The notes under the pieces are model-generated. The model searched no databases. It saw only the letters and a list, made by a program, of their open reading frames with translations, and was not told the origin of the DNA. From contig CM097885.1 in the NCBI GenBank assembly GCA_044892525.1, forward strand, positions 139,934,001 through 139,998,000: a stretch of 64,000 bases of DNA, in the 5' to 3' direction. Both the position numbers and the translations under genes were made by a program. The DNA comes from Schmidtea polychroa (lineage: Eukaryota). Shown here in pieces: positions 1 through 64,000 of the stretch (its first letter is position 1; the number at the start of each line of letters is the position of its first letter).

Positions 1-741
1 AATTCTAATTTGATGAACTTGATTCTAAATCGATTACCGTTTCTGTAGACTGTTTTTGGTTTGGTTCTCGTAATGCAGTGGTTCTCAACCCGTGTTCCGC
101 GAAAAAAATGAAATTTTATCTTTACATATAAGATATACATCATCAAAAATCTCAATTAATTTTTTTATAAGATGATTCAATAAGAAAGCCGTTACACAGA
201 TATATAAACATACGAATATGAAAGTGTTTTTATTGCTTGTTATTGTTGCGCGTGGTATTTTCTTTGCTTATAAGGAGGCATTGTTTACGTTTACGACAGA
301 TTTATAGTAATTTGCGATTGGTCACTCATTGTGGGCAAGTATTTTTTTGTCAGTGTTCCGCGTATAAACAATCATGTGAATGGTGTTCCACGGTTTTATA
401 TTAATTGAGAACCACTTTCGTAATGTTTCAGTTAAAATCTTGTCTAAAGTTTGCTGAACTTGGACAGCTTTTTTCCATATTAATTTCTTAATAGCAATTG
501 ATAGCGTTATCAATAGTTCGCGTAACCGTTAAGCATCGATTTTCGTCAGGGTCATTATCTACGAAAATGTCTGTGAAATGCCTGTGAAATGAGTTGCATT
601 GCTTTCGAAATACAACGAGCCATTCACTCCTGGAACTATATCAGGTGTATAAATATCGTCCACCAAAGAACGTTCAACATTTATAGAAATTAAATCTTCA
701 TCGTGTGATATCAATATCTCATTAATATCAACTTCCTCCAT
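1..741 (-). pseudogene. Decayed Tigger/pogo-like transposase C-terminal region, interrupted by a hAT MITE
   Basis: Minus-strand fragments EEVDINEILISHDEDLI, DNDPDENRCLTVTRTIDNAINCY and QVQQTLDKIL resemble the C-terminus of TIGD1/Tigger transposases. Stops and frameshifts are present. Confidence 0.5.
76..417. mobile_element. hAT-type MITE (342 bp)
   Basis: TIRs CAGTGGTTCTCAA / TTGAGAACCACTT. Perfect 8-bp TSD TCGTAATG at 68-75 and 418-425. Confidence 0.85.
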
Positions 742-1632
742 GCCTCAAAGTTTACTTCTCTAGCTAATTCAGAAATTTATCTATGAACAGTTTGTACAAC
801 GTCAACTTCTGCATCTTTATCTACGCTTTCTGGGCATAGTTGACGCCAAACTCCGTTCATACATGTCCAAAAATTTCAAAAACAACGCAAATCGAGGTTT
901 TAGTGTAGATGTGGTAATTGATTGTGTAATAATTAAATTTTTGTTTAAATCATCGATTACATCATCAATTCCCATTTTTTATAACTTTTCATATCAATAT
1001 ACATGAAATTAAATTCTCTATTAAATGATACTGACGTAATCAAAATTGTGAAATTTCATTTTTTAGTCAACCATTTTTGAATTTACTCATCTTTTTAGAC
1101 AACTTGAGATATTTTCACTAAAACAATATATAGATAGAATTTAATTAGTTAATATCATTTTAATTAATTTGTACTTTATGACGGCTGTTATTTTATTGGT
1201 TGAGACCTGGAATTGAGACCTCTAAGCGAAAATCCCATGTGCGCCTTATCCCTATCATTATGTTGGTGTTTGATTAGGAAGGAAGGTAAGTCAGATACTA
1301 GTTCGGTCCCAGTCTTTAAACGCGCATTACTTGTTATTACTTGCCTTATCACTACTCCTCTATATTTTTTCATCGGGTTCTGGACTGCCGTTGGAAGGTC
1401 TAATCGTCATCTCATCGCGATCAGTGAGTCAAGTCTTATTTTCTATACTGGCGCATCTCTCACCGCGCTCACTCCTCTACACTGGCCCTCTCGCTGTTGC
1501 TATGAAAGTAGCAAAACCAAATGAAGACAACTAAAATTCATTATTCAATCCGCACCGTCATGTGTACATCACATTAGGAATCATGTCTTTATCCCTCGCT
1601 ACGCATGGTGTGTTATTGTGAAGTTTCTGGTC

Positions 1633-2205
1633 TCACCAGCCATCTCGCTCTACCTCCGCAAGCAGGGTGTCTAAATTGAACTCATTATCCAGGATAAGAG
1701 GTCGTGTTTCTACCGGCATCTCCCTCGTAACTGCGGGTGGAACTAATATTTTCGCAACTTGAGCCAAAGTGACACGCTTACTTGCATTTCTTTCCGCTTT
1801 AGTAAGGTTCTTTCGTTTCGGTTGGCGTCTGGTGGGTACGCTGAGATCAATTACCTGTATGTCCGTTTGAGGTGCGGTTTTGGGCACCGCAGCTGGGGTT
1901 GGGACCGATATGGTTGAAGACGAGCAGCCTGCACAGGTGGGTGGAAGAATAGAATCAGTTACGAGGTGGTGCGTAGGAATGATGGTATTGTTGGCCAGTG
2001 ATATAAATCCTTACTTTCTGTATTTCTACCTAATATTTTACCAATATTCAATCTTCTTTTCTACAGACAGCGGTAAAAGTAACAACTTTTCTCAGAAAAC
2101 TTCCCCCTCAAATAGATAGCTGTCTTGATGGTCAAAATAAAGAGATGTTTTGCCAAGATTTCGGTCTTCAGTTTCATAGGTTATTGATGGATCATTTCTA
2201 TTCAT
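1633..2205 (-). pseudogene. Degraded homologue of the E1 LTR-encoded ORF (relic of a related LTR, opposite orientation)
   Basis: Translated segments LANNTIIPTHHLVTDSILPPTC, KRKNLTKAERNASKR and FNLDTLLAEVE are colinear with IQDGTNVFPMHHKLAETSSISSC, KRKRLTRSEKNQKRR and VDIDEMLAEGE of ORF 7964-8728. The 5' part is disrupted and the boundaries are approximate. Confidence 0.65.
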
Positions 2206-3230
2206 TTAGTTATTCGTGTGAAGGTGATAAACTTGTTGATATAGATTTCCCTTATCTGATTAAATAGGAGGTTATGTGGCTATGCAAGATGTCAATTTAT
2301 ATGATGAAGTTATGCGAAAATTTAATTGCCCATTGCTCAATCATTTATTTAATAATTTGCTGACATTGATGAATATCGTTTCTATTAAACAAGAGAATAT
2401 CAAATCTATTATATCCAATCATTTGGCTGGAGGGCTACCTAAAGAATTACTGATGAATTTTGTCAGTTTACGATCTGATCAAAAGATTACTCGGTCATTA
2501 GTAGACCTCAAGTAAAATGTTTGTAATTTTTTAATATTCCAGTGATGATGTGATAAAATATATCATTTTTGATTTTTTGATTTTTGCAGCCCTTAAATGG
2601 ATACTTTATGACAAGTCTTAAAAGCTTATCTTGTAGGGACGGAGTTGAGTATTTTATACTTCAATTTAATAAGTTTAGACTGGCAGTTATTTTTCTAGCT
2701 TTTTTTGCAAAGTCATTGATTTTTATTTAAATGAAGTAATCTTTTATTTATTCTCGACTGTTGTCAATATTGCATAAAGTGATGATTTCTTGGTAGCAGC
2801 ATTTATTATTTAAAACAATAAAGTGATAATTTAAGCCTTTTGATGCGAATAATGTATTTATTGAAAATATTTTCGACTATAAGATAGTCCTTGTCAATCA
2901 TTGAGTATTTTCTACTAGTTCTCGGTGGATGTTATATCCCGACGCAAAAGAATAGTTTGGCTCAAATTAGAATCGAGAATCACCCATGATACATATTCGT
3001 CTGTCCGAAACTAGTGTTGATTTTCTGAAAACAGTTATGTTCCTGATTAGCTGCTTTTTGTAACTGGTCAATAAAAAGAAGTGAATTCTATCAAGTATGC
3101 TAAAGAGAATCCAGCTATGTGATTCTGCGTTTCAAGCAGGCAATCTATATGAAGTTCTTAAGTATGTGTCTCGTGGAAGTCCTCTGGACCCAATACTCGA
3201 CACTTCCTGGATCGGTATAGATGTAGACTA

Positions 3231-3447
3231 CCGTATATATTCGGGTATAAGTCGAGTAAATTTTAAGAGGTTTTTAAGTTTTAAATTGGAACCCGCGTAT
3301 AAGTCGAAGTAACAAAAATTAAAAAAAGGTTTAATGATTTGATTAAAAATTAATTTGTACGTTTTTAGACCCGCGTATAAGTCGAAGTTGCTATTTTGGA
3401 TTGAAAATTTGACGTAAATTTTTCGACTTATATGCGAGTATATACGG
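3231..3447. mobile_element. Tc1/mariner(pogo)-type MITE (217 bp)
   Basis: TIRs CCGTATATATTCGGGTATAAGTCGA / TCGACTTATATGCGAGTATATACGG, flanked by TA on both sides. Confidence 0.85.
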
Positions 3448-6400
3448 TATATATAATTTCAAGTGGTGAATTAGAGAGTAGGTGATTTGTAACACAGTGG
3501 CTTGAATTGAAAAGACAAAGTGCCATTTTATTACCAGCATTAGTTGTAAGTTAATTCAGTAACTTATCATGTCATCTATATATCAAATGCATGCATATGG
3601 GTTAATAATATATTCAATCTTTGGCCACTATGCCACACAATCGTAGTATATTCAGATAGCTTGAATGTTCAAAAAATCATTCATCTTAATCTATCCATAT
3701 TAAAACCCTAATTTTAAGTTAACCTTATTAAAAGCGACTTGATTTGCATTTATATTTGTGACTCCGTACAAATCGCTTTAGCAACACAGGGCTCAATCAG
3801 ATTGGCAATATATATTTATAATTAAATTTAATCGGTAGAATACAAGCTCAAAAATCTACAAATTGTCATCAGTTTAGCAATCAAGGTAATATCCTAAATC
3901 TTGAGGGTGTAGAGAAATCAAATAAATTTTTCGCTATTTTCAAAACAAAGGAATCATTTTTGATTTAATTTGAATGATACTTGATTAAAGATTATGTCAC
4001 GCTTCTATGTCCTTAAATCAAATTAAATAACTCCCAACCTGTCGTCTTTAAGTATGGAGTCAACTATTGTTTCATAATTCTAGCAGTGATTTAAAATTTT
4101 GGCTTGTCATTTATTTTAGCATATGAGAGACTGTTTCTAAAAGCAACTCGTTCTTGAAAACAGGTGACCTATACTTTAACCAGTATCAAATTAGTTATGT
4201 ACCACTCATCAGTATCCTCCATGAAAAGGGTTAAATGGTCAACATATCAAAAAGAGAATGCTTCAGCTTGTATTTGTTCTTTTAAATCTTTCAGCAATTT
4301 CGAAAGTCTTCAATTTCATGATTTAAAAAAAAATAAGGATTGAAAATATTATACGTTAGTAAAACTGTATAGGTTACCTCAGTTTTCGAATTTTATTCCA
4401 CAAATATAATAAGGAAAGTAATTTGATCACGTTGTTTCAGTGATTATATGCTTAGATAATTCTTTTGAAATTAAAAATAGCACACTAGGACAAAATTTAC
4501 TGACATATTGATATTTTACACTCGATGTTTATCCCTGGTTTAGTAATTATTTTTAAAATCTTAAAAAATTACAAAGTGATTAATGAAATTGCGAATATTT
4601 CCAAAACTTCAAGGCCATATTTAAGGTCAATGACAACTTTTTTAAGTTTAAGGTTAAATTGTAAACAAGGTAGGTGCAATACAAGTGCATGATTAACAAA
4701 GGCATGTGCAATACATGTACATGACTAACACGTCGAATGTGATATAAGATGTGTGTGTGTAAAATTTCCACTTAATTATTTCTCTTTATTAACAATTTTC
4801 TATACATGTACACACACACTTTCAACTCAAAAACAGATTTTTCATAAATTTTAAAGAAATTTATGTATTTTGATAAAATTTCATAATTTTGTCCTTAATT
4901 ATTGCCCCAAACAAACACACAATAATTCTCTACTCCATAATTTGAATTATGTGTGTAAAAATAAATATTTTAGGTTTTTCACTAATATTTGCAATAATAA
5001 TAATAATAATAGTGATAATAATAATAATCAATAATAAAGTTTAATGGTTGAGTGTGTGCAGTACCCTTACGACTGTTGGGCTAAAATGCGGAGTGGAGAA
5101 AACTGGAGCGAATAGAAAAATAAACCCCGAAAGATAGATGAAATAAAATAAAAATATAAAGTACCATAAAAATCTTACTAGTAAATAGGAAGGAACAATA
5201 AAAGAACAACAAAAGAATAAGAATAAGTAAACAAACTAAATAAAATCCAATAAACCCCTTAAGATTTAGAAATAAAACGGGTTAAGGTACACAGCGGATA
5301 AAATAGAAATAGAATAAGTAAAAAAGTGACAACAAATAAAAGAGAAATTTAAGAAATAAATAAAAAATAAAACTATCTTTAAGTCTAATTAAAACAAAAA
5401 ATTATATTACAATAAAGTAGCAATAAACCTACAGGAAAAATAGGAGGAAAATAATAAAAATAAGAAAATAAATAAAATAATAATAAGAAATAAGTTAAGT
5501 CATTAAAATCTAATATATTATAATAAAAAACATAAAAATGATAATAAATAGTAAAAATACAAGCAGGTAGCGTCCTGATTGGACGAAAAATACTATATAT
5601 GTAACGTGAAAAATTAGACGACAACCACTTTTAATTTTTCACGATTACAGGTAAAATTTTAGAAAAACTTAAAACCACTTTTAATTTTTCACGATTACAG
5701 AGCATAGACTTCAGATATTTCACCGAATTCAGGACTAGAATCGCAAACACTAATTCCAGAGATTTTCAGAACTTACCTTTAATTTAAATTCGATTTCGTT
5801 CCAGTTTTTGAAACTATCAGTAGGTTGATTGATTTATATGTATTAGTTAATTCATTAATGATGAAAAACAAAACTCATTTCGTAAAATAAATTTATTGAA
5901 ATACAAATGGCCTTTTCTTCATGGTGCCGGCGACTGTACCATCTGAGAGCTCCCAGTATGATGTGGACGAGTTGGAAATGTACCACGGTAGAGAACACGA
6001 CAGTGGGAAGGTTGACCTTCTTAAGAAATCCCGAAGATGCTGAAAATGAGAATGTGATATTTGCAGAGAAAGATATTTACCATAGGAGAGATCTACCAAG
6101 GGTATGATGAGGCTGCGGTTGTGTGGAATGAATAACATCATACTTGGAGTCCAAATGATAGGGTCGCCGGGTGAGCTTTATTGATTCATTTATTCTTTAT
6201 TGATTCATTTATTTTTATTGATTCATTTGCTGCTATTTGATTCCTTCATTCATTTTATTATTCATAAATTGTATATTAAATATTGATTTTGTGAAAAACG
6301 AGTCGAACGGTCCCTCATGACGATGCAAGAACGGCGGCAGAGATGATTGCCTTCTTGGGTGGGTCATGAGGGGTGAGGAGACTCCGCAGGTGGAATACTG

Positions 6401-7821
6401 TTGGCAGTGGAATTTCTCACCTCGAGCGCGATCTGATAGAGAATCTTTCGTTTTCTTTCATGAAGTCACGCCGAAGTTTCAGAGTAGATAATGTAAATTT
6501 CCAAAGTCGGAGACAATTTTTCGGATTGCGATCAGTAGTTCGTTGTTGTTAGGAAAACTTGCTTTTCCGTCGAATATTGATAGATGTCTGAGTAGGAATG
6601 GGCGATGAATTGTTAGAGTTTTCACTGGAAGATCTGCTAAGCACTTAAAAATTGAACCCCGAGAGGTACATTGCAGGGACATTAGCGAGTAAACCCATTC
6701 ATTGACTAATTTAGACTTTAGCTTGACATTGAATATCTGATAAAGTTTGGTTTGACGTTGACAGCGGCTCGTCTTAAATGGGAAAGTAAACAAATTTTTT
6801 GATAAGGAAATAAATCACTTGCCGTGAGTCCGAGTGAAGATATCAATAGCGATAGGAGAATCATTAGTTGCCCATGGCCAGATAAATTTCCGACGGGGAA
6901 AATCGGCTGATAATTTGATAAAGTCATCGAACGAGTTGATTGAGAAGGCGGCGGTCGATCGAATGTATTGAGTGGTCTTATCGTGAGTCGACCTAATATC
7001 GAAAATCCAGAATATAGAGTAATTTTTATCTACTGAATCCGCAAGTCACCCACACAATCGAATTTCTTGAGTTTTGGACACACCAACTGAGTACCCTTCA
7101 CAACTAGAGCATCTCTCTACAACTCTACCTCTATAAATCGCTCGCCCACATGTACACATGCATCACACTCAGATTAGGTCACAGTGCACATGTGGATATC
7201 ATCATTACCTAATCATAGGGAGAGAGTCGTACACTGATAACTGCTGGTAGACTACTGGATTGCGTCAGAGAACATGGCAATGCGACGAGAAATTTTTTTT
7301 TCTGTCAGTGTGCAAGTCGCTAGTTAAACGCACCAACATGCATCGTAACGAACCCATCGATAGTTGATGGTATAGATAGACAATCAAATGAACACATAAC
7401 TGCGCCCGATTTAAGCGTCACTATGACGATGTTTATGACGTTAAATTTGAAATAACAAATTTGTAATCCATGATAAAAATTTTAAGCGAGGGTATTATGA
7501 TTTTCTTACAAACCCGAGGGGTCTACATACAAGACGGGGTGTCCCGGTAATTGCCGATTTTCCGTTCATCATACAGCACGCGTAGAATCTAACGACGTAG
7601 CAGCAAAATGAGTAAAATATAATTGTTAAAATTTAACAACGATAATTAAGATAATAGCGTTCATAGTAACGAATTTACCGTTATGCCGTAGTTAAAAATA
7701 GTCAAACCCGTAAAGTAAACCTAAAAGCTAGCATAATGAATTGTTTTCATGAATCCCGTTTTCTTCTCATAAAGTAGTGATGATTACATGGGTCAGTTTA
7801 GATGTTTGAGATTGCATGAAG

Positions 7822-7963
7822 GTGAGTATTTGCCGACGGGGTAGATCGGTAGGCCACTCTTGGATAACTTGGTCGGGGAGGTCTTAAATTTCGTTTTCCG
7901 AACATATGAATAAGACCCCAGCGAATTTTTTTATTTAAAAATAAAAATTTCTTAACAATTTAG
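7822..7963 (+). other. Candidate 142-nt intron in the LTR preceding the LTR ORF
   Basis: Consensus donor AAG|GTGAGT at 7822. Branch-like TTAAC and acceptor TTTAG| lie directly before ATG 7964. The upstream ATG AAG (7816-7821) would join in frame. Confidence 0.55.
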
Positions 7964-8728
7964 ATGAATACTTCAACCAGTTCCGGGAAAACCCTCAGAC
8001 CTTGCTTTTCCTGTGCTGATAAAAATGCCGATATCGCACAGCTCCACTTGTACATCGGGGAATTGAAGAAGAGAATTGACCTCTATGAGGGAACGTGGTT
8101 CTCCCCACCACAAATGAAGGAGGAGAAGAGCAAGATTCTGCGTTTGGAGCACTGCCGTGACAGTCTCCTGGAAGAAAGCAGGTGCCAGAGGTTAACCATA
8201 AAGGCCCAATCAGAGGCACTGCACAAGGTGTATTCCGAATCAGAACTAGCGAAGCGAGTTCGCGAGTACCCGATACAAGATGGGACTAACGTGTTCCCAA
8301 TGCACCACAAATTAGCTGAAACCTCATCAATATCCAGTTGTAAAGGGCATGGCCCACAAATGCCGCCAATTCCCGCCCCAGTCCTTTCAGGCGATCGACC
8401 TATGGCTGGCGGTTCATCGGACCCTATCTTGGCTCCAGTACTCGTGCCACACCTCCTTCAGCCCCCAGCAGAAGCTACACTCCCCCATCGAAAGCGTAAG
8501 CGGCTGACGCGTTCTGAAAAAAATCAGAAGCGGAGGAATGCCATGGCCGCGCTCGAAGCATCGCTATCTGTAGCCACAGCAACTATCAAGGAAATTACAG
8601 TTACCCATTCCATTCCTACAAAGGAAGTATTCCGGGTAGTTCCGGCCGGTAGTATCAAATTCCTCGAAGACCGCCGGCTGCCCGTTGACATCGACGAGAT
8701 GCTCGCAGAGGGAGAAGCATTCTCGTAG
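7964..8728 (+). CDS. LTR-encoded 254-aa protein of unknown function (CxxC + coiled coil, Pro-rich linker, basic NLS-like HRKRKRLTRSEKNQKRR)
   Basis: Open, GC-richer ORF intact in both LTRs (one aa difference), with a diverged homologue at 1633-2205. Confidence 0.75.
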   Translation: MNTSTSSGKTLRPCFSCADKNADIAQLHLYIGELKKRIDLYEGTWFSPPQMKEEKSKILRLEHCRDSLLEESRCQRLTIKAQSEALHKVYSESELAKRVREYPIQDGTNVFPMHHKLAETSSISSCKGHGPQMPPIPAPVLSGDRPMAGGSSDPILAPVLVPHLLQPPAEATLPHRKRKRLTRSEKNQKRRNAMAALEASLSVATATIKEITVTHSIPTKEVFRVVPAGSIKFLEDRRLPVDIDEMLAEGEAFS

Positions 8729-9270
8729 CCAATTCTCTCTCGGGTCTCGATTCCCTGCTATTACGAACGAACTTGAAGAAGCGACGTTATCTCGTGACTA
8801 AACTTTAATGTTTTGCATTTACTTAAACAATGCTGAATGTAATTTGATGTTCCGTTCTAATATAACTGTTCGATTTTCTTTGATTGTGTTAATTGTATGT
8901 ATGATTTGCTACGGTTGAATTGCATGAGAGAAGGATCACGAATATATAGTAGAAACTTAAATGTCGTACCTTTTGGACCAGGGTCAGACTGAATGATGCG
9001 TATAGAATGGGTAAGACCTTCTAAGGCACCGTAGAACCCGAACCGAGAAAGGGTTAGGAGTAGTCCTAACGCAGGGGCTCACCTGCTAACTTTTTCCAAC
9101 CCGTGTGAGCAGTACCAACGTGGAACATCACCACGGGCTCATACGTGGGAATATGCGAACGATCATTTGGAGTGTGTGAGGGAATGGTCTGAGTAGAATA
9201 ATGATACCTGATGCGGATGATAATCATGCCCATACGTTTTCTTTTCCCCCACATACGCCAACATGATTTT

Positions 9271-9288
9271 TGGGGGCTCAGCCGGGAT
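9271..9288 (+). promoter_or_regulatory. E1 primer binding site, tRNA-Pro type
   Basis: TGGGGGCTCAGCCGGGAT, 7 nt after the LTR end. It resembles the complement of the tRNA-Pro 3' end (MuLV PBS TGGGGGCTCGTCCGGGAT). Confidence 0.85.
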
Positions 9289-9738
9289 GAATTCGATTTG
9301 TTGATTACCTATTATTGTGTTATGACGTGTTAGATTAACAATTTAATTAAGTATGATTAAAAAATGGAATCGGGACTGAAACGAATCGATATTGTAATAC
9401 AATAGAATGATGATACGAACTGAAAATAGAGCATGTATGAATAAAGATGAACCTAAATGAGTATGAATGTATATGATAAAGTATGATGAGAGAAGGAAAC
9501 GGGAATTAGTACTTTGTTTAATTTTAATTTATTAAATTAAAAAGGGGAGACAAAAGAAAATAATGACAATAAAATTAAATGATTAAAGTCAAAAATACGA
9601 CGGGGATTGTTAAAGACTAAATAAAATACGAAAGCTAGAAACAATAACAAATAAAAGAGAAACGAATATTAAATACAACGTAATAATATTATTGTTAATA
9701 CTAGTAAGAACAAATAATAACAACACATTCATTTAGAT

Positions 9739-10218
9739 ATGTCAGACGCTAGACAACATCTACAACAGCTAAGCCGGTTCGTCGAAATAGAAAATGATTC
9801 AATAAAAACATTAAGAGAAAAACTGAAACAAATAGAACTGCTAGAACAACAAAGCCACAACGCACCGCTGATATCCAAACAAAACTTTCTCACCGACAGA
9901 TTAGGATCAACAAATACCGATACCGACTTGTCGATTCATTACCAATGGTTTCAGCAACGTCTCGACGACCCAACGCTGAACATCGAATATGTGAGGATAC
10001 GCGAACGAGTCAAAACTCTGTCTCAGCGGATACGAACATCAATAGTAGAGAAAGCAGCGGCCTTGAGAACTTGTAACATTTGTAAGATGCGACCTGTCAA
10101 AATTCTGATTCTACCTTGTGGGCACCTTAGCCATTGTGACGAATGCGCCGCCAGTTTAATCCGGTGTTCTATGTGCACATGTGTAATAAAAGAGAAGCAC
10201 ACAATCTACTTCAGTTAG
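9739..10218 (+). CDS. 159-aa protein with C-terminal IAP/XIAP-type RING finger (putative E3 ligase); no BIR domain seen
   Basis: CNICKMRPVKILILPCGHLSHCDECAASLIRCSMCTCVIKEKHTIYFS* matches the spacing and the terminal hydrophobic tail of IAP RINGs. Confidence 0.85.
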   Translation: MSDARQHLQQLSRFVEIENDSIKTLREKLKQIELLEQQSHNAPLISKQNFLTDRLGSTNTDTDLSIHYQWFQQRLDDPTLNIEYVRIRERVKTLSQRIRTSIVEKAAALRTCNICKMRPVKILILPCGHLSHCDECAASLIRCSMCTCVIKEKHTIYFS

Positions 10219-10802
10219 GTACGTGATCGTCGCTCGGTGAGGGAAATTGGATGGTTGAACAATTAAACTAAAATATTTTAATTTTTTTTTGATTTGATTC
10301 ATTAATATTTTAATAATGGCATCATATATCATATGTAGCATGGACTGAATAATCAATAAATCATTTTTTTGTGTTTATTTCATTTTGCGAAGCTATAATT
10401 TGATCTGTTGTATCATAATTTTCACCATGAAGAAAGGGTATTTTAAAATTTAAATCGAGTACATAAAGTGGAGCTAGTCCCAACATAAGATTAAAGGGGG
10501 AATAAACCGAGCCACCTTCGGGAGGTACGATAGTTGAAAAACCGTTCGGGAGGGGATAACCGATCACCCCGAGTAAGAGATGTAAGGCGAGGTACCATCG
10601 CGAATATTGAAAAGTTTCTGCGGTATGGCTGATCACCATACCAATGCAGAAATGGATCAATGCGATCGTTTTGCGTTTTGAGCAAGGGGGGAAAGGGGAA
10701 ACCTTCCAAAGCGGTACAGATTAAGTCGACAAATAAAAGTAAAAATAGGAAGATGACAGTATAGAATAAAGACAGAAAAGGAACGGAAGCATGCAGAGTT
10801 TA

Positions 10803-11320
10803 GAGATATTAAGGCCGAGCTGTTGAAAAGTCCAGCCGGTCAGGAGAAATTGAAACTGAGCTGTGAAAAGTCCAGCCAGTCGGAGATATTAAGGCCGAGC
10901 TGTTGAAAAGTCCAGCCGGTCAGGAGAAATTGAAACTGAGCTGTGAAAAGTCCAGCCAGTCGGAGATATTAAGGCCGAGCTGTTGAAAAGTCCAGCCGGT
11001 CAGGAGAAATTGAAACTGAGCTGTGAAAAGTCCAGCCAGTCGGAGATATTAAGGCCGAGCTGTTGAAAAGTCCAGCCGGTCAGGAAAAATTAAAACTGAG
11101 CTGTGAAAAGTCCAGCCAGTCGGAGATATTAAGGCCGAGTTGTTGAATAGTCCAACCGGTCAGGAGAAGAAGATTGAGCTGTTGAAAAGTGCCAGCCAGT
11201 CGTAAGGCCGAGCTGTTGAAAAGTCCAGCCGGTCAAGAAAAATTAAAACTGAGCTGTGAAAAGTCCAGCCAGTTCGGAGATGAAGAAGATTGAGCTGTTG
11301 AAAAGTGCCAGCCAGTCGTA
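10803..11320 (+). repeat. 80-bp-period tandem array (dimer of ~40-bp subunits, ~13 copies of core GAGCTGT(T)GAAAAGT(G)CCAGCC(A/G)GTC) in the E1 leader
   Basis: GAGATATTAAGGCC recurs at 10803, 10883, 10963, 11043 and 11123, degenerating toward the 3' end. Confidence 0.95.
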
Positions 11321-11982
11321 AAGGCCTAAAGTAATAGTGAGATAGCATTCAAGCTACAAGTTGATAACATTTAAATTACTAGTGAAATGGAATATTAAAG
11401 CTAGCTAGAAGTAAAGTGAGTTTGAAATATGGTATTTGAATTTAGAAAGGATTAAACGAGCTCGTGGGAGGTAATAATGAAATTTTTTTCAGTGAGAAAG
11501 AGAAACTGAAAAGGAAAACGAATTAAAGAGATAATGAAAATAAAGAATAAGTGATGAGTAAAAGAGGAAGGTGATTAATTAATTAAAAGGGATCCCAGAT
11601 AAGTAGACAAAGTTCTACAGAATTTTTTTGGTTTAAACCGGTTAAACGAATTTTGTTTTGGGTACAGAGTAGAACCAAATAAGGGGAAACAGAGATGAAA
11701 GATTAAGTAAAATAGCGGAACCGCGTAAAAGGATTAAGAAAATATGGGAGGTAATAAGCAGTAACTGACAACGACCTATCGATATTATAAATGCTAACTA
11801 TAGATAATTTATACGACTATATAGATAATTGTTACTACCCCAAATAGATAATTTAAAATCGACGAAAAATATGGGTTGATGGGTAATTATATTCCGCGAA
11901 GAAGTATATGAGGGGAAATGAAGAGAAGTATAACAGAGGCCCTAAAACGGTGTCTGTGCTTGAATGTGGCAAAAAGGAATGA

Positions 11983-14900
11983 TTGATTCGTGTAAGCAAA
12001 GGCAACACGATATCATATTTTCATTGTAGACATCCATCCAACCAAGTCAATTCAGAACCAGCTCAAGAGGAATCCAGAGAATATACAAACAACCCAGGAA
12101 AAGCAATTCAGAACCCGCACAAAGGAAGACAATATCAAAACCGAACTCGACCAATTCAGCAGACGCTAACCGTAGAAAATCCACGTGAAAAGACAGAAAA
12201 GAGTAAAAGGAAAATCACGGATAAACCCAACCTTAGATCTTCAAGTAAGCCAGGAGACGTATTATTTTCAGGAGACGAATTAGATCAACTCAAAAGAGGA
12301 CGATCATTTAGGCAGCAGAGAGGAATATCACAAGGAGCAAAAAGACCCCACAAAACACCGATATACGATCAAGAAAACCCCACAGCCGGACATACGCCCA
12401 GCCGATCTAGAAGTAGAGAAAGTCTATCCGATATAACAAACAACCTAACCGGGTCAACAGAAGAATTATCCGTCCATAGCTTAGCCACATCGCTGGAAAA
12501 TTTAAAAGAAATAATAGAGTTTCAAGAACCAATCAAGATGAATGTGGTAAAAACCGACGAGTATAAGGAAAAATTTAGAGGCGAACCATTCAACGGGAAT
12601 GCGAACAAGTTGGCAACGTTCATAACCAATTTTGAAGTCTATATTGATGTGTGTGGATGGACATCCGAAGCAATTAGTAAACGAATGCCTCTGTTTTTGT
12701 GCGATAGCGCACTCGAAGTATATCTGGAAGCAAAAGAAAGAAATACGAAATTAGACAATTGGGAAAACATCAAAACATTTTTGAGAAAAACATTCGGAGC
12801 CAGCAAACCGATAAACCAAGCGTTAGGTGAACTGGCAAGTAGAAAACAAAGAGCAAACGAGTCAATTACGTTATACGCAAGTGAATTGCGAAGATTGGCA
12901 AAGAAGGCCATGAACGGAAACTTGCCGGAGGAAAACTTAATTGGGTACTTCATAGAAGGACTACGCCGAGAAGAGGTAAGGGCCTCGGTGGGATGTCAAA
13001 TGTGTAAAACACTAGAGGAAGCTATAGATTGGGCCACAAGATGCGAACTACACCTCCCAGCACAAATGAACGTCATGCAAGAGGAGGGAAGAATCGCAAC
13101 AGCAACGGTGAAAACGGAAAATGGGGATAACAATAATCATGAACCCAAGATGAATCAGTTTATACCAGGAGCACATCAAATTTTCAAACCACCACAAGGA
13201 CGATCAAACGGGAATAACAGTGAACGCAACAACTCGAACAATGGGAACAACTTTAATAATCGACGAAATATGAACGATAACAAACAATGCCGAACATGCG
13301 GTAAACCAGGACATTGGGATAGAGATTGTTACCGAAACGCAAATTGCAATAGGTGTGGACGACGAGGACACACGGAAAATATATGCCAATCAAGAGGATG
13401 TTTTAACTGCGGGCAACTAGGTCATATCTCAAGAGACTGTCGAGAAAGGAGCCAACAACAACGACCACCACAGCGAAATAATAACTATGCACCAAATCCG
13501 CAACGACAAAGTAATCCTAGTGAGGGAAAGCAAATGAATGTGATGCAAGAAATTTCACAAATGAAGCAGATGATGCAACAAATGATGAGACCGAGACAAG
13601 AGCAAGTACCACAACCAACCCAGAATATACGCATGATGAGAAGCACCGAGAATCTTAACAATTATGAAGTGCAACAACATGCACAAGAATGGCAAAGACT
13701 ACAAGCTGAAGAAGAAAGGATAAAAAGAGAGCGAATTCAGCAGCGACAAGAACAACCACTACGAATAAATATGATGAGGATGGTAAAGGAGATAAAGGAG
13801 CAATATTGCTACAATTACGGTAAAAATCCAAGAGTTGTACCTATGAGCGAACCAGAGAAACTGAAGGAAACAATTACAGCAGCACAAAAGGAAAATTCAA
13901 CAACACCGCTAAAAGGAAATCAGAGAATTCAGAAAATATTTTGGAAAAAGATAAAAGATAAAATCGAAAGAGAAAATGAGCAAACAAAAACAGAAGCAGA
14001 AGCAGAAAATAACGAAAATGAAAAACAGATTAATCATCTAAAGCATAATATGATACGAGAATTAGACTCAGAGGAGCTAACGATACTCGAGAACAACAAG
14101 TTAAAGAAAGTACCAAGAATGAGAAATTTACGAATTAATATGATGAGGACAACAAAGAAGGTGTTGTCAACAGATGACGATGAGGATTATGTGAGTAGCC
14201 TTGGTGGAGAAATGTTACAGTTAAATGAAAATATCGACCAACTGAGAGAAAAGATCGGAGCAGATGAGGATGAAAGAGAAAGCGACGTGACAAGCGAAAG
14301 CGAAGACGAGAATATCGAAATGAAATTGAGAAAAGAAAGAGAAGAAGCGATAAAACAAGTAAAGGAAATACTTCCAGTGGTGGTAAGAAACCAGGAATTC
14401 ATTGACATCATACCATACCGACGCTTCATACAAAAGATAATGAAACTAGAAAGAAACGAAAAAGACCTAATACCAAACGAGGAAAAAGTGATAATAAAGA
14501 AGTATATGGAAAAAATGAAACAAGCGGAGACAACACGCTATGTAATAAAAATCGGAACGAGTAAAGGACTCGAGAGAATATGGATAAAAAATGCAGTCAC
14601 AGACGAGCTTTTTGATTGGATAAGAGAACATTTGGGCAGCTCGAGAAAGAAAGAGTATTTATATCAACATCAAGGAGAACAAATTAAGCCAGACATGCAC
14701 CTAATAGATGCATTGATCTGGCCAGGAGAAACTCAAATATTGAAATTGTATAAAGAGAAACAACCAGCAAATATTCACGAATGGGCTAAAGACGCCAAGG
14801 CCGAGTACGATTTTAACATCAAGCTGAAGCTGGAACAAATAAAACAATGCACCTTGCGACGAAATCTAGATAAATTAATCAAGCAAATCCAAGAACAAGT

Positions 14901-17900
14901 TGAGGATAATTGGGATTTGCTCATAACAAGACGAACTGCAGACATGCATGAGCTACTGAGCCGATTACGAGATACAGAATTGCTCAGGATGAGCGATTGG
15001 AGAACCATAAATTTGATCCACAAATATGGAAGGTTGAAAGAAACGCAACCGCAGAAATTAGAAATAACCATATGGTTACCAAACGAGGAGAAACGACGAA
15101 TAAAGATGAGTAATCAGAGTACGGTGGATGACTTAGTAACCAAGATAAACCAAGAGATAACGGAAAAAGTACAAAGCGAGAGTAGCGACGGGATGATAGA
15201 TGACGTAGTCATGATGTACGATAAAATAATATTACGGGCCGAGGACGACACCTCGCTAAGCGAAATGGGAATGTGGGATAATCATCAAATCATCAGAATA
15301 TTGCCCATGGACGAATTCCGAACAAGAGATATAACATACCAGAAAGAAATACGAGACAGGATGAAAACGCTATATCAAAAATCAGTAGAGATAATTGAAA
15401 TTCATCAACAGTGGCTAAAAGAAAAAGGGCTTCAAGGAAAAATAAAGAAACTAAGTGTTAGATCTTGCAGACGAACCCCATGGGAAAGGACGTGGAATGC
15501 GGAAAACAAAGAATGGGAAATCAGGAAAGGGATTTTCGTGGAAACAGACATTGGCGAGATAGAAAGCGAATCAGAAGAAGAGGAAGATGAACCTCCAAAA
15601 TACGAAGAGGACGAAATAGAATCGACATCGGACGACGAAAGCGAAACGGATGTTACATCAGAAAGTGAAACGGAAACCAGACATATTCATGCGATGAGAA
15701 AGAAAGAACGCGAATATGCCGATATGGACAGCGAAGAAGCGATGGAAGCTCGAGAACGAGAAGAGAAGGAAAGATATAAACAATTAGGTGATATCTTAGC
15801 AACGGGAACAAAAAATCAAAAACGTCAAGTAATAGCATTGGCTAACATCATCCTAAAGACATCAGAGAATATCCACAATCTAAGAGAAATGGCGAAAGCG
15901 ATTGAGGAATACAGACAATATAACGAATGGTACCCAGAACAGCTAGAACAAATTATTAGGAAATGGAGAAACCAAGAATGGGCACAAGATACCCAGGAAA
16001 GGTATCGTATCCGAGTCAAGTATCCCGACAAAAGCATTGAGGATACAGAAGTACATCCAACAACAAAGATCAGAGAGTTAAAAAAGAAATTAGCATACGA
16101 AACTCCATTTCACCTACAACTATTCGGAAAATCTCTGGATGATAATGCAGATGTCGGAATAACACCCATGAGATTGGGGGAGATCAATGTATTGACAATG
16201 GCAGAAACATTGGGAAAACCGATTAAAAGGAAGAACAAATCCAGTAAACCTACGAAAGGTAGCTTGAGTACACCAAGCCCTAACAAAGTGGCAAGTAAAA
16301 CGAATGAAACCGAGGAAATCGAGGAAATTATATTGGAAGACAGCGATGAAGGAGCTGGAGAAAGATCACCAATTCTGGTAAGATGGCCGACAGGAGCCGA
16401 AATATGGACAACAAGCCAACCGTCAACTAGCTATCAGCAGCCAAATAAGCTGAGTATCGAGGAAATTATCGATAATACAACAGAAACCGAAACCGACGAA
16501 CAATTCCAACGACAGAAAGGACTAACGAAAGCAACACCAGAAGGTCAAACGGACAAAATAATAGACGAATGGAACGAATGGCTGAGAAACAACGATAGCT
16601 CATTGCCAAGAACGGATAACGAGAGGAACCCGAATTATGAAAATACAAGGGAAGCCGGAACAATGATGGAAAAACGGGCAAAAGGGAGACCCAAGAAGCA
16701 AGGAGAAAAACCGGAATTTAAAACTAGAGAACAACTGAAACAAGAACAAGGACAAGTCAGATTAGAGAAACTAGATAAAATAGTGTGGGATCTAAAAGAG
16801 GCCCAGCCAACTATCGAAAGAGGCGAAAAATGGATACGAGAGCTAGTAAAAGATATGCTAATAATAACGAACCCACAATTGCGACGGTTATGGCAACGAA
16901 AAGTAGCAAGCGTAGACGCCAGACAACTATGGAATACAATATCCGGAATAATTCCGAAATTAATCAAAGAGAAGACAAAAACCACTAAAACCGATTGGGA
17001 AGAGACAAGAAGAGTAATTGAACAATTAACTTTAAACGCAAACGACGACGAACATCATTTAGTAGTGTTAACGTATCTAATGTACAATTTGATGGGATTA
17101 GCAGCAAGGAAAATACCTAACAAACAATTCGCAAATCATGTAGAAATGACCGTCACAATCATTGAAAATACAATCGAACCACATATCATCCGCGCCGGTG
17201 GGTGGAAAAGACTCATACAAGCGCCACGAAAAAACGAGCAAGAGAGATCAATGCAAATTCGGTTGAAGAAGTTACTAAATGAGCTAGAATGGGAATTGCC
17301 ATTGAAAGACCCAGCCAGCAGAAAAGCGTCGATTAATTCACTAATGATGACCATGATGATATGGATGCTCTGCACCAGTGGAGCCGCGGGATTTACTATT
17401 TACGACTGTGACAATTCGATAATAGGAGAAAGATACTCCCTGAGAGATATAGAGGAATGTAGACAGGCGTCTCCGAATAAATTAGATATAGTAAAAAAGA
17501 AAGTCTCCTATCACGTATACCAAGAATCAGATTTCATTAGAACGCAAGCTAGAGAATGCGTAGTATCGAAGAAAGTGTTGGCATATTACTGTGGACAATA
17601 CTCATATTCAACCCTCATATTACCTGGATTAGATAAAGAAATAGTACCTATACAACGGGAAGACTGTAAAGAGCTTTTTAGAACCGGAGCGATGAGAATC
17701 AGGGATGGAGTAACAATACACGGACAAAGCGGAATGATCAAGACAGAAAGTATCTATGTCGCCGGACGAGTAAAATCAACTGATGGATCATGTAACGGAG
17801 GCACATATACGATCAGAGGAGAGGTGATATCAGGAGTAGTAGTAATTGAGTCCTACACAGTGGAGTTGAAGGAATACGAAGCACAATTCGACGCAAACAA

Positions 17901-20900
17901 CTATCAAATGAAAACCAACCCAGCATGCAGAGCTACGGAAAACGTGTGTAGAACGGGAATTTCGACTATAATATATGAAGCTAACACCCAAAAATGCCGA
18001 CTCCAATTGTTAAAAAGTGCTCTATTCAATGAAGTAAAAGGAGAAATTTACGAAAACGAGGATGACGATGAAGAGAATGGAAACGTAAGGATGCGAAATG
18101 GGAAACCAGTTCCGCCATCCCCCAAAGAAAAGAGACTCACAACCCAAAAAACACCAACGGCATTAATTACAGATGACCCAGATATCGGCATGAGATTCAT
18201 TAGAGAAAAAGAGACCACCAAATGTGACAGCATAGTATACCGGACGAACTACGCAGGTATCTACATGTCAAGGCAAGTAATAGACCGAGCAGTGGGAAAG
18301 GTAGCAACAGAGGACGTAAAATTGTACCTGTACGCCAATAACAAAATGGACTTTTTATTTCACCGAGGACAAACGACAATGCAAAAAGTGTATTACGATC
18401 TTATACAAAATGACTGTTCATTGAATAAAGAGATACTAAAAACAAAATTAGCCATCGCAATAACACACCCAGATAACACAATGCCATCACTCCCGTTACC
18501 GGATGGACATTTTGGTAGAATGGTGGGAGAGGTAATGTATACATATGCATGTACCAAGACATTTGCGCGACTGCCAAGAAAGCCCACAATCCCACCAGGG
18601 AAATGTGCAAACGAGTTAGAAATTAGTTACAAGGGGCGAAACAGATTCGTTCAACCCGTCACTAGGATAATGAACCCAATTGGATTTTACCCGAACACCT
18701 TTAACTGTTCAAATGCATACGGACCGTTATATGAAAAACCCGATGGGAAATGGATAATGTTACCAGTAAAAACCGAAGTACAAGAGCCTAAAAAGTTTGG
18801 ACTAATAGAACTCGCAACAGAACAAGATTTCAAACCAATTGATGTGTCAAAAGCAGGTATGTACTCACCAGAGGATTTAGAAACGGCACGATTAAACGTA
18901 TTATTCCCAGCAAGACGGGAATCCATTCTATCGAATATGGTTACCATAACTGGGGGAACGAATTTCCAGTCAGGCCCCAATTACGAACTATTATTGTCAC
19001 CTGATCATTTTCAACAAGCCACGTCAAACATGATGAAAGCAATGTGGGGAAGATTTCTAGTATTCGGTCAAATGATGGCGGGAATATTGGGAATCATTCT
19101 TATTATCCAGATTGTCAGAGTAATATTAACTCAAATGTTAGCGTGTTTTGATATCTATAAGAGAGAAAAGAAGGTAAATTGGAAATTGATAGTAGGCTTT
19201 CTACCATTTTTGGCAAAAACAATGGTGTTGCACGGTCATTCTAAGGACATACACAGAATAAAACGATTGATCAAAATACTGACAAAAATAAAAGGAACTG
19301 ACGAGGAAGTCGGTAGACGATTTCGGAAAACAATGTATGATGAAGCAACAAGGACGCAACTGAAAAAGAACAAACCAAAATTCTTAGACAGATTTAGGAA
19401 TCGATCAAACAGCAGCGATAGTGATGATGACGACAACGGGAATGACAAATACCCATATCCAAGTAGAAACCCGAATGAAAAGCCAATAGAAACAGCACCA
19501 TATTGGGAGAAAGAAAAAACAAATACCTGGATAGCCAACGGAAGTTATATACCACCAGATATCGTTGGACAACAAACAGCTTTGACCATGACACAAAATA
19601 TGTATCCACAGTTACCAAGTCAACCAGGGATGAACTATATGCCGACCCGAAGAACGAAAAGTGTAGACCAAGCGGACGACGTAAGAACGATAGCAGTAAT
19701 GAGTTCACCAGGAGGTGCGGCAGTAACAGTCATGATCCAAATCAACGGGAAAGAGACAAGCGCAATGATAGATACCGGAGCAAACGTATCAGCAATAGCA
19801 ATAAACCAAATACCCAGTAAATGTTGGAAAGATATCGAACAAACAACTATCCATATTATTGCATGCAGTAAAGAAACCGTAGACGTAGTAGGAAGATGGT
19901 GGACTACGTTACGATATCAGGATAACGAAATTGAAACGTATCTAGCGGTGATACCCAAACTGAGTGAACCATGTATAATCGGAACGGATTTAATGCCGGA
20001 ATTGTTTAAGGAGGTAGTAATCGATTTAACAACAATGTGTCTAAAAGACAAAATGGGTAGAATATGCAAGATGAACGCAATAATTAGATGTCCGGAGAAA
20101 ATAATTGTACCCGCAAAATCACAGATGATATGTCAAATAAAAGTGGATGCAGGAATGGAAGGAGAAGTCATTTTTGAGCCAAGCAAATCATTCGAAAAAC
20201 GACGAGAATTACCATTAGCAAGAGAAATAATAACAATAAATGAAGACGGGGAAATACCAATTAACATCACAAATTTCGAGGAAGAAGACAAGATCATATA
20301 TGAAAATGAAAGATTGGGTAGATTGACACCCATGATAGACATCGAATTACCAAAAATCATCAACGAAACAACGAAAGCTGACGAATTATGGATAATTGAT
20401 AGCACCTTGCTAACGGAAAAAGAGAAGGAAAGACTTCAACAATTATTGATAGAATATAAAGATATATTCGCAATTTCGGATTTAGATTTGGGAGCATGCG
20501 ATGTTACATTACACGCAATACCATTAATAGACGAAACGCCAATCGCACTACGTCCATACAAACTAGCAGAGAAGCAAAAAGAGATAGCCGAAGTCGAAGT
20601 ACAAAAAATGCTAGATGCACAAGTGATCGAACCAAGTTGTTCGCCATGGCAATTTCCAGTAGTCATGGTGAAGAAAAAAGACGGTACTCAGAGATTCTGT
20701 ATCGATTATCGGAAATTAAATGCAGTAACAAAAAGAGACACATACCCGTTACCAGACATCAATGAGATGTTACTTATGTTACAGGGGGCCGCATATTTTA
20801 CATCTTTAGATCTAAAAAGTGGATATTGGCAGATCAAAGTCAAGGAGGAAGACAAAGAGAAAACAGCATTCACACTGGGCCGAGATCTATACCAATTCAG

Positions 20901-23900
20901 GAAAATGCCGTTCGGACTGACCAATGCCCCAGCATCATTCCAGAGATGTATGAATTTTGTCACACACGGGATCAAGCAGTGTATGGTATATATTGATGAT
21001 TTATTAATATATTCAGCAACATTCGAACAACATTTGGAAGATATCAGAAACGTGTTCGTTCGATTACGACAATGGAAACTGAAACTTAAACCATCCAAAT
21101 GTGATTGGGCAAAAGAAAAGGTTACGTTCTTAGGACACATAGTGTCAGCAAAAGGCAAAGAACCAGATCCAAGAAACATAGAAAAAATAAAAACATGTCC
21201 AGCACCAAAAACTGTCACCCAAGTTCAAGAATTTCTCGGATTATGCGGATATTATCGAAAATTCATCAAAAACTATGCAGGTATTGCGAAACCAATACAG
21301 GAATTAGTGAAAAAGGATATTTCATTTATTTGGGGTGCAGAACAACAAAAAGCGTTTGAAACATTGCGCGATAAATTAATCGAAGCCCCAATACTAGTAC
21401 ATCCTGATTTCAAGAAACCATTCCTATTAGCAACAGATGCAAGTGGATATGCAGCCGGAGCAATATTGGGACAACTCGACGAAGAAGGAAAAGAAAGAGT
21501 GATTGGATACTACAGTAGAACGTTTAAAAAACACGAGAAAAACTATTCCGTAACCGAGAGAGAAGCGTTAGCAATCATACAAGCAATTAAACACTTTCGA
21601 TATTTGTTATGGGGACACGAAATATGTATCACCACGGATCACCAACCATTAGTATGGCTTGGTCAACACAAAGAAGCTTCAAGTAGATTGATGCGATGGG
21701 CAATGCAGTTACAAGAATATTCACCGTTCATAAAATTCAAAGCGGGAAGAGCGAATGCCAATGCGGATTGTATGTCCAGATTTATCTTTCCAGATTTAGT
21801 AGATCACGAAATGCAACGAATATGTCTGATGGTAGCAGAAGATTTAGATTTTTGCCAATTACGGAAAGACCAACAAGAGGATACAGAGTTGAAGCAAATC
21901 ATTGAATATGTGAAAACAGGGAAAGCAGAGGTATATGAGAAAGATCAAAAATTGAAGGAGCATATGGATAAACATCGACATCGATATATTATCGAGAAAG
22001 ATTGGTTATTGATAATGGATGGCGAGAAAAGACTGATGTGCATTCCCGAGAATAGACGTAAAGATCTACTAACACAATACCATGACGGAAGACTCGGAGG
22101 ACATATGTCATCTAAAAAGACGTTGGCACGAATGAAACAAAAATATTTTTGGCCTACATTGACCGAGGATGTAGCGGAATGGGTGAAAAATTGCATAACT
22201 TGCGCAACCAGAAAAAACACGGGAACAAAATGGAAGGCACCATTAAAGCCTATGCCAGTGCCAGCAGAACCAATGACAATGATATCAATGGACGTAGTCG
22301 GTCCACTACCAGAATCAGATAGAGGAAATATATATATATTGGTAATCACAGATTATTTGACAAAATTCCCCGAAGCATTCGCAACGGCAGATCAGAAAGC
22401 AAGAACAATCGCAAAAATATTAGTAGAGGAAATATGTTGTCGATATGGAACGCCGAAACAAATACTGACGGATCAAGGAACGAATTTCATGAGCGAAATA
22501 ATGAGCGAAGTCACCAACTACTTCAAGATCGCAAAATTAAGAACATCACCGTACCATCCACAAACTAATGGTATGACAGAAAGATTCAATGGAACACTGA
22601 TTCAAATGTTATCAAATTATGTCGATCGTCATCAACGAGACTGGGATGAATATATAAAATTATGTCTAATGGCTTACAGAATGTCGATTCACGCGTCCAC
22701 AAAGATGAGTCCGTTCAAGTTGATGTACGGCAGAGAATGCAATATGCCAATGGATTTAGAATATCAGCCACCGATATCACAATACATGGAAATAGACGAT
22801 TATGTAACCAAGTTCAAGGAAAGAATGCAGGAAATCTGGGAAACCGCAGGATTGAATATAAAATTTTATCAAGAAAGTTACAAAGAGTTACATGATAGAA
22901 AGAAAAACGTCAAACAGCATACGTTTCAAACAGGCGAATGGGTGATGATTGAAACACCAGAATTAATTCCAGGAACCACCAAAAAATTACAACGAAACGG
23001 TAAAGGGCCGTATGAGATTCTATTCGTCGGAGAAACTAATGTAAGAGTACGATTAGTGAACAACCCTTTTACAAGACCAATATACGTAAATGTTGCACGA
23101 TGTAAGCCAATTCCGAAAACCGCCACCAGTCAGCCAGAAGGACGTACACTAACGACAAGATCACAAACGTATAGAATAAACATGTTACAGCAAATAAACG
23201 AACCAACAGGTAATCGATTAGGGTTACAACCATCAGAAGCCGAGAAAATCATAAAGGAAGTAAAAGTTAAAATGCCCGGATGGGCAGAAGACAGATTAGA
23301 TTTTGAGATATTGGGAGGTCTGCTAACAATGATCGAAAATTATGCAAACCGAGAAAGAACACACCCATTGCTCAGGGTAGTTAAAAGTCAATGGCCTATA
23401 TTATTCACGATCACAGACCATTACGGAGACACACCCCTGCACAAGCTTTTAAAGGTGGGTAGTAACGAACAGATATTAGAAACAATTGAAGCATTTCGCG
23501 ATTGTAACATTTCGACAGATCAAGAAAACAACCAAGGTTACACTCCACTAATGATAGCAGCCAATCGGGATAAAGCTAAAGATATTATCATCGCATTACT
23601 TGAAACTGGGTCAAAGATAACCACACAAGATCACAACCAGGAAAATGCATTACATCATGCAATCGAAGGGAAAAGTACGGAAGCCTTCATAATCTTAGTA
23701 GATCTATTATCGTACGAGGATAATAGAGAGATAGGAAACATGTATGACGGGCTATTAACTGCAATCAAAGAGAAATTAACAACAATTGCTGGAATACTAA
23801 TTGCATGGAGGAACCCGATAAAAAACGATTATATGGTAGATATAAACGAAACATTTACCAAAGGAGAAAACACCTTGATGAGAGAAGCGATGAGAGGACA

Positions 23901-26418
23901 TCACCTATTCGAAATTCCAAATCAACTACTACAACGTGGCATAAAATTCTCAAATCACAAAGACGAACAACTAATCAGAAAACGAATTACCAACTTCGAA
24001 AAAGCTATATCTCAATTTACCGATAAAGTACAAGTAAAATTTTGGGACACCGTGAGTGTTTTGCATATGATGGAAACTATGAACAACATTCGAGAAACTT
24101 ACCTAAGCATTATTCAAGTTCTAACGGCAGAGGAACGCATTAATAATTCGAACAAGAAAAAGATAAAAAGGAAGAAAGTAAAAGCAGGAGAGTCTGAGGA
24201 ACAAGTCGATCAACCAATAACCGATATAGCAACAACAAGTAAACCAAAGACAATAAACTCCGACCAAGAGATAGTAGTACGTAAGGCTAAAGAAGTATTC
24301 TTTGAAGAAATGCAAGATCTATCCGATGAAGCGATACTAGCAAAAATAACCAAAACAGTACACACCTACGCAAGAGATCAGACCACAAATCTAGACATAG
24401 GAAAAATAAAAACATTTATACCACTAGCATTCACCTTACCAACAAAAGACTCAAGAACACCATTACAACAAGCCATTTTAGCAGCAAAAGAGAACAGAGC
24501 AATAACCATCATAAGAATCCTCAGAGACTTCGGAGAAGAATCTAATGCAAAAAATGGACAAGGAGAAACAGCAATGATGTATGCAGCCATAACAAATATA
24601 CACCCGAAAACATTACATATACTACATCAATCAGGTTCGAGACTTGACGAAAGATCAAACGAAGGAAATTCTACCATGGATTGGGCAACAATACAACCAA
24701 ACTTGGAAATGATTAGATTCATTTGTAAAAATGCTACAAGAACTGAGGTAGAAAATATCTGTAAAAACACGTCACAGTTCCAATGGAACACGATACGGAT
24801 GAACTTAGAAGCCATGAAGTTGCTGCTAACATGGAGAATACCACAAAGCAATAAATATGCAATAAATATAAATGAGTTCTACGAAAACGGAGAAAATGCT
24901 ATGGTTAAAAATACACTAACAAAAGGAGGAACTCCGAAAATCATAATGATCGTATTAAACAGGGAAGATCTCAAATTCACGCAGAATCTAAACGAACAAA
25001 AGCGAATCGGGAAACATCGTCGGATACAATTAAGAGAATTAGTGAAAGAATGGAATAGAAAGAGACATGTAGCAACAGGCAGAAAGGAGTTCGAATTCGA
25101 AGCAAAATTAGCAAGAAACAGAGTGCTAACGGCATACCGCAGATTGTTGAATGATATAAATGTCGAGGACGACATTTTAAACGATAGCGGGGGAGATAAA
25201 GACGATAAAGACGATAAAGACGACAATAATAATGAAAAAGGTCGAAACGGGAATAAAGAGAAAGAGAAATCAGAGGAGAATAATCAAGAAAATAACGACG
25301 CGAGTAGGAAAAAAGAGGAAAATAACCCGAGAAACCGAATGAAGCAAGAAGAAAAGACGAATAGTGGAAAACAGAGGGTATGCCTACTTTTTACCAACAA
25401 AGAAATGGAGACAAATATGATGATAATGATACTCGTACTAACAATGGTGGAAATGATAACAGCCCAGGGAGGAATGAGAACGATAAAAGAAGCCAAAGAA
25501 ACGGAAAATAAGGACAACAAAGAGGAAGAACTAAAACAAGAAAAGAAAAAACAAGTACAAGAGCAGCAATGGGATCTAAAAGAAGAATGGGATTTAAAAG
25601 AAAGGTGTATATTAGGAAGATGTATGTCTAGAGCTTATCAGAGACTAGTGTTAAAAAATGAAGATGCAGAACCAATAACGGAAGTAAGAATACAAGAAGC
25701 ATACCGAAATCGAGAAGGAAAGAGAATAACGAAAGTTAAAGGGAAGGAAGTACACCTGGGAAAAGGAGGTGAGGTAGTGATAACGCAACTCCAGCCAAGA
25801 AAAGAACACAAAGTCTGCATCGCAAGATTAAGACCGGGTGAAGACTGTCTACAATATGTAATACAGCAACAACCTCCAAAAGAATACACAATATGCATCT
25901 GGAGAAAAGATACAGCGAGAGAATGTCGACGATACCCTGGGAAAAGAGGGAAGAAAAGAAAAATCGATGATGAAAAAGATGAGCAAGGAAAACGCAAGAA
26001 AACCAGTGAGAAACATCAAGACAATTATGTATCCGAAGAGGAGATGGAGAAAATACAAAAAATGGCAAAGGAAGGTATGAACGAGGAAATAGCAAGAATA
26101 CGAGGAATGATGAAAGGAAATGACAAAGACGGTAATCTAAAAAGCACAGAAGCAATATCAACAATAACGAGCAAGGAAGAAGCGGAAATTATAAGCATAA
26201 AACAGATGATGTGGATCAGCGGCATAATAATAACAGGGGCCTTTTTAATCATAACGGGGGGGACAATAAAAATAATCAAAGATAGACGGCATCACGGAGA
26301 ACTAGAAATGGCCAGAATAAGAAATTTCCAACATCGTGTAAAACGACCAAGTAATATCAAGCAGGAACAGTGGGTGGAGGCCTGGAATGCTCAGCGCCCT
26401 CCAAGCTCACGTATATAG
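11983..26418 (+). CDS. gag-pol: E1 single polyprotein (~4,811 codons open; first ATG 12538): Gag-Ubl x3-AT-hook-Bcl-2-like-glycoprotein-PR-RT-RH-IN-ANK-FN3/TM
   Basis: Three CCHC knuckles (13288-13440), protease IDTGA (~19768), RT YIDD (20989-21000), RNase H TDASG (~21433), integrase HHCC, DDE core and GPY motif (22080-23110). No internal stop. Confidence 0.97.
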   Translation: MIRVSKGNTISYFHCRHPSNQVNSEPAQEESREYTNNPGKAIQNPHKGRQYQNRTRPIQQTLTVENPREKTEKSKRKITDKPNLRSSSKPGDVLFSGDELDQLKRGRSFRQQRGISQGAKRPHKTPIYDQENPTAGHTPSRSRSRESLSDITNNLTGSTEELSVHSLATSLENLKEIIEFQEPIKMNVVKTDEYKEKFRGEPFNGNANKLATFITNFEVYIDVCGWTSEAISKRMPLFLCDSALEVYLEAKERNTKLDNWENIKTFLRKTFGASKPINQALGELASRKQRANESITLYASELRRLAKKAMNGNLPEENLIGYFIEGLRREEVRASVGCQMCKTLEEAIDWATRCELHLPAQMNVMQEEGRIATATVKTENGDNNNHEPKMNQFIPGAHQIFKPPQGRSNGNNSERNNSNNGNNFNNRRNMNDNKQCRTCGKPGHWDRDCYRNANCNRCGRRGHTENICQSRGCFNCGQLGHISRDCRERSQQQRPPQRNNNYAPNPQRQSNPSEGKQMNVMQEISQMKQMMQQMMRPRQEQVPQPTQNIRMMRSTENLNNYEVQQHAQEWQRLQAEEERIKRERIQQRQEQPLRINMMRMVKEIKEQYCYNYGKNPRVVPMSEPEKLKETITAAQKENSTTPLKGNQRIQKIFWKKIKDKIERENEQTKTEAEAENNENEKQINHLKHNMIRELDSEELTILENNKLKKVPRMRNLRINMMRTTKKVLSTDDDEDYVSSLGGEMLQLNENIDQLREKIGADEDERESDVTSESEDENIEMKLRKEREEAIKQVKEILPVVVRNQEFIDIIPYRRFIQKIMKLERNEKDLIPNEEKVIIKKYMEKMKQAETTRYVIKIGTSKGLERIWIKNAVTDELFDWIREHLGSSRKKEYLYQHQGEQIKPDMHLIDALIWPGETQILKLYKEKQPANIHEWAKDAKAEYDFNIKLKLEQIKQCTLRRNLDKLIKQIQEQVEDNWDLLITRRTADMHELLSRLRDTELLRMSDWRTINLIHKYGRLKETQPQKLEITIWLPNEEKRRIKMSNQSTVDDLVTKINQEITEKVQSESSDGMIDDVVMMYDKIILRAEDDTSLSEMGMWDNHQIIRILPMDEFRTRDITYQKEIRDRMKTLYQKSVEIIEIHQQWLKEKGLQGKIKKLSVRSCRRTPWERTWNAENKEWEIRKGIFVETDIGEIESESEEEEDEPPKYEEDEIESTSDDESETDVTSESETETRHIHAMRKKEREYADMDSEEAMEAREREEKERYKQLGDILATGTKNQKRQVIALANIILKTSENIHNLREMAKAIEEYRQYNEWYPEQLEQIIRKWRNQEWAQDTQERYRIRVKYPDKSIEDTEVHPTTKIRELKKKLAYETPFHLQLFGKSLDDNADVGITPMRLGEINVLTMAETLGKPIKRKNKSSKPTKGSLSTPSPNKVASKTNETEEIEEIILEDSDEGAGERSPILVRWPTGAEIWTTSQPSTSYQQPNKLSIEEIIDNTTETETDEQFQRQKGLTKATPEGQTDKIIDEWNEWLRNNDSSLPRTDNERNPNYENTREAGTMMEKRAKGRPKKQGEKPEFKTREQLKQEQGQVRLEKLDKIVWDLKEAQPTIERGEKWIRELVKDMLIITNPQLRRLWQRKVASVDARQLWNTISGIIPKLIKEKTKTTKTDWEETRRVIEQLTLNANDDEHHLVVLTYLMYNLMGLAARKIPNKQFANHVEMTVTIIENTIEPHIIRAGGWKRLIQAPRKNEQERSMQIRLKKLLNELEWELPLKDPASRKASINSLMMTMMIWMLCTSGAAGFTIYDCDNSIIGERYSLRDIEECRQASPNKLDIVKKKVSYHVYQESDFIRTQARECVVSKKVLAYYCGQYSYSTLILPGLDKEIVPIQREDCKELFRTGAMRIRDGVTIHGQSGMIKTESIYVAGRVKSTDGSCNGGTYTIRGEVISGVVVIESYTVELKEYEAQFDANNYQMKTNPACRATENVCRTGISTIIYEANTQKCRLQLLKSALFNEVKGEIYENEDDDEENGNVRMRNGKPVPPSPKEKRLTTQKTPTALITDDPDIGMRFIREKETTKCDSIVYRTNYAGIYMSRQVIDRAVGKVATEDVKLYLYANNKMDFLFHRGQTTMQKVYYDLIQNDCSLNKEILKTKLAIAITHPDNTMPSLPLPDGHFGRMVGEVMYTYACTKTFARLPRKPTIPPGKCANELEISYKGRNRFVQPVTRIMNPIGFYPNTFNCSNAYGPLYEKPDGKWIMLPVKTEVQEPKKFGLIELATEQDFKPIDVSKAGMYSPEDLETARLNVLFPARRESILSNMVTITGGTNFQSGPNYELLLSPDHFQQATSNMMKAMWGRFLVFGQMMAGILGIILIIQIVRVILTQMLACFDIYKREKKVNWKLIVGFLPFLAKTMVLHGHSKDIHRIKRLIKILTKIKGTDEEVGRRFRKTMYDEATRTQLKKNKPKFLDRFRNRSNSSDSDDDDNGNDKYPYPSRNPNEKPIETAPYWEKEKTNTWIANGSYIPPDIVGQQTALTMTQNMYPQLPSQPGMNYMPTRRTKSVDQADDVRTIAVMSSPGGAAVTVMIQINGKETSAMIDTGANVSAIAINQIPSKCWKDIEQTTIHIIACSKETVDVVGRWWTTLRYQDNEIETYLAVIPKLSEPCIIGTDLMPELFKEVVIDLTTMCLKDKMGRICKMNAIIRCPEKIIVPAKSQMICQIKVDAGMEGEVIFEPSKSFEKRRELPLAREIITINEDGEIPINITNFEEEDKIIYENERLGRLTPMIDIELPKIINETTKADELWIIDSTLLTEKEKERLQQLLIEYKDIFAISDLDLGACDVTLHAIPLIDETPIALRPYKLAEKQKEIAEVEVQKMLDAQVIEPSCSPWQFPVVMVKKKDGTQRFCIDYRKLNAVTKRDTYPLPDINEMLLMLQGAAYFTSLDLKSGYWQIKVKEEDKEKTAFTLGRDLYQFRKMPFGLTNAPASFQRCMNFVTHGIKQCMVYIDDLLIYSATFEQHLEDIRNVFVRLRQWKLKLKPSKCDWAKEKVTFLGHIVSAKGKEPDPRNIEKIKTCPAPKTVTQVQEFLGLCGYYRKFIKNYAGIAKPIQELVKKDISFIWGAEQQKAFETLRDKLIEAPILVHPDFKKPFLLATDASGYAAGAILGQLDEEGKERVIGYYSRTFKKHEKNYSVTEREALAIIQAIKHFRYLLWGHEICITTDHQPLVWLGQHKEASSRLMRWAMQLQEYSPFIKFKAGRANANADCMSRFIFPDLVDHEMQRICLMVAEDLDFCQLRKDQQEDTELKQIIEYVKTGKAEVYEKDQKLKEHMDKHRHRYIIEKDWLLIMDGEKRLMCIPENRRKDLLTQYHDGRLGGHMSSKKTLARMKQKYFWPTLTEDVAEWVKNCITCATRKNTGTKWKAPLKPMPVPAEPMTMISMDVVGPLPESDRGNIYILVITDYLTKFPEAFATADQKARTIAKILVEEICCRYGTPKQILTDQGTNFMSEIMSEVTNYFKIAKLRTSPYHPQTNGMTERFNGTLIQMLSNYVDRHQRDWDEYIKLCLMAYRMSIHASTKMSPFKLMYGRECNMPMDLEYQPPISQYMEIDDYVTKFKERMQEIWETAGLNIKFYQESYKELHDRKKNVKQHTFQTGEWVMIETPELIPGTTKKLQRNGKGPYEILFVGETNVRVRLVNNPFTRPIYVNVARCKPIPKTATSQPEGRTLTTRSQTYRINMLQQINEPTGNRLGLQPSEAEKIIKEVKVKMPGWAEDRLDFEILGGLLTMIENYANRERTHPLLRVVKSQWPILFTITDHYGDTPLHKLLKVGSNEQILETIEAFRDCNISTDQENNQGYTPLMIAANRDKAKDIIIALLETGSKITTQDHNQENALHHAIEGKSTEAFIILVDLLSYEDNREIGNMYDGLLTAIKEKLTTIAGILIAWRNPIKNDYMVDINETFTKGENTLMREAMRGHHLFEIPNQLLQRGIKFSNHKDEQLIRKRITNFEKAISQFTDKVQVKFWDTVSVLHMMETMNNIRETYLSIIQVLTAEERINNSNKKKIKRKKVKAGESEEQVDQPITDIATTSKPKTINSDQEIVVRKAKEVFFEEMQDLSDEAILAKITKTVHTYARDQTTNLDIGKIKTFIPLAFTLPTKDSRTPLQQAILAAKENRAITIIRILRDFGEESNAKNGQGETAMMYAAITNIHPKTLHILHQSGSRLDERSNEGNSTMDWATIQPNLEMIRFICKNATRTEVENICKNTSQFQWNTIRMNLEAMKLLLTWRIPQSNKYAININEFYENGENAMVKNTLTKGGTPKIIMIVLNREDLKFTQNLNEQKRIGKHRRIQLRELVKEWNRKRHVATGRKEFEFEAKLARNRVLTAYRRLLNDINVEDDILNDSGGDKDDKDDKDDNNNEKGRNGNKEKEKSEENNQENNDASRKKEENNPRNRMKQEEKTNSGKQRVCLLFTNKEMETNMMIMILVLTMVEMITAQGGMRTIKEAKETENKDNKEEELKQEKKKQVQEQQWDLKEEWDLKERCILGRCMSRAYQRLVLKNEDAEPITEVRIQEAYRNREGKRITKVKGKEVHLGKGGEVVITQLQPRKEHKVCIARLRPGEDCLQYVIQQQPPKEYTICIWRKDTARECRRYPGKRGKKRKIDDEKDEQGKRKKTSEKHQDNYVSEEEMEKIQKMAKEGMNEEIARIRGMMKGNDKDGNLKSTEAISTITSKEEAEIISIKQMMWISGIIITGAFLIITGGTIKIIKDRRHHGELEMARIRNFQHRVKRPSNIKQEQWVEAWNAQRPPSSRI
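14530..16200 (+). other. Three ubiquitin-like (beta-grasp) domains in the E1 polyprotein (~14530-14760, ~15052-15306, ~16000-16200)
   Basis: For example RYRIRVKYPDKSIEDTEVHPTTKIRELKKKL...HLQLFGKSLDDNADVG and LEITIWLPNEEKRRIKMSNQSTVDDLVTKI...DDTSLSEMGM follow the ubiquitin strand-strand-helix pattern. Confidence 0.6.
16672..17230 (+). other. AT-hook (KRAKGRPKK) followed by a Bcl-2-like domain in E1
   Basis: The BH2-like IIENTIEPHIIRAGGWKRL parallels Bcl-xL YLNDHLEPWIQENGGW, preceded by a hydrophobic alpha5-like helix HLVVLTYLMY. Confidence 0.7.
17341..19230 (+). other. env: Signal peptide + chuvirus(Jingchuvirales)-type glycoprotein ectodomain + TM in E1
   Basis: FTIYDC...YSLRDIEEC, CDSIVYRTNY, YANNKMDFLF...NDCSLNKEILKTKLAIA, GRMVGEVMYTYAC, CANELEI, GMYSPEDLETARLNVLFPA and TM ~19051-19140 match the Cys/motif pattern of chuvirus glycoproteins. 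Confidence 0.8.
23419..24960 (+). other. Two blocks of ankyrin repeats after the E1 integrase
   Basis: GDTPLH, GYTPLMIAA and QENALHHA in block 1; SRTPLQQA, GETAMMYAA and GNSTMDWA in block 2. Confidence 0.9.
25405..26418 (+). other. C-terminal type I membrane module of E1: signal peptide, FN3-like ectodomain, TM, short tail
   Basis: SP METNMMIMILVLTMVEMITAQ, FN3-like VVITQLQPRKEHKVCI, TM MMWISGIIITGAFLIITGGTIKII. Confidence 0.65.
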
Positions 26419-26586
26419 AAAGGATTATGACTGTATATAGATTGTAAAAAGTAAGTAGGAAATATTTATTTATATAACAGTATTCTATATTTTTATATAA
26501 GCGCGGTATCAATAGTATATAATGATGGGGATAATTAATATGAAAATAAAATTAGATAAGGATTGAAAAGTATATATAAATTAAGA

Positions 26587-26946
26587 ATGGAGCGAATAGG
26601 CGAGGAAGTAAACCACAGTACAACAACCGAGGAGATGTGGAAACAACAATGTGCAATGTTAACTCAAGTGATTTCGAATTTACAGGAACAAGGACTCGCT
26701 GTACAAAGAAGCTTAGTCGAAAGTTTAAATAAAGGCTTCAATTATGTAAGAATAATCGAAGACCAACGAATAAAAATAGAACAAATGCAGCGAGAGATAG
26801 ACCGAATATCACGATACAGCCAGGTGCAAGAAGAGGAGTTAATAAGAATCGCGGAAGAGATGGAGCGAGAGGAGATAGAAGACTGGTCAGAATGGTTAAC
26901 CAACAGGGAAGAGGGCGGACAAGAGGCCGACTCTTCCAGCCAATAA
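26587..26946 (+). CDS. Accessory coiled-coil protein (~119 aa from the first ATG)
   Basis: Purine-rich ORF with heptad-like pattern between AT-rich spacers. The ORF track starts it at a TTG (26563). Confidence 0.6.
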   Translation: MERIGEEVNHSTTTEEMWKQQCAMLTQVISNLQEQGLAVQRSLVESLNKGFNYVRIIEDQRIKIEQMQREIDRISRYSQVQEEELIRIAEEMEREEIEDWSEWLTNREEGGQEADSSSQ

Positions 26947-27035
26947 ATATAACCTAACATAGCAATGTAAATAAATGTAAATAAAAATACGAAACTGTAC
27001 CTGTAACGAATATATGTATATATATAATTATAGAA

Positions 27036-28424
27036 ATGGATAAGCGACAACGAGAAGAATTCAGAGAAATTGTTGAACAAATCAGAAAGTCCACCACAAT
27101 TCGAATACACAACCATGTAACGTGTGGAATATGCAAGAGTTTATTAAGAGAACCTCACCAAACCAGATGTGGATGCAGAATGTGCAGAGAATGTGTAGAG
27201 GAGATAATAAAGAAGGGACCACAATGGTGCCCAGTATGCAAAGAAACAATGATAACAAGTTTGGGAGATACAAACGAAGATAAAGCAGCTGTAAAAGATA
27301 TGTTGAACGCAAACCTAGGATGTAAAAACACCCCATGTAATTGGCGAGGAGGGATATGGGAAGTGAGGCAACATATGGAGCAATGTGAGTATAAAATCAG
27401 TCAATGCAAACGTTGCCAAGAAGAGATTAAAGTCAATGAAGAAGCAGAACATCAAAGTCGATGCGAAGAAAGACTAGAGAAATGCGAGTATTGCGGAGAA
27501 AACGACACCTGGAAGAAACTAATCAGTCAACATCACAACATACAAGAGGAGAAAGTGTGCGCAGAATTCAGAGGAGAATGCCCCAACAAATGCGATAAAC
27601 CCGGAGTAATAAAACTCGCTCAACACCTAAAAGAGTGTGAAAGAAAAAAGATAACGTGTGTGCTAGGAAAATGGGGATGTCCGAAACAATTACACCGAGG
27701 GGAATTACCCCAACATCTAGCAGAAAACGTATCAACACACGCGGAAATATGGTCAACGGTATTACAGGAAAACGAAAGGAAAACCGAAAACTTAGAAAGA
27801 GAAATAGTCTCGCTAAAAGCGTTGGTAAAAGAACTATTGGAAGAAAAGGAAGCATTCGAAGAGGCGAGAACAAGTACAAAGATACAGACAGATCTAGTAG
27901 AAACTAGCAACATTATGGTGAAAGAACTACATCAAAAAGTAAGCGAATTAAACCTCAACGAATTAATACCTACGGCTCCGTACATATGGAAAATAACGGG
28001 AGTAAAAGAGAAGATGCAGAGAGCGAGAAATGGAAAGGATACAACATTACTAAGTCCAGCATTCTACTCATGGAAAAACGGGTATAAAATGAAAATGAAA
28101 GCATACCCCAATGGGGATGGAAGTGCATACGGAACGCATTTCTCAGTATTCTTCTTGATGTGCAAAGGGCCATACGACGAGTTAATAGAATGGCCATTCA
28201 AAGCAAAAATAGACCTCGCAATGATGAACTATCAAAGTATACACGAACAGAGTTTCCATACAGCGGGAAACCTCGTATGTTACCAAAGGCCCTTGGAGGA
28301 AGAAGGACCAGCAACTGGAGCACCAAATTTCATCCTACAGCGGAAAGTAGAAGACATGACGAGAAACGACACTATATACATGAAAATAGCGGTGAGGCGA
28401 GACGGGAAGAGTAGGACGGAGTAG
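27036..28424 (+). CDS. Full-length intronless TRAF homologue (RING, TRAF zinc fingers, coiled coil, MATH), 462 aa
   Basis: RING CGICKSLLREPHQTRCGCRMCRECV...CPVC; fingers CKNTPCNW..H..QC, CEYC and CPNKC; MATH YIWKI...SPAFYS...GYKM...YPNGDG...THFSVF...WPF. Confidence 0.95.
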   Translation: MDKRQREEFREIVEQIRKSTTIRIHNHVTCGICKSLLREPHQTRCGCRMCRECVEEIIKKGPQWCPVCKETMITSLGDTNEDKAAVKDMLNANLGCKNTPCNWRGGIWEVRQHMEQCEYKISQCKRCQEEIKVNEEAEHQSRCEERLEKCEYCGENDTWKKLISQHHNIQEEKVCAEFRGECPNKCDKPGVIKLAQHLKECERKKITCVLGKWGCPKQLHRGELPQHLAENVSTHAEIWSTVLQENERKTENLEREIVSLKALVKELLEEKEAFEEARTSTKIQTDLVETSNIMVKELHQKVSELNLNELIPTAPYIWKITGVKEKMQRARNGKDTTLLSPAFYSWKNGYKMKMKAYPNGDGSAYGTHFSVFFLMCKGPYDELIEWPFKAKIDLAMMNYQSIHEQSFHTAGNLVCYQRPLEEEGPATGAPNFILQRKVEDMTRNDTIYMKIAVRRDGKSRTE

Positions 28425-28641
28425 AGAGACGAATAATTTTGTATATACTAATTGTAAATATCGGCGTATATATCCAGTAAAATATTATATAGTAGTGTAG
28501 AAAATTCCCCCAAATCTACCAAAGGTAAACTTAAGCGAAAACTCCTAAAACAACTCCTATAACGAATTATAAAAATAAATAAATAATAAACCAGATATAA
28601 GCGTACAACGTTAAGTTAATGATATCGTTATTTAGACAAAG

Positions 28642-29679
28642 ATGACACAAGAAGGAACTGAAGCCCCAAACCATGAAACCAAAGTCAATAAAATCCATAA
28701 GGGAAAATGGGTCAAAGTAATGTTACAATTGACGAACCAGACCCACAACCATCTCGAAGAGGCCAGGGAATACGAGAATAACAAATATCAGTGGTTAATA
28801 AACAATTTAAGAGCCGAAGCAGAAGCATGCAAAAGAGCCTCTAAGTGGGCATCATTGGAAAACACTCGCCAAGAAGCGCACAGCCACTATTTAAAACAGT
28901 TAGTGCAGGAAGCACGGAAACGATTGACGGACGAAAACACAAAACGAGAAGCAGAAAAACAAAAGGAAGGAAGGAAAATGAATCACCTATTGGCAGAAGC
29001 CCGAAACTGGAAGCGGCAGAACAAAGAGATGAAAAAAGAAATGAAAGAATTGCCTATGAGATTAGAATACGAAAGCGAACAAGGCAAATGGGAGGAAAAT
29101 CTGGTCATAAGAGAAGAACTGAAACGGCTCAGAAAGATTGCGGCCCGAAGCCAAACATGGCAGACCAAAGCCATGGAATTTGAAAGACATCTAGCCATGA
29201 AAATCTCCATAAGGGAGCACGAGAATGCCACAATGGAAGAACTGATACTTCAACAGTCAGGACGACTCGTGGAACTGGTGAATAAGGTCGCAGAACTAGA
29301 ACGAGATGTCAACGGATACCAAGGAGCTCTGGAGCAGAGAAATATGGTACTGGCGGGGAAAAACAAAAAGTTAGAAAACGAAAGGAAAATGTACAACGAA
29401 AATCTTAAAAATCTGGAGATAGAGATCAAGAAATGGGAAAACGGCGAAAAAGCGGAAGAGCTAGAAAAACAGATAGAGGTAAGAGACGATGAAACCAGGT
29501 ATCTAACATACCTGTTGGACGAGGAACTTAACGTGTCAAGAGCACTAAGAGACGAAGTGCAAGAACTTAGAGCGCAGATTCCCCGATACTACATCCCATT
29601 TGATCCCATCGCACTCCAATTACAAACGTCAGTAGAAAGCGATGAGGGATATGTAGGCCAGGAAGAGACCTTTGTATAA
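28642..29679 (+). CDS. Accessory long coiled-coil protein, 345 aa
   Basis: Intact E/K/R/L-rich heptad ORF flanked by AT-rich spacers. Confidence 0.8.
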   Translation: MTQEGTEAPNHETKVNKIHKGKWVKVMLQLTNQTHNHLEEAREYENNKYQWLINNLRAEAEACKRASKWASLENTRQEAHSHYLKQLVQEARKRLTDENTKREAEKQKEGRKMNHLLAEARNWKRQNKEMKKEMKELPMRLEYESEQGKWEENLVIREELKRLRKIAARSQTWQTKAMEFERHLAMKISIREHENATMEELILQQSGRLVELVNKVAELERDVNGYQGALEQRNMVLAGKNKKLENERKMYNENLKNLEIEIKKWENGEKAEELEKQIEVRDDETRYLTYLLDEELNVSRALRDEVQELRAQIPRYYIPFDPIALQLQTSVESDEGYVGQEETFV

Positions 29680-29852
29680 AGATAAAAGGAAAGATAAAAA
29701 ATATAAAAATCGGGACCTGTATCCCAACCAAAAAATTAATGGTACAGTAAAAGTATGAAAGGGACTGTAACCCTGACTATAAAATAACATATAAATGTAT
29801 AAGTATAAGCCGCACTGTAGCGCAATTATTAATTATGTATATATTATAGAAA

Positions 29853-30554
29853 ATGAACACTGAAAACGGACAACCCAGCATAACATCTATAATCGAGTTA
29901 GAAGAGGGAGAAATTGAAGTTGATGAAGTGGAGAGGAAGAAAACTATCAAGGAAGAATTACAAGAAGAGAGACAGGAAAACGAAAGATTAGTTGAAAGAT
30001 GGAGAGATAATCGAAAAATGATTAAAGTATTGAAAAGAGAATATATCTTGTTAGAAGGAATAAAGAAAGAAGTAGAGGAAGAAAACGAATGGCTTCACGA
30101 GCAAAGAAAGCGAGGGAGAAATTGGGAAAAGATCGCGGAAGAATTATGGCAGGAGAGGGCCAGTCGAAAGGCCGACGAAGTGATTAGTGACTATTGGAAA
30201 ACCGAGGCACGGAAACACCAAGAAAGCCTGAAAGAGTTACAACTCCAACTACACCAAAAACAGAAAGAATGTGAGATAATGAGACGAATGAACAACAAAT
30301 ACCAGGAAATAGACAACGAAGAGGACGGGGAAAGGGAAAATGATTTTCTACAGATAATGAACCATAGAAACCTCGAAAGAGCAACACAAGAAATAAAAGC
30401 ACTAAAAGGAAAAATAATAACCCTAAGGCAACAGTTAGACGAAAGAGACAAACAATTAAAAGTACTACCCGAATTGAGAAAACGAGTAATAAAAGCGGAA
30501 ACGAGAGTGATGAGAACATCCGAGAAAACCCGTAAAAAGAAAACCCGGCAATAA
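29853..30554 (+). CDS. Accessory coiled-coil protein, 233 aa
   Basis: Intact E/K/R-rich heptad ORF with an acceptor-like TTATAG just before the ATG. Confidence 0.75.
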   Translation: MNTENGQPSITSIIELEEGEIEVDEVERKKTIKEELQEERQENERLVERWRDNRKMIKVLKREYILLEGIKKEVEEENEWLHEQRKRGRNWEKIAEELWQERASRKADEVISDYWKTEARKHQESLKELQLQLHQKQKECEIMRRMNNKYQEIDNEEDGERENDFLQIMNHRNLERATQEIKALKGKIITLRQQLDERDKQLKVLPELRKRVIKAETRVMRTSEKTRKKKTRQ

Positions 30555-30609
30555 TTAAAGATGAATGATCAATGTAAATAATTGTAAATAAAAATTTTCG
30601 TATAGTAGT

Positions 30610-31236
30610 ATGTGGTTCGGAGTAACCCTGGTGACAATAATGATGATAGCGATAAACGGGATACCCATGTGGCAGCCAATCCCAACATTCTGGGAGAATC
30701 CCGAGAAACAGCAAAACCCTTTAACCAAACTAAAAAGCGAGAGAAAGCTCTCCAACAACATCCCGAAACAATGCTGGAACAAAGTCGTCTGGGAAAAACT
30801 TCAAATGCAACTCCACCTACAAACCCAAAAAATCGAACAGCTCGAAATTCTCTTACAAGAACAAACCACCCAACAATCCTTGAAGGAAATCATCATGAAG
30901 AAGGAAGTAAAAGAAAGCCAAGTCTTACTCTATACTACCATCAGTGAAACCCTTATCATCTGCGCACTAGTCATCTGGAAAGCGTATGATATTCATCGAA
31001 CATGGAGAAGAAACCAGTCACTATCCGAGAAACAAGAAAGAAAGAACCCACGATCGAAAAATAAACATAAACGAGCAGTACATTTTCAACAACCAAACCC
31101 ACCCGACCAAATGCAACAAAATCTATCTCCTGACCAAATGCCTGTTACAATCCAGCTCCCCACGATAACAACTTCAACCAGCCATCCGACCCAGAATTCA
31201 ACCAACCAAGACATTCCGAACCTTGAGATCATGTGA
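30610..31236 (+). CDS. Accessory type I membrane protein, 208 aa (SP, coiled-coil ectodomain, TM, P/Q/T-rich tail)
   Basis: SP MWFGVTLVTIMMIAING, TM VLLYTTISETLIICALVIW, basic stop-transfer residues follow. Confidence 0.75.
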   Translation: MWFGVTLVTIMMIAINGIPMWQPIPTFWENPEKQQNPLTKLKSERKLSNNIPKQCWNKVVWEKLQMQLHLQTQKIEQLEILLQEQTTQQSLKEIIMKKEVKESQVLLYTTISETLIICALVIWKAYDIHRTWRRNQSLSEKQERKNPRSKNKHKRAVHFQQPNPPDQMQQNLSPDQMPVTIQLPTITTSTSHPTQNSTNQDIPNLEIM

Positions 31237-31433
31237 CATCGACCATTCATAAACTTATTGTGTATAAATCCGGTCACCTAAAGTGGCCACTGCTTGCTTA
31301 TATTTGTCCTTTTATCTGTTTGATTAAAGTATTATTTAGTTATTTTAATTTTATGTTTGTGTGAATGTTGACCGTGAAATTAGTTGTTATGCCGAAAAAA
31401 GGTATGAGTTAAACGTATGATATTATGTGAATT

Positions 31434-31467
31434 GCGGGGCGCAATTTTAACGGGCCCCGGAGTGATT
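31434..31467 (+). promoter_or_regulatory. E1 PPT-equivalent region (atypical, GC hairpin)
   Basis: GCGGGGCGCAATTTTAACGGGCCCCGGAGTGATT directly before the 3' LTR. It resembles the E2 pre-LTR GCGGACATTATCTTAACGGCCCAGGGAGGAA. Confidence 0.5.
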
Positions 31468-34400
31468 TGTTGGGCTAAAATGCGGAGTGGAGAAAACTGG
31501 AGCGAATAGAAAAATAAACCCCGAAAGATAGATGAAATAAAATAAAAATATAAAGTACCATAAAAATCTTACTAGTAAATAGGAAGGAACAATAAAAGAA
31601 CAACAAAAGAATAAGAATAAGTAAACAAACTAAATAAAATCCAATAAACCCCTTAAGATTTAGAAATAAAACGGGTTAAGGTACACAGCGGATAAAATAG
31701 AAATAGAATAAGTAAAAAAGTGACAACAAATAAAAGAGAAATTTAAGAAATAAATAAAAAATAAAACTATCTTTAAGTCTAATTAAAACAAAAAATTATA
31801 TTACAATAAAGTAGCAATAAACCTACAGGAAAAATAGGAGGAAAATAATAAAAATAAGAAAATAAATAAAATAATAATAAGAAATAAGTTAAGTCATTAA
31901 AATCTAATATATTATAATAAAAAACATAAAAATGATAATAAATAGTAAAAATACAAGCAGGTAGCGTCCTGATTGGACGAAAAATACTATATATGTAACG
32001 TGAAAAATTAGACGACAACCACTTTTAATTTTTCACGATTACAGGTAAAATTTTAGAAAAACTTAAAACCACTTTTAATTTTTCACGATTACAGAGCATA
32101 GACTTCAGATATTTCACCGAATTCAGGACTAGAATCGCAAACACTAATTCCAGAGATTTTCAGAACTTACCTTTAATTTAAATTCGATTTCGTTCCAGTT
32201 TTTGAAACTATCAGTAGGTTGATTGATTTATATGTATTAGTTAATTCATTAATGATGAAAAACAAAACTCATTTCGTAAAATAAATTTATTGAAATACAA
32301 ATGGCCTTTTCTTCATGGTGCCGGCGACTGTACCATCTGAGAGCTCCCAGTATGATGTGGACGAGTTGGAAATGTACCACGGTAGAGAACACGACAGTGG
32401 GAAGGTTGACCTTCTTAAGAAATCCCGAAGATGCTGAAAATGAGAATGTGATATTTGCAGAGAAAGATATTTACCATAGGAGAGATCTACCAAGGGTATG
32501 ATGAGGCTGCGGTTGTGTGGAATGAATAACATCATACTTGGAGTCCAAATGATAGGGTCGCCGGGTGAGCTTTATTGATTCATTTATTCTTTATTGATTC
32601 ATTTATTTTTATTGATTCATTTGCTGCTATTTGATTCCTTCATTCATTTTATTATTCATAAATTGTATATTAAATATTGATTTTGTGAAAAACGAGTCGA
32701 ACGGTCCCTCATGACGATGCAAGAACGGCGGCAGAGATGATTGCCTTCTTGGGTGGGTCATGAGGGGTGAGGAGACTCCGCAGGTGGAATACTGTTGGCA
32801 GTGGAATTTCTCACCTCGAGCGCGATCTGATAGAGAATCTTTCGTTTTCTTTCATGAAGTCACGCCGAAGTTTCAGAGTAGATAATGTAAATTTCCAAAG
32901 TCGGAGACAATTTTTCGGATTGCGATCAGTAGTTCGTTGTTGTTAGGAAAACTTGCTTTTCCGTCGAATATTGATAGATGTCTGAGTAGGAATGGGCGAT
33001 GAATTGTTAGAGTTTTCACTGGAAGATCTGCTAAGCACTTAAAAATTGAACCCCGAGAGGTACATTGCAGGGACATTAGCGAGTAAACCCATTCATTGAC
33101 TAATTTAGACTTTAGCTTGACATTGAATATCTGATAAAGTTTGGTTTGACGTTGACAGCGGCTCGTCTAAAATGGGAAAGTAAACAAATTTTTTGATAAG
33201 GAAATAAATCACTTGCCGTGAGTCCGAGTGAAGATATCAATAGCGATAGGAGAATCATTAGTTGCCCATGGCCAGATAAATTTCCGACGGGGAAAATCGG
33301 CTGATAATTTGATAAAGTCATCGAACGAGTTGATTGAGAAGGCGGCGGTCGATCGAATGTATTGAGTGGTCTTATCGTGAGTCGACCTAATATCGAAAAT
33401 CCAGAATATAGAGTAATTTTTATCTACTGAATCCGCAAGTCACCCACACAATCGAATTTCTTGAGTTTTGGACACACCAACTGAGTACCCTTCACAACTA
33501 GAGCATCTCTCTACAACTCTACCTCTATAAATCGCTCGCCCACATGTACACATGCATCACACTCAGATTAGGTCACAGTGCACATGTGGATATCATCATT
33601 ACCTAATCATAGGGAGAGAGTCGTACACTGATAACTGCTGGTAGACTACTGGATTGCGTCAGAGAACATGGCAATGCGACGAGAAATTTTTTTTTCTGTC
33701 AGTGTGCAAGTCGCTAGTTAAACGCACCAACATGCATCGTAACGAACCCATCGATAGTTGATGGTATAGATAGACAATCAAATGAACACATAACTGCGCC
33801 CGATTTAAGCGTCACTATGACGATGTTTATGACGTTAAATTTGAAATAACAAATTTGTAATCCATGATAAAAATTTTAAGCGAGGGTATTATGATTTTCT
33901 TACAAACCCGAGGGGTCTACATACAAGACGGGGTGTCCCGGTAATTGCCGATTTTCCGTTCATCATACAGCACGCGTAGAATCTAACGACGTAGCAGCAA
34001 AATGAGTAAAATATAATTGTTAAAATGTAACAACGATAATTAAGATAATAGCGTTCATAGTAACGAATTTACCGTTATGCCGTAGTTAAAAATAGTCAAA
34101 CCCGTAAAGTAAACCTAAAAGCTAGCATAATGAATTGTTTTCATGAATCCCGTTTTCTTCTCATAAAGTAGTGATGATTACATGGGTCAGTTTAGATGTT
34201 TGAGATTGCATGAAGGTGAGTATTTGCCGACGGGGTAGATCGGTAGGCCACTCTTGGATAACTTGGTCGGGGAGGTCTTAAATTTCGTTTTCCGAACATA
34301 TGAATAAGACCCCAGCGAATTTTTTTATTTAAAAATAAAAATTTCTTAACAATTTAGATGAATACTTCAACCAGTTCCGGGAAAACCCTCAGACCTTGCT

Positions 34401-35657
34401 TTTCCTGTGCTGATAAAAATGCCGATATCGCACAGCTCCACTTGTACATCGGGGAATTGAAGAAGAGAATTGACCTCTATGAGGGAACGTGGTTCTCCCC
34501 ACCACAAATGAAGGAGGAGAAGAGCAAGATTCTGCGTTTGGAGCACTGCCGTGACAGTCTCCTGGAAGAAAGCAGGTGCCAGAGGTTAACCATAAAGGCC
34601 CAATCAGAGGCACTGCACAAGGTGTATTCCGAATCAGAACTAGCGAAGCGAGTTCGCGAGTACCCGATACAAGATGGGACTAACGTGTTCCCAATGCACC
34701 ACAAATTAGCTGAAACCTCATCAATATCCAGTTGTAAAGGGCATGGCCCACAAATGCCGCCAATTCCCGCCCCAGTCCTTTCAGGCGATCGACCTATGGC
34801 TGGCGGTTCATCGGACCCTATCTTGGCTCCAGTACTCGTGCCACACCTCCTTCAGCCCCCAGCAGAAGCTACACTCCCCCATCGAAAGCGTAAGCGGCTG
34901 ACGCGTTCTGAAAAAAATCAGAAGCGGAGGAATGCCATGGCCGCGCTCGAAGCATCGCTATCTGTAGCCAAAGCAACTATCAAGGAAATTACAGTTACCC
35001 ATTCCATTCCTACAAAGGAAGTATTCCGGGTAGTTCCGGCCGGTAGTATCAAATTCCTCGAAGACCGCCGGCTGCCCGTTGACATCGACGAGATGCTCGC
35101 AGAGGGAGAAGCATTCTCGTAGCCAATTCTCTCTCGGGTCTCGATTCCCTGCTATTACGAACGAACTTGAAGAAGCGACGTTATCTCGTGACTAAACTTT
35201 AATGTTTTGCATTTACTTAAACAATGCTGAATGTAATTTGATGTTCCGTTCTAATATAACTGTTCGATTTTCTTTGATTGTGTTAATTGTATGTATGATT
35301 TGCTACGGTTGAATTGCATGAGAGAAGGATCACGAATATATAGTAGAAACTTAAATGTCGTACCTTTTGGACCAGGGTCAGACTGAATGATGCGTATAGA
35401 ATGGGTAAGACCTTCTAAGGCACCGTAGAACCCGAACCGAGAAAGGGTTAGGAGTAGTCCTAACGCAGGGGCTCACCTGCTAACTTTTTCCAACCCGTGT
35501 GAGCAGTACCAACGTGGAACATCACCACGGGCTCATACGTGGGAATATGCGAACGATCATTTGGAGTGTGTGAGGGAATGGTCTGAGTAGAATAATGATA
35601 CCTGATGCGGATGATAATCATGCCCATACGTTTTCTTTTCCCCCACATACGCCAACA
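31468..35657 (+). repeat. E1 3' LTR (4,190 bp)
   Basis: Copy of 5074-9263, followed by TSD CGAC. Confidence 0.97.
34358..35122 (+). CDS. 3'-LTR copy of the 254-aa LTR ORF
   Basis: Identical to 7964-8728 except T->K (SVATAT vs SVAKAT). Confidence 0.75.
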   Translation: MNTSTSSGKTLRPCFSCADKNADIAQLHLYIGELKKRIDLYEGTWFSPPQMKEEKSKILRLEHCRDSLLEESRCQRLTIKAQSEALHKVYSESELAKRVREYPIQDGTNVFPMHHKLAETSSISSCKGHGPQMPPIPAPVLSGDRPMAGGSSDPILAPVLVPHLLQPPAEATLPHRKRKRLTRSEKNQKRRNAMAALEASLSVAKATIKEITVTHSIPTKEVFRVVPAGSIKFLEDRRLPVDIDEMLAEGEAFS

Positions 35658-36036
35658 CGACCAATACCCATAGGGGGACAAAATATCTTGTCAGATAAAC
35701 TCTGATTATATATAATAATAATAATGTCTTCGTTAATTGCAATGTCAGTGTTAAAATTGGGGTAGGGAAAACACGCTCAATTAGTTTGATATAGTTTTAA
35801 AAATTTGAAACTTTGAGGGGATAACGCTGACCTTAAAAAATATGACCTTGACATTAAAAATTGACCTTAAAATTTTGACCTTGACCTTTTCTTCTTTTTA
35901 GGGTTTTGAAAACTTGTTATAGTTTTTCTTTTTATTATTTACAAGTTTAAATATTTTGTAAAACGTATAGCTAGCTACGTCCTACCAGGATTTTCCATGG
36001 GATCCACTAAAATTTATTTAGTAAAATTTAAGTTAA

Positions 36037-37084
36037 TGTTAGATGATGAGGGTAGGCCCATCACTACATTCAATTTAGATAAATATTATAGAACAGGGCC
36101 AGGCAAGTACAGGGTTAACGTGTACGCCGAAGAACGCCAGTAAAAGATTTCTCGTCGATACCCATCTATGAAAGCCAGATCGGCAACCAAACAATCCAAT
36201 TTCCCAAGCAAGAACCGATAGTTGAGCAGTGACTTTCATCGATATTCATTTATGTGTCAATAACCTTTATCGATATTCATTTATGTGTCAATAACTTTAT
36301 AATAATTTATTTTATTTCATGTGTGATTTATTGTAAAGAACACCATTTGTGAACTTTAGCAAACTCTGATCTTTTCATCGAATTTGTAGTGTGAATTTTT
36401 ATTTTTCAGTGTATTTTTTAATTTTAAACACAAATAAAAATAATGCATTTAAAAAAGAAATTAATTTAATTTAAAACTTACCACTAAAAATAATTCCAAA
36501 CATTTCCAATAAAATCAAAAGTAAACATAACATTTCCAATAAAATCAAAAATAAACATTTATATTCTGGTGAAAAAATCAATTCTAAAATAAACAGTTAT
36601 ATTAGAAAAATAAAAACCAATTTATTATATTAGAAAAATAAAACCAATTTAAAGTAAAAATAAACATTCGAATATAGAAAAAATAAAATAAATATTTATT
36701 TAATATTAGACATAGGAAAAATTTAGTATATAAGCAATCGTTAAAATCAGTTTATTCGCCCAAAAAATAGCGCAAAGATTTTATATTCGAAGGTAAATCC
36801 TGAGGATAATTCAATCATTTGAATCAGCACAAAACGATTCACAAATAATAAAAGCTTGCTAAGACACAACACGCACACACAACAAATAACAATACATATA
36901 CTTCTTTTTGCACGCATTTTGAGTTGAATAAATTGATAAACAAGTACCAACTTTTTTCAGAATTGTAACTGGATTTTATTTGGTAAATTTTATATTCAAT
37001 ACATTTTATTATATATTCGTCTTTGTTTTGATATATATATAAGAACCAGTAAGTTGGGTGTTCCCGATTATCGAGACCTCAACA
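36037..37084 (+). repeat. E2 5' LTR (1,048 bp)
   Basis: No differences from 48499-49546 in the segments compared by eye. Contains short internal duplications (TCGATATTCATTTATGTGTCAATAAC x2; AACATTTCCAATAAAATCAAAA x2). Confidence 0.97.
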
Positions 37085-37086
37085 TT

Positions 37087-37104
37087 TGGTGCCGCGAACC
37101 GGGA
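37087..37104 (+). promoter_or_regulatory. E2 primer binding site, most like tRNA-Phe
   Basis: TGGTGCCGCGAACCGGGA, 2 nt after the LTR. The vertebrate Phe PBS is TGGTGCCGAAACCCGGGA. The assignment needs the host tRNA set. Confidence 0.7.
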
Positions 37105-37323
37105 CTTTAAAATCAATTATTGTTATTCACAATTTGGGGGATAGGAATTGAGATCAGAGGGTATAGTATTTTATATTGGGAAAATATATTTATAAAAACA
37201 ATATCATTGACCAATTTTTAAATAAATAAATTCAGTTTTGAAAATTATTAAATAATTCAAAAAGATAAAATAGATAATCAACCCGAAATAGTTTATAATC
37301 TCAGAAATAGAATAGTCTATAGG

Positions 37324-39009
37324 ATGAATAATAATAATAATAATTACATAAAAATTTTACCAGTAGAACCATATAGAGGAGAGCCTGAAAAGTTCGACGA
37401 TTTTTTCACTGAGATCGCTCAGTATGCAGAAGCTTGTGGTTGGACACCTGATGAGTTAAAAATGAGAATACCACTATATTTAAAAGGTTATGCGTTACAG
37501 GCATACAATAACTTAGAATGTAAAGGAAATAATTTTGATCAACTCGTAAGATATCTGAGAGCAGAAATAGTAATCGATAGCGACTTACAAAAGATAAATG
37601 TTCAAAAATTTAGAAACAGATACCAAGGTACTAGAGAATCAGTTGGTGAATATGTATATACGATTACGGAGTTAGCGAAAAAGGCATTTGGTGCAGGCGA
37701 GCACACAGCAAAATTAATTGAGGATCAGTTTTGGAATGGTATACAAAAATATTTATATAAAGCACTAATTATGGTAGAATATGGTAATTTAAATGAATTA
37801 GTTCATAAAGCTAAGCGTATAGAAGCAATACAACGAGATAGATTTAGTTCACATGTAGATGCAATGGAAATTCAAAAGCCCATAGAGGTAAAATCTGAGT
37901 TGGGTAAGTCAGATGACAATATCCCCTGGGAGGAGATGAAGCAATTATATTTAAACTTTGTAAAAAATAGACGAAGGGTAAGCCCGAGTCCAGATAGAAG
38001 TCAATCACCTGAAAACAGGAGGAGGTTCGATAATGTGAGAAATAGAAATTTTGAGAATAGAAACAATAGAAATACTTTCGATAGAGACAATCGTAATGAA
38101 TATAATAGAAATAATTATACGAGAGATAATCGAGTCGATTTTAGTAGAAATAATTTGAGAAATAATAAATATGATAGAAATAATAGATATGATAATAGAG
38201 ATAATACAAATGAATTGAGACGTAGACAGACAAGTCCATATAGACAGAATTCATACAGAGAAAGGCGAGGGAGCCCTTATAATAATGATGGTAGAGATAA
38301 AGTAAATTTTAATGGACAAATCAAATGTTATAATTGCCAGAAATATGGTCACTTAGCTAAAGTATGCAATAATGCGCGAAGCGAATCGCCTAATAGAGTG
38401 AGATTTAAAAATGAGCCTGAGATAAAACAGATTAATAGTGCTGAGTTGATATCAGCTAATGATGAAATAAACAGTTTGAGAGAGGAATTAAAAGAATTTA
38501 AAACTCAATATGGGAGACTTATTGAGAGAAAGTTAGAAATGTCATTAAATGAGTTTCAGTGTTTTACCAATGATGTAGATATAGATAATGATGAGTTTCG
38601 TGAAGCAAGAGAAGCGGATGAGAAATTTCTTGCAGAAGCAAATAGATGTAAAGAATTAAAAGAGGAATTGAAAGAGACATTAGAGAAATGGCCTTATGAT
38701 GATAATGAGACATTGCGTATAATAAATAGAGTTCAAGTCGAAGGAATTGACTTAGAATATTTGAGAAATTTGATACCAATAATGGTAAAGAGACAAAATA
38801 TGACAAGAGTATTTGAATTAGAAATAGAATTGAAAGAAATGATAAAATGCTATGGTGAATTTGTGAGAAAAAATCAGAAATTACATGAGTCATTGAATAT
38901 AACTATTGAGGCAAAGGACCTTTCGAGAATACTTATGCGTAGTACAGGGGTACATGTTTGCACAAAAGTGAATAAAGTGAAACAGATGGCCCGAGAAATT
39001 GGGAGATAA
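37324..39009 (+). CDS. gag: E2 Gag (capsid-like, RN-rich linker, one CCHC knuckle, helical extension, first half of a Ubl domain), 561 aa
   Basis: PYRGEPEKFDDFF...YAEACGW...IPLYLKGYAL gag pattern; CYNCQKYGHLAKVC at ~38326. Confidence 0.93.
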   Translation: MNNNNNNYIKILPVEPYRGEPEKFDDFFTEIAQYAEACGWTPDELKMRIPLYLKGYALQAYNNLECKGNNFDQLVRYLRAEIVIDSDLQKINVQKFRNRYQGTRESVGEYVYTITELAKKAFGAGEHTAKLIEDQFWNGIQKYLYKALIMVEYGNLNELVHKAKRIEAIQRDRFSSHVDAMEIQKPIEVKSELGKSDDNIPWEEMKQLYLNFVKNRRRVSPSPDRSQSPENRRRFDNVRNRNFENRNNRNTFDRDNRNEYNRNNYTRDNRVDFSRNNLRNNKYDRNNRYDNRDNTNELRRRQTSPYRQNSYRERRGSPYNNDGRDKVNFNGQIKCYNCQKYGHLAKVCNNARSESPNRVRFKNEPEIKQINSAELISANDEINSLREELKEFKTQYGRLIERKLEMSLNEFQCFTNDVDIDNDEFREAREADEKFLAEANRCKELKEELKETLEKWPYDDNETLRIINRVQVEGIDLEYLRNLIPIMVKRQNMTRVFELEIELKEMIKCYGEFVRKNQKLHESLNITIEAKDLSRILMRSTGVHVCTKVNKVKQMAREIGR

Positions 39010-42000
39010 TGATAAAGTGAAACTGTATTTTAACGGCGTAGAAATGATGAATAATGAATATATAATTGACTATGGAGTAAACGTCATTGATAACAATATT
39101 ATTTCTGCAGTAATAGAAAGGCAAGAAAGTAAAGAAATTGATACACCAACTCCATCAGTAGAATTGAGTATAAACGACGAAAATGACTATGATAAATTAT
39201 TTAGATTGTGGGATGCTTCTTCAGGAGGAGCAATGAGGTCACCAACAGCTAGCGAGGAAATCTTTAAACCTATAGATACTAAATATGATAATTTACATGA
39301 GACAATAGAAAAAATTGCGAAACAAGCAAATATGCAGGATGCAGAGACGATGAGACGAGGTAGGGGAAGGCCTCGAAAATCGGAAATAGCCGAAAAGTCA
39401 GATGACAGAAAGGCAGCAGAGCGTTTAAGAGATATTGCAAATAATATGAGACAGGAAGTCCCAAAAAATCAGGATAATGACAAAGATATAAAGATGATAA
39501 CTGAATTAGTTAAAGCAATGAATATGAGACGATTTCCGGAAGCAAAACCATCAGCGTTAATAGAAAATATAGTTAAAAAGATTAAATTAATGGAAAAAGA
39601 GATTAGAGAATTGAGTGCAGAGGAAGCAAATGAAGAGACAGTGTTAAAGATATTATTTACAACAGGAGTTAATCGAGATAAAGTGATTACGGCAATGGCA
39701 TATTTAATAGCAAGATACAAGAAACTTTTGCGATTGAATCCAAAGAATCAAATAGAAAATATCGCTAAAATGATATATAATAAATTAAAGATAGATGCTA
39801 TGCCATGGATAAAATTAAAGGGAGGATGGAAAATACTGTATGATGAGAGTCTAATAGAAAGTGCTCAGGAAAGCGTAGAAGACAATATTAATGTAGAAAT
39901 AGATGATACGGAGGAAACAGTAAAAAATCTAGTAAATAAAACAACTATGAAACCAAGTCAAAAAGAAAGAAAGTCGACAATGTCAATAGTAATTATAGTA
40001 ATAACATTGTTATTAGATCTGATAAAAGGGAATAATGCGATCATAGCGTATGACTGTCAGAATCCTAAGTGGGGACAGAAATATTCATTATTAGATGTAG
40101 AAAATTGCCCAGAGGCTAATCCAACAAAACTAATTGTTGCAGATCCAAAGATTTTTCACATATATCAAGAGTCTGACTTCATTCACACTGAGGCAGGAGA
40201 GTGTATCGTTAAATATTCAGAGGAAAGTTTTGTATGTAATAAAATAGCGAGAACAATATTAACTCCAACATGGGCACCAGAAGCGATAATAATAGCACCA
40301 AGCGAATGTGAAAATGCATTTAAGACAAAAAGGATAAAAACGCCAGATGGATTTGAGTTAAATGCTCAGATAGGAGCACGAGTAAGGCAATTAGTAAATG
40401 TCGTTGGATGGTCATCAACAGGAGGATATTGTGAAGGAGGAACGTATAAAATATGGGGGCATGTAGCAGACAATATTGTAGTAAGACGACAATATTATAT
40501 TGAATTAAGGAAATTCAAGGCGTCATTTGATAGTTCATCAAAGAAAATGATGACACATAAGTTCTGCACATTAGATGAGACAAGCTGTGATACAGGCGAG
40601 TCAATGATCATATACAAAGTAAACAAATATGAATGCCATCTAACTAAACTAAAGACACTGAAATTCAGAACAATACGAAGTAAACAGTTCACGGATGTAG
40701 AATCCAAGAACATTAAAGACCAAAAACGACGAGCAACGATAATTCAAGAGAAAGATACACCAACGATATATATGTCAGATTCTGAAACAGAAGCGATGAG
40801 ATTTGTGGGGAAAGGTGAAAGTATCAAATGCGGAAAAGCAGTTATACAAACAAATTATGAAGGAATTTATATCAGCGGAAGTGAAATTAAAGAGGCAAAA
40901 TCGAAAATAGATAAATTCGATGTCAAGCTAGCGTCATACTTTAATAATAAAATCGATTACTTTTATCATCATCAGTTAGTACAATTGGACAAAGTATATC
41001 AAGCAACTATTGCAAACGATTGTAAACTTAACAGAGAAATTTTAAGAACAAAGATGGCGGTTGCAGTCACAAACCCAGATTTGATGGCACCAATTTTATT
41101 TGCAGAAAAAGGGACATTTGCAAGAGTCGTCGGTGAAGTGATACAAACATTTCAGTGCAAACCGGTTAGCGTATCTTTAGCAACGAATAATAAGTGCACA
41201 AACGAACTGCCAGTAGTGTATAAAGGAGAAACTGTGTACCTCCAACCAATAACAAGGATATTAACAGATAAAGACTATGTTCCGAGAAAAATTGATAAAT
41301 GTACTAATCTATTGGATCCATTATACAAAATAAATGATGATATGTGGATTACAATGTCAGATAGAAAAGAAGCGACTAAACCACAAAAACTAGAACTAAC
41401 CGAACTTGAGAAAAAGTTAGAATTTCAGGAAGTCAACGAAATGGAAAACAATGGGATGTATACGAGAGAGGCGATAGAAAGCGCCAGAAAACATATGTTA
41501 TTTCCTCATGAAAAAGAAAAAGTTCTTTCTATCATGGTAAACAAAATCATCGAAAATAGTTATGGAGGGAATTACAACTTTGATGTATTATTATCAAAAG
41601 AGCACTTCAAGAAAGTTGTGTATAGAGTATTATACAGCATATGGGGATATTTTGCGATTCTCGGAAATACGTTTTCCACTATATTGGGTATATATTATAC
41701 AGTAGCACTATTGAAAATGATTTGCTCATCATTAGTTTCGTTAAGACAACTGAGACAAGTTTTTGGTAATTCATATAAAATGATAGCATGTTTATGTCCA
41801 TTCATAGCCAAATATTTGATCACTGCGAGGCACGATAAGGAAATCAAACGGATGAAAAGTCGAAGGGAAGAGGGTGAAATAATGATCACCAATGAGAAAG
41901 AGGACGATACAAACAGATCAGAAAATACTGAGCAACCACATATTGGGTTATATGATAATCAAAGAGAACAATTGACAGAATTGAGAAATAATATTGAAAT

Positions 42001-45000
42001 TAGAATCCCAGGTGAAAATGGTAATTGTCATTGTGTTCCAAGGAAAACTTATGGATGTTACGGGTTAGAACTTGATGATATATTAGAAGGGTTAAATGAA
42101 GCAAGGCCTAAATTACAAATAGTGATAAATGATACGATAATAAAGGCATTATGTGACACAGGAGCAGCAGCTTCTATGATTCGTGAAGATCAGTTAACCG
42201 GAAACCAAAAGAAAAATATTGTGAGCACAAGAGATAGAGTAATTTCATTATCATCACATTACATACCATTAAAAGGAGATATCGAATTAACAGTCCACTT
42301 TTCGGATCAAGTGGTTGAACATGTCTTCAAGGTAGTAGCAGAATGTAAATGCGTATGTGTCCTTGGGATGGACATACTCAAAAAGTTAAAAAACTGTGTA
42401 ATCGATTTAACGGATAGTACAGTCAAACGGAAGGCAATATATCAAGACGCAAGATTTACTGAGGTAATTGCATTAGAGACATTTGAACTAGAGTATCAAA
42501 GTGATCATATAATTCCAGTAAAAGTTAATGTTAAAAGTGAGGACACTTTCACTTTCGAGCCTGAAACGGCAATATCACGAAATCATAACGTAATGTTAAC
42601 AGACGAGTGTGTAATTCCAAATAATGGGATAATTCCAATAAGAATCGCGAATTACGAAAGAAATAAAGTAAAAATTCATAAAGGTACAAAATTGGGAAAG
42701 TTGTTCAAAGGTGAATTAGAGCAAACATTTGAAGTATGTGAGATGTCGATGACGAAGGATGTCAGTGAAAGAATGGTCGAACAGAGTAGAGCGAATAATA
42801 TCAAATTTTATGATAAAATTAAAATAAATAATAATTATCTAAATGAAACACAACAACTACAACTACAAATATTACTTGACGAATACAGTGATGTTTTTGC
42901 AAAACACGAATTTGATTTAGGAGATACTGACATTATCAAACATGTAATCGATACAGGGAATGCTAGACCAATAAAACAGAGACCCTATAGTGTACCATAT
43001 AAACTGAGGGAGGAAATAAAACGACAAATTAAAGAATTAAAAGAGGCAGGCGTAATAAAACAAAGTTTTTCACAATGGGCATCACCTATCGTACCAGTTA
43101 GAAAGAAAGACGGGGAAATTCGAATGTGCATTGATTATCGTAAATTAAATGATGTAACAGTAAAAGACTCATACCCATTCCCAAAAGCACAAGAACAATA
43201 TGATAAACTTAGAGATACTAAATATTTCACAGTAATAGATGCAAATAAAGGCTACATGCAAATTCAAATGGAAGAGGGGGAGGCGGAAAAGACAGCTTTT
43301 GTGATAGAAGACGGTTTATATGAATATACAAGATTACCTTTTGGATTAACTAATGCGCCAGCAACATTTCAACGTTTAATGAATACAGTATTAGTAGACG
43401 TACAACATTGCGCAGTATATATGGATGATATATTAATTTCATCAAAAACATTTGAGGAACATCTAAAAGATATAGCTAACGTACTAGAAAGATTAAGAAA
43501 AGCAAAAATCAAAATAAAACATACTAAGTGTAAATGGGCAGAACCTTCAGCATTATTCTTAGGACATATAGTTACAGTAGATGGTATAATACCTAATCCC
43601 GATAAAATTGAAGTAGTTAAAAAATTCCCAGTTCCAAAAACATTACAACAAGTACAGGGATTTTTAGGTCTCACAGGATATTATCGTAAATTCATACAAG
43701 ATTATGCAAAAATAGCAGCACCACTAATTGAATTAACAAAAGGAGTCAAAACAAAGGGAGAGAGTAAAGGAGTGTTAATAGTGCAGGAAATTAACGATAA
43801 AATTAACAAGCCACAAAAGAAATGGAAAGATGAACATCAAAAAGCTTTTGATCAACTAAAAGAAAAATTAATAACAGCACCGATACTAAGATACCCAGAC
43901 TTTAAAAAACAGTTTATTATCATGACAGACGCCAGCGGGAAGGCCGTAGGGGCAGTCTTAGGACAAGAAGAGGAAAAGGGTAAAGATTATGTAATAGCTT
44001 ATGCAAGCAAAACATTAAAAGGAGCACAGATTAGGTACTCAACAATTGAGAAAGAATGTTATGCTATAGTTTTTGCATTAAAACAATTTAAACCATACAT
44101 ATATGGAACTGAAGTAGTAATTAGAACAGACCATAAGCCATTAGAAGGGTTATGGAAACATAAAGATACATCCAGTAGACTGTTAAAATGGGCAATGAAA
44201 ATACAAGACATGCACATAAAGATTGCATACAAACCAGGTAGAATAAACAGGAATGCAGATGCATTATCACGAATTCCAGAGTTAGGAGCACTAGAAGTTT
44301 TTGCATTAGTAACCGAAAAACCAATAGAAATATATGAGGAACAAATGAAAGATCCAGAACTCTTCAAGATAAGAGAAGAAATAAAAAAGGGAACTAACCA
44401 AAAGTATAAAATCTGTAAGAAGTTAATTGTTATTGAGGATTTTAGCGGTAAACAATTAATAGTAGTACCACAAAGATTAAGACAAATTCTTCTGTTACAA
44501 TACCACGATGGTGCTTTAGGAGGTCATTTATCAAGTAGGAAAACAGCAAGCAGATTGATGCAAAAATATTATTGGGACGATTTGAAAAAGGATGTCAAGA
44601 GATGGTGTAATGCATGCACAATATGCGCAACTAGAAAAAATACAGGAACAAAAACTAAAGCACCTTTACATCCAATCCCAGCTACAACATCACCAATGGA
44701 ATTGTGCGCAATGGATTTTTTGTGTAAACTACCCACAACAATTAAGGGGAATAAGCACATACTAGTTTTTAGCGATTATTTTACAAAATGGGCAGAGGCA
44801 TTTCCTACAAAAGATGAAACAGCAGAAACAGTAGCTAAATTACTTGTGGAAAAAATAATCTTTAAAATCGGTACACCGAGAAAATTACTAACAGATAAAG
44901 GGAAAAATTTCATGAGTGAAACTATAAAAAGAGTAGCTAACATATTTAACATGCATAAAATCAACACAACAGCATACCACCCTCAGACCGATGGTTTAGT

Positions 45001-46414
45001 AGAAAGATTCAATGGGACATTGCTAAGTAGATTAGCTGTGTTTGTGGGGAAAAACCAAAATGATTGGGATGAATACGTTAATCAATGTACATACATCCAT
45101 AATATCACACCAAATGAGACAACGGGATATTCACCATATTTTCTAATGTTCTTAAGAGAGCCTGCGACACCGATTGATACGATTTTTGAACCTCGAGTAT
45201 CACAATATTTAGATGCGCCAGATTATGTAACATTAATGCAAGAGAGATTACAAGAGGTATACAAGGTTGCAAATTTAAAAGTTAAATTCAGACAAGAACA
45301 ATATAAAGCAGATTACGATAAAAATAGCAAACCTCATAATTTTAAAGTGGGAGATAAGGTTAGACTTATGTCTCCACAAGTAGGAAAAGGCAAAACAACT
45401 AAATTAGCAAGACCATTTAAAGGACCATACGAGGTAGTAAAAGTAATACATGAAAACCTGCATTTACAAAAACATAAAAATGAGGATCCTATAATAGTAC
45501 ATGTTAACAGATGCAAATTAGCAGAAACAGAGTTAGTAGAAAAACCACCTCACAAATATGGATTACGATCGCAAAAAGCACTAATGATGGCAGCGACATT
45601 TTTAACAATTATAGGGTTGTGTAAATCAACTGAAGTGGAAAACGAAAACATACACTCAGTAGAATACATGGCTGAAGATATTTTAATCAACATTTCACCA
45701 TATAAAATTAGAGTATATAACTTAAATAAATCACCAATAAGAGACTTGTATCTGGAAACTAGGGATAATATACCCAAACTTATGAAAAAAATTGAAAATA
45801 GATCAACTAATGAATTTGAAAGAGGGGATAATGTTGAATTCGGAAATCTGCAACCCAACACTAATTACACACTTTGTGCACAATGGAATACATTAGTTGA
45901 CACATCACAGATAAGGTGTAAAAGACTAAAAACTACTAAAATAAACAGACTAAGAATAAGAAAACCAAAAGGAAAGAAGATATCAACAACCAGAAAAACA
46001 ACTACTATAAATTCAACACCCACACATCCTATATCACAAACGATAACGAATATATATAGGAAAACGACATTTAAAGCGGTTAGACAAATATATAAAAAAT
46101 TAATAATGAAAAATCCAAGACAGTCTGATAGGAAACTGATAAAATTACCTACAGGAAAACCGATAGTTATAAATAACTGGAATGAATTACAAGTATTTCA
46201 AAAGAAAGCAAGCAAACCACAATGGCCTTTTTATATAATAGCTACAAGTGTAGTATCATTCGCGATTTTAGCAATTGTCACTAGTGTACAAGTTTATAAA
46301 AAGTACAAGTGGAAAAGGCAGCGGTATCGGCACCGACTGGTCAAAGAAGCACCAGGGCATTTTCACTTGGACAAATATATCCCTGGACAATATACTCTGT
46401 CCACACTGGTATAA
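38999..46414 (+). CDS. pol: E2 polyprotein in the +1 frame: Ubl half-AT-hook-Bcl-2-like-chuvirus-type glycoprotein-PR-RT-RH-IN-SP/FN3/TM
   Basis: RRGRGRPRK; LFTTGVNRDKVI and WIKLKGGW; IIAYDC...YSLLDVENCP; LCDTGAA; YMDD (43418-43429); TDASG; integrase DDE and GPY; VEFGNLQPNTNYTLCA; TM FYIIATSVVSFAILAIVTSV. Confidence 0.96.
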   Translation: MGDNDKVKLYFNGVEMMNNEYIIDYGVNVIDNNIISAVIERQESKEIDTPTPSVELSINDENDYDKLFRLWDASSGGAMRSPTASEEIFKPIDTKYDNLHETIEKIAKQANMQDAETMRRGRGRPRKSEIAEKSDDRKAAERLRDIANNMRQEVPKNQDNDKDIKMITELVKAMNMRRFPEAKPSALIENIVKKIKLMEKEIRELSAEEANEETVLKILFTTGVNRDKVITAMAYLIARYKKLLRLNPKNQIENIAKMIYNKLKIDAMPWIKLKGGWKILYDESLIESAQESVEDNINVEIDDTEETVKNLVNKTTMKPSQKERKSTMSIVIIVITLLLDLIKGNNAIIAYDCQNPKWGQKYSLLDVENCPEANPTKLIVADPKIFHIYQESDFIHTEAGECIVKYSEESFVCNKIARTILTPTWAPEAIIIAPSECENAFKTKRIKTPDGFELNAQIGARVRQLVNVVGWSSTGGYCEGGTYKIWGHVADNIVVRRQYYIELRKFKASFDSSSKKMMTHKFCTLDETSCDTGESMIIYKVNKYECHLTKLKTLKFRTIRSKQFTDVESKNIKDQKRRATIIQEKDTPTIYMSDSETEAMRFVGKGESIKCGKAVIQTNYEGIYISGSEIKEAKSKIDKFDVKLASYFNNKIDYFYHHQLVQLDKVYQATIANDCKLNREILRTKMAVAVTNPDLMAPILFAEKGTFARVVGEVIQTFQCKPVSVSLATNNKCTNELPVVYKGETVYLQPITRILTDKDYVPRKIDKCTNLLDPLYKINDDMWITMSDRKEATKPQKLELTELEKKLEFQEVNEMENNGMYTREAIESARKHMLFPHEKEKVLSIMVNKIIENSYGGNYNFDVLLSKEHFKKVVYRVLYSIWGYFAILGNTFSTILGIYYTVALLKMICSSLVSLRQLRQVFGNSYKMIACLCPFIAKYLITARHDKEIKRMKSRREEGEIMITNEKEDDTNRSENTEQPHIGLYDNQREQLTELRNNIEIRIPGENGNCHCVPRKTYGCYGLELDDILEGLNEARPKLQIVINDTIIKALCDTGAAASMIREDQLTGNQKKNIVSTRDRVISLSSHYIPLKGDIELTVHFSDQVVEHVFKVVAECKCVCVLGMDILKKLKNCVIDLTDSTVKRKAIYQDARFTEVIALETFELEYQSDHIIPVKVNVKSEDTFTFEPETAISRNHNVMLTDECVIPNNGIIPIRIANYERNKVKIHKGTKLGKLFKGELEQTFEVCEMSMTKDVSERMVEQSRANNIKFYDKIKINNNYLNETQQLQLQILLDEYSDVFAKHEFDLGDTDIIKHVIDTGNARPIKQRPYSVPYKLREEIKRQIKELKEAGVIKQSFSQWASPIVPVRKKDGEIRMCIDYRKLNDVTVKDSYPFPKAQEQYDKLRDTKYFTVIDANKGYMQIQMEEGEAEKTAFVIEDGLYEYTRLPFGLTNAPATFQRLMNTVLVDVQHCAVYMDDILISSKTFEEHLKDIANVLERLRKAKIKIKHTKCKWAEPSALFLGHIVTVDGIIPNPDKIEVVKKFPVPKTLQQVQGFLGLTGYYRKFIQDYAKIAAPLIELTKGVKTKGESKGVLIVQEINDKINKPQKKWKDEHQKAFDQLKEKLITAPILRYPDFKKQFIIMTDASGKAVGAVLGQEEEKGKDYVIAYASKTLKGAQIRYSTIEKECYAIVFALKQFKPYIYGTEVVIRTDHKPLEGLWKHKDTSSRLLKWAMKIQDMHIKIAYKPGRINRNADALSRIPELGALEVFALVTEKPIEIYEEQMKDPELFKIREEIKKGTNQKYKICKKLIVIEDFSGKQLIVVPQRLRQILLLQYHDGALGGHLSSRKTASRLMQKYYWDDLKKDVKRWCNACTICATRKNTGTKTKAPLHPIPATTSPMELCAMDFLCKLPTTIKGNKHILVFSDYFTKWAEAFPTKDETAETVAKLLVEKIIFKIGTPRKLLTDKGKNFMSETIKRVANIFNMHKINTTAYHPQTDGLVERFNGTLLSRLAVFVGKNQNDWDEYVNQCTYIHNITPNETTGYSPYFLMFLREPATPIDTIFEPRVSQYLDAPDYVTLMQERLQEVYKVANLKVKFRQEQYKADYDKNSKPHNFKVGDKVRLMSPQVGKGKTTKLARPFKGPYEVVKVIHENLHLQKHKNEDPIIVHVNRCKLAETELVEKPPHKYGLRSQKALMMAATFLTIIGLCKSTEVENENIHSVEYMAEDILINISPYKIRVYNLNKSPIRDLYLETRDNIPKLMKKIENRSTNEFERGDNVEFGNLQPNTNYTLCAQWNTLVDTSQIRCKRLKTTKINRLRIRKPKGKKISTTRKTTTINSTPTHPISQTITNIYRKTTFKAVRQIYKKLIMKNPRQSDRKLIKLPTGKPIVINNWNELQVFQKKASKPQWPFYIIATSVVSFAILAIVTSVQVYKKYKWKRQRYRHRLVKEAPGHFHLDKYIPGQYTLSTLV

Positions 46415-48605
46415 TAACTTAAAAAATTTTAATTACATAAATTGGTTAATGATATATAATAAAAGTATATATATTAATATTTATATAACTGCGTATAAGG
46501 TTAAACCTCAAATGCGCAACAAGCATAAATATTTATTATTTGTTTTTAGAATAGTAATAAGAAGTTTATCGAGTCAATTCAGTCAAATCAATCCCCAAAT
46601 AAATCAGTCTAATCAAATCGATCCTCCAATAACCCAAAATCAAATCAGCCAATCTAATCAATCCAATCGTCTTCATTCAAACAAATCAATGCACCCACAT
46701 ACGTCAGTTCACATGCATTCTCAAAGAGCAAAACCTCAGCGAAATCCTGAAACTCAGAAAATAAGGCAATACGTGCCGATGTTACAGAAACACTACCACA
46801 GTTTCTATAAAAACCTGCAAAATAAGATCAGTACAGATGGTACTCCCATTACTATTAGAAGTTTCCCCAACCAAGTGTGCATTCCTAATGATATGAAAAT
46901 TGAGATAGAAGAAAGGGAATTGCATCTCATCAAATTCAACGAAGCAAGAAGAGTCAAATTAAGAGAATTAATCGGAGCGTATGACAAATTCCCCAATGCA
47001 GAGGAGGCTGCAAGAGCTGGAAAGAAAGTGCCCCATAGAATTTTATTTCACATCACAAAAACAGAGGTAGCAATATGCCAACAAAGGATACCATTAATCA
47101 CCACGAGCAATTGCACCATCACAATAAAAACTACAAAAAATGATCGCAGTGTCCCAAACGACTACAATGAATTGATAGTCCAAATGAACAGCCTACCCTG
47201 TGTCATAGCGATCGAAATATTATACATACCCACGATCCCAAATCCATTTCAGCAGTTGGAACTCATTAAATCAAACATTTATATGCATGGAGATTTCATC
47301 AGAAGAAAAATGTCATTTACCCACAAAGAATTATCCACGGCGGAGAGACATCATCTGATAATGTTTGTAGATGCAAAATTAGTATGCGACATCAACAATA
47401 ACTTCGGGCCAGTAGAGGTCAGCATACGGAATTTTAAGGGTGTAACAATATTTGATGAGAAAATTACACCTAGAACGAAAATCCTACATTATTATCCAGA
47501 GAAGACAAAGGCCAACAAGGAAAATATCATCGGGAATAAAGATGAATACAAAGCACTGGTCGAAATCCAACAGTTACTTTGCGGAAAAATAGTCGTAGGA
47601 TTCGACATCATCGGAAAACTCAAAGCTCTCACATTAGATCTCTATAATGTTATGGGAGTTAGAGAAATGTCGGAAGATATATTTATGTGCTCGTACGTCA
47701 AAAACGTTGCGCCACACAAGATAAAATTGTCCAACCTGGCATACCAGGTAATCAGACATCACAAAAGGTGGGACAAAGATAAACGCATAAATAGAATGCT
47801 GCGTGAACCCGAACCATTTCCAGCATGGCAAACCACAATGATCGTCAAAGTAATATACGCAATCGTAGAAAATCAATGGGAAGAAGTCGTTAAATGGGAC
47901 TCAGAGGCCTTCAGTGAACAACAAATGAAAGATCAATTATATCCCATTAAAGAAAGTGGTCTAGAGGATATGTCGGACGATGGAGAAGATATTTATATAG
48001 AACCATCGCAAATCGGATTGAAATTTAATAAAGATGGGACACGCAGGACTTTCGAAAATGAATTAATGGAAAGCGATGACGACATAATATTCATCGAAGA
48101 GGAGAAAATACGAATACCTGAAGCAACAGTCAAACTGGAATTACAGGAACCAAAATTCCATCCAGGAAAACTAATGGAATGCGACCTCGACTCTGATGAG
48201 GAATACTTCTCAATCAACGAGCAAGAGGAGGAAAATATGGATATAGACGAATTAGGACCAGAACCAGATATCGCAATCGAGGAGGAACCCAATTTTATCA
48301 TACCCAAGGAGAAGGAGCAGATTACAGAAAAGGAATTGACCCGACATTTTGGAAGGCGTATAAATGATGGCGACACATTAAATCTCGCATTGGCAAAAGG
48401 GTTCAACAGAACGAGGATGCTGATAAGAGACAGCGAAATCGAGCTGGTACGCAGTATAAGAGATAATGCGGACATTATCTTAACGGCCCAGGGAGGAATG
48501 TTAGATGATGAGGGTAGGCCCATCACTACATTCAATTTAGATAAATATTATAGAACAGGGCCAGGCAAGTACAGGGTTAACGTGTACGCCGAAGAACGCC
48601 AGTAA
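46275..48605 (+). CDS. E2 accessory ORF with a degenerate DEDDh (ISG20/REXO4-like) exonuclease domain (~47349-47875) and acidic tail, ending inside the 3' LTR; true start probably ATG 46512 or 46689
   Basis: IMFVDAKLV...VSIRNFKGVTIFDEKITPRTKILHY...IQQLLCGKIVVGFDIIGKLKAL...VREMS...IKLSNLAYQVI follows the REX4/ISG20 pattern. Confidence 0.75.
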   Translation: MSLVYKFIKSTSGKGSGIGTDWSKKHQGIFTWTNISLDNILCPHWYNNLKNFNYINWLMIYNKSIYINIYITAYKVKPQMRNKHKYLLFVFRIVIRSLSSQFSQINPQINQSNQIDPPITQNQISQSNQSNRLHSNKSMHPHTSVHMHSQRAKPQRNPETQKIRQYVPMLQKHYHSFYKNLQNKISTDGTPITIRSFPNQVCIPNDMKIEIEERELHLIKFNEARRVKLRELIGAYDKFPNAEEAARAGKKVPHRILFHITKTEVAICQQRIPLITTSNCTITIKTTKNDRSVPNDYNELIVQMNSLPCVIAIEILYIPTIPNPFQQLELIKSNIYMHGDFIRRKMSFTHKELSTAERHHLIMFVDAKLVCDINNNFGPVEVSIRNFKGVTIFDEKITPRTKILHYYPEKTKANKENIIGNKDEYKALVEIQQLLCGKIVVGFDIIGKLKALTLDLYNVMGVREMSEDIFMCSYVKNVAPHKIKLSNLAYQVIRHHKRWDKDKRINRMLREPEPFPAWQTTMIVKVIYAIVENQWEEVVKWDSEAFSEQQMKDQLYPIKESGLEDMSDDGEDIYIEPSQIGLKFNKDGTRRTFENELMESDDDIIFIEEEKIRIPEATVKLELQEPKFHPGKLMECDLDSDEEYFSINEQEEENMDIDELGPEPDIAIEEEPNFIIPKEKEQITEKELTRHFGRRINDGDTLNLALAKGFNRTRMLIRDSEIELVRSIRDNADIILTAQGGMLDDEGRPITTFNLDKYYRTGPGKYRVNVYAEERQ
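48490..48498 (+). promoter_or_regulatory. E2 polypurine tract
   Basis: AGGGAGGAA immediately before the 3' LTR TG. Confidence 0.75.
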
Positions 48606-49546
48606 AAGATTTCTCGTCGATACCCATCTATGAAAGCCAGATCGGCAACCAAACAATCCAATTTCCCAAGCAAGAACCGATAGTTGAGCAGTGACTTTCA
48701 TCGATATTCATTTATGTGTCAATAACCTTTATCGATATTCATTTATGTGTCAATAACTTTATAATAATTTATTTTATTTCATGTGTGATTTATTGTAAAG
48801 AACACCATTTGTGAACTTTAGCAAACTCTGATCTTTTCATCGAATTTGTAGTGTGAATTTTTATTTTTCAGTGTATTTTTTAATTTTAAACACAAATAAA
48901 AATAATGCATTTAAAAAAGAAATTAATTTAATTTAAAACTTACCACTAAAAATAATTCCAAACATTTCCAATAAAATCAAAAGTAAACATAACATTTCCA
49001 ATAAAATCAAAAATAAACATTTATATTCTGGTGAAAAAATCAATTCTAAAATAAACAGTTATATTAGAAAAATAAAAACCAATTTATTATATTAGAAAAA
49101 TAAAACCAATTTAAAGTAAAAATAAACATTCGAATATAGAAAAAATAAAATAAATATTTATTTAATATTAGACATAGGAAAAATTTAGTATATAAGCAAT
49201 CGTTAAAATCAGTTTATTCGCCCAAAAAATAGCGCAAAGATTTTATATTCGAAGGTAAATCCTGAGGATAATTCAATCATTTGAATCAGCACAAAACGAT
49301 TCACAAATAATAAAAGCTTGCTAAGACACAACACGCACACACAACAAATAACAATACATATACTTCTTTTTGCACGCATTTTGAGTTGAATAAATTGATA
49401 AACAAGTACCAACTTTTTTCAGAATTGTAACTGGATTTTATTTGGTAAATTTTATATTCAATACATTTTATTATATATTCGTCTTTGTTTTGATATATAT
49501 ATAAGAACCAGTAAGTTGGGTGTTCCCGATTATCGAGACCTCAACA
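48499..49546 (+). repeat. E2 3' LTR
   Basis: Copy of 36037-37084, followed by TTAA. Confidence 0.97.
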
Positions 49547-49742
49547 TTAATAGTGCGGATGGTATTCCTACTACCATCTATATTTTCAATAATGAAATAT
49601 TAATAAAATGTAATATTGTTTGTTTTTATTGTCTGAATATTTAAAACTCTCATAAAACTTTTTATTTTCCTTATTTTTCCTACTTTTCCTCTAAAATGTC
49701 AGTGCCGATGACAACTTTTATTTGTCGCTCATCAGTATTATT

Positions 49743-50896
49743 CAGCGGTTTCTAAACTTTATGCTACTACGCCTGCCTAAAGCAAATTTTTTCTAGGCAC
49801 CTCCCAACCTTAATAATTTTATAGGTATAATAAAATATTAATATAATATTTATTTTTATATTAAATTACTAAATAAACTATCTCTAACGCATCAAAATTT
49901 AATGTTGTTTATTTGCACAGCTTATCAAATCTTAAGGGCAATGTGGAGAGTGTCACTCGTAACTAATTTTCTATTATTAAGCTGTCTCGATATTTGGTTT
50001 TCATTTTAGCTAGTGCCAAAAAACCCGTTTTGTATAAATAGGAGGTTACAAAATGGTTGAAGCACTTGTATTGCTTTGTAAAACAAAGATTCTTAGTTTC
50101 CACAATAATTCGTTTAACAATAAAATGATCGTTCCTACACAATTATGCTTCTTCATGATGGTTTTCTTCGAGAAATGTTGTTATTTCTTCTCTGAGACAA
50201 AACACCATTTGATTCATTTTTGCACAAGATAGCCAGCGAACTTCAGAATAATACAAAAGTGAAGTATAATCAGCTTCATATCAATACACAGCTTTGCAAA
50301 CAGCCTAGCTCTCAATTTACTGCTGTTAATGTAGTTTATAATTTTTAATACTTCTGTAAAAATGCTGTTCAGTTCCTCGCTCATATTTTTATACACTAGA
50401 GGTACTCTGTGAATCATACAGTGCGTCCAGATAGCATGATTATGCTTTCCCTTTAACCAATGTTTGAAGACATGGTTTTTGTCCGGACATTGAGTGAGCT
50501 CCGTTTGTAAACAGTCCAACGCAATTATTCCACGTTATATCATTTTCTTCAAAAAAGAATTCTACATACCGACAATATGCTTCCGTTGACACTTTAACCA
50601 CGAGTGGCGTTTAAATTTGAGGTTATTGTTTCATGCACCTAGCGGCCGTTCTGTGCATTACCGAAACAGTGTTTGCAAAAGCGCTATTTTTAAAATCTTT
50701 TCTCTCGAGATTTTTATTTAAGAATTAAATGTGTATAAAAATGAAAGAAAAATAAAAAGAAACATTTATCTAATGCAATTTTACTGTTAAGTTATGATAT
50801 GATGTCATATTTAATTGTAAAAATTATTTTTTATTAAAGTTTGAGGTTTTTAATAATAAAGTTTTTATTAATTCTCCCCCAGTTCTGAAACCACTG
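49743..50896 (-). mobile_element. Non-autonomous hAT (Buster/Charlie-like) element with transposase relic
   Basis: TIRs CAGCGGTTTCTAAACT / AGTTCTGAAACCACTG. TSD GTATTATT vs GTCTTATT (one mismatch). Minus-strand WTHCMIHR and frameshifted YSEVRWLS motifs. Confidence 0.85.
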
Positions 50897-51728
50897 GTCT
50901 TATTGGAATAGTCTATGAAAGTTTTGCTAATTAATTTTGTGTTTTAAAATATATTCTTACTCTATTTACATTTTTTTAAAATTAATTTTTGTATTATATT
51001 AACTTTTCTTACTAATTTTATATATATTTATTTTACTTTTTTGGCTTCCTTTTCAAGTTTACATTTTTCGCATTTTTTTGTTTAAATATAATTTTCTTGG
51101 ATTTTCGCCAACACTAACAAATCGATCTTAAATGTAACAAACTTACATTTATTACGTTATTAAAATTATCAACAGTAAAAAAGAATTTAAAAAAATTAAG
51201 GGAAAACAACGAAGATTAGCCACAAAAGTTTCTTTACTAGATCGTATCCAATGCAACTTTTTATTGAGTATATAACAAAAAATGCTCTTTCTAAAATAGA
51301 AATCCAACTTTTCAGCTAATAGATATTTTGAGTAGTCAAAAGGAAGCGTATTCAACAAAATCAATAATTTATATAAACAAAATACAGGCAAATCAATAAA
51401 TAGATCAATTCTGTAAATGTTCATTTAGAGATCAGCGAAATACAATAAAATCAATCCTATAATTTATTTCCAACGCTATCAATTGAATGAAAACAAATTA
51501 GTAAAAACCTTTGAAAACTTTACCAAGCACAAAGGGTCTAACATTTCAACTCTATAATATTTCTTATCAAGATCCAACAATTTTTTAATATCGTTTATAT
51601 ACATGACGACAAACCAGTTTAACATCAAGCAAATAATTGGCTACCAAAACACGCATTTATAATCTAATTCATTATTTATCAATAGCAACATAAAATAAAC
51701 CAAACTTGTAACCAGAAATAAGCGATAA

Positions 51729-51764
<36 letters not shown>
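51729..51764. repeat. (AAT)n microsatellite, with a TA/TGTA run at ~51829-51888
   Basis: Direct reading. Confidence 0.9.
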
Positions 51765-51766
<2 letters not shown>

Positions 51767-52088
51767 ACGATAAAAATAAGAACGACAAATAACTAATAAC
51801 TTTCCGAAAAGGTTGCCAATGTCAAAAATACTATATATATATGTATGTATGTATATGTGTATGTGTGTGCTTGTGTATGTGTATGTAAAAATGAAAAAAC
51901 TAAATGCAATGACCATGGGGATTCATGTAAAGATGGATTGATAAATTGACAGAGGCAGAAAAGTTCCATAAAAACAGTTGTACATTATGAATCATAATCA
52001 TAATAATATTAATAAAGAATAGGATGAATTAATCATGTTTTGTCCATTCATAAAAAGTCAATGTTTATTTACACTGTTAATTTCTCAT

Positions 52089-52238
<150 letters not shown>

Positions 52239-52817
52239 TTAGAAAATTTGTCAGTGTGTTTCAATATGTACTAACAAACTTGGAAGGAAAAAGGACTAGA
52301 AGAAATTTTGAAATTAGAAATTAATATTTTTTCAAAGGTTTCTGAGTTCGATTGAAATATTCGCAATTTCATTAATCACTTTGTAATTTTTTAAGATTAT
52401 AGAAATAATTACTAAACCAGGGATAAACATCGAGTGTGAAATATTCTTTAAAAATTTTGTTTAATTTTTGGAAGAAAACTGAAATGAATTAAAAATTATA
52501 GAAAATATAAATAAAAATAGAAATTAATTTGAAAATATTGTTTTTTTTGGATCGGGATTCTGTTAGGGCCCTTGGTGCACTTAAATGCAGACTTACTGAA
52601 TCAAATGAGTTAACAGAGCAAAAATTACCCGTATAACGAGCGACGAACTATTAACTAGTGAAATGAATTTATTAACAAGAATATATATGAGTGTTTCCGA
52701 AAGAACTTCGAAAAGTGCACTAAAGAATGTTTTCAGTTTTCGTCTTGTGAGTGTTTATTTTGGTTAAGAAAATGAATTGTTTTTAATCTCAAATTCTATG
52801 TAAACATTCCTCTAATT

Positions 52818-53030
52818 CAGCGGTCTTCAAATTTCAAAAGCTCGCGGAGCCCTTATATGAAATGATGCATTACAAATTAGATTTTATTTAAGTTTTTTTA
52901 TGAAATTCTTGAAATTTTTATTTGTTGTTTGATGAAAAATGAAAAATTTTTATTGATGTTTTTTGGTGAGAAATGAAGCAATTTCTTTTGGTACCCTATG
53001 GTTCCGCGGAACACAGTTTGAAGACCACTA
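52818..53030. mobile_element. hAT MITE (213 bp) in a SMAD intron
   Basis: TIRs CAGCGGTCTTCAAA / TTTGAAGACCACTA. Perfect TSD CTCTAATT. Confidence 0.9.
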
Positions 53031-54278
53031 CTCTAATTTATTAAAAAGAGCTTGAAGACTATCACTCAGTAATCATATCGATGTTTTTGATATTCACGAA
53101 TTTTCGGTAATGCTTTTTTCAAGTGAATTTGATCTAATTTTCCTCTAATTATCTTTTATGTTAGCTCGGAAAAATTAAACAAAGGTTTTCCCTTTGGTTT
53201 CTGATGAAGCTCCTACACACGAAATTAAAACTAAGTGAAAAATTAATCCAAATGTTTAAGAATCACTGCTCCAGTTTACCCTACAATCCTTTTTATATGC
53301 ATGTTGCATACACGTTTTTACTGGAAAGTATCTTATAAGTTTGACAGAACTTGCATTTGAATTTTTTTAATATTATAATTTTTAGTTTATTCTACAACCC
53401 GCTGGAGAAATGTTGTCAGTATAATTATACTTGTTATCACTCGTATCAAATCTTTTTTGTAATTTAGTTAGCAAAAGTAACAAAACTTGGCACATCTAAA
53501 TGATAATATTGGTCATCAATTTGCACACGATTTCCGTTAATGGTAAACAATTCCATTGATCTGTGTAACATGCCTTGGAATAACTGTTCCTCAATGATTT
53601 TTATTCATTTCCCCTACATTTTCAAATCGAAATCAAACGTCAACAGTTTTAAGCAACGGCTCAAAATTAAATAATGTAAAATGTTTTGAAAAAATTATAA
53701 AATTAATTGATATTATTAAACTAAATTTTAATCTCGAATTTAATTTCAATTATTTCTAAAAAGATACAAAAAAATAATGAAAAATCATTAAGATATTATA
53801 ACGCTTTACATTTCCCTTTATTCCTGGCTTGAAGTTTGAATTATTATGGTATCCTCATGTAAACTACCTATAGTCTGAAAATGGATTCTCATGTTAGGCA
53901 CCTTAACCAGATGTTTGGTTCATCCAATATTACCAGTTCTGCTTATGAAAAATGTCCTGGTGGAACTCTTAGCCTCTTTTGAAGTATCCATTAGGGACGT
54001 CCCCTAAGAACGATGATAGGCTATTCATAACCGAGATAAATGGGGACAATATGAATGAGGTTCGAGAAATGAGTACATAAACCATTACCACCTTCAGGTT
54101 CAGTTTATACTTTCATTAAAATCCGCCTATAACTTTCTGACTATTATTTAACTTGTCATTTGCAAGAAAATTTAATTACCACAAATTATTTGGAATTTTT
54201 TAGTAAGATTTTCTGTTGAAAATTCATATAAAACCCAACACCCTTGTTATTTGAATATTATTTTATCAGTTCTTTTAA

Positions 54279-54484
54279 CCCTTTAAATTTCATAAAAAGT
54301 TAGAAAATGTGTCAATTATCCGTCAAAAAAAAGTTAAAGATATCACTGTGATTTGAAACACGCGTAGGACGACCAAGAGAGCATAATACATTTATAATAT
54401 ATTAAAAAAATTTCCCTTAGGGGTTGTTAAAAGTAGTTACAAAGGTATATTCAATAATATTCGGATTTATCCGCATCTAAAGGG
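54279..54484. mobile_element. piggyBac-type MITE (206 bp)
   Basis: TTAA|CCCTTTAAAT ... ATCTAAAGGG|TTAA. Confidence 0.7.
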
Positions 54485-55450
54485 TTAATAGAGTCTATAA
54501 ATGATTCTGTCTCAATATTAGCTGAGGTTTTGTCTGTGTCAAAAACTGTCTACAGAAATATGTTTGATATTATAGATCACAATGAAAGAACGAGTAACCT
54601 TTAGAAACTTTCTCCAATATTTTATTAGTTAAGAAACAGTTGTTTGATCTTTATATATAATTTTATTCTGGAAAAATGTGTTCTATTTAAATACGATAAA
54701 TTTTATGTCCTGAATTTCTTCTGGTTTTGAAGGAGTCTCCCAAAAAGGGACAATGGGGAGCGGGTAAAAAAGGACGTAATTAATTTCAATATGTTTGAAA
54801 ATTACATCGACATTAACTTGATCTGATGCGTGGTTAAAGAAATAAATCACAAATAAATCTAAAGTTGTTAATTAGATCAATGACAACAAGCGCTTGTTCA
54901 CATTTATTTTTTAAATTTGCATATTTATTGTTATTTAATTCGTTTATAAAAAACAAAAATTTCTGATATATTTCATATATTAAAATATTTTGATTAAGAT
55001 GAGAAACAGTCCCAACCTGTGTAAAACATTCGAAAATGTTTTGTTTTAAACGATTAAATTTTTATGGTAAACTAGAAATATTATTAAATTTTATTATAAG
55101 AACTTTTTTTTCAGATTTCACCACTGATTTCTTTTCCATTGTATTTATTAAATAGTTTGAAGACTAAGAATCAGTAAATATATCGATGTTTTTGATATAT
55201 TGACTGATTCATATTCTTCAAACTTTTTAATAATTATTTAATTTTATATGCAATTACTAAAAATAAGGGTTTTCTAAAGTGTAAAAATATAGTTGTAGTT
55301 GTTTCTTCCCGACCGAATGATAACATTGATCCTATGGAAATAAATCGTATGTAATGTTCGTGTGGAGTTTTAAATGTTTTATTTTTTCACATTTAATCTG
55401 TTTTTATTTTCTCTTAACATTGAATTTATTTTCATTACGATTATATAGAT

Positions 55451-56372
55451 CAGTGTTTCCCAAACCGGGGTACGCGATGGAATTTGTTGGGGTACGCAGG
55501 CCTTTTCAGATATATTTTCTGTTTTAAATTGTCTCAATCTATCTTTGCAAGGCAAAGAAGTTTCAATATTTCAGGTTCACGATAAAGTAAAAGCTACTAT
55601 AGAAAAATTAAAGCTTTGGCAAAGACAAATTCTAAATAAAGAAGTGGATTCATTTTCATCTCTTCATGATTTTATAATTAATTCTGGTAATACAATTGAT
55701 GATGATATTCTGAGCTATATATCTCAGCATTTGGAGAATTTGCAAGTTGGTCTCGAAAAATATTTCCCTGATTTAAAGAAAAATATAGAATGGATAATAT
55801 ATCCATTTGATATTAATATAACATCGATGCCAGAAGGATTATCATATGCAGAAGAAGAAAGCTTATTAGAAATATCTTCAGATGGTTTCTTGGAAAAAAA
55901 GCATATGAAAGGCTCTTTGCCATCATTCTGGTTACACCTACAATCAACATATCCTTCATTATCAGAAAAGGCCCTGAAATGCATCTTTCCCTTTCCAACA
56001 TCATATTTATGTGAAGTTGCTTTTTCTACATTTGTAGATATTAAATCGAAAAAAAGAAATAGGCTTTTAGATGTTGAATCTCATCTAAGATTAAAATTAA
56101 CCAAAAGAGAACCAAATTATGATGAATTATTATCTCAGCATAAGCAATTTCATCCTTCTCATTAATTACAATAAATTAAGTATATTATTTTTTATTTTAC
56201 AATATTTCAGTTATTTAATTTTTCGTTAATGCTATTAATTTAAAGGTCGTATATTTTAAAAAAGATATTATAAAAAAATTTAGTCATTATATAAAATTTT
56301 AAAGCAAATGGGTACATTATATAATGAAAATGACCAAGGTGGTACGCAGTATCAAAATTTTGAGAAACACTG
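55451..56372 (+). mobile_element. Internally deleted hAT (Buster-like) element retaining the transposase C-terminal dimerisation region (55545-56165)
   Basis: TIRs CAGTGTTTCCCAA / TTGAGAAACACTG. Perfect TSD ATATAGAT. Motifs FWL..YPSLSEKAL..FPFPTSYLCEVAFS and KKRNRL. Confidence 0.92.
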
Positions 56373-56465
56373 ATATAGATCTATTTCCCCCTGTATAACA
56401 CAAATTAATTAAAAAAAAATTTTAAAAACTTAAAATTTCAATAAATTATTGAAGTTTAAATATTA

Positions 56466-56633
<168 letters not shown>

Positions 56634-56797
56634 TTACTTTTCAGGTGTTTGAATTAGTATAAACCAACAATATTGATAATAATATATAATAGTTCACTTT
56701 ATATAAAAACAATTTTTCAGATGAAAAAGATGATTGATTAAAGTTTGGCTAATAATGCAATAAAATTTAATTTGCATTTTGATTAGACTTTCCAAAG

Positions 56798-57082
56798 NNN
56801 NNNNNNNNNNNNNNNNNNNNNNNNNNNNNNNNNNNNNNNNNNNNNNNNNNNNNNNNNNNNNNNNNNNNNNNNNNNNNNNNNNNNNNNNNNNNNNNNNNNN
56901 NNNNNNNNNNNNNNNNNNNNNNNNNNNNNNNNNNNNNNNNNNNNNNNNNNNNNNNNNNNNNNNNNNNNNNNNNNNNNNNNNNNNNNNNNNNNNNNNNNNN
57001 NNNNNNNNNNNNNNNNNNNNNNNNNNNNNNNNNNNNNNNNNNNNNNNNNNNNNNNNNNNNNNNNNNNNNNNNNNNNNNNNNN
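56798..57082. other. Assembly gap (N run)
   Basis: Direct reading. Confidence 1.
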
Positions 57083-58121
57083 TATTTTCAACAAGTGCCA
57101 AAACAATTTTCTTAAATAAATAATGCCAATTTTAAAAATTCAAATTTTTTATTAAAATCATTCATTAATATTACTGCTAATTTTTCACAATCAATTGGAT
57201 CATCATTCATCGCTATTTTAAATTGAATATTTAAAATTGAATTTAGTAATCGATTTCTGTGTTTATTTTTAATTATTTTCAAAACTGATCTCTTTCGACT
57301 GTAGATTAATAATATACAATAATTATTGATTTCAAGGTTAGGGAAATTGCTTCGAAAACTTTAACAAATATGGAAGTTTACAGAGTGGCAATAAAAAGGC
57401 CAACGTGTGCCAAATTTGGCACACCTGCCACACATTGGGTACCACTAAGGTATAATATAAATTATAAAAGCCTTCCAAAATATGTTAAATTAGACATTAT
57501 TTAAGTCTCAATAAAATATCCAAGTAATATTCCAATAAAACAAAATTATTTTAATAATTGGTAATGTAATGGGATTAAAATTCACATACTAAATTCAGCA
57601 AACTATTTTTTAAAATAAACTTTTGAATTCTAAATAAACTCTCCTTGTAATTGACTTCTCAAGTTTCCTTGACATATGTAACCTGTCAAAAGCGGTGCTA
57701 AGTTGGTCTCAGAATCGTCAGTAGCAGTTTGCAATACGAAGTCCAGAAACGGTTGTTTTTATTATCTCTGTTAATAATGCCATTAGCAAATTATCATGTG
57801 AAATAATTAGACACTTTGATATATAATGTATTGTATTTCTTAAATGAACATGGTTAGTGTCAAAAAACCTGTTTTTCATTATAATTATGCTTGTATCATT
57901 GTTCATCTGATTTTCAGAATTCTAGGAAGTCCTGCATAATAGCATAACATAAAAAAATTGATCTTTGGGAACCCTTATGATCAATTATAATAATTTGTAA
58001 TGGCAGACTCTACTAGACTCTTGATAAAATTCGTAGTTTCCTCTGTATCTGGACTGACAACCTCACCATTTACTTTGAAATTGTGTATATAGGTTATGTT
58101 TATAAAATGGACATTATGCAC

Positions 58122-58763
58122 CAGGCACGTAGCTAGGAAATGGGGCATAGGAGGCATTTGTTCCCCTCCAAAAAATAAATTATAGATGATCAAATACAAA
58201 TTAGAGATGAAATATTTTAATAAAACCTTTATTTTGGTTTTGCTATGAGAATTGAATGAGAATAAAAAGACAAAGTATATTTTTAGTTAAGTCTTTTCAA
58301 ATCCAAGACAGTACAACTATGCTCGCGCTAGCTATTCTTGTAGTTTTTCGGTCTTTTCGGCACAACAATGACATAAACAAGTGCCGGTTTAATCGTCTCG
58401 GTTATATGTATCGTTGTGCTCGGTTATGCGTGCAAACCACCCCAACTTCTCCGTATTTGACACATTTATCTGTATTAGAAATACCATGGGAAAAGGTTAA
58501 ACGGTTTGGCTATGTTATATATTCATCAAGACATTAAAATAAGCCCGGATGAAATAATTTCTGAATTAATGAAGGGACAAAGACGAATTAATACTATATT
58601 GTAATATATTCTATGTAACATACATTGTTAATCATTAATAATAAATTTGTTAATCATCTTAAAATATTTTCTATTTTTCCCTGTCAACTTTTAACATTGC
58701 TCGATGAATTGCAATAATTAATAATTTTGCCCCCCTCCAGCTGAAATGTTGGCTACGTCCCTG
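58122..58763. mobile_element. hAT-type MITE (642 bp)
   Basis: TIRs CAGGCACGTAGC / GCTACGTCCCTG. Perfect TSD TTATGCAC. Confidence 0.9.
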
Positions 58764-59662
58764 TTATGCACTAATTACGCTTTAAATAATGATATATTTT
58801 AGTTTTAACTTACAAACACTTGAAAAAGAATGCCACAATTTGTGTAAAATATCGATCTATAGTCCAGAACTATATAAGGATAAAGAAAATTTGGTAAAAT
58901 GTCACATAAACGTATTGTCATTAATTTTGATTGAACACAGTTTAGATCGTCCAGTTTAAACTGCAATCTATTTAAGCCTTATTTCTAACTAATTACGTTG
59001 TTTAATAAGAAGTATGTCAAGATTTAGCTTTTAAAATGATCGATAAGTATCGCAAACAAATTAGAGAACATGCAAAAATATGGGACACATTTTCTTTTAT
59101 CTTTAGAATCCTATTTACATTTGTTCGACATAATTAATGGTTATGCAAAAAAGTGCAATTGATTGCACTCTACGAAATCAAAAGTATGAAACCTTACTGA
59201 TATTGTAATCATTTCATTTGAATATCTTCGTTTTTTCTGATTCTTAATCTACTGTTCATACAAAATAGAAATATAATTAGGGAAATCATCTTAAAACATT
59301 TTTTATATTGTTTTAAATATTAAAGAATTGTAGTTGGTTGAAACCTTTTAATAATAAATATTCATATAGCCTTAGTAGTAAAATATTGTTAATAATATTT
59401 TGTAAATGCTACGGGTTTTAATATCATAGATGTTAGATAATATAATTAACAATTTAATTAAAAATTTTGTGAATGTATATTATTGATTGATGTTATTTGA
59501 ATAATATTATCGATAATTTGAATTAATAAAATTTATAATATTTAGAACTTTTAATTGTGGATGTTATAAATACAAAAAGTACTCTAGCTAATAAAAATAT
59601 TTAATATACACAAATAAATTCATTGTCATAATAAATTTATAAGTATATAATCAGAATTATTA

Positions 59663-60361
<699 letters not shown>

Positions 60362-60841
60362 TCAATTCAAAGACAATTCGAATAGTTTTTTAAGCAAATA
60401 TAATACGAAAATTATTATTACCCATAAAATTATATTTTAAAATGTGGAGTTAATGATTTTTAGAAACATTTTTTAATTTTAAAACTTTGAAAGCATCAAA
60501 TTTCTTGTTAGCAAAAAATCCAAATTTTTCTTACGATTTGGAATCAATTATTTTTTTTTGTTAGCTGTACTTGCAAATGTTATTTCACATTATCATATAA
60601 GATCCGATTTATTTATTCTTGTGGTTCGTACTATTTAATCGTTGCATATTAATCAAATTTAATGTAATAAAAAATGAGATAATTTAATTTAAGAAATTGA
60701 TTTATTAGATTGAAATCATGTAAAAATGTCACATAGTACATTTATTTATTGCTTCGAACCATTAAAATTATTGTTTCATAATTCTGAAAATTTGTTAGTC
60801 TTGGTAATAAATCATTGTTTTAAAATTATAGGTTATTCCGT

Positions 60842-60975
60842 NNNNNNNNNNNNNNNNNNNNNNNNNNNNNNNNNNNNNNNNNNNNNNNNNNNNNNNNNNN
60901 NNNNNNNNNNNNNNNNNNNNNNNNNNNNNNNNNNNNNNNNNNNNNNNNNNNNNNNNNNNNNNNNNNNNNNNNNNN
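60842..60975. other. Assembly gap (N run)
   Basis: Direct reading. Confidence 1.
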
Positions 60976-62616
60976 ATTTCACTAACCAAATCATAACAAT
61001 CTGTAGGGAAAGAAATTATTCTTAACTTACCATCACATTTCAACATGTAATCATTGCTACAAACATTACATTCACTTAAAATTTGAGATCCAAAATCAAT
61101 TAAGAAATTTTATATTTTAACAAAAATAATTTTATTCGACTAAAAAATTCCGAAACACACCCTGAAAGACATTTGTATTAAAATTTAAATCACAACGAAT
61201 GCAAATTTAATAGAATTGATAATAGTTTTAAATATTAAAAAAATAATAATTAAATGAATACCTAAAAACCTAAAAATAAAACAAAACAACTATTCGGTAA
61301 GAGTAAAGTGCAAACGAAATGTCAACAAACTTGATTACAAATTATTTTTAAAAAATATATGCCAAGAATAATATGTTGGATTTTTTTAATTTCAAAATAA
61401 TGAAGTCATGAAGTTAGAGCTCGGTTGATTTTTATATAAAAAAGATTCATTATTAACAATAATTATAAATTATAAATTATAAAGTTTAAATGCCATTCTA
61501 TTATTATATGCGTGAAATGATTGAAATAAATATGCAATAAATATCATTTAATAATTTATTAAATATGTTAGTAGATGAATTATATAAAATATTCAATTGT
61601 GAGTATTTATCATATAGTCGCTTTGCATTAAATTTAATTTGTATATTTATGTCAAGAAAAAAAGCAATATCATCTTCTGAATTAGTACAGTCAAAAAAAC
61701 ATGTTACGTTCAATTTATGAGCCTGGCATTAAAAAATTCTTTAATCATGACATACAAACAATCCATGTTATTTTTCAAAGAAATTTCCATGACTATTAAT
61801 GCTTTTTTTGTTATTGAACAGTAAGATGCTGCATATGCTATTTAAATGTAAATCACTTAGTCTACACACTACTTGAGAAGATCAAACCTGAGAAAACTTA
61901 AACCTAAAAGATGCGAATGCCTTGTAAGACCAGAACTCTAAATTATTCTTGTCAAAATCTCTGGTATTAATAAATAATAAACACGTTTTACACTTTCTTC
62001 TGGTATGTTGTAATTTGTGTTAAAATTTCAACGGTTAATATGAAATGCTTCCAAGCATAAATAATTCGTATGTATTATCACGTTTTCCCGAAATTTGCTT
62101 CAGTTCTTATAACTAATTTACTTTTGAAAGTGTACTTTTCATAAAATCAAACATATTTTGAGAATATGTCGTAAAAATTGTCATTGAATACATTTTTACT
62201 GTTTTAAAACCACTTACGTAAGAAATACAATAGTTTTTGATAAGTAAGTAAGTAAGTAAGCAGAAAACCATCAGATTTCGCGCTGGCATTCCTAAGCACA
62301 CCTATATTCAATTTTAACCGTTAAAACTGATATTTCTTCAAACAATTTCACATTCTTTCCGAATTTTCGACTATCACAAGAAGGTTGTTGTACTAACATT
62401 TTATGATAATTAGAGAGGGGCACTTTATCAAAAACAGTACTCGATTCAATTTTTATATTTCTAATTTCTCTTTTCCAAATCCAAACAGAATAGACTTTAT
62501 TTAAATTTACCAATTATAATGATAATAATAAGAAGAGAAACATTAACTGACGATATTTAAATTGATATATTGTTTAAATATTCAGATTTTACAATAAAAA
62601 TATATTTGAAAATAGC

Positions 62617-64000
62617 GTGTTAGTTTTAATGATTTTTAATGAAAATGTTACTGGCGACCACGTCGAAATCGCAGCTCTGACGAGATCACAGCAAAGGCAG
62701 AAAATTGTTGAATCTTTGCCAAAGAATATTCAAGATTCAATTTATCCAGTGATAAAGAAGTTTTTTGGAGGAAAAGAAGAAAATGCACAGGACTGGCTTG
62801 TATCTATTGAAGAATTTGTAATGATAAATTCGCTCAATTTAAGAGCAGCATTCGATTTGTTATTACATGGAGACGCAAAAGAGTTATGGATGGCCTTTAA
62901 GGAAGCACAAAAGACTCCGGCCTCAGATCAATAGATAAAAAGATGGTTTATTTTAAAATATGTAAAATTCAAAAGTTTTTTGCAAATTATCGAAGACATG
63001 AGTCTGATAAAGCAGGTATCGGACGAAAGGTTTGAAAATTTTGTAATCAGAGTGAGGAAATTAGTGCGCAAAGTTCTTTCGCAAATCAAACACAAGACAT
63101 GATTGTCAAGGATATTGTAAGAAGACCTATGTATTCAGAAAAGGTTAAGGATGCAATTGCAATGAACCCAGAAGTATCTCTTACAGAAAAAGAGAAAGTG
63201 TGGCAGTCCAGTTTTAAAACCGGTAAATATGGCGCTCAGAGGGGCGTTTGGAAATAATCGCTTAGGTGACTTTACAACTTCGATTGTTTGGAATGAATTG
63301 TGTCAGAAAGTGAATGTAATTGTGGTTAGGGATATAAGTCCAAGTTTTGTGGGTGGAATGAATTTGATTTTAGCTTTTCAAATAAAACTTGTGCCAGATG
63401 CATCAATTGCATTAATAGATTGAGATACGGTTGGTGTTAGCTACAGTGATACCGAACGATGTAAAAAAGCGCTGGATGTTTTGGGACCAAATTCAGACCC
63501 AAAACTGTTGGAGTTAGTAACCATGTATAGTACGATCTTCATGCCATCAGATTTTGATCTAGGTTGTACTACTTTGGTTACACATAATATAAAAACGTCT
63601 GGAAATTCAATTATTCAAAATCATAGGCGCATGGCAATGCAGATAGAATCAAAAGTGGACGATATGATTATTAAATTATTAAAAATGGAAAGTTGGATCA
63701 ATCAGGATGTGTCAAGATATTAAGAAGGTTAATGAAGTTACTGAAAAATTCAGTTTTCCAATGGCAGATCCTCAAACAATATTCGATTCTTTGTCCGGAT
63801 CTTCAGTTTATTCGTTCCTAGACTTGGGGCAGGCATATTATCAGGTACATGTGGATGAAGCGTCTCAGTTAAAAACAGCGTTTTCTACAAAGAAAGGACA
63901 GTTTTGCTACAATCGAATGCCATTTGGATTATCCACAGCTCCAGCAACTTTTTTTTCAAAGACTTATGCACATATTATTTGATGATATTTTGTATAACGG
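62617..64000 (+). pseudogene. Decayed Ty3/Gypsy element (gag and RT fragments), probably intronic and antisense to SMAD; continues past the window
   Basis: KFFGGKEENAQDWL (gag), DLGCTTLVTHNI, and LDLGQAYYQV...KTAFST...RMPFGLSTAPATF (RT), with many stops and frameshifts. Confidence 0.88.

Follow-up and report, generated by a model that had tools for sequence, protein, structure and literature searches.

The closest described relatives of the element reported here are the Burro retroelements of planarians. According to the 2019 publication (PMC6431247), these elements carry MATH/TRAF, BIR, ankyrin, BCL2-like and Ubi/SUMO-like domains together with an in-frame env; they were regarded as possible proviruses, and interference with apoptosis and ubiquitination was proposed. 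Burro1, as described there, exceeds 30 kb and has an ORF of nearly 5000 aa composed of gag with three CCHC knuckles, Ubl and BCL2-like domains, an in-frame env, PR-RT-RH-IN and ankyrin repeats, in addition to accessory ORFs. Also described are the HSV/gB-type gag-env-pol elements Smed_errantivirus_1-6 (Chary and Hayashi, 2026; PMC13524379); Burro, TRAF and Bcl are nowhere mentioned in the main text of that paper.

In this work we analyzed a window of 64,000 nucleotides of Schmidtea polychroa contig CM097885.1, which contains an intact 30,584-bp (30.6-kb) Ty3/Gypsy LTR element at positions 5074-35657 (Table 1). The initial annotation had hoped that its reading of the cargo was new, which was mistaken, as PMC6431247 had already set out the kind and size of the element, its cargo, an env in frame, a possible provirus status and a role in apoptosis/ubiquitination. 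What goes beyond that publication is that the cargo is under strong purifying selection and is modular between sister families, which differ in a MATH insertion and in the presence of a BIR gene, that the TRAF clusters with intronless TRAFs of the host, and that the Bcl-2 fold is kept without BH1.

Results

The two LTRs differ by three mismatches over their entire length, and the primer-binding site is complementary to a tRNA-Pro(TGG) gene from the same genome, at its 3' end with CCA added; no classical polypurine tract was seen upstream of the 3' LTR. Membership in Ty3/Gypsy is borne out by the LTRs, the duplicated target and the tRNA primer site, as well as by the PR-RT-RH-IN order and the presence of the catalytic motifs. 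The initial annotation was correct in describing an intact element with near-identical 4.19-kb LTRs, and this is a young, recent insertion of an env-bearing member of the Burro clade.

Table 1. Features of the Burro-clade element and its flanks (window coordinates).
Feature	Position	Strand	Remarks
Target-site duplication, left	5070..5073	.	CGAC
5' LTR	5074..9263	+	4190 bp; TGTTGG...CCAACA termini
LTR-internal ORF	7964..8728 (second copy 34358-35122)	+	254 aa; no Pfam family
Primer-binding site	9271..9288	+	complement of tRNA-Pro(TGG) 3' end, 18/18
RING ORF	9739..10218	+	159 aa; IAP-type RING at C-terminal end
Tandem repeat	10803..11317	.	40/80-bp, in leader
Single polyprotein ORF	12538..26418	+	4626 aa from first likely Met
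Gag core and three CCHC knuckles	12688..13443	+	Pfam
Three ubiquitin-like units (predicted)	14530..16224	+	14530-14769, 15052-15315, 15997-16224
Bcl-2-fold domain	16807..17238	+	BH1 degenerate, BH2 partly kept
Envelope	17326..19128	+	signal-like hydrophobic stretch (by eye), fusion-glycoprotein ectodomain, transmembrane helix 19072-19128
Protease (DTGA), RT (YIDD), RNase H, integrase	19729..22842	+	
Two ankyrin-repeat blocks	23380..24852	+	mutual identity 22%
C-terminal module	25417..26418	+	hydrophobic stretch (by eye), Cys-containing region, transmembrane helix 26221-26277
Helical ORF	26587..26946	+	119 aa; homologue in Burro1-like family
Full-length TRAF	27036..28424	+	462 aa, intronless; Pfam, PDB
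Coiled-coil-like ORF	28642..29679	+	345 aa; dN/dS about 0.04-0.05
Coiled-coil-like ORF	29853..30554	+	233 aa
Predicted type I membrane protein	30610..31236	+	208 aa; fast evolving, three sequence classes
3' LTR	31468..35657	+	4190 bp
Target-site duplication, right	35658..35661	.	CGAC

The polyprotein frame is open from 11983 to 26418 (4811 codons) and encodes, in one ORF, gag-Ubl-Bcl2-env-pol-ankyrin. Pfam identified Retrotrans_gag (1.9e-10), zf-CCHC, RVP, RVT_1, RNase H, integrase, Monjiviricetes_fusion (PF24664, 6.8e-72) and Ank_2 (1.4e-15); for the C-terminal module no family was found and an Atlas search gave no usable match. Residues 2690-2800, the candidate for the dUTPase-like region reported for Burro, have a dN/dS of 0.05-0.06. 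The PF24664 match points to a chuvirus/gB-like glycoprotein between gag and pol, the arrangement of gB-type GAG-ENV-POL elements. Its ectodomain contains 14 Cys and a single N-glycosylation sequon; a sequence search of the PDB gave no match, and a protein collection yielded one relative (39%). The env is intact, with a pairwise dN/dS of 0.01-0.04. Gene order and envelope class are common to this element and Smed_errantivirus_1-6, of which number 5 has, by eye, the nearest envelope; none of the six envelope stretches listed in PMC13524379 is, again by eye, identical to that of the element.

The same genome contains a 35-kb (35.0 kb) sister family whose RT, RNase H and IN are 91, 88 and 78% identical to those of the window element; RT identity to smaller env-bearing families is 50-53%. 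This sister family has an in-frame MATH domain, present as an insertion, and a BIR-RING ORF, and through the description of Burro1 in PMC6431247 we infer that it is Burro1. The element in the window differs from it by the absence of MATH from ORF1 and of a BIR gene (both characteristic of Burro1/GYPSM1) and by its smaller size, and the two are 57% identical in env and 34% in Bcl-2. A Burro-like element of Dugesia (Girardia) tigrina likewise has an ORF1 without MATH and the TRAF domain on a separate accessory ORF, but that ORF lies upstream and the Gag has two knuckles, whereas here the TRAF lies downstream and there are three knuckles (PMC6431247). With a length above 30 kb, multi-kb LTRs, an ORF near 5000 aa and an ORF1 holding Ubl, BCL2-like, in-frame env and ankyrin parts, the window element belongs to the Burro clade, as had been suggested, and is probably one of Burro-2, -3 or -4.

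The TRAF ORF has the complete layout of RING, zinc fingers, coiled coil and MATH, and its best PDB matches are TRAF3/TRAF2 (E about 1e-27). In a tree, TRAFs of the element cluster with intronless TRAF genes of the same genome (support 99/95). The RING ORF (Pfam 3.2e-8) matches cIAP1, cIAP2 and XIAP best in the PDB (E 1e-9 to 2e-8), is intact in 19 of 20 copies and has a dN/dS of 0.09-0.21. No BIR domain was found by Pfam in the eight ORFs of the element scanned, and the ORF thus has the RING of an IAP only; cIAPs bind TRAF2 via the BIR domain. A model in which the 208-aa membrane protein recruits TRAF in the manner of LMP1 was rejected, as PxQxS occurs in 10 of 29 tails, in the window's class alone, with a chance rate near 0.2. 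The LTR-internal ORF (dN/dS 0.13) shares 44-53% identity with part of the Burro1-like LTR. Contigs of four runs compared with the element showed no GT-AG among the 15 of 36 joints listed, a comparison which cannot show transcription.

The ubiquitin-like units have moderate support from profile and fold as beta-grasp domains. The profile match (E 0.002) is not pinned to any one of the three units, and all 44 Foldseek rows listed were ubiquitin-fold (best E 0.004) for a low-confidence model (pLDDT 40); a terminal GG was seen in none, and dN/dS against a distant subfamily is 0.02-0.05. The ankyrin repeats (dN/dS 0.03-0.04) match generic ankyrin proteins: IkB is absent from the best 60 of 138 PDB matches, and a library search was swamped by generic repeats, the best 150 matches being long multi-repeat proteins with 24-36% identity. 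One Rel-family gene was found in the genome, with a motif which we take to be NFAT5-like and no ankyrin similarity within 50 kb. A search for the Rel DNA-binding family returned no candidates and its control was equally silent, so that it is uninformative on absence.

As a single sequence the Bcl-2 region is weak (Pfam E 0.097), with no PDB match and nothing useful in Atlas. Its profile matched Bcl-xL (E 1.7e-5) and the Bcl-2 genes of the same genome (hhalign, 96%). For the predicted model (pLDDT 77) the 33 best VIA rows are Bcl-2 folds throughout (top row Z 13.3, rmsd 2.6, 137 aligned). Viral Bcl-2 structures and A46, A52, B14 and N1L, presumably Bcl-2 folds put to other jobs, occur among the fold matches; canonical Bcl-2 proteins outscore such poxviral non-apoptotic folds, which reach Z 5.9-8.6. 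The BH1 motif NWGR is replaced in all eight aligned element rows, the window's family included, while host rows are NWGR-like, and in the window's family the Trp of BH2 is His. Retention of the helical fold with loss of BH1 is supported by the model and alignment, and BH3 binding is doubtful because of the two motif changes. The domain evolves as slowly as RT (pairwise dN/dS 0.00-0.02), and smaller relatives also place it immediately upstream of env.

In the genome, identity is 97-100% for all 150 scored RT matches, and of the 149 copies other than this one, 66 sit in ORFs of 4700 aa or more; as copies were drawn from the best RT matches, the sample is biased to young ones. Pairwise dN/dS for RT is 0.01. 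The notion that the cargo is neutral baggage of a young element draws on this youth, since intact frames alone (30 of 37 sampled copies have an intact TRAF) then prove little. It is nevertheless refuted, and its probability is negligible: between subfamilies, at dS from 0.3 to over 2, several dS values being saturated, the dN/dS of the cargo stays well under 1, that of the TRAF is 0.07-0.12 (about 0.1), and against a copy 72% identical the TRAF shows gaps in 0 of 1389 columns as opposed to 38 of 224 in the adjoining spacer. The cargo is kept by strong purifying selection and is not decaying. Uneven dS along the element suggests recombination. The main description in the initial annotation, a young, enveloped Gypsy element encoding Bcl-2-like, Ubl, ankyrin, IAP-type RING, full TRAF, coiled-coil and membrane proteins, is borne out by copies, env, selection and Pfam, PDB and fold comparisons. 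Failure of the cargo to match profiles or structures, or its neutral disruption, had been named as fatal to that reading; TRAF, RING and ankyrin gave significant profile matches, and Bcl-2 and Ubl were recovered by profile plus fold.

Discussion

We favor, with moderate confidence, the interpretation that this is a Burro element with a gB-like env whose selected cargo, likely of host origin, probably sustains the cell that produces it by damping stress and death signals that depend on ubiquitin, with no specific block of NF-kB. The polyprotein would enter the ER at the env signal peptide, and cleavage of this peptide would keep the Bcl-2 domain anchored in the membrane; the element protease may free the Gag, Pol and ankyrin parts, and expression of the 3' ORFs would depend on subgenomic RNAs. 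TRAF, IAP-type RING, Bcl-2 fold, Ubl and ankyrin products could then act on such signalling, and enveloped particles might carry the element from somatic to stem or germ cells. PMC7586133 reports that cell death rises on knockdown of host TRAF. Counting against this interpretation are the one sequon of the env ectodomain, the RING without BIR, the loss of BH1 and the report that RNAi against BURRO1 brought no improvement of the smedwi-2 phenotype (PMC8532177).

The same parts could instead serve assembly and traffic of the element, with Bcl-2 as a scaffold next to the env signal peptide, while Ubl, RING and TRAF would act in ubiquitin-dependent budding or shield element proteins from degradation, with little effect on cell death. 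We consider this rather unlikely, if a serious contender: the position of the Bcl-2 fold before env in smaller relatives, the loss of BH1 in all eight aligned rows, an evolutionary rate resembling a structural core more than a host-contact surface, and the poxviral folds among its matches all agree with it, but a full TRAF and an IAP-type RING belong to signalling, the sister family retains a BIR-RING gene, and the fold scores of canonical Bcl-2 proteins exceed those of the poxviral ones. The initial annotation had instead seen a coherent TNF/NF-kB set, in which a TRAF2-cIAP ligase pair, IkB-like ankyrins and Bcl-2 jointly silence TNFR/NF-kB signalling. Although the nearest PDB structures fit such a pair, and RHD-ankyrin proteins are annotated in databases for S. 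mediterranea and an IkB mimic was proposed for a planarian nidovirus (PMC6211748), this set is unsupported and appears improbable, given ankyrins whose best listed matches are generic, no BIR to pair with the TRAF, a Bcl-2 without BH1 and an NFAT5-like motif in the one Rel-family gene found.

If the cargo works as we favor, a retroelement manipulates host survival like large DNA viruses do, in a model of stem cells and regeneration. The domain classes are common to large DNA viruses (viral Bcl-2, IAP and ankyrin proteins) and to the ankyrin domain of the planarian nidovirus PSCNV (PMC6211748), a likeness which is analogy only, as the window holds an LTR retroelement whose TRAF clusters with genes of its own host. 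More tentatively, and with some doubt, the Burro clade may represent infectious endogenous viruses of planarian stem and germ cells that use genes captured from the host for a working programme against cell death and immunity, with a Bcl-2 fold anchored in the membrane through env signal-peptide cleavage, an active TRAF, an IAP-type ligase and a fast-evolving surface protein as a sign of conflict with the host; the host's TRAF/IAP dosage would then be raised by hundreds of intact copies whenever piRNA silencing fails. By eye, about 120 of the best 150 MATH matches in the genome sit in long polyprotein-type frames, and element copies may therefore inflate the numbers of TRAF, IAP and Bcl-2 genes counted in planarians.

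Structure and family membership of the element

Self-comparison of the window identified a direct repeat of 4.19 kb, with copies starting at 5074 and 31468, which forms the LTRs of the Ty3/Gypsy element. The primer site starts seven bases past the 5' LTR and is an 18-base perfect complement to the 3' end plus CCA of a tRNA-Pro(TGG) gene from the same genome; the near-identical LTRs, target duplication and primer site noticed in the initial annotation are thus borne out. Genes for tRNA-Pro(TGG) lie in tandem with a 475-bp period near 130.9 Mb of contig G000:C1 (stretch L108), and the tRNA-Pro 3' pattern has 2164 matches across the genome. The interior holds a 4811-codon ORF with the RING ORF 5' and five ORFs 3' of it, a 254-aa ORF lies inside each LTR, and G+C is about 39% within the element vs about 30% in flanking DNA.

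Features of the window
Feature	Position	Strand	Remarks
Element	5074-35657		Ty3/Gypsy
5' LTR / 3' LTR	5074-9263 / 31468-35657		3/4190 mismatches; 6-bp inverted ends; CGAC on both flanks
RING ORF	9739-10218
Polyprotein	11983-26418
119-aa ORF	26587-26946
TRAF ORF	27036-28424
Membrane ORF	30610-31236
Element 2	36037-49546		identical 1050-bp LTRs; TTAA target duplication
hAT transposase fragment, weak	55449-56165	+	E 0.04
MH2 (Smad) domain exon	59660-60361	-	E 2.6e-36

All 150 RT matches scored were 97-100% identical, and at least 66 of the 149 other copies sit in reading frames that stay open for 4700 aa or more, RT-match copy counts being lower bounds. A sister family in the same genome measures 35.0 kb at one locus, with 4.77-kb LTRs and an identical primer site, and carries a MATH domain within ORF1 (an insertion in its acidic spacer), a separate TRAF and a BIR-RING gene. 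It fits the description of the published Burro1/GYPSM1, but its ORF has 4791 codons vs the published 4873 aa. The element is 91% (RT), 88% (RNase H) and 78% (integrase) identical to this family vs 50-62% to smaller env-bearing families. The element thus falls, as suspected, within the Burro clade, where it is a sister to Burro1 and probably one of Burro-2 to -4.

Section 7 of PMC6431247 describes Burro elements by their size, their in-frame env and a set of domains (MATH/TRAF, BIR, ankyrin, BCL2-like and Ubi/SUMO-like), puts forward a provirus hypothesis and raises interference with apoptosis and ubiquitination as an idea that merits a test. The cargo reading, which had been hoped to be new, is therefore in print there; the element is real, striking and well conserved, of a known kind, and an ORF map of its family may already be in Grohme 2018 or its extended data. 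In the literature searched, no paper was found that tests Burro cargo for selection or assays its function.

Cargo domains and their conservation

Pfam matches along the long ORF are, in order, gag, CCHC, a Monjiviricetes-type fusion glycoprotein (6.8e-72), protease, RT, RNase H, integrase and ankyrins. The TRAF ORF, which is complete, has TRAF3/TRAF2 as nearest PDB entries; the upstream RING ORF is nearest to cIAP1, cIAP2 and XIAP and contains no BIR. Of the cargo first listed, the full TRAF, IAP-type RING and ankyrins stand, while the IkB-like character of the ankyrins, whose matches are generic, is not supported. Although the Ubl model is poor (pLDDT 40), each of the 44 Foldseek rows listed for it is a ubiquitin-fold entry; ubiquitin-like structures are also matched (E 0.002) by a profile built from the three Ubl units and their sister-family counterparts. 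The Bcl-2 call is weak from a single sequence; an alignment of eight element-borne rows matches that of seven Bcl-2 genes of the same genome (96%) as well as Bcl-xL (E 1.7e-5). Foldseek with the Bcl-2 model (pLDDT 77) returned Bcl-2-family rows only, none with E <0.001, and the best 33 VIA rows were Bcl-2 folds (top Z 13.3). The Bcl-2-like assignment is upheld, its BH1 NWGR motif having been lost, and the Ubl assignment finds moderate support.

Conservation of the 3' cargo was assessed in every fourth of the 149 RT matches (37 copies, a sample biased toward young ones), and that of the 5' part in 20 stretches (alternate copies among the 37 and one more), an intact protein being one ORF spanning 90% or more of the protein encoded in the window. 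Intact were TRAF in 30/37 copies, the 119-aa ORF in 35/37, the two coiled-coil ORFs in 31/37 and 32/37 and the last 618 aa of the polyprotein in 33/37; the membrane ORF reached at least 195 aa, its own criterion, in 28/37. The RING ORF was intact in 19 of the 20 stretches and the N-terminal 2007 aa of the polyprotein in nine. Pairwise Nei-Gojobori dN/dS, for which several dS values were saturated and some not computable, was 0.07-0.12 for TRAF (five comparisons), 0.00-0.02 for Bcl-2, 0.01-0.04 for env, 0.03-0.04 for ankyrins, 0.01 for RT and integrase, 0.09-0.21 for the RING ORF, 0.13 for the LTR ORF and 0.28-0.61 for the membrane ORF. Ubl units gave 0.02-0.05 vs a distant subfamily, with wide intervals vs close copies. 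Neutral evolution of the cargo, an outcome that would have undercut the initial annotation, is refuted by these ratios. Jumps in dS along single copies point to recombination between subfamilies.

The membrane ORF, the fastest-evolving cargo, falls into three sequence classes about 25-36% identical among the sampled copies (L021-L057), alongside closely related RT, and keeps a Glu-Thr inside its transmembrane helix.

Origin and putative role of the cargo

In a tree of 42 MATH regions, six element rows cluster (99/95) with six TRAF rows of the genome, five of them from intronless genes, and the two giant families' separate TRAF genes form a sister pair (97/81). This topology fits a single TRAF capture from the host before the giant families split. 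The tree, with 15 of the best Pfam matches as host rows, 21 proteins as outgroup, long branches and a midpoint root, leaves the direction of transfer unset. At about 114-121 Mb of contig G000:C2 (L011-L019) lies a cluster of host TRAF-like genes that contain introns and have exons for RING and MATH, and a planarian TRAF expansion is reported in PMC6109357.

In the element's family and the smaller families alike, the end of the Bcl-2 domain lies about 30 residues ahead of the hydrophobic signal-like stretch opening env. A signal-peptidase cut at the env start would leave the Bcl-2 domain anchored in the ER membrane; the ectodomain would then be lumenal and Pol cytosolic. We lean modestly toward a general role of the cargo in survival and stress dampening as the best reading. 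An assembly role for the element itself is the main rival, which we consider rather unlikely. Still less probable, and graded weak, is the NF-kB version: the TNF/NF-kB wiring proposed at the outset is not supported, in that the element has no BIR, its ankyrins show no IkB affinity in the best 60 of 138 PDB matches and the sole Rel-family gene found resembles NFAT5. In its favour, host RHD-ankyrin proteins are reported in PMC6211748.

Published work reports that knockdown of host TRAF increases cell death (PMC7586133, where the term 'transpos' does not occur) and that the TAK1/MKK/p38 response to infection involves traf2-1 and xiap (PMC4993586). Differentiated intestinal cells express BURRO1 upon SMEDWI-2 loss, and the SMEDWI-2 loss phenotype was not rescued by BURRO1 RNAi (PMC8532177).

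Other Bcl-2-bearing elements

Element 2, 379 bases downstream, is a young gag-Bcl2-env-pol element with a 777-aa 3' ORF. Its polyprotein is split across two frames near 38981-39009, and in other copies spans about 3053 aa in one frame. By eye, the envelope of its family is like that of Smed_errantivirus_3; PMC13524379 lists six gB-type gag-env-pol errantiviruses of S. mediterranea. A relative of element 2 elsewhere in the genome (L089:1798-6816) has a 1673-aa ORF that lacks env and pol, with gag and Bcl-2 fused straight to the 3' region, and is possibly a non-autonomous derivative. Three further stretches (L097, L098, L099) hold multi-copy Bcl-2 matches beside a packaging-type ATPase (Pox_A32 match) and an integrase, an arrangement suggestive of Polinton/Maverick-like elements that have Bcl-2 genes too.

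Follow-up and report, generated by a model that had tools for sequence, protein, structure and literature searches.

A predicted leader exon in the LTR and splice-acceptor-like sites before the genes of a giant gypsy element of Schmidtea polychroa

Introduction

One promoter, one leader donor and many alternative acceptors serve HIV-1, HTLV-1, the foamy viruses and the adenovirus major late unit. Complex retroviruses express their accessory genes from subgenomic mRNAs, and their genomic RNA must skip most splice sites. The Burro elements are, to our knowledge, the largest known LTR retrotransposons.

In the excerpts of PMC6431247 used here, Burro/GYPSM1 are giant planarian gypsy-like elements of more than 30 kb, with LTRs of 4-5 kb and a polyprotein of about 4600-5100 aa in which env lies in frame between gag and protease-RT-RNase H-integrase. 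Burro1 carries a cargo gene, B-IAP, that is reported to shield the stem cells of planarians (cited in excerpts of PMC13465017). Those excerpts of both papers state nothing on how the Burro accessory ORFs are expressed or how one LTR serves six to eight successive genes, the string ‘splic’ is absent from the main text of PMC8532177, and the main-text literature searched yielded no report of splicing of these ORFs; fuller accounts of Burro1 may describe transcripts. Cer1, a gypsy element of C. elegans, makes an accessory protein from a spliced subgenomic RNA, and its long RNA skips consensus sites (PMC3315495, in excerpt). In spliced-leader (SL)-resolved operons of nematodes and flatworms, as in E1, the element described below, tandem genes follow one another closely (about 100 nt apart) with an acceptor near the ATG (PMC8629364, in excerpt).

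Layout of the E1 element

The window (the whole 64,000-nt stretch of S. polychroa contig CM097885.1 that was analyzed) holds E1 and a separate, smaller element, E2 (Table 1). E1 is 30.6 kb long (about 31 kb), its LTRs are 99.9% identical, and at least 40 copies match it at 97-100% over the TRAF region. A Pfam search of the E1 polyprotein recovered Gag, a mononegavirus-type fusion glycoprotein, protease, RT, RNase H, integrase and ankyrin repeats.

As far as the excerpted account of Burro goes, E1 resembles it in length, long LTRs, a giant polyprotein with in-frame env, ankyrin repeats, TRAF/MATH and accessory ORFs. Unlike Burro1, E1 carries TRAF as a separate downstream ORF and has no BIR in any ORF (Pfam); judged by sequence, it is a family related to Burro1, not Burro1 itself. 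A sister family in the same genome, with proteins about 30% identical to those of E1 (27-33% for matching accessory proteins), encodes MATH within the polyprotein and BIR-RING in an ORF of its own, as does Burro1 in the excerpts.

Table 1. Features of E1 and E2, in window positions; here and in the text a slash within a motif marks a predicted splice junction.
Feature	Coordinates	Strand	Remarks
E1, Burro-type giant env-bearing gypsy element	5074..35657	+	TG...CA ends; 4-bp target duplication CGAC
5' LTR of E1	5074..9263	+	About 4.19 kb; twin LTR at 31468-35657
Predicted LTR promoter	5578..5600	+	ATTGG (CCAAT) box 5578-5582, TATA box from 5594; putative function, from motifs
Predicted exon 1, AUG-free common leader	5624..5650	+	27 nt; ends CAG; starts 30 nt after TATA
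Predicted intron 1	5651..5700	+	50 nt; donor CAG/GTAAA at 5651, acceptor CAG at 5700
Donor AAG/GTGAGTAT	7819..7829	+	Probably secondary; would open a 142-nt intron ending at 7963
LTR ORF with acceptor TTTAG (7963)	7950..8728	+	254 aa; basic stretch; no Pfam family
Primer-binding site	9271..9288	+	Read from sequence; presumably tRNA-Pro type; same start in sister family
RING ORF with acceptor TTTAG (9736)	9725..10218	+	159 aa
Polyprotein leader with acceptor TTGTAG (12029)	12015..12537	+	508 nt, ATG-free, non-coding
Polyprotein	12538..26418	+	4626 aa; Pfam search
168-nt spacer, acceptor TTAAG (26585), ORF 26587	26419..26946	+	TGTATATA (26432); 119 aa
89-nt spacer, acceptor TTATAG (27033), TRAF ORF	26947..28424	+	Three TGTAHATA; 462 aa
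217-nt spacer, acceptor TTTAG (28635), ORF 28642	28425..29679	+	Two TGTAHATA; 345 aa
173-nt spacer, acceptor TTATAG (29849), ORF 29853	29680..30554	+	One TGTATATA; 233 aa
55-nt spacer, tandem acceptor TATAG and TAG (30605, 30608), ORF 30610	30555..31236	+	Two TGTAAATA; 208 aa
E2, separate 13.5-kb env-bearing gypsy element	36035..49548	+	Candidate acceptors 37322 (gag, uncertain) and 46549 (ORF3)

Acceptor-like sites upstream of the E1 genes

An earlier note on this DNA had described a splice-acceptor signature before nearly every ORF. The motifs that it quoted are all in place: TTTAG/ATG (7964), TTTAG/AT ATG (9739), TTATAG/AA ATG (27036), TTTAG/ACAAAG ATG (28642), TTATAG/AAA ATG (29853), GTATAG/TAGT ATG (30610) and, in E2, CTATAG/G ATG (37324), together with AG at 12029 and 46549 and AAG/GTGAGT at 7822. 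The signature itself is real, being enriched over shuffled sequence and repeated in the sister family, and an acceptor-like signal precedes all eight E1 genes. Six of the 8 E1 ORFs have a TAG 0-6 nt ahead of the ATG; shuffling the 40-nt stretches upstream of these ORFs gave a mean of 1.01, and 6 was reached in 1 of 20000 shuffles. T[AT]TAG precedes six of the eight starts against 0.28 in shuffles (0/20000); in host flanks, 8.4% of 693 ATGs have TAG at this distance. One of the two exceptions is ORF 26587, which starts at TTAAG/A ATG (an AAG site absent from the earlier list); the other is the polyprotein, with a candidate acceptor (12029) 508 nt upstream of its ATG.

Because the 0-6 nt window was picked after viewing this copy of E1, the sister family is the fairer test. 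There, 7 of 9 starts have TAG within the window against a mean of 1.4 (0/20000 shuffles); one of the nine was taken from copy L028, as the first ATG after the AG, and copy L024 has an in-frame ATG 6 codons higher. The upstream 24 nt of the two families share only 8-11 matching places (6 pairs).

In three separate cases TAG has been swapped for CAG, which keeps YAG and loses the stop codon; this pattern of change points to 3' splice sites. CAG replaces TAG at the LTR ORF acceptor in 1 of 16 other elements and at the RING ORF acceptor in 1 of 8 copies, and the ORF 28642 acceptor reads TTCAG in copy L040. In a second LTR type, TTTTCTAG/ATG precedes an ORF 72% identical to the E1 LTR ORF, and a diverged subfamily keeps TTATAG/AC ATG before its counterpart of ORF 29853. 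Position -5 is T in 16 of 18 acceptor sites, some of them chosen by eye, compared with 33.5% of 1426 host sites; position -4 is free. The decayed relative L091:290, an ORF, lacks an AG within 6 nt of its start, and at 2 of 10 5' loci neither a RING nor a Gag match was obtained.

A predicted leader exon and first intron in the LTR

The predicted promoter boxes of the E1 LTR are kept in all 12 other E1-family LTRs, as is the 30-nt distance from TATA to exon 1. The full arrangement of CCAAT, TATA, exon at +30 and CAG/GTAAA is present in 13/13 LTRs, which fall into two types with different exon sequences; donor 5651 itself is 57 nt after the TATA box. The last 28 nt of intron 1 are an exact copy of 5623-5650. 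Such an intron tail copying exon 1 is found in all 13 E1-family LTRs (exact over at least 25 nt in 12, with a one-base length difference in the other), and the tail tracks each copy's own exon 1, run-length changes included; the E1 minus strand, E2 and the host flanks have no copy arrangement of this type. The exon-1 copy could instead stem from local duplication plus gene conversion, rather than from reverse transcription.

In the sister family, 13 of 14 LTR loci have a GTRRG donor 74-86 nt after TATA. The last base of the predicted exon 1 is A in 13/13 cases against 21/59 in the host background, although the 13 exons are related (7 LTR types) and not independent events. A second LTR gene, 2.2-4.3 kb downstream, starts YAG/TG at all 11 loci (9 elements). 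Its coding conservation begins at the AG (in 4 distant pairs, third-position changes in 25-28 of 43 codons and first plus second in 4-10), and it is ATG-free for 44 codons in 4 of 8 copies. Joining the terminal A of the exon to TG yields an ATG in the frame of this gene; therefore, cis-splicing would make the start codon that the gene lacks. In 10 of 13 cases the ATG that the exon itself carries is open in this phase too; in the other 3 it is out of phase or stopped. A protein search with this gene for a spliced N-terminus found nothing. A self-copying first intron was considered for the sister family and rejected, as no exon-1 copy was found; the putative intron-renewal step is therefore not general.

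Polyprotein leader and spacers

The 508-nt leader of the E1 polyprotein is ATG-free in 8/8 copies and one base shorter in 3/8. Taken alone, this is not significant (0 ATGs against 0.98; 527/2000). The sister family likewise has an acceptor 499 nt upstream of its polyprotein and an ATG-free leader (0 against 4.3 expected; 3/2000). The 185 open codons before the E1 polyprotein ATG were rejected as coding, the frame being lost in 3/8 copies. Between 5701 and the polyprotein start there are 131 ATGs.

TGTAHATA lies at a fixed distance from the upstream stop in the E1 spacers, 14-20 nt after most stops. We rejected a role of UGUA as a CFIm poly(A) element on the evidence of PMC5068929, in excerpts of which planarian poly(A) signals are described as having no upstream UGUA. 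AATAAA occurs in 4 of 5 E1 spacers and 6 of 7 in the sister family, but enrichment was rejected since the counts are not above shuffles (7 vs 5.6; 8 vs 6.5). After the RING ORF, AATAAA with a T/GT-rich tract is found at 10355. Spacers as short as these (55-217 nt) and acceptors so near the ATG would also fit SL operons.

Contigs of four runs (two guessed to be RNA, mostly 88-95% alike, and two of unknown kind) were compared with positions 25500-31800. Among the matches listed, the five acceptors showed neither a joint nor a loose end, and some contigs cross acceptors unspliced; as this stretch holds no donor, the result is evidence neither way.

E2 and outgroups

The sites quoted for E2 are present but weaker than those of E1. 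E2 has a candidate TATA near 36727 and a candidate donor, AAG/GTAAAT, at 36793. Before gag, a relative has CTATAAG/ATG, and a YNLR peptide in frame upstream of the gag ATG is kept in distant relatives. The 46549 site is 139 nt before the first in-frame ATG (46689); a distant relative has TTTCAG/TA ATG before its ORF3 counterpart.

An env-family search led to smaller single-ORF elements, useful as outgroups only, and intronless TRAF loci were rejected as further Burro families, being host-like genes. Three stretches beside L024 hold no element, and L098-L100 are another E1 copy.

Discussion

We consider it probable (roughly three chances in four), from the sequence comparisons above, that the eight E1 proteins are each made from their own mRNA by cis-splicing of a common leader. 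Transcription would start near 5624, and exon 1 (5624-5650, donor 5651) would be joined to alternative acceptors, one per gene, with introns of 2.3 to 25 kb removed to 7963, 9736, 12029, 26585, 27033, 28635, 29849 or 30605. Because the leader would carry no AUG, each gene could start 0-6 nt past its own acceptor in any frame. The Gag-Env-Pol polyprotein would be read from a spliced RNA lacking the primer-binding site, and the packaged genome would lose just the 50-nt intron 1, whose tail would be rewritten from exon 1 at reverse transcription; the intron would therefore survive. TGTAHATA just past the stops may provide Pumilio-type sites controlling each mRNA. At the DNA level, cis-splicing is directly indicated only for intron 1 of E1 and for one LTR gene of the sister family; joining to the six internal acceptors is extrapolated. 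To make its longest join, E1 would have to pass over seven acceptors that come first and candidate poly(A) signals, e.g., that at 10355.

The earlier note had proposed that one LTR donor, at 7822, feeds many subgenomic mRNAs. The idea of an LTR donor has support at the DNA level, but the main donor of E1 is likely 5651, not 7822. As the single major donor for all downstream acceptors, 7822 is quite improbable, even though it lies inside the predicted transcript and no site in this copy matches U1 better (it shares first place on the E1 plus strand; 23/500 local shuffles reach it). The base after its exon end is G in 47/47 LTR matches, no genomic copy having a non-G base there, and GTG is kept in 16/16 other elements. 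Positions +4 to +8, in contrast, are hypervariable, more so than their surroundings (GTGAGT in 4 of the 16, GTGAGC in 2, GTGAAT in 5, GTGGGT in 2, GTGGTT in 3), no donor above chance level lies within 600 nt of the first ORF acceptor at any of 9 other LTR loci, and an exon ending at 7821, if begun at 5701, would carry 48 upstream ATGs. Probably 7822 is an optional second donor. Searches like that for the non-G base, at a sister-family site and for a changed base before the sister BIR ORF, each returned 0, with no positive control of their own.

The note's other suggestion, an operon-like transcript cut at spacer poly(A) sites with the host SL trans-spliced onto each acceptor, fits worse, and we regard it as unlikely. 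Planarians do use SL trans-splicing (PMC10899757), E1 spacers of 55-217 nt compare with about 100 nt in Macrostomum operons (PMC8629364), and C. elegans Cer1 has an SL1-trans-spliced subgenomic RNA (PMC3315495; all three in excerpt); the AATAAA motifs in the spacers and the poor conservation of 7822 also fit. Unlike SL-resolved operons, however, E1 has a conserved cis donor, 5651, upstream of its acceptors, and flatworm SLs, which end in AUG (PMC12582326, in excerpt), could not open the phase-1 YAG/TG gene of the sister family, which needs a leader ending in A. ATG offsets are in frame with a terminal AUG at only 7 of 15 close sites, and AATAAA shows no enrichment over shuffles. It is very improbable that the accessory genes are each driven by an internal promoter or depend on stop-restart translation, with TAG as a start-site or stop-codon pattern. 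TAG is an in-frame stop in 3 of 6 E1 cases, the spacers contain TATA-like runs, and the placing of TGTAHATA relative to the upstream stop would agree with such a pattern; yet TAG is out of frame in the other three, CAG replaces it three times, and sister-family coding conservation starts exactly at an AG with no ATG. Chance in AT-rich spacers would be helped by the post hoc choice of window and by the frequency of plain AG ahead of ATGs, 29-46% in backgrounds, but the shuffle results, and above all their replication in the sister family, nearly refute it.

With common-leader cis-splicing as the preferred reading, E1 would resemble complex retroviruses in having a donor just past the LTR promoter (13/13 LTRs; 13/14 sister loci) and acceptors before its genes. 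It would differ from them in a predicted leader of 27 nt upstream of the primer-binding site, in a Gag-Env-Pol that seems to need a spliced mRNA, in predicted introns of up to 25 kb, and in being a gypsy element with a mononegavirus-type fusion protein. Cer1 is, like E1, a gypsy element in an SL-using host; in the excerpted account it has one spliced product, with or without SL1, and an unspliced Gag-Pol RNA, whereas E1 is predicted to have eight acceptors and a first exon of its own.

More tentatively, and as a possibility that we would not yet call probable, Burro-type elements in general may be transcribed like a late adenovirus unit: an LTR mini-exon of 27-50 nt would serve as their own leader across up to 25 kb, Gag-Env-Pol would come from a spliced, non-packageable mRNA, the first intron would renew itself at reverse transcription, one family would build its start codon as A/TG, and Pumilio sites 14-20 nt after most stops would tie the mRNAs to the stem-cell translational programme.

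The analysis moves the donor from 7822 to 5651, gives exact predicted junctions, and distinguishes cis-splicing from SL use in a group of hosts that employ the two. If common-leader splicing is true, cargo genes could be expressed without production of the replicating genome, and host-beneficial cargo and transposition could be controlled apart.

Elements in the window

Two separate LTR elements, E1 and E2, lie in the window, and their coordinates are tabulated below with the promoter-proximal features of the E1 5' LTR. E1 has LTRs of 4.19 kb each (99.9% identical) and encodes an LTR ORF, a RING ORF, a polyprotein and then five downstream ORFs, including TRAF; the polyprotein (4626 aa) reads Gag-Env-protease-RT-RNase H-integrase-ankyrin. 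E1 belongs with the Burro-type elements but is distinct from Burro1; it fits the description of planarian Burro elements in excerpts of a review (PMC6431247), a match that points to a planarian host. Downstream of the RING ORF and ahead of the polyprotein acceptor is an 80-nt tandem repeat of ~6 copies (10803-11321), a minus-strand ORF of 82 aa occurs within the E1 LTR (5893-6141 and 6100-6200), and the flank contains a host Smad exon (MH2 domain; 59660-60271, minus strand).

A short gap and a change of reading frame separate gag from env-pol in E2 (39009-39044), where three relatives (L003, L010 and L018, among the stretches compared) have a single long ORF instead; a Bcl-2-like match is found at the start of E2 pol. 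A YNLR peptide, in frame directly 5' of the first gag ATG (37252-37323), is kept in distant env-bearing relatives (L003, L007, L010, L036), a conservation hinting at a possible start upstream of that ATG in E2 and its relatives. In the LTR of E2, AAG/GTAAAT stands ~66 nt downstream of a TATA-like box (36727-36793), a geometry as in E1; the candidate splice sites of E2 are weaker than those of E1.

Elements and predicted features of the E1 5' LTR (window coordinates)
Feature	Position	Strand	Description
E1	5074-35657	+	30.6-kb gypsy element, young, multi-copy
ATTGG box	5578	+	E1 5' LTR sequence
TATA	5594	+	E1 5' LTR sequence
Predicted exon 1, AUG-free	5624-5650	+	E1 5' LTR sequence
Predicted donor CAG/GTAAA	5651	+	E1 5' LTR sequence
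E2	36035-49548	+	separate env-bearing element, smaller than E1

Acceptor-like sites before the ORFs

An earlier note had described acceptor signatures before nearly every ORF, and this observation is confirmed, with all of the quoted motifs found in the sequence. In E1, 6 of 8 ORFs have a TAG that ends 0-6 nt upstream of the ATG, compared with 1.0 in shuffles (6 reached in 1/20000); in a sister family of related, Burro1-like elements from the same genome, TAG precedes 7 of 9 starts (0/20000 shuffles). The two families share an identical gene order, and TAG has been kept despite unalignable spacers and accessory proteins that are only 27-33% identical. TAG is replaced by CAG in three separate E1-family copies, which fits YAG rather than a stop codon. 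T occupies -5 in 16 of 18 sites, some of them chosen by eye, and -4 is free. In both families an acceptor also lies ~500 nt upstream of the polyprotein start codon, and the leader that follows it contains no ATG. In E1 this leader tolerates a change in length, with a 1-nt indel in 3 of 8 copies.

A predicted first donor and a possible self-copying intron

The proposal that one LTR donor feeds many subgenomic mRNAs is partly supported, with the likely main donor moved from 7822 to 5651. The site at 7822, AAG/GTGAGTAT, is the best match in this E1 copy to the U1 consensus. Among 16 other elements GTG is kept at this site, +4 to +8 are variable and GTGAGT occurs in 4; at nine other LTR loci there is no donor above chance ≤600 nt from the first ORF. 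A possible hairpin (GGGGAGGTCTTA ... TAAGACCCC; 7870-7925) lies between the 7822 site and the LTR ORF.

The predicted E1 intron 1 is 50 nt long, and its last 28 nt duplicate 5623-5650. The promoter-exon-donor-intron layout is kept in all 12 other E1-family LTRs, which comprise two LTR types; exon 1 varies between the types and in run lengths, and every intron tail matches its own exon (exact over at least 25 nt in 11/12). The minus strand, E2 and the host flanks contain no such exon-copying structure. The repeated stretch starts 30 nt after the TATA and ends at the donor, the limits expected from strong-stop DNA of spliced RNA. Such DNA would land on the tail of an unspliced 3' copy, and the intron tail would thereby copy the exon; alternatively, gene conversion could have made the exon-1 copy.

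Cis- versus trans-splicing

We infer that the E1 genes are probably (roughly 75%) expressed by cis-splicing of a common leader, with LTR exon 1 joined to alternative acceptors before each gene; the joins to internal acceptors are extrapolated. Complex retroviruses use comparable common-leader splicing, as does the adenovirus late unit. The earlier note had offered either an LTR donor or an operon resolved by spliced-leader (SL) trans-splicing; the common LTR leader is favoured, with its likely donor at 5651, and the SL operon appears unlikely.

The sister family bears on this choice. Its LTR has two ORFs, the second related to the LTR ORF of E1. This second ORF opens with YAG/TG in 11/11 loci, its coding conservation sets in at the AG, and an ATG is absent over 44 codons in 4 of the 8 copies examined. 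A GTRRG donor lies 74-86 nt 3' of a conserved TATA box in 13/14 LTR loci, the exon ends in A in 13/13 (host background, 21/59) and an ATG inside it is open in phase 1 in 10/13, although these loci represent seven related types and the counts are not independent. Joining the exon-final A to the TG would create an ATG in the conserved frame, across 2.2-4.3 kb and past another acceptor. Flatworm SLs, according to excerpts of PMC12582326, end in AUG, and hence would be unable to build the start of a YAG/TG gene. The nearest gypsy precedent, Cer1, has a spliced accessory RNA that is partly SL-spliced (PMC3315495, in excerpt). Among the papers listed in literature searches, none treats Burro splicing. 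Between the two ORFs of Burro1-like LTRs (L021:6910-7956, L051, L055, L056) are an AATAAA and a GT-rich tract; the first ORF ends in an AT-hook-like RGRPRK motif.

Inter-ORF spacers

Pumilio-type TGTAHATA motifs are confined to inter-ORF spacers in both families (window 26419-30609; L023, L024, L028). All nine plus-strand occurrences in the 30.6 kb of E1 fall within the 702 nt of five downstream spacers (shuffle mean 0.69; 0/1000 shuffles reach nine), the motif having been picked after inspection and the sites being putative. The sister family has seven, in 5 of 6 spacers. Counted from the preceding stop codon, the first motif lies 14-20 nt downstream in 4/5 E1 and 5/6 sister-family spacers. 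AATAAA is not enriched in the spacers. In excerpts of the respective sources, UGUAHAUA is the Pumilio motif and planarian stem cells need a Pumilio homologue (PMC5580656), and UGUA is reported as no poly(A) element in planarians (PMC5068929).

LTR types and genome-wide copies

Two types of LTR are found around one and the same internal region (window 5074-9263; L039-L050). The flanking LTRs are 94% alike, or 75% alike over 1.3 kb with an unalignable middle, and the LTR ORF is 72% identical between types; these sequence comparisons suggest LTR swapping. Family searches within the genome mark the sister family as Burro1-like by its BIR-RING ORF and the MATH domain in its polyprotein. Genome-wide, apparent copies of the Burro1-like family account for most of the best 150 MATH matches and 149 of the best 150 BIR matches, and may inflate counts of host TRAF and IAP genes.

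Follow-up and report, generated by a model that had tools for sequence, protein, structure and literature searches.

Proposed membrane-threaded layout of a single-frame Gag-Env-Pol polyprotein in a giant planarian gypsy element

The element, its copies and its neighbour

The window analysed here, a stretch of 64,000 nucleotides of Schmidtea polychroa (assembly GCA_044892525.1, contig CM097885.1, positions 139,934,001 to 139,998,000), carries a Burro-type gypsy element of 30,584 bp (~30.6 kb; Table 1). The two 4190-bp LTRs are bounded by TG...CA, are 99.93% identical to one another and have the target-site duplication CGAC on both sides. Paired LTRs, a target-site duplication, the order PR-RT-RH-IN and a gypsy-type RT place the element in Ty3/gypsy, and the nearest solved structure to its Pol region is Ty3 Gag-Pol. 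The likely primer-binding site may resemble a tRNA-Pro site. Further downstream, the leader contains a tandem array of ~80-bp units (10723-11326), and the 185 codons upstream of the start codon (11983-12537) are in frame with it and hold neither a stop nor an ATG.

The domains of the long ORF are ordered by Pfam as gag (aa 51-144), CCHC, Monjiviricetes fusion glycoprotein, protease, RT, RNase H, integrase and ankyrin. The labels that a sequence-only reading of this locus had given to gag, the glycoprotein G, PR-RT-RH-IN and ANK are thereby borne out. Its Ubl and Bcl-2 labels correspond here to weak matches, both under the curated Pfam cut-offs (ubiquitin E 0.016, Bcl-2 E 0.028; the latter reaches E 1.7e-6 in the neighbouring element described below), and its FN3 label is suggestive only. 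Cargo of the Burro type is present, with strong matches for ankyrin and TRAF and weak ones for Ubl and Bcl-2.

This giant gypsy element is young. A genome search with 2.5 kb of it returned 641 candidates, and the 40 that were scored had identities of 98-100%. Ten of these 40 copies, six from the top and four from the bottom of the list, were compared with the present one. That no stop or frameshift lies between Gag and Pol, as the sequence-only reading had stated, holds over the 4626 codons here; in 10/10 other copies there is no frameshift from gag to RT, and in 7/10 the whole ORF is free of stops and of net frameshifts. The single reading frame is a family trait. Purifying selection acts on the entire ORF, linkers included, with pN/pS values across the 10 copies of 0.01 for the envelope, 0.02 for the Bcl-2-like core, 0.04 for Gag and Pol and 0.22 for the FN3-like module. 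Two of the ten copies (L124 and L126) have a common one-base insertion at aa 3846 of the ORF, in the ankyrin region upstream of the second signal-like segment, through which the C-terminal membrane module would be lost.

Another element of this clade, divergent in sequence and likewise carrying all four hydrophobic segments, begins 378 bp beyond the first; identity between the two is 34% in the envelope and 48% in RT. Its frame is broken near 39,000 by a short private deletion. A programmed gag/pol frameshift was considered at this split and rejected in favour of copy-specific damage, because the frame stays open at this point in 25 of the 30 best copies. This element also carries a 718-aa accessory ORF (46449-48605) with no Pfam match.

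Table 1. Features of the two elements in the window, with positions counted from its first nucleotide.
Feature	Position	Strand	Remarks
5′ LTR	5074..9263	+	4190 bp; TG at start, CGAC just before
254-aa ORF within each LTR	7964-8728, 34358-35122		
Likely primer-binding site	9271..9288	+	
RING-finger accessory ORF	9739-10218		
Gag-(Ubl, Bcl-2-like)-Env-Pol-ANK-membrane-module ORF	12538..26418	+	4626 aa, uninterrupted
Gag capsid domain and three CCHC knuckles	12688..13440	+	Retrotrans_gag E 1e-9, zf-CCHC E 3e-10; predicted cytosolic
Two weak ubiquitin-like matches (aa 835-930, 1145-1225)	15040..16212	+	below curated cut-offs
Bcl-2-like domain core	17005..17214	+	~40 residues upstream of SP1
SP1, putative internal signal sequence	17344..17391	+	predicted signal-peptidase cut between G1618 and F1619
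gB-like class III fusion protein ectodomain	17392..19053	+	PF24664, 14 cysteines; predicted luminal
TM1, envelope anchor	19054..19116	+	21 uncharged residues
LIVGFLPFLA short hydrophobic stretch	19186..19215	+	likely on cytosolic membrane face, not spanning
Protease, RT (YIDD), RNase H, integrase	19729..22560	+	Pfam; predicted cytosolic
Ankyrin repeats, two blocks	23479..24624	+	Pfam; predicted cytosolic
SP2, second internal signal-like sequence	25417..25470	+	weakest of the four segments here
Beta-sandwich, FN3/Ig-like	25603..25902	+	low-confidence model; predicted luminal
TM2	26206..26268	+	then basic 49-residue tail, predicted cytosolic
Full TRAF-like accessory ORF (RING, zinc fingers, MATH)	27036-28424		
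Two coiled-coil-like accessory ORFs	28642-29679, 29853-30554		
Small accessory ORF	30610-31236		signal-like start and second hydrophobic stretch
3′ LTR	31468..35657	+	CA at end, CGAC just after
Second, divergent element, same clade	36037..49546	+	same four segments; identical LTRs, TTAA duplication

The envelope and the first membrane pair

A hydropathy scan of the ORF with a 19-residue KD window located hydrophobic segments at aa 1603 (nt 17344, KD 1.40), aa 2179 (nt 19072, 2.53), aa 4294 (nt 25417, 1.66) and aa 4562 (nt 26221, 1.94), each within a few codons of where a signal, an anchor, a second signal and a second anchor had been placed beforehand. In the same scan LIVGFLPFLAKTMVL scored 1.41. 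We consider it probable that the polyprotein crosses the ER membrane four times in this order, so that the envelope and the C-terminal FN3-like module would be luminal, with Gag, Pol and the ankyrin repeats remaining cytosolic. All topology calls were made from hydropathy and an insertion scale. The segment counts given below come from a crude insertion score on that scale, with our own weighting and a strict and a loose threshold, applied to 18 polyproteins; these sequences are related to one another and the counts are not independent.

The envelope matches the Pfam Monjiviricetes fusion glycoprotein (PF24664) with E 6e-72. Foldseek found HSV-1 gB (E 1.4e-13, TM-score 0.40) with an AlphaFold model of the ectodomain (pLDDT 89.2), and the modelled fold is of the herpesvirus gB type, class III. 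Searched by sequence, the envelope had no match among solved structures and one weak match only among viral contigs. Each of its 14 cysteines is at least 90% conserved across 120 sequences, which fits the expectation for a disulfide-bonded luminal domain; N-glycan sequons are depleted (15 observed vs 34.6 expected).

The alignment of stand-alone relatives of the envelope supplies a register for SP1. In 90 of the 112 rows added to it, a Met start is followed at most 80 residues on by [YF]DC (at most 40 residues on in 86 of those 90), and A, G or S occupies the position four residues ahead of the Y, that is -1, in 69 of the 90. Judged from these motifs, the stand-alone relatives have an ordinary N-terminal signal peptide, with which SP1 aligns in register. 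Applied to the present protein, this register predicts a cut with CTSGAAG before it and FTIYDC after it, and with small residues at -1 and -3. At the loose threshold SP1 was missed in 3/18 polyproteins, one of which begins inside the envelope whilst the other two have short hydrophobic cores. Additional hydrophobic segments ahead of SP1 were scored in 5/18 polyproteins at the loose threshold and in 3/18 at the strict one; from their position and look, those of L061 and L091 are likely to be the core helix of the Bcl-2-like domain, which is normally buried.

Two departures from this first signal and anchor were weighed, and even together they appear very improbable: SP1 may stay uncleaved, leaving Gag joined to Env, or the LIVGFLPFLA stretch downstream of TM1 may be a true second span, placing Pol in the lumen. 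An uncleaved SP1 would have a parallel in some gB-type ectodomains that are described with two flanking transmembrane domains and no signal peptide (PMC13524379), and is at odds with the small residues at -1 and -3. The second span was the very event that the sequence-only reading had named as flipping Pol into the lumen, and the stretch is indeed conserved and hydrophobic (KD 1.2-1.7), exceeding the loose threshold in P0018. However, in 13/13 polyproteins its position holds exactly 10 uncharged residues, with K on one side, K/R on the other and a central Pro, vs at least 21 in TM1. Amongst stand-alone relatives KD19 reaches at least 1.6 at this position in 8/103, vs 91/103 for TM1, and Asp replaces the central Pro in 40/106. 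With only 10 uncharged residues around a Pro, LIVGFLPFLA is unlikely to span the membrane. Moreover, a luminal RT and integrase would be cut off from RNA and nucleus, which is hard to square with a young and abundant family. Helices of the gB tail lie along the cytosolic face of the membrane, and this is most likely also where LIVGFLPFLA lies.

Counting from TM1 to the end of integrase gives an even number of segments in 18/18 polyproteins at the strict threshold and in 17/18 at the loose one, with P0018 as the exception. In L084, a metagenome contig, an extra cassette of signal, FN3-like domain and anchor (aa 1585-1771 of its long frame) follows two protease-like copies and lies ahead of the protease-RT. 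Because the cassette was gained as a signal/anchor pair, Pol would stay cytosolic, as four crossings require. Two or more protease-like domains are found among several relatives (L084 and P0001-P0004).

The second membrane pair, RNA evidence and proposed processing

A signal-like and an anchor-like segment follow the integrase in 11 of the 14 sequences whose frame passes it; the frame of the remaining 4 of the 18 polyproteins ends earlier, which puts them outside this count. The three exceptions are L087, in which the frame stops after the signal, P0005, which has neither segment, and P0020, a distant relative in which a signal-like segment is followed by a different, cysteine-bearing domain replacing the FN3-like module. 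In the present copy this module is modelled as a six-strand sandwich (pLDDT 60.5), with which Foldseek gave a best FN3 E of 0.015. Structural Z scores against FN3 domains were 6.3-6.5, none reaching 8, and FN3 domains are frequent amongst the best structural matches, none of which is significant. Pfam fn3 was matched in one of six modules (E 0.16) and not in the present copy, and an ESM Atlas search with the module returned no usable match. The FN3 identity of the modelled domain is suggestive.

SP2 was missed at the strict threshold and its n-region is acidic. Two amino-acid changes fall within it among the 10 copies, and none within SP1, TM1 or TM2. N-glycan sequons in the module number 50 in nine sequences vs 28.7 expected, and 0 in the present copy, where the module also has the higher pN/pS noted above. 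These observations would suit a decay of SP2 in the present family, with SP1 and TM1 as proposed, the FN3-like module in the cytosol, TM2 as a tail anchor and three crossings in all. We regard this as quite unlikely: the homologous segment in relatives is a clear signal, a module pN/pS of 0.22 indicates that purifying selection persists, and the 5 K/R on the C-terminal side of TM2 vs 1 on its N-terminal side favour a cytosolic tail. Comparison with relatives has strengthened the four-crossing layout of the sequence-only reading in the register of SP1, the lack of an extra span, the even parity and the recurrence of a second pair, whilst the compartments, cytosol or lumen, are what we infer from the segments.

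At the RNA level, contigs of four runs, which are unreliable for strand and splicing, were compared with positions 11400-31399, and 0/15 joints listed had GT..AG ends. Loose ends in poly-A at 14325, 22217 and 26168 are each formed by one or two contigs, with no poly(A) signal upstream. A spliced leader was considered for the loose ends at 24065 and 26041 and rejected; most positions there match genomic letters, which makes them sequence variants. Within the ORF, of which 42% is A, there are 16 in-phase slippery heptamers.

Capsids require much more Gag than Pol, and this general need is one point in favour of a reading in which spliced or prematurely ended RNAs yield Gag, Env or the FN3-like protein apart, the full polyprotein is minor and the signals are partly ordinary N-terminal ones. 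Such a reading could also draw on the Met codon that starts both SP1 and SP2 in the present family, and on Cer1, a single-frame gypsy element reported to have a spliced mRNA (PMC10309623). On balance we think it unlikely. In 3/13 polyproteins Met is absent within 55 residues of the SP1 cut, and the signal there must thus be internal; purifying selection on the frame as a whole, linkers included, also speaks against it; and a crude scan, which is a weak test, picked up only 2 acceptor-like sites along the ORF, which is rich in purines, and neither lies right ahead of SP1 or SP2.

Under the four-crossing layout, the N-terminal 1,600 residues would be synthesised in the cytosol, SP1 would then start translocation, TM1 would act as stop-transfer and SP2 with TM2 would carry out a second translocation cycle. 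Host signal peptidase would cut at the predicted SP1 site and near aa 4311, leaving three membrane-bound products: Gag-Ubl-Bcl-2, held at the membrane through the SP1 stub; Env with PR-RT-RH-IN-ANK as its cytosolic tail; and a small type I FN3-like protein. The element protease would next release the cytosolic domains, perhaps at the recurrent motif described below, and Pol would come to the budding site via the Env tail and not as a Gag-Pol read-through product. The 1:1 output of Gag, Env and Pol proposed in the sequence-only reading would hold only with unspliced RNA.

A four-residue motif recurs at domain borders at aa 177, 333, 410, 533, 1050, 1216, 1599, 2512, 3095, 3547 and 4281, and thus also directly upstream of SP1 and SP2. 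It is a candidate protease site, defined post hoc from the element's own protein and not general in relatives.

More tentatively, we propose that these elements may be enveloped retroviruses with a two-protein surface, a gB-like fusogen and an FN3-like attachment protein, which have dropped Gag-Pol read-through, with Pol riding on the Env tail and Gag on a signal stub, and in which membrane cassettes can be gained pairwise anywhere.

Comparison with known systems

Burro and GYPSM1, giant gypsy-like elements of planarians, are described as ~30 kb long with long LTRs and one ORF near 4,900 aa, which encodes gag, three CCHC knuckles, Ubl, a Bcl-2-like domain, an in-frame env between gag and pol, and ankyrin, with TRAF as a domain or an accessory ORF; the position of env was reported in 2019 (PMC6431247). 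Matched by this description, the present element agrees in size, long LTRs, an ORF above 4,500 aa, cargo and gene order (PMC6431247). Terms for signal peptide, topology and fibronectin have 0 occurrences for Burro in the accessible text of PMC6431247. Elements of GAG-ENV-POL order with a gB-type envelope are reported from flatworms, nematodes and bryozoans (PMC13524379). The Platyhelminthes gB-type errantiviruses of Chary and Hayashi share order and envelope type with the element described here, and DeepTMHMM was used there to bound the ectodomains by a signal peptide and a TM (PMC13524379). By eye, our envelope is closest to that of Smed_errantivirus_5 and the neighbouring element's to that of Smed_errantivirus_3 (PMC13524379). 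The words 'polyprotein', 'in-frame' and 'fibronectin' are absent from the main text of PMC13524379, and the location of Pol and a second membrane protein after integrase are not discussed in its accessible parts. The claim that such a strategy is not typical of retroelements was overstated: in-frame gag-env-pol is in print (PMC6431247, PMC13524379), as is Atlas virus (PMC9094657). The gene order is thus already published; the literature searched contained no description of the membrane layout, and neither the four crossings nor a second membrane protein downstream of integrase appeared in the text, figures excluded, of the two closest papers.

As a rule, retroviral Env is translated from a spliced RNA of its own, and Pol is packaged as part of a Gag-Pol fusion. 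Should the four-crossing layout be true, this clade handles both Env production and Pol packaging differently. For a gB-like fusogen without gD or gH/gL, the attachment partner is named as an open gap (PMC13524379), and the FN3-like module would be a candidate for that partner if the layout holds. Moreover, with cuts and compartments predicted, direct tests become possible of how some of the most abundant elements of planarian genomes are assembled.

The flavivirus polyprotein consists of a capsid, an internal signal, a luminal glycoprotein, an anchor and cytosolic enzymes, and is processed by host signal peptidase and its own protease. The likeness to flaviviruses drawn by the sequence-only reading stands as a shared strategy and fails as kinship: Flaviviridae have a class II envelope and an RdRp, whereas the element has a class III fusogen, RT and integrase, and a predicted luminal module after the enzymes. 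Among retroelements, Atlas virus provides a precedent for threading a polyprotein through the membrane: this nematode belpaovirus is described as encoding Gag, Pol and Env, in that order, in one polyprotein whose membrane helices and host cleavage sites resemble those in phlebovirus glycoproteins (PMC9094657). It differs from the present element in being of BEL/Pao type, with Env last and of class II, and in having no enzyme downstream of the luminal domain (PMC9094657).

Follow-up and report, generated by a model that had tools for sequence, protein, structure and literature searches.

The window analysed here is a 64,000-nt stretch of the Schmidtea polychroa genome (contig CM097885.1, positions 139,934,001 to 139,998,000), and its central feature is a large retroelement, E1, read on the forward strand. 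E1 measures 30,584 nt, has TG...CA ends and a 4-nt target-site duplication, and carries LTRs of 4,190 nt that are 99.93% identical to each other. At least 150 genome matches to E1 were scored, all of them 93-100% identical. Judged from its sequence, E1 is a young Burro-type giant LTR element of ~30.6 kb; the type was assigned from the published layout description, with which E1 agrees in length, LTRs, a single polyprotein and the order BCL2 - env - PR. Another element, E2, occupies positions 36035-49548. The features of interest are as follows.

5074..9263, + strand: 5' LTR of E1, 4,190 nt, 99.93% identical to 31468-35657
11983..26418, + strand: single reading frame of E1, 4,811 aa (Gag - Ubl-like repeats - Bcl-2 fold - signal - Env - PR - RT - RNase H - IN - ankyrin - second signal-like helix - second TM)
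14530..16212, + strand: two or three ubiquitin-like repeats 5' of the Bcl-2 domain, weak (Pfam, two of three segments)
16672..16698, + strand: AT-hook-like basic motif with a KGRP core, read from the sequence
16747..17232, + strand: Bcl-2-fold domain, modelled span, confident from about nt 16830 (AF2, Foldseek)
17035..17058, + strand: BH1 equivalent without the canonical NWGR (alignment A2)
17176..17205, + strand: BH2-like motif ending in GGW (GGW invariant, 15/15)
17206..17340, + strand: 45-aa linker with a basic helix at 17251-17286 (helix in the AF2 model)
17332..17343, + strand: candidate viral-protease site INSL, resembling E1 domain-junction motifs
17341..17391, + strand: predicted internal signal peptide of Env (h-region 17341-17373, c-region 17374-17391, predicted cut after 17391)
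17392..19149, + strand: Env, gB/chuvirus-type fusion glycoprotein, ectodomain and TM (PF24664, E 6.8e-72; TM 19054-19149)
19729..22560, + strand: protease, RT, RNase H and integrase, in frame and 3' of the Env TM (Pfam)
25405..26277, + strand: second internal signal-like helix (25405-25467), ectodomain and TM (26188-26277), no Bcl-2 ahead (from the sequence)
31468..35657, + strand: 3' LTR of E1, pair of the 5' LTR
39353..40057, + strand: E2 counterpart with AT-hook, Bcl-2-like domain, linker, signal helix and Env start (PF00452, E 2.4e-6)

Pfam matches in the E1 frame were found in the order Gag, zinc knuckles, PF24664, protease, RT, RNase H, integrase and ankyrin repeats. The first of the three Ubl-like segments had no Pfam match, and the others matched ubiquitin (E 0.013) and Ubiquitin_4 (E 0.13). 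The first Met of the frame is residue 186 (nt 12538); 185 open, Met-less codons precede it (11983-12537), and the second residue of Gag, counted from this Met, is not a Gly. Elsewhere in E1 we observed a 165-aa RING-finger ORF directly 3' of the 5' LTR (9721-10218), tandem 80-nt repeats in the leader (10723-11321), a separate TRAF-like ORF with RING, TRAF zinc finger and MATH domains (26985-28424) and, in each LTR, a 254-aa ORF with no Pfam match (7964-8728 and 34358-35122). No BIR domain was detected among 12 proteins scanned by Pfam.

The initial annotation had described 16672-17391 as an AT-hook and Bcl-2 domain whose tail anchor may double as the signal peptide of the following glycoprotein. 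The layout on which this was based was confirmed: the segment is a stop-free 240 aa with KGRPKK at its start, EPHIIRAGGW at 17176-17205 and a hydrophobic segment at its end, the gap from GGW to the h-region is exactly 45 residues, and the glycoprotein (PF24664) comes next in frame. The segment corresponds to residues 1564-1803 of the 4,811-aa polyprotein and is no protein of its own. E2 has the same layout, as also stated there, with the AT-hook (39353), BH2 (39803), helix (39980-40015) and Env (40040) in the same order and 51 residues between GGW and the helix. In the E2 copy in the window gag is in a different frame from the rest; other E2 copies have one frame of 3,051-3,090 aa. A 777-aa frame with no Pfam match lies 3' of the E2 polyprotein (46272-48605), and a frame at the same position in another locus, L107, appears exonuclease-like by eye. 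Comparisons were made with two alignments, A1, which has 9 members, and A2, whose 15 natural in-genome sequences represent three lineages and about ten families.

An AT-hook has an R-G-R-P core with basic flanks. E1 has K-G-R-P and no Pfam match, and E2 has R-G-R-P with a PF02178 match below the cut-off (E 0.57). Because an AT-hook-like motif was present in 5 of 11 sequences examined, in the E1 and E2 lineages only, and a similar one was found in P0021, an outside relative that lacks Bcl-2, it is no part of a fixed module.

For the Bcl-2 domain, Pfam gave E 0.039 on E1 alone, which is below the cut-off, while PF00452 was matched by E2 (E 2.4e-6) and by 9/9 members of A1 (best E 1.2e-6). All 60 listed matches of the A1 profile to PDB sequences were Bcl-xL or Bcl-2 (best E 7e-5). 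An AF2 model of the trimmed E1 core (pLDDT 73, pTM 0.69) matched Bcl-xL, Bcl-2 and Bak in Foldseek with prob 1.00 and TM 0.48-0.63; the listed matches were all of the Bcl-2 family, with a best E of 2.3e-3 (none ≤0.001), and the top viral match was the ASFV Bcl-2 homolog. When the linker and helix were included, the model was poor (pLDDT 47, Foldseek E >0.1). The modelling thus indicates that the Bcl-2 fold in E1, a helical bundle around a central hydrophobic helix, is real. The Bcl-2 core showed dN/dS of 0.02-0.42, i.e., purifying selection, in 6/6 family pairs.

In the BH2 motif (W-I-x-x-x-G-G-W), GGW is present in all 15 sequences, and E1 has His in place of the first Trp. At BH1, the Trp-Gly was kept in 0/15 sequences, and the Gly position is D, E or N in every one. 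In Bcl-xL, the G138A substitution was reported to abolish both Bax binding and rescue (PMC2148190). Since the BH1 Trp-Gly is lost in all of the aligned sequences, classical anti-apoptotic action of the E1 Bcl-2 domain appears doubtful. Some viral Bcl-2 mimics function without NWGR, so its loss makes an anti-apoptotic role less likely but does not exclude it. E1 shares with cellular Bcl-xL and Bcl-2 and with viral mimics (the ASFV Bcl-2 homolog, gammaherpesvirus vBcl-2, poxvirus) the helical-bundle fold and a BH2 with GGW. It differs from them in that NWGR is lost, the domain is internal to a polyprotein and the C-terminal helix ends in a signal-peptidase pattern with no free basic tail.

A single hydrophobic segment lies between BH2 and Env in 15/15 in-genome sequences and in 10/10 outside relatives checked, and the Bcl-2 domain is therefore without an anchor of its own. 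The n-region of this helix is basic (net charge +1 to +4), and its end has a constant register, three residues ahead of the Env Y/F-D-C motif, in 15 copies. By hand rules, the residue at -1 was G, A, S or C in 15/15 in-genome sequences and that at -3 was A, S, T or C in 13/15; E1 has Ala/Gly at -3/-1. The E1 helix is moderately hydrophobic and a marginal membrane span (KD(19) 1.40), and the E2-lineage helix has an uncharged run of 12-14 residues only. Pooled over 6 family pairs, pN/pS of the helix was 0.19. The first PF24664 profile position to be matched falls on the helix and is 3 in E1, 4 in E2 and 5 in family L099.

These properties did not bear out the suggestion that the helix is Bcl-2's own tail anchor. 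The E1 helix aligns to PF24664 positions 3-20, although the PF24664 seed may itself include such elements, and its end is a cleavage region, small and polar, that has no basic tail. In contrast, stand-alone Bcl-2 genes of the same genome have a C-terminal helix followed by a basic tail and a stop. A tail anchor is a single C-terminal hydrophobic segment, which the helix would become only after the predicted cleavage, and it is inserted post-translationally from a free C-terminus; the E1 helix is followed by ~3,000 in-frame residues.

To place the helix in a wider context, we used a HMMER profile search of 1.84 billion representatives, which returned 50 matches, where word-index protein searches returned none. 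Fourteen were counted as relatives with at least 140 residues ahead of Env, and the remaining 36/50 were left out as short fragments, as having no Env motif or as stand-alone Bcl-2 proteins. The helix was found in 14/14 of the counted relatives, and the Bcl-2 domain was present in 6 and absent in 8. In two of the latter, P0023 and P0019, Gag, helix, Env and protease are in one frame. Such Gag-helix-Env relatives contradict the idea that dual use of the helix is the reason for the Bcl-2/Env linkage. The presence of the helix in relatives without Bcl-2, its place at the start of PF24664 and the fixed -3/-1 register argue that it belongs to Env and needs no Bcl-2. It is very probably Env's signal, with cleavage predicted from the -3/-1 pattern. 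Among the outside sequences, P0054, P0023, P0026 and P0021 have several tandem aspartic-protease-like domains 3' of Env, and P0054 (4,844 aa) has additional signal-like and TM segments. P0029, an Env-Pol retroelement polyprotein, was deposited under a bacterial genome-bin name and is likely contamination.

A second signal-like helix with a TM lies 3' of the integrase, with no Bcl-2 ahead of it, in 4/4 in-genome families read to the end. A signal-like helix, ectodomain and TM 3' of integrase were also observed at 45578-46297 and in L112, L107, L100, P0026, P0029 and P0054. The second ectodomain region matched no Pfam family at E <0.01. From its sequence features, this unit is likely a second surface protein, placed last in the polyprotein.

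The Bcl-2 and Env trees contained the same three lineages (FastTree, 10 rows, unrooted). Their agreement fits one ancient gain, which explains the constant position of the Bcl-2 domain without the dual-use argument. The domain may have been gained once, ahead of a signal that was already present, and may then have lost its own anchor. As a lead only, the sequences hint that the anchor of the captured gene was lost at the site that the Env signal came to occupy. The distance from GGW to the helix is 26 residues in L099, and about 25 residues separate GGW from the anchor in a host Bcl-2 gene (inferred exon), so the L099 spacing would fit descent from a tail anchor equally well. When the signal helix was compared with true Bcl-2 anchors, p ≤0.05 was obtained in 1/36 comparisons, and no signal was seen that the helix derives from such an anchor. 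The basic helix of the linker, compared with the pre-anchor helix of stand-alone Bcl-2 genes, gave p ≤0.05 in 5/36 comparisons, uncorrected, and in none with E1.

With respect to possible donors, a host Ubl-plus-Bcl-2-like gene had a best E of 0.8-1.5 against the element profile, which is not significant and gives no support for it as the donor. The best non-element match to this profile among the loci tested was L119 (E 6.5e-9). L119 (4051-4512 and about 7455-7580) is likely a host Bcl-2 gene, whose inferred last exon encodes an anchor. Short stand-alone Bcl-2 genes with true C-terminal anchors make up two multi-copy families (L076-L081, L089, L090 and L083-L088); one of the two has a small intron-like break, and both are probably carried by another mobile element.

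Taken as a whole, the sequences are probably best explained by an internal signal of Env whose cleavage leaves a Gag-Ubl-Bcl-2 precursor tied to the membrane, likely temporarily. Insertion would be co-translational and would place Env in the lumen while Bcl-2 stays in the cytosol; the predicted cut by host signal peptidase follows the helix, after 17391. The resulting product, residue 186 to 1803 (~1,620 aa, Gag-Ubl-Bcl-2), would end in the helix and so be tied to the ER membrane. A basic cluster is found just behind the Env TM, and together these would return the chain to the cytosol, leaving Pol hanging on Env's tail. The element protease or an intramembrane protease would then likely trim the leftover helix, which would end the tie. 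We consider a membrane tie of the precursor after cleavage likely. However, the helix stub may be too weak to hold a 1,600-aa precursor, because of the E1 KD(19) value and the short E2-lineage run given above. Of the proposal that one helix anchors Bcl-2 and translocates Env, one part was upheld: the helix is the only such segment, it is likely the Env signal, and its cleavage would tie Bcl-2 to the membrane. The tie would concern the Gag precursor rather than free Bcl-2, and the proposed reason for the linkage was not supported.

It is possible, though we think it rather unlikely, that the element protease instead cuts between Bcl-2 and the helix, at INSL in E1, to give a soluble and possibly nuclear AT-hook/Bcl-2-fold protein, with the helix serving as a signal only. 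INSL resembles the E1 junction motifs MNVM, MNAI, ICLM and INML and is kept in 30/30 near-identical copies and in the sister family L097, against which the linker pN/pS was 0.03. Furthermore, the AT-hook-like motif suggests nucleic-acid binding, and the flavivirus capsid is freed in this manner (PMC7601889). The junction-motif pattern occurred 12 times versus 3.2 in shuffles, with a motif that was chosen after sequence inspection. In a matrix built from 7 presumed junctions, INSL ranked only 131st of about 4,790 positions, where 3/7 training sites rank lower when left out and one of the seven, at residue 186, probably marks the start Met and no cut; a rank like that of INSL is expected by chance most of the time within a 45-residue linker. 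Other lineages have no conserved INSL equivalent, the AT-hook is missing in 6/11 sequences, and a cut at maturation would be compatible with an anchored precursor.

A lasting, anchored and classically anti-apoptotic Bcl-2 is unlikely. The fuller version, in which a functional anti-apoptotic Bcl-2 has the helix as its true and permanent tail anchor, the helix doubles as the Env signal and this dual use explains the linkage, seems to us improbable. It is consistent with the position of Bcl-2 directly ahead of the helix in 15/15 in-genome sequences and in those outside relatives that carry Bcl-2, with a distance from BH2 to the cut of 41-76 residues where GGW was read, with the near-canonical spacing in L099 and with the weak likeness of the linker's basic helix to the pre-anchor helix of stand-alone genes (5/36, uncorrected; E1 none). 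Yet the same helix is found in 8 relatives without Bcl-2, it resembled true anchors in 1/36 comparisons, and one ancestral insertion gives the constant position too. The BH1 Gly, whose substitution in Bcl-xL (G138A) removes Bax binding and rescue (PMC2148190), is moreover replaced by D, E or N throughout. Expression of Env mainly from its own start codon on a spliced or internal RNA, with the helix as an ordinary N-terminal signal peptide and Bcl-2 rarely joined to it, is very improbable. In its favour, Met then Lys stand at -30/-31 in 4/11 sequences (L097, L031, L091, L110). Against it, E1 has Leu (TTG) there in 30/30 copies, L094 has Thr, 7/11 lack the Met and no clear splice acceptor is close by. 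The Met at -30/-31 may, from the sequence, be a relic Env start. No joint over 16400-17900 was present in contigs of four runs presumed to be RNA (one run covers 30/30 bins), which we did not count as evidence.

The order of domains around the proposed Env signal has precedents. Planarian Burro elements have already been described with Bcl-2 directly ahead of an Env in the same frame; they have a BCL2-like motif, a Ubl motif ahead of it and an in-frame env between BCL2 and protease (PMC6431247). E1 shares with these giant Gypsy-like LTR elements of dugesiid planarians (Burro/GYPSM1) a length of ~30 kb, long LTRs, one ~4,800-aa polyprotein, the Ubl/SUMO-like and BCL2-like parts, env between gag and pol, ankyrin repeats and TRAF/MATH cargo (PMC6431247); in E1 the TRAF-like gene differs in being a separate downstream ORF. 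The consulted part of that report names the BCL2-like motif and does not mention the helix, the topology, the AT-hook or the BH1 loss (PMC6431247). We found no published tail-anchor or signal role for the helix behind Burro-type Bcl-2 in the literature; Grohme 2018 and Lee 2026, including their supplements, may already discuss the helix.

Similarly, errantiviruses with an HSV/gB-type Env and GAG-ENV-POL order have been described in Platyhelminthes, Nematoda and Bryozoa, the Env being flanked by a signal peptide or TM and by a TM (PMC13524379). E1 shares both the gene order and the flanking segments, and the L099 Env is near-identical, by eye, to the Smed_errantivirus_2 row in the supplement (PMC13524379). 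As far as its consulted main text goes, the words 'Bcl', 'Burro' and 'polyprotein' are absent, and the effect of the signal on the upstream protein is not treated (PMC13524379). The use proposed for the E1 helix corresponds to that in the flavivirus anchored capsid (C-prM) and HCV Core-E1, where a cytosolic structural protein carries a C-terminal helix that acts as the signal for the glycoprotein following it (PMC7601889). There is no homology between these and E1, whose upstream piece comprises about 1,620 aa with a Bcl-2 fold at its end. The anchor is removed by NS2B/NS3 in flaviviruses and by signal peptide peptidase in HCV (PMC7601889); removal is proven for those systems, and for E1 it is a proposal by analogy.

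The membrane-tied precursor allows a more speculative picture, to which we give little weight. E1 may invert the retroviral design: its Gag would lack a membrane-binding part at the N-terminus and be held at the membrane from the C-terminal end, through the Env signal stub. The Bcl-2 fold, without its BH3-binding signature, might then lie next to the membrane as a matrix-like or host-modulating layer, to be packaged and taken along into the next cell, with Pol on Env's cytoplasmic tail.

What is new here is a testable processing map for a single-frame Gag-Env-Pol retroelement, in which Gag would be tied to the membrane in a flavivirus-like manner. Also added is evidence that selection keeps the Bcl-2 cargo despite the loss of residues on which classical anti-apoptotic Bcl-2 depends. 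Protection of planarian stem cells by Burro1 via an IAP-like gene has been reported (Lee 2026, cited in PMC13465017), which makes the role of Bcl-2, as a second death-pathway cargo, a fair question.

Follow-up and report, generated by a model that had tools for sequence, protein, structure and literature searches.

The E1 element and its polyprotein

The window, a stretch of 64,000 nucleotides of Schmidtea polychroa (GCA_044892525.1, contig CM097885.1, positions 139,934,001 to 139,998,000), holds a Ty3/gypsy-type element, E1, which spans 30.6 kb (5074-35657), and a second element, E2. The main features of E1 are the following.

5074..9263, +: 5' LTR (TG...CA, 4,190 bp), 3 mismatches against the 3' LTR; target-site duplication CGAC on both flanks
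12538..26418, +: single ORF of 4,626 aa
17329..17391, +: predicted first internal signal sequence, a hydrophobic stretch before FTIYDC ahead of the gB-type ectodomain; same site in 5 other copies
17392..19158, +: gB/chuvirus-type fusion glycoprotein (PF24664, E 6.8e-72; hydropathy), with ectodomain at 17392-19032 and TM at about 19048-19158
23479..24624, +: ankyrin repeats after the integrase (PF12796, E 1.4e-15; PF13637)
31468..35657, +: 3' LTR

The polyprotein frame is open from 11983, with its first ATG at 12538, and encodes in order Gag, CCHC, a Bcl-2-like region, a gB-type Env, protease, RT, RNase H, integrase, ankyrin repeats and a second membrane protein. The chuvirus fusogen named in a sequence-only reading matches PF24664. 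The same reading had put the second membrane protein where env normally sits; the place is indeed the usual one of env, but the protein is not a separate env ORF, because it follows the integrase and ankyrin region in frame. The ATG at 25405 is not where an ORF begins: the frame is already open upstream, and the 4,732-aa subfamily has Ile in place of this Met. The Bcl-2-like match is weak in E1 (E 0.097) and stronger in E2 (9.3e-05); most inspected loci of multi-copy Bcl-2 ORFs sit in Polinton-like elements. E1 carries TRAF, RING, Bcl-2-like and ankyrin cargo, TRAF being a downstream ORF.

Layout, predicted fold and conservation of the C-terminal module

The region 25405-26415 translates to 337 aa and is closed by the stop codon at 26416-26418. 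Its parts, together with the putative protease site ahead of it and the corresponding module of E2, are listed here.

25372..25392, +: QRVCLLF, a site that the element's protease may cut, immediately 5' of the second signal
25405..25470, +: predicted second internal signal sequence (hydropathy 2.9 over 11 residues)
25471..25587, +: Lys/Glu-rich charged linker, predicted helix
25588..25881, +: predicted seven-stranded FN3-type beta sandwich, with Cys68/73 and Cys138/148
25864..25941, +: repeat of the Cys hairpin with Cys164/174, recognised by eye; modelled from the single sequence as two strands
25942..26202, +: stalk, a basic patch (12 K/R in 24 aa) and then a charged segment
26203..26274, +: predicted transmembrane helix (hydropathy peak 26197-26280)
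26275..26418, +: cytoplasmic tail of 47 aa ending in S-R-I-stop (S-R-I at 26407-26415), of the class I PDZ-binding type
45563..46414, +: E2 module, with signal, one FN3-like domain (45659-45934), Thr-rich stalk, TM (46220-46297) and a tail ending in T-L-V

Hydropathy scans with windows of 11 and 19 residues gave over-threshold peaks at only three places in the 4,626-aa frame, namely the module signal (signal-like stretch 25417-25476), the module TM and the gB TM. Along the frame the hydrophobic stretches follow one another as signal, TM, signal, TM. The predicted signal peptide, TM and short tail of the sequence-only reading stand, and a signal-peptidase cut is predicted by eye from the (-3,-1) rule after A20 or G22. 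The C-terminal module is very probably a type I membrane protein, and the same layout of signal-like stretch, ectodomain, one TM and tail is found by hydropathy in six of six families. Just upstream, QRVCL is the best of 4,620 five-residue words when compared with the RNaseH/integrase junction word QRICL, and QRVC is kept in 20 of 20 E1-family loci.

The Cys-containing domain with its FN3-type LQP..H.VC motif likewise held up (LQPRKEHKVC at 25789-25818; six Cys in the module, at 68, 73, 138, 148, 164 and 174), and its E-F-G Cys hairpin appears by eye to be repeated in tandem (aa 129-153 and 154-179). The predicted model has seven strands, A-B-C-C'-E-F-G, over ~90 residues, with a pLDDT of 68.4 and of 73-83 in the core blocks; the domain is very likely an FN3/Ig-type sandwich. 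E1 gave no match to Pfam fn3 (PF00041, cut-off 25 bits), and the E2 domain stayed below the cut-off with 15 bits (E 0.03); no LRR or Ig Pfam match precedes the FN3-like domain, only ~40 charged residues lying between it and the signal. No N-glycosylation sequon occurs in the 337 aa of the E1 module.

The module is under purifying selection: compared with the 4,732-aa subfamily, dN/dS is 0.09 for the whole module and 0.06 for the beta domain, the TM shows 0 non-synonymous and 6 synonymous changes, and the domain is stop-free in 150 of 150 scored genomic matches. A class I PDZ ligand is defined by C-terminal S/T-x-V/I/L, and such an end closes the module in all six families, as against 3 of 110 other ORF ends. 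Pairwise tests are weak, none being significant alone (E1-E2, BLASTP E 2.5 and hhalign probability 0.9%; E1-E6, E 0.067). Module swapping between subfamilies was considered and rejected, nucleotide identities being alike for gB, RT-RH and module (97/97/94% and 81/84/83%).

Homologue searches outside the host genome, in libraries that may lack the host's elements, gave no match among 2,108 near-length candidates, none for the module region among 1,063 polyprotein-length candidates and none for profile A5 among 7,675 longer ones. None of 598 pattern matches in metagenome contigs was confirmed, no retroelement protein was seen among 13 scanned of 14 representative matches, and PDB sequence searches with whole modules or an E2-only profile returned no rows. 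A search of the host genome with Fn3_ELFN gave 18 matches, all below the cut-off; the three loci inspected were Polinton-like or low-complexity frames and were rejected, so that a donor gene was not found. Contigs from presumed RNA runs span the module, and among the joints listed in them none leads into the region before 25405, so that the listed joints give no sign of a spliced env-like mRNA. Raised read depth over the module is also present in a run of undefined kind and was given no weight.

Possible roles of the second membrane protein

The reading we favour, in which belief and doubt are about evenly balanced, takes the E1 module as a separate type I surface protein, with the predicted FN3-type domain outside and the PDZ-type tail inside, that partners the gB-type fusogen in attachment and cell contact; the attachment or contact role itself is held with the same even confidence. 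On this reading the module, together with the fusion protein, likely serves the element in attaching to cells and in passing from one to another. The polyprotein would cross the ER membrane four times, which would leave Gag and Pol-ankyrin in the cytosol and gB and the FN3-type domain in the lumen. Signal peptidase would free the mature N-terminus of the second membrane protein, the element's protease would cut QRVCL-LF and release Pol-ankyrin from the signal, and one copy of the protein would arise per copy of Gag, gB and Pol (1:1) in the same membrane. Its tail could then bind host PDZ scaffolds and so bring the protein to cell contacts. There the FN3-type head and the basic stalk may attach to a glycosaminoglycan or surface ligand of the neighbouring cell, so that gB would fuse at this site.

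That the protein is instead kept on the producing cell, as a host modulator and not as a particle component, is unlikely, though the likeliest of the rivals. By tying up PDZ scaffolds, or by imitating an adhesion or signalling receptor of the host, it would protect the cell, loosen junctions or block the entry of rival elements. The PDZ-type end in six of six families fits such a role, as do the E-T-F-V end of another E1 ORF (28642-29679), the TRAF, RING, Bcl-2-like and ankyrin cargo of the same element, and the view of Arkhipova and Yushenova that Burro meddles with apoptosis and ubiquitination (available text of PMC6431247). On the other hand, each of the six families carries the module in one frame with Gag, Env and Pol, whereas TRAF, IAP and RING have ORFs of their own whose presence varies, and the Thr-rich stalks of E2 and E6 would raise the head above the membrane. 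By analogy with herpesvirus gH/gL, the module might be a direct partner of gB, a chaperone or fusion trigger and not a receptor binder. Co-translation 1:1 into the same membrane and its presence wherever a gB-type Env was examined (6/6 families) agree with this, yet the ectodomain varies from one to three domains at <20% identity, as against 36-56% for gB, a pattern unlike that of a fixed interface; such a partnership is improbable.

It is still less probable that the module is a mere membrane tether or leftover, whose hydrophobic stretches anchor Pol in assembly while the beta domain either is not moved across the membrane or does nothing outside. The E1 ectodomain is highly charged and sequon-free, and its basic patch resembles a nuclear signal; against this stand the low dN/dS in the domain, the paired Cys, the 4-11 sequons in the other five families, and the second TM with its conserved tail motif. 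Least credible is the cytokine-receptor decoy that the sequence-only reading had offered, here taken as captured from a host receptor. In structure comparison of the predicted FN3-type model, cytokine-receptor matches score level with those to integrin, Dscam, tenascin, fibronectin and monobodies; moreover, the E1 domain lacks a WSXWS or WxxW-type motif, E1 has one domain and one extra hairpin and not a tandem D1-D2 pair (~200 aa), and no Pfam receptor match was obtained for E1.

Extending the attachment reading, we tentatively consider it possible that Burro-type elements have a two-protein envelope from one polyprotein, an RNA-virus gB-type fusogen with a separately gained host-like FN3 adhesin, the PDZ tail parking the adhesin at cell junctions. 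The adhesin would be older than the split of three deep lineages, and changes of the head (1 to 3 domains) would set tissue tropism per family. If so, a Ty3/gypsy element would have its own dedicated attachment protein and be built to spread from cell to cell in an animal rich in stem cells. With the module, the polyprotein would pass the membrane four times and be processed both by signal peptidase and by the protease of the element; this layout occurs in RNA viruses and is not known from retrotransposons. Described errantiviruses have, to our knowledge, one envelope protein. If conserved, a further surface protein would give a definite candidate to account for receptor binding, tropism and transfer between cells, testable in planarians; as a host modulator, it would still show that a retroelement can act on PDZ scaffolds from the membrane. 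Transmission of most env-carrying retrotransposons is described as elusive in the available text of PMC13524379, and Burro expression in planarians as tissue-specific in that of PMC8532177.

Comparison with known systems

Burro and GYPSM1 are giant Ty3/gypsy elements of planarians which, in the available text of PMC6431247, share with E1 a size of ~30 kb, long LTRs, TRAF and BIR cargo, and one 4,600-4,800-aa ORF with Gag, a Bcl-2-like region, Env in frame between Gag and protease, RT, integrase and ankyrin. That text describes no signal-FN3-TM protein at the polyprotein end, never uses 'fibronectin', and uses 'transmembrane' solely for Terminons. E1 has the LTRs with target-site duplication and PR-RT-RH-IN order of Burro-like and GAG-ENV-POL elements, a gB/mononegavirus-type Env (PF24664) in frame between Gag and protease, and the Burro-like ankyrin, weak Bcl-2-like and TRAF cargo and size; the likeness to Burro is one of architecture, no sequence of a named Burro family (1-4) having come up among the matches, and TRAF is a downstream ORF in E1, unlike in Burro. 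Grohme et al. (2018) reportedly marked a TM in Burro polyproteins. The GAG-ENV-POL errantiviruses of Platyhelminthes, Nematoda and Bryozoa likewise have an HSV/gB-type ENV between Gag and Pol and many intact copies, with 45 and 215 copies for Schmidtea elements (available text of eLife RP108449, PMC13524379). They differ in that one envelope protein is described, the main text of that survey, as available, containing 'fibronectin', 'Burro' and 'accessory' 0 times (PMC13524379).

Animal type I FN3 surface proteins (ELFN, LRFN/SALM, LRIT, Tie2, integrin beta4, Dscam, cytokine receptors) resemble the module in signal, FN3-type domain(s), stalk and TM, with tied structure matches, but the E1 module is without LRR, Ig or kinase parts and shows <20% identity. 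In the LRR-FN3 group the likeness extends to a Cys pair on the F and G strands and to a tail of the PDZ type. Two-part viral envelopes, such as herpesvirus gB with gD or gH/gL and pneumovirus F with G, also combine a fusogen with another surface protein that changes fast and carries a stalk and a basic patch. This likeness is functional only; the best BFVD match (E 2.3e-03) was an uncharacterised phage protein, with no sequence or structure tie to such envelopes. The tail of HTLV-1 Env binds the PDZ scaffold hDlg1 and co-localises with Gag, but there the PDZ tail is on the fusogen, whereas in E1 the motif, a putative PDZ ligand, is on the second protein (available text of PMC3395148). Finally, the planarian nidovirus PSCNV has, as far as the available text of PMC6211748 goes, one polyprotein that combines ankyrin and fibronectin-type modules with a Thr-rich region, features for which a part in transmission has been proposed; its fibronectin-type modules are FN type II and not type III, and it is an RNA virus to which no relation is shown.

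The membrane module at the polyprotein C-terminus

In all six families of giant Burro-like LTR elements examined in this genome, i.e., E1 and E2, E3 and E5 (frames of 3,334 and 3,437 aa), E4, and E6 (4,791 aa), the last being a sister of E1 that is also ankyrin-bearing, the polyprotein ends in a signal, one or more beta domains, a stalk, a TM and a tail. The module contains one beta domain in E1 and E2, and three in E3-E6 as counted by eye. Because each genome search scored its best 68-150 candidates, the survey is non-exhaustive and the families number at least six. The elements concerned in the window are:

5074-9263 and 31468-35657, LTRs of E1, with 3 mismatches between them
12538-26418, E1 polyprotein, a single frame of 4,626 aa
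36035-49548, E2, the second element, built on the same plan as E1

The RT-RH tree separates three lineages, (E1,E6), (E2) and (E3,(E4,E5)), at 49-51% identity, and the tree of the gB-type fusion glycoprotein agrees with it (8 rows, midpoint-drawn, long-branch warning). Conservation of the ectodomain is far below that of gB or RT, with identities between E6 and E1 of 15-19%, 56% and 89%, respectively. The FN3-like domain of E2 contains an RGD tripeptide (region 45713-45721), which varies to K-G-D or K-G-N in most relatives and is therefore probably due to chance.

The E1 module comprises 337 residues from 25405, in frame with Pol: a hydrophobic stretch at aa 5-20 and a charged linker precede the Cys-bearing region that contains LQPRKEHKVC and a further Cys hairpin, and the stalk, the TM and a tail of 47 aa follow. 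In one subfamily, Ile takes the place of the Met at 25405. No stop was found in the E1-type domain among the best 150 genomic matches scored of 347 candidates, and about 70 of these 150 module matches, by hand count, lie in frames of at least 4,700 codons; the E1 family is both young and large. In comparison with the 4,732-aa subfamily, dN/dS amounts to 0.09 for the module and 0.06 for the domain alone, with 6 synonymous and no non-synonymous changes in the TM. Closer copies gave 0.21 and 0.42 for the module, and 0.96 and 1.96 for the stalk, the latter values being based on few changes.

Topology, processing and the C-terminal tail

Along the polyprotein the hydrophobic stretches run signal, TM, signal, TM, an order by which Gag and Pol-ankyrin would be cytosolic, with both ectodomains facing the lumen. 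In E2-E6, Met is absent for 36-131 residues ahead of the core of the second signal, which favours an internal signal, with a spliced leader as a possible alternative. Of the 4,620 words compared, QRVCLLF, 11 residues ahead of the Met at 25405, best matches QRICLMV, the word at the RNaseH/integrase junction. A looser pattern (R-I-N-M-M / R-I-C-L-M type), picked post hoc, occurs 11 times in the E1 frame 12538-26418 versus 1.5 expected, often at domain borders, including both protease flanks and the integrase/ankyrin border. QRVCLLF and the related words are taken as putative sites of the element's own protease. In E2-E5, a K/R-Y-x-L-R-S word, which resembles the chromatin-binding motif of foamy virus Gag, is located between integrase and signal (window 45560-45580; 4981-4998 of L034, another locus of the genome).

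The module tail ends in S/T-x-V/I/L in all six families (SRI, TLV, TRL, TWV, TFV, TLV), which is the class I PDZ-binding pattern. It is found at 14 of the 121 distinct long-frame ends in the loci studied, 11 of them module tails; as E3-E5 are related, the independent tails number about four. A retroviral precedent for a PDZ-type tail is HTLV-1 Env with hDlg1 (PMC3395148). The accessory ORF of E1 at 28642-29679 encodes 345 aa that look coiled-coil-like by eye and match no Pfam family; it closes with E-E-T-F-V, an ending of class I PDZ type that the tail of the E5 module shares.

Proposed role and its rivals

There is about an even chance that the module is a type I surface protein produced in a 1:1 ratio with the gB fusogen; its tail would place it at cell contacts, where head and basic stalk would bind the neighbouring cell or matrix, and gB would then fuse at the contact so bound. 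A host modulator that remains on the cell is a possible but unlikely reading. It is improbable that the protein acts as a direct partner of gB, still less probable that it is a tether only, and least probable of all that it serves as a cytokine decoy.

Element architecture and known systems

E1 is an intact LTR element of 30.6 kb with the target-site duplication CGAC; a planarian host is presumed from the resemblance of its layout to the Burro elements and the GAG-ENV-POL errantiviruses. According to Pfam, its frame encodes Gag, CCHC knuckles, a Bcl-2-like domain (weak match), a Monjiviricetes fusion glycoprotein (E 6.8e-72), protease, RT, RNase H, integrase and ankyrin repeats, in this order. 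Downstream of the polyprotein follows a TRAF ORF, complete with RING, TRAF zinc fingers and MATH (27036-28424); a RING frame (9721-10218) lies upstream. In E6, TRAF is followed by an IAP-like BIR ORF (L056, a further locus, 7539-9901), and the genome holds 309 BIR candidates. The Bcl-2-like domain of E1 is situated ~40 residues ahead of the first signal sequence (region ~17050-17391) and, once signal peptidase cuts, would be anchored in the membrane at its C-terminus, as host Bcl-2 proteins are. Multi-copy Bcl-2 matches also sit at multi-copy Polinton-like elements (loci L073, L075, L077, L083, L084), whose frames, as judged by eye, resemble packaging ATPase, integrase, capsid and polymerase, and a 152-aa Bcl-2-like ORF occurs among the Polinton-like loci.

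Just after the 5' LTR of E1, the sequence (9264-9281) opens with TGATTTTTGGGG, unlike the usual TGG primer-binding site; the corresponding sequence of E2 is TGGTGCCGCG. The leader between the E1 5' LTR and the ORF contains a tandem array of 80-bp units (10723-11321). The 208-aa E1 ORF 30610-31236, with a hydrophobic N-terminal start and a moderately hydrophobic stretch (aa 105-122), is possibly a third membrane protein. The accessory ORF of E2 (46449-48605, 718 aa) has no Pfam match, and E4 carries an exonuclease-like ORF, by eye, in the same place (locus L038, 4968-6425).

In the full-text literature, no report was found of an FN3 protein tied to a gypsy LTR retrotransposon envelope or contained in a flatworm retrotransposon polyprotein with a TM, nor of a retrotransposon with a class III/chuvirus-type fusion glycoprotein plus an attachment protein. 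A C-terminal TM may already be marked in Grohme et al. 2018 or its supplement, in Repbase entries or in eLife figures. Burro elements and their internal Env are already published; in the portions available of the Burro paper (PMC6431247) and the errantivirus paper (PMC13524379), the module at the polyprotein end is unnamed. The layout of E1 is that of the planarian Burro elements (PMC6431247) and of the GAG-ENV-POL errantiviruses (PMC13524379).

Follow-up and report, generated by a model that had tools for sequence, protein, structure and literature searches.

The retroelements described in planarians as Burro/GYPSM1 are more than 30 kb in length, are flanked by long LTRs and encode a 4800-residue polyprotein, with env placed between gag and pol and with ankyrin repeats, besides several accessory ORFs (PMC6431247). 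A MATH_TRAF_C domain belongs to the cargo of Burro1 (Jurka 2007) and of Burro-2 to -4 (Grohme 2018), both as cited in PMC6431247, and in an element of Dugesia tigrina the same domain is found as a separate accessory ORF; in section 7 of that paper, it is the MATH domain alone, not a whole TRAF gene, that is named as cargo. No description of a whole gene comprising RING, zinc fingers, coiled coil and MATH domain behind pol was found in the literature searched, although figures or supplements of Grohme 2018 and Lee 2026 may show it. The B-IAP gene of Burro1 (Lee et al. 2026, via PMC13465017) is, like the TRAF gene considered here, an accessory gene of host origin that regulates cell death, and it is reported, second-hand, to protect stem cells. 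Outside the retroelements, ORF111L of the megalocytivirus ISKNV is likewise a host adaptor of the RING-coil-MATH type captured by a virus-like agent; unlike the element protein, which has 462 residues and five fingers, it has 296 residues and comes from a fish DNA virus, and it binds TRADD and promotes cell death via caspase-8 (PMC3352826). On the host side, planarians have an expanded TRAF family, with 121-282 MATH transcripts (PMC7586133), an expansion that has been called unexplained (PMC8807557); a text search of PMC7586133 gave no mention of transposons, retroelements or Burro.

The window analysed here, a 64,000-nucleotide stretch of the Schmidtea polychroa contig CM097885.1, contains a 30,584-bp Ty3/Gypsy LTR element (Metaviridae) with the order PR-RT-RH-IN (table 1). 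The initial annotation of this DNA had placed a full-length, intronless TRAF gene inside an LTR element, and the paired LTRs with their CGAC target site duplications confirm that position. The LTRs differ from each other at 3 of 4190 bases, so that the insertion is young. In its size (above 30 kb), its long LTRs, its one giant polyprotein, in which env stands between gag and PR, its ankyrin repeats and its accessory ORFs, the element is like Burro/GYPSM1. It differs from Burro1/GYPSM1 in having neither the MATH domain in the polyprotein nor the BIR gene, both of which are present in another family of the genome; indeed, Pfam detects neither MATH nor BIR in the polyprotein of the window. The TRAF gene of the window is a fuller form of a known Burro cargo, the TRAF-domain cargo having been in print since 2007.

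Table 1. Features of the Burro-type element and of its TRAF gene, in coordinates of the window.
Feature	Position	Strand	Remarks
5' LTR	5074..9263	+	4190 bp, TG...CA; target site duplication CGAC 5070-5073
LTR-internal ORF	7964..8728	+	254 aa, without Pfam match; second copy 34358-35122; 36% to sister family
Primer-binding-site-like stretch	9271..9288	+	7 nt past LTR; by sequence
RING-only IAP-like ORF, without BIR	9739..10218	+	159 aa; IAP-type RING C-terminal; Pfam zf-C3HC4_3 E 3e-8
80-bp tandem array in leader	10803..11317	.	Related array in sister family
Polyprotein, 4811 aa stop-to-stop	11983..26418	+	gag, CCHC, mononegavirus-type fusion protein, PR, RT, RNase H, integrase, ankyrins
orf2	26587..26946	+	119 aa, coiled; syntenic in three families; 66% sister, 29% Burro1-type
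Spacer	26966..27033	+	TGTAAATA at 26966 and 26976, AT-rich tract, TAG ending 27033, 2 nt ahead of TRAF ATG
TRAF ORF	27036..28424	+	462 aa, uninterrupted frame; TRAF by Pfam, PDB sequence search, AlphaFold model and Foldseek
C4C4-type RING	27123..27239	+	aa 30-68; Pfam and TRAF5/6 alignment
Five zinc-finger motifs (Cys/His)	27321..27740	+	aa 96-235; sequence and alignment
Coiled-coil helix	27729..27947	+	aa 232-304; AlphaFold model; aligns with TRAF3 coil
MATH (TRAF-C) domain	27981..28394	+	aa 316-453; Pfam, PDB alignment
TGTAAATA, candidate 3'-end signal	28453..28460	+	29 nt past TRAF stop
orf4	28642..29679	+	345 aa, coiled coil, without Pfam match
orf5	29853..30554	+	233 aa, coiled coil, without Pfam match
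orf6	30610..31236	+	208 aa, hydrophobic at its start and in an inner stretch; nothing above Pfam cut-off
3' LTR	31468..35657	+	Target site duplication CGAC 35658-35661

Other parts of the element can be described more briefly. The primer-binding-site-like stretch may resemble tRNA-Pro, and the first 25 nt past the LTR are identical in the sister family introduced below; a search for a clean polypurine tract ahead of the 3' LTR found none. The RING of the 159-residue ORF matches those of cIAP1/2 and XIAP (E 1e-9) and is 33% identical to the IAP RING of the Burro1-type family; the ORF is 41% identical to that of the sister family and has a counterpart at the same place in the Burro1-type family. 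In the polyprotein frame, the first 186 codons (11983-12543) hold no ATG and an acceptor-like TTTTCATTGTAG is found near 12026; the start of gag may be a later Met, or may be supplied by splicing. A helical stretch of the polyprotein (aa 1590-1770), checked as a BCL2-like region, ends in a GGW motif that we take to resemble BH2. It has no Pfam or PDB match, and a structure search with its single-sequence model, a poor one (pLDDT 51), returned unrelated helical proteins (best Z 7.6) and, among the matches listed, no BCL2 protein. The idea that orf4 is a decayed IAP was rejected for want of any similarity (best E 1.9), and orf4 is not homologous to the Burro1-type IAP.

The complete succession of RING, zinc fingers, coiled coil and MATH domain that had been proposed for the ORF is borne out by several approaches. 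Pfam recognizes MATH (E 8e-25, aa 316-453) and the zf-C3HC4 RING (E 9.5e-5, aa 30-68), and PF21355 scores 88 bits on the C-terminus against a cut-off of 27.4; the PDB sequence search aligns the C-terminus with TRAF3/TRAF2 (E 5e-28) and the RING and fingers with TRAF6/TRAF5 (E 4e-15 and 2e-13). The AlphaFold model (mean pLDDT 83.5, pTM 0.37) shows a single helix, 232-304, and a beta-sandwich, and Foldseek places TRAF domains (TRAF3/1/2) at the top, with a best E of 8.5e-17. Vertebrate TRAF2/3/5 and the planarian host TRAFs share the same RING, five fingers, coiled coil and MATH domain. The element protein differs from the vertebrate ones in the RING, where a Cys common to planarian hosts replaces His, and in the MATH loop, where F-x-P-D-x-x-S is lost. 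By their spacing, the RING ligands are C30, C33, C45, C47, C50, C53, C65 and C68, and C47 aligns with the His of TRAF5/6, so that the fourth ligand is not the His of the C3HC4 type. In the alignment, the loop (aa 407-413) reads FHTAGNL and is preceded by a short deletion, the YPNGDG and WPF motifs being retained. The F-x-P-D-x-x-S loop lines the receptor groove in TRAF2 and TRAF3.

The gene is repeated many times in the genome as part of element families. At DNA level, at least 40 copies, all full length and 98-100% identical, were found among the 40 of 364 candidates that were scored; at protein level, at least 92 copies are 91-100% identical, and 84 of these 92 have no inner stop (92 of 1867 candidates scored). 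A sister family carries TRAF at the same place with 69% identity (92 of 1965 candidates scored), and so does a third family, with 33% identity, called Burro1-like here because of the MATH domain inside its polyprotein; the RT of the window element is 91.5% identical to that of this Burro1-type family. The order pol, orf2, TRAF, and then orf4 and orf5, is common to the three families. In Burro1-type copies, the BIR-RING gene (B-IAP) directly follows the TRAF ORF; it is absent from the family of the window, which has the RING-only ORF before gag. A RING-core pattern gives 616 matches in the genome against one with the reversed control, and the first 100 of the 616, by their letters, look like the three element types. 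Element sequence flanks the gene on both sides in 36 of the 36 copies fetched first and in 21 of 22 copies chosen by position. Planarian TRAF counts (121-282 MATH transcripts, PMC7586133) may include such element copies, and RNAi and expression work on planarian TRAFs should separate host from element copies.

The Burro1-type family has TRAF twice, as the MATH domain of the polyprotein (L015:6301-6762) and as a full ORF before the IAP gene (L016:7850-9271); the polyprotein MATH retains an intact, host-like loop, LKPDPRS, and may represent a second capture. In many copies of the gene (L027-L045, L081-L096), the TRAF protein is 97-99% like that of the window and the following 1.4 kb only about 80%, a pattern that suggests recombination or module exchange near orf4.

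The descent of the element gene from a host TRAF, as the initial annotation held, is supported by the trees as well as by copies and flanks. The element ORFs form one clade in the MATH tree (95/81), in the full-length tree (94/91) and in the FastTree (98), and this clade sits, with a FastTree support of 96 (32 of 64 His-type rows included), in a group of Cys-RING TRAFs with seven host genes and nine library proteins, three of which are named Dendrocoelum lacteum TRAFs. No host gene comes close: the best one is 31-34% identical, and word-index protein searches with the ORF return relatives at 23-29% only. The converse derivation, of host genes from element copies, was rejected, since none nests in the element clade. 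For MATH there is a weak association of L010 and L011 with that clade (91/83), which is absent from the full-length tree, and the codons of both genes are host-like. A single capture from the planarian Cys-RING TRAF clade would be the simplest reading of these trees.

As to the route of capture, the absence of introns had been taken as a sign of retro-capture through RNA. This is unsupported, because a single coding frame spans RING to MATH in seven non-element TRAFs (L001-L004, L005 and two in L006), whose fetched flanks contain no Burro gene, and the lack of introns therefore says little on how the gene was acquired. Whether the host TRAF expansion is itself element-borne had also been asked: in part it is, but many host genes lie outside elements. 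In host TRAF clusters at about 1-5 Mb and 105-125 Mb of one contig (G000:C2; L018-L020, L069-L080), RING and MATH occupy separate frames and the MATH loops vary strongly; this expansion belongs to the host and is distinct from the elements.

The Cys of the RING had been read as a sign of rewiring. It is indeed there, as Cys47, but it is the host state, being found in 11 of 11 aligned proteins, in Dendrocoelum TRAF-2/4/5 and, with a pattern permitting His, in all the RINGs sampled, 20 outside and 9 within elements. It also occurs in 16 of 96 library RINGs, echinoderm TRAF3-like proteins among these, and His at the fourth ligand is accordingly not a strict feature of the family; the His-type pattern T-x-C-G-H-R-F/Y-C has no match in the genome, where an intron could hide one. 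Judged from the RINGs sampled, the Cys is a host-lineage trait that predates the capture. What survives of the ‘rewired’ adaptor is thus found not at this Cys but at the MATH loop. Compared with the nearest host genes, L001-L004, the element protein differs in the receptor-binding loop of MATH. None of the 15 element ORFs compared retains the Pro of this loop, but 18 of 29 host rows lack it as well, so that the loop varies across planarian TRAFs at large.

Purifying selection, for which dN/dS had been named as a check, is evident in pairwise Nei-Gojobori comparisons with the window copy as the reference. Values of 0.04-0.17 were obtained in 24 copies drawn from the protein ranking, a choice that favours conserved proteins; a second sample was therefore chosen by position on contig C1, and its 22 copies, two of which are near-identical neighbours and not independent, gave 0.08-0.17, with 16 copies intact and 6 broken. 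Copy L042 gives 0.12. By domain, against a copy of 91% identity, dN/dS is 0.12 for the RING, 0.14 for the fingers, 0.15 for the coil and 0.05 for MATH, the most constrained. Compared with the sister family, synonymous sites of TRAF are near saturation (pS 0.73) and its dN is 0.18; RT has a dN of 0.013 in this comparison, and the remaining accessory ORFs have values of 0.12-0.52. At third codon positions, A and T reach 0.48 and 0.13 in TRAF and 0.46 and 0.19 in pol, whereas T is 0.30-0.44 in 11 host TRAFs. Near-saturated synonymous sites and a pol-like codon bias indicate that the gene has long been resident in the element. The TRAF ORF is element-borne, of host TRAF ancestry and under purifying selection in every domain; a retroelement, as large DNA viruses do, keeps a whole host signalling adaptor under long selection.

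The conserved signals in the spacers bear on how an element of 30 kb brings six or seven additional genes to expression; TRAF in particular, lying 18 kb behind the LTR, needs an mRNA of its own. All seven accessory ORFs (7964, 9739, 26587, 27036, 28642, 29853 and 30610) are preceded by an AT-rich tract and by an AG that lies 0-6 nt upstream of the ATG, and a strict acceptor rule, set post hoc, yields six matches among 525 ATGs, five of the six being ORF starts. The plus strand of the element holds TGTAAATA at five sites, each of them in a spacer past a stop, and the minus strand at none; with shuffled spacers the mean is 0.13, and five were not reached in any of 5000 tries. The processing motifs had been selected after inspection of the sequence. 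Among 50 copies compared over the spacer ahead of TRAF, all 50 have TGTAAATA and 49 the TAG; one further copy lacked the start. TGTAAATA stands behind orf2, TRAF and orf5, and behind stops in two other families, where the layout of acceptor-like AG and TGTAAATA is conserved too. The spacer looks like a 3'-end signal joined to a splice acceptor, an arrangement by which flatworms trans-splice and resolve operons (PMC8629364), but internal promoters, or an LTR exon spliced in cis, would fit as well. That the Burro accessory genes form an operon, with one long transcript cut at TGTAAATA and re-capped by spliced-leader trans-splicing at the AG, so that about 600 TRAF genes get their own mRNAs and the retroelement becomes the worm's chief supplier of full-length TRAF, rewiring cell-death signalling via a new groove, seems unlikely. 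No paper on trans-splicing of Burro genes was found by title or abstract start in the literature searched. Of four sequencing runs compared as contigs, one taken by guess to be RNA (X6) gives depth in 28 of 30 bins; contigs of another (X5) end in A-runs at 26531 and 29735, which prove no 3' end since 29735 sits on a genomic A-run. Such RNA evidence carries hardly any weight.

With a probability of about one half, we would read the TRAF ORF as an old, selected accessory gene whose product likely works as an adaptor with altered partner choice, damping stress or death signalling where the element is active. A single capture from the planarian Cys-RING TRAF clade would have preceded the split of the three families, and the gene would be expressed from its own short mRNA, spliced at the AG of 27033 and with its 3' end formed past 28453. 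The protein would form a trimer via coiled coil and MATH, with zinc held by its eight-Cys RING, and, as TRAF2 recruits cIAP, could recruit an IAP-type RING ligase, be it the product of the ORF at 9739-10218, an IAP of the host or the BIR-RING IAP encoded by Burro1-type copies; the cell would survive and the element would spread. Constraint in every domain and the IAP-type neighbours argue for this reading, together with the increased cell death reported after knock-down of host planarian TRAF (PMC7586133) and the role reported for the Burro1 IAP. Against it, the family of the window has no BIR gene, so that an element-encoded TRAF-IAP pair is unavailable in cis, and the loss of the loop Pro in host rows means that the changed loop is not element-specific; the direction of the effect on cell death may also be the opposite, given that the viral TRAF ISKNV ORF111L promotes apoptosis (PMC3352826). 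A Rel-homology (NF-kB) search of the genome gave no match, a weak result since the positive control was silent as well.

The initial annotation had also suggested a dominant-negative adaptor. A classic dominant-negative TRAF is without RING, and the conservation of RING and fingers (dN/dS 0.12-0.14) leaves that suggestion unsupported. The protein might still act as a decoy that joins host TRAF trimers by its coiled coil and poisons their signalling through the changed groove and perhaps an idle RING, which we consider unlikely. The altered receptor loop relative to L001-L004, the conserved coil and the hundreds of copies that could outnumber host genes would all suit a decoy; yet a pure decoy need not keep RING and fingers, constrained like the coil, or MATH, constrained most, and the RING Cys, being the host state, is no mark of one.

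Another explanation, about as unlikely as the decoy, is that TRAF serves the cycle of the element itself rather than death signalling: it might take part in ubiquitin-dependent sorting, in budding or in the turnover of the gag-env-pol polyprotein, or help to remove a host restriction factor. A changed groove suits an element-specific substrate, the Burro1-type polyprotein has its second MATH with the loop intact, and ubiquitin-like and env regions are listed in such polyproteins (PMC6431247), but the IAP-type genes carried alongside TRAF speak for death signalling.

It is quite improbable that selection acts on the worm, with element TRAFs used as extra survival or immune adaptors. A benefit to the host is reported for the IAP of Burro1 (PMC13465017) and host TRAFs are essential (PMC7586133); however, low dN/dS between dispersed copies is expected if selection acts through replication of the element, and 6 of the 22 position-chosen copies are broken. 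Element-level and host-level selection can act together. Finally, an incidental, recent transduction without function, of which a near-identical host gene and a single copy would be the signs, has no observation in its favour and is already refuted by the occurrence of at least 92 copies and three families, by dN/dS far below 1, by element-like codons and by a best host identity of 31-34%.

A second young LTR element (36037-49546, plus strand; 13.5 kb) begins 379 bp behind the Burro-type one, with LTRs of 1048 bp that are 100% identical and a TTAA target site duplication. Its 2477-residue frame has the same fusion protein before PR-RT-IN and a weak Bcl-2 match (E 9e-5, below the cut-off), and is followed by a 777-residue ORF without Pfam match. 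Behind both elements lies a host gene, of which an exon with a Smad MH2 domain (E 3e-36) is found at 59660-60361 on the minus strand. A 91-bp inverted pair (4511-4601 and 52354-52444, 97% complementary) brackets both elements and is probably a small dispersed repeat.
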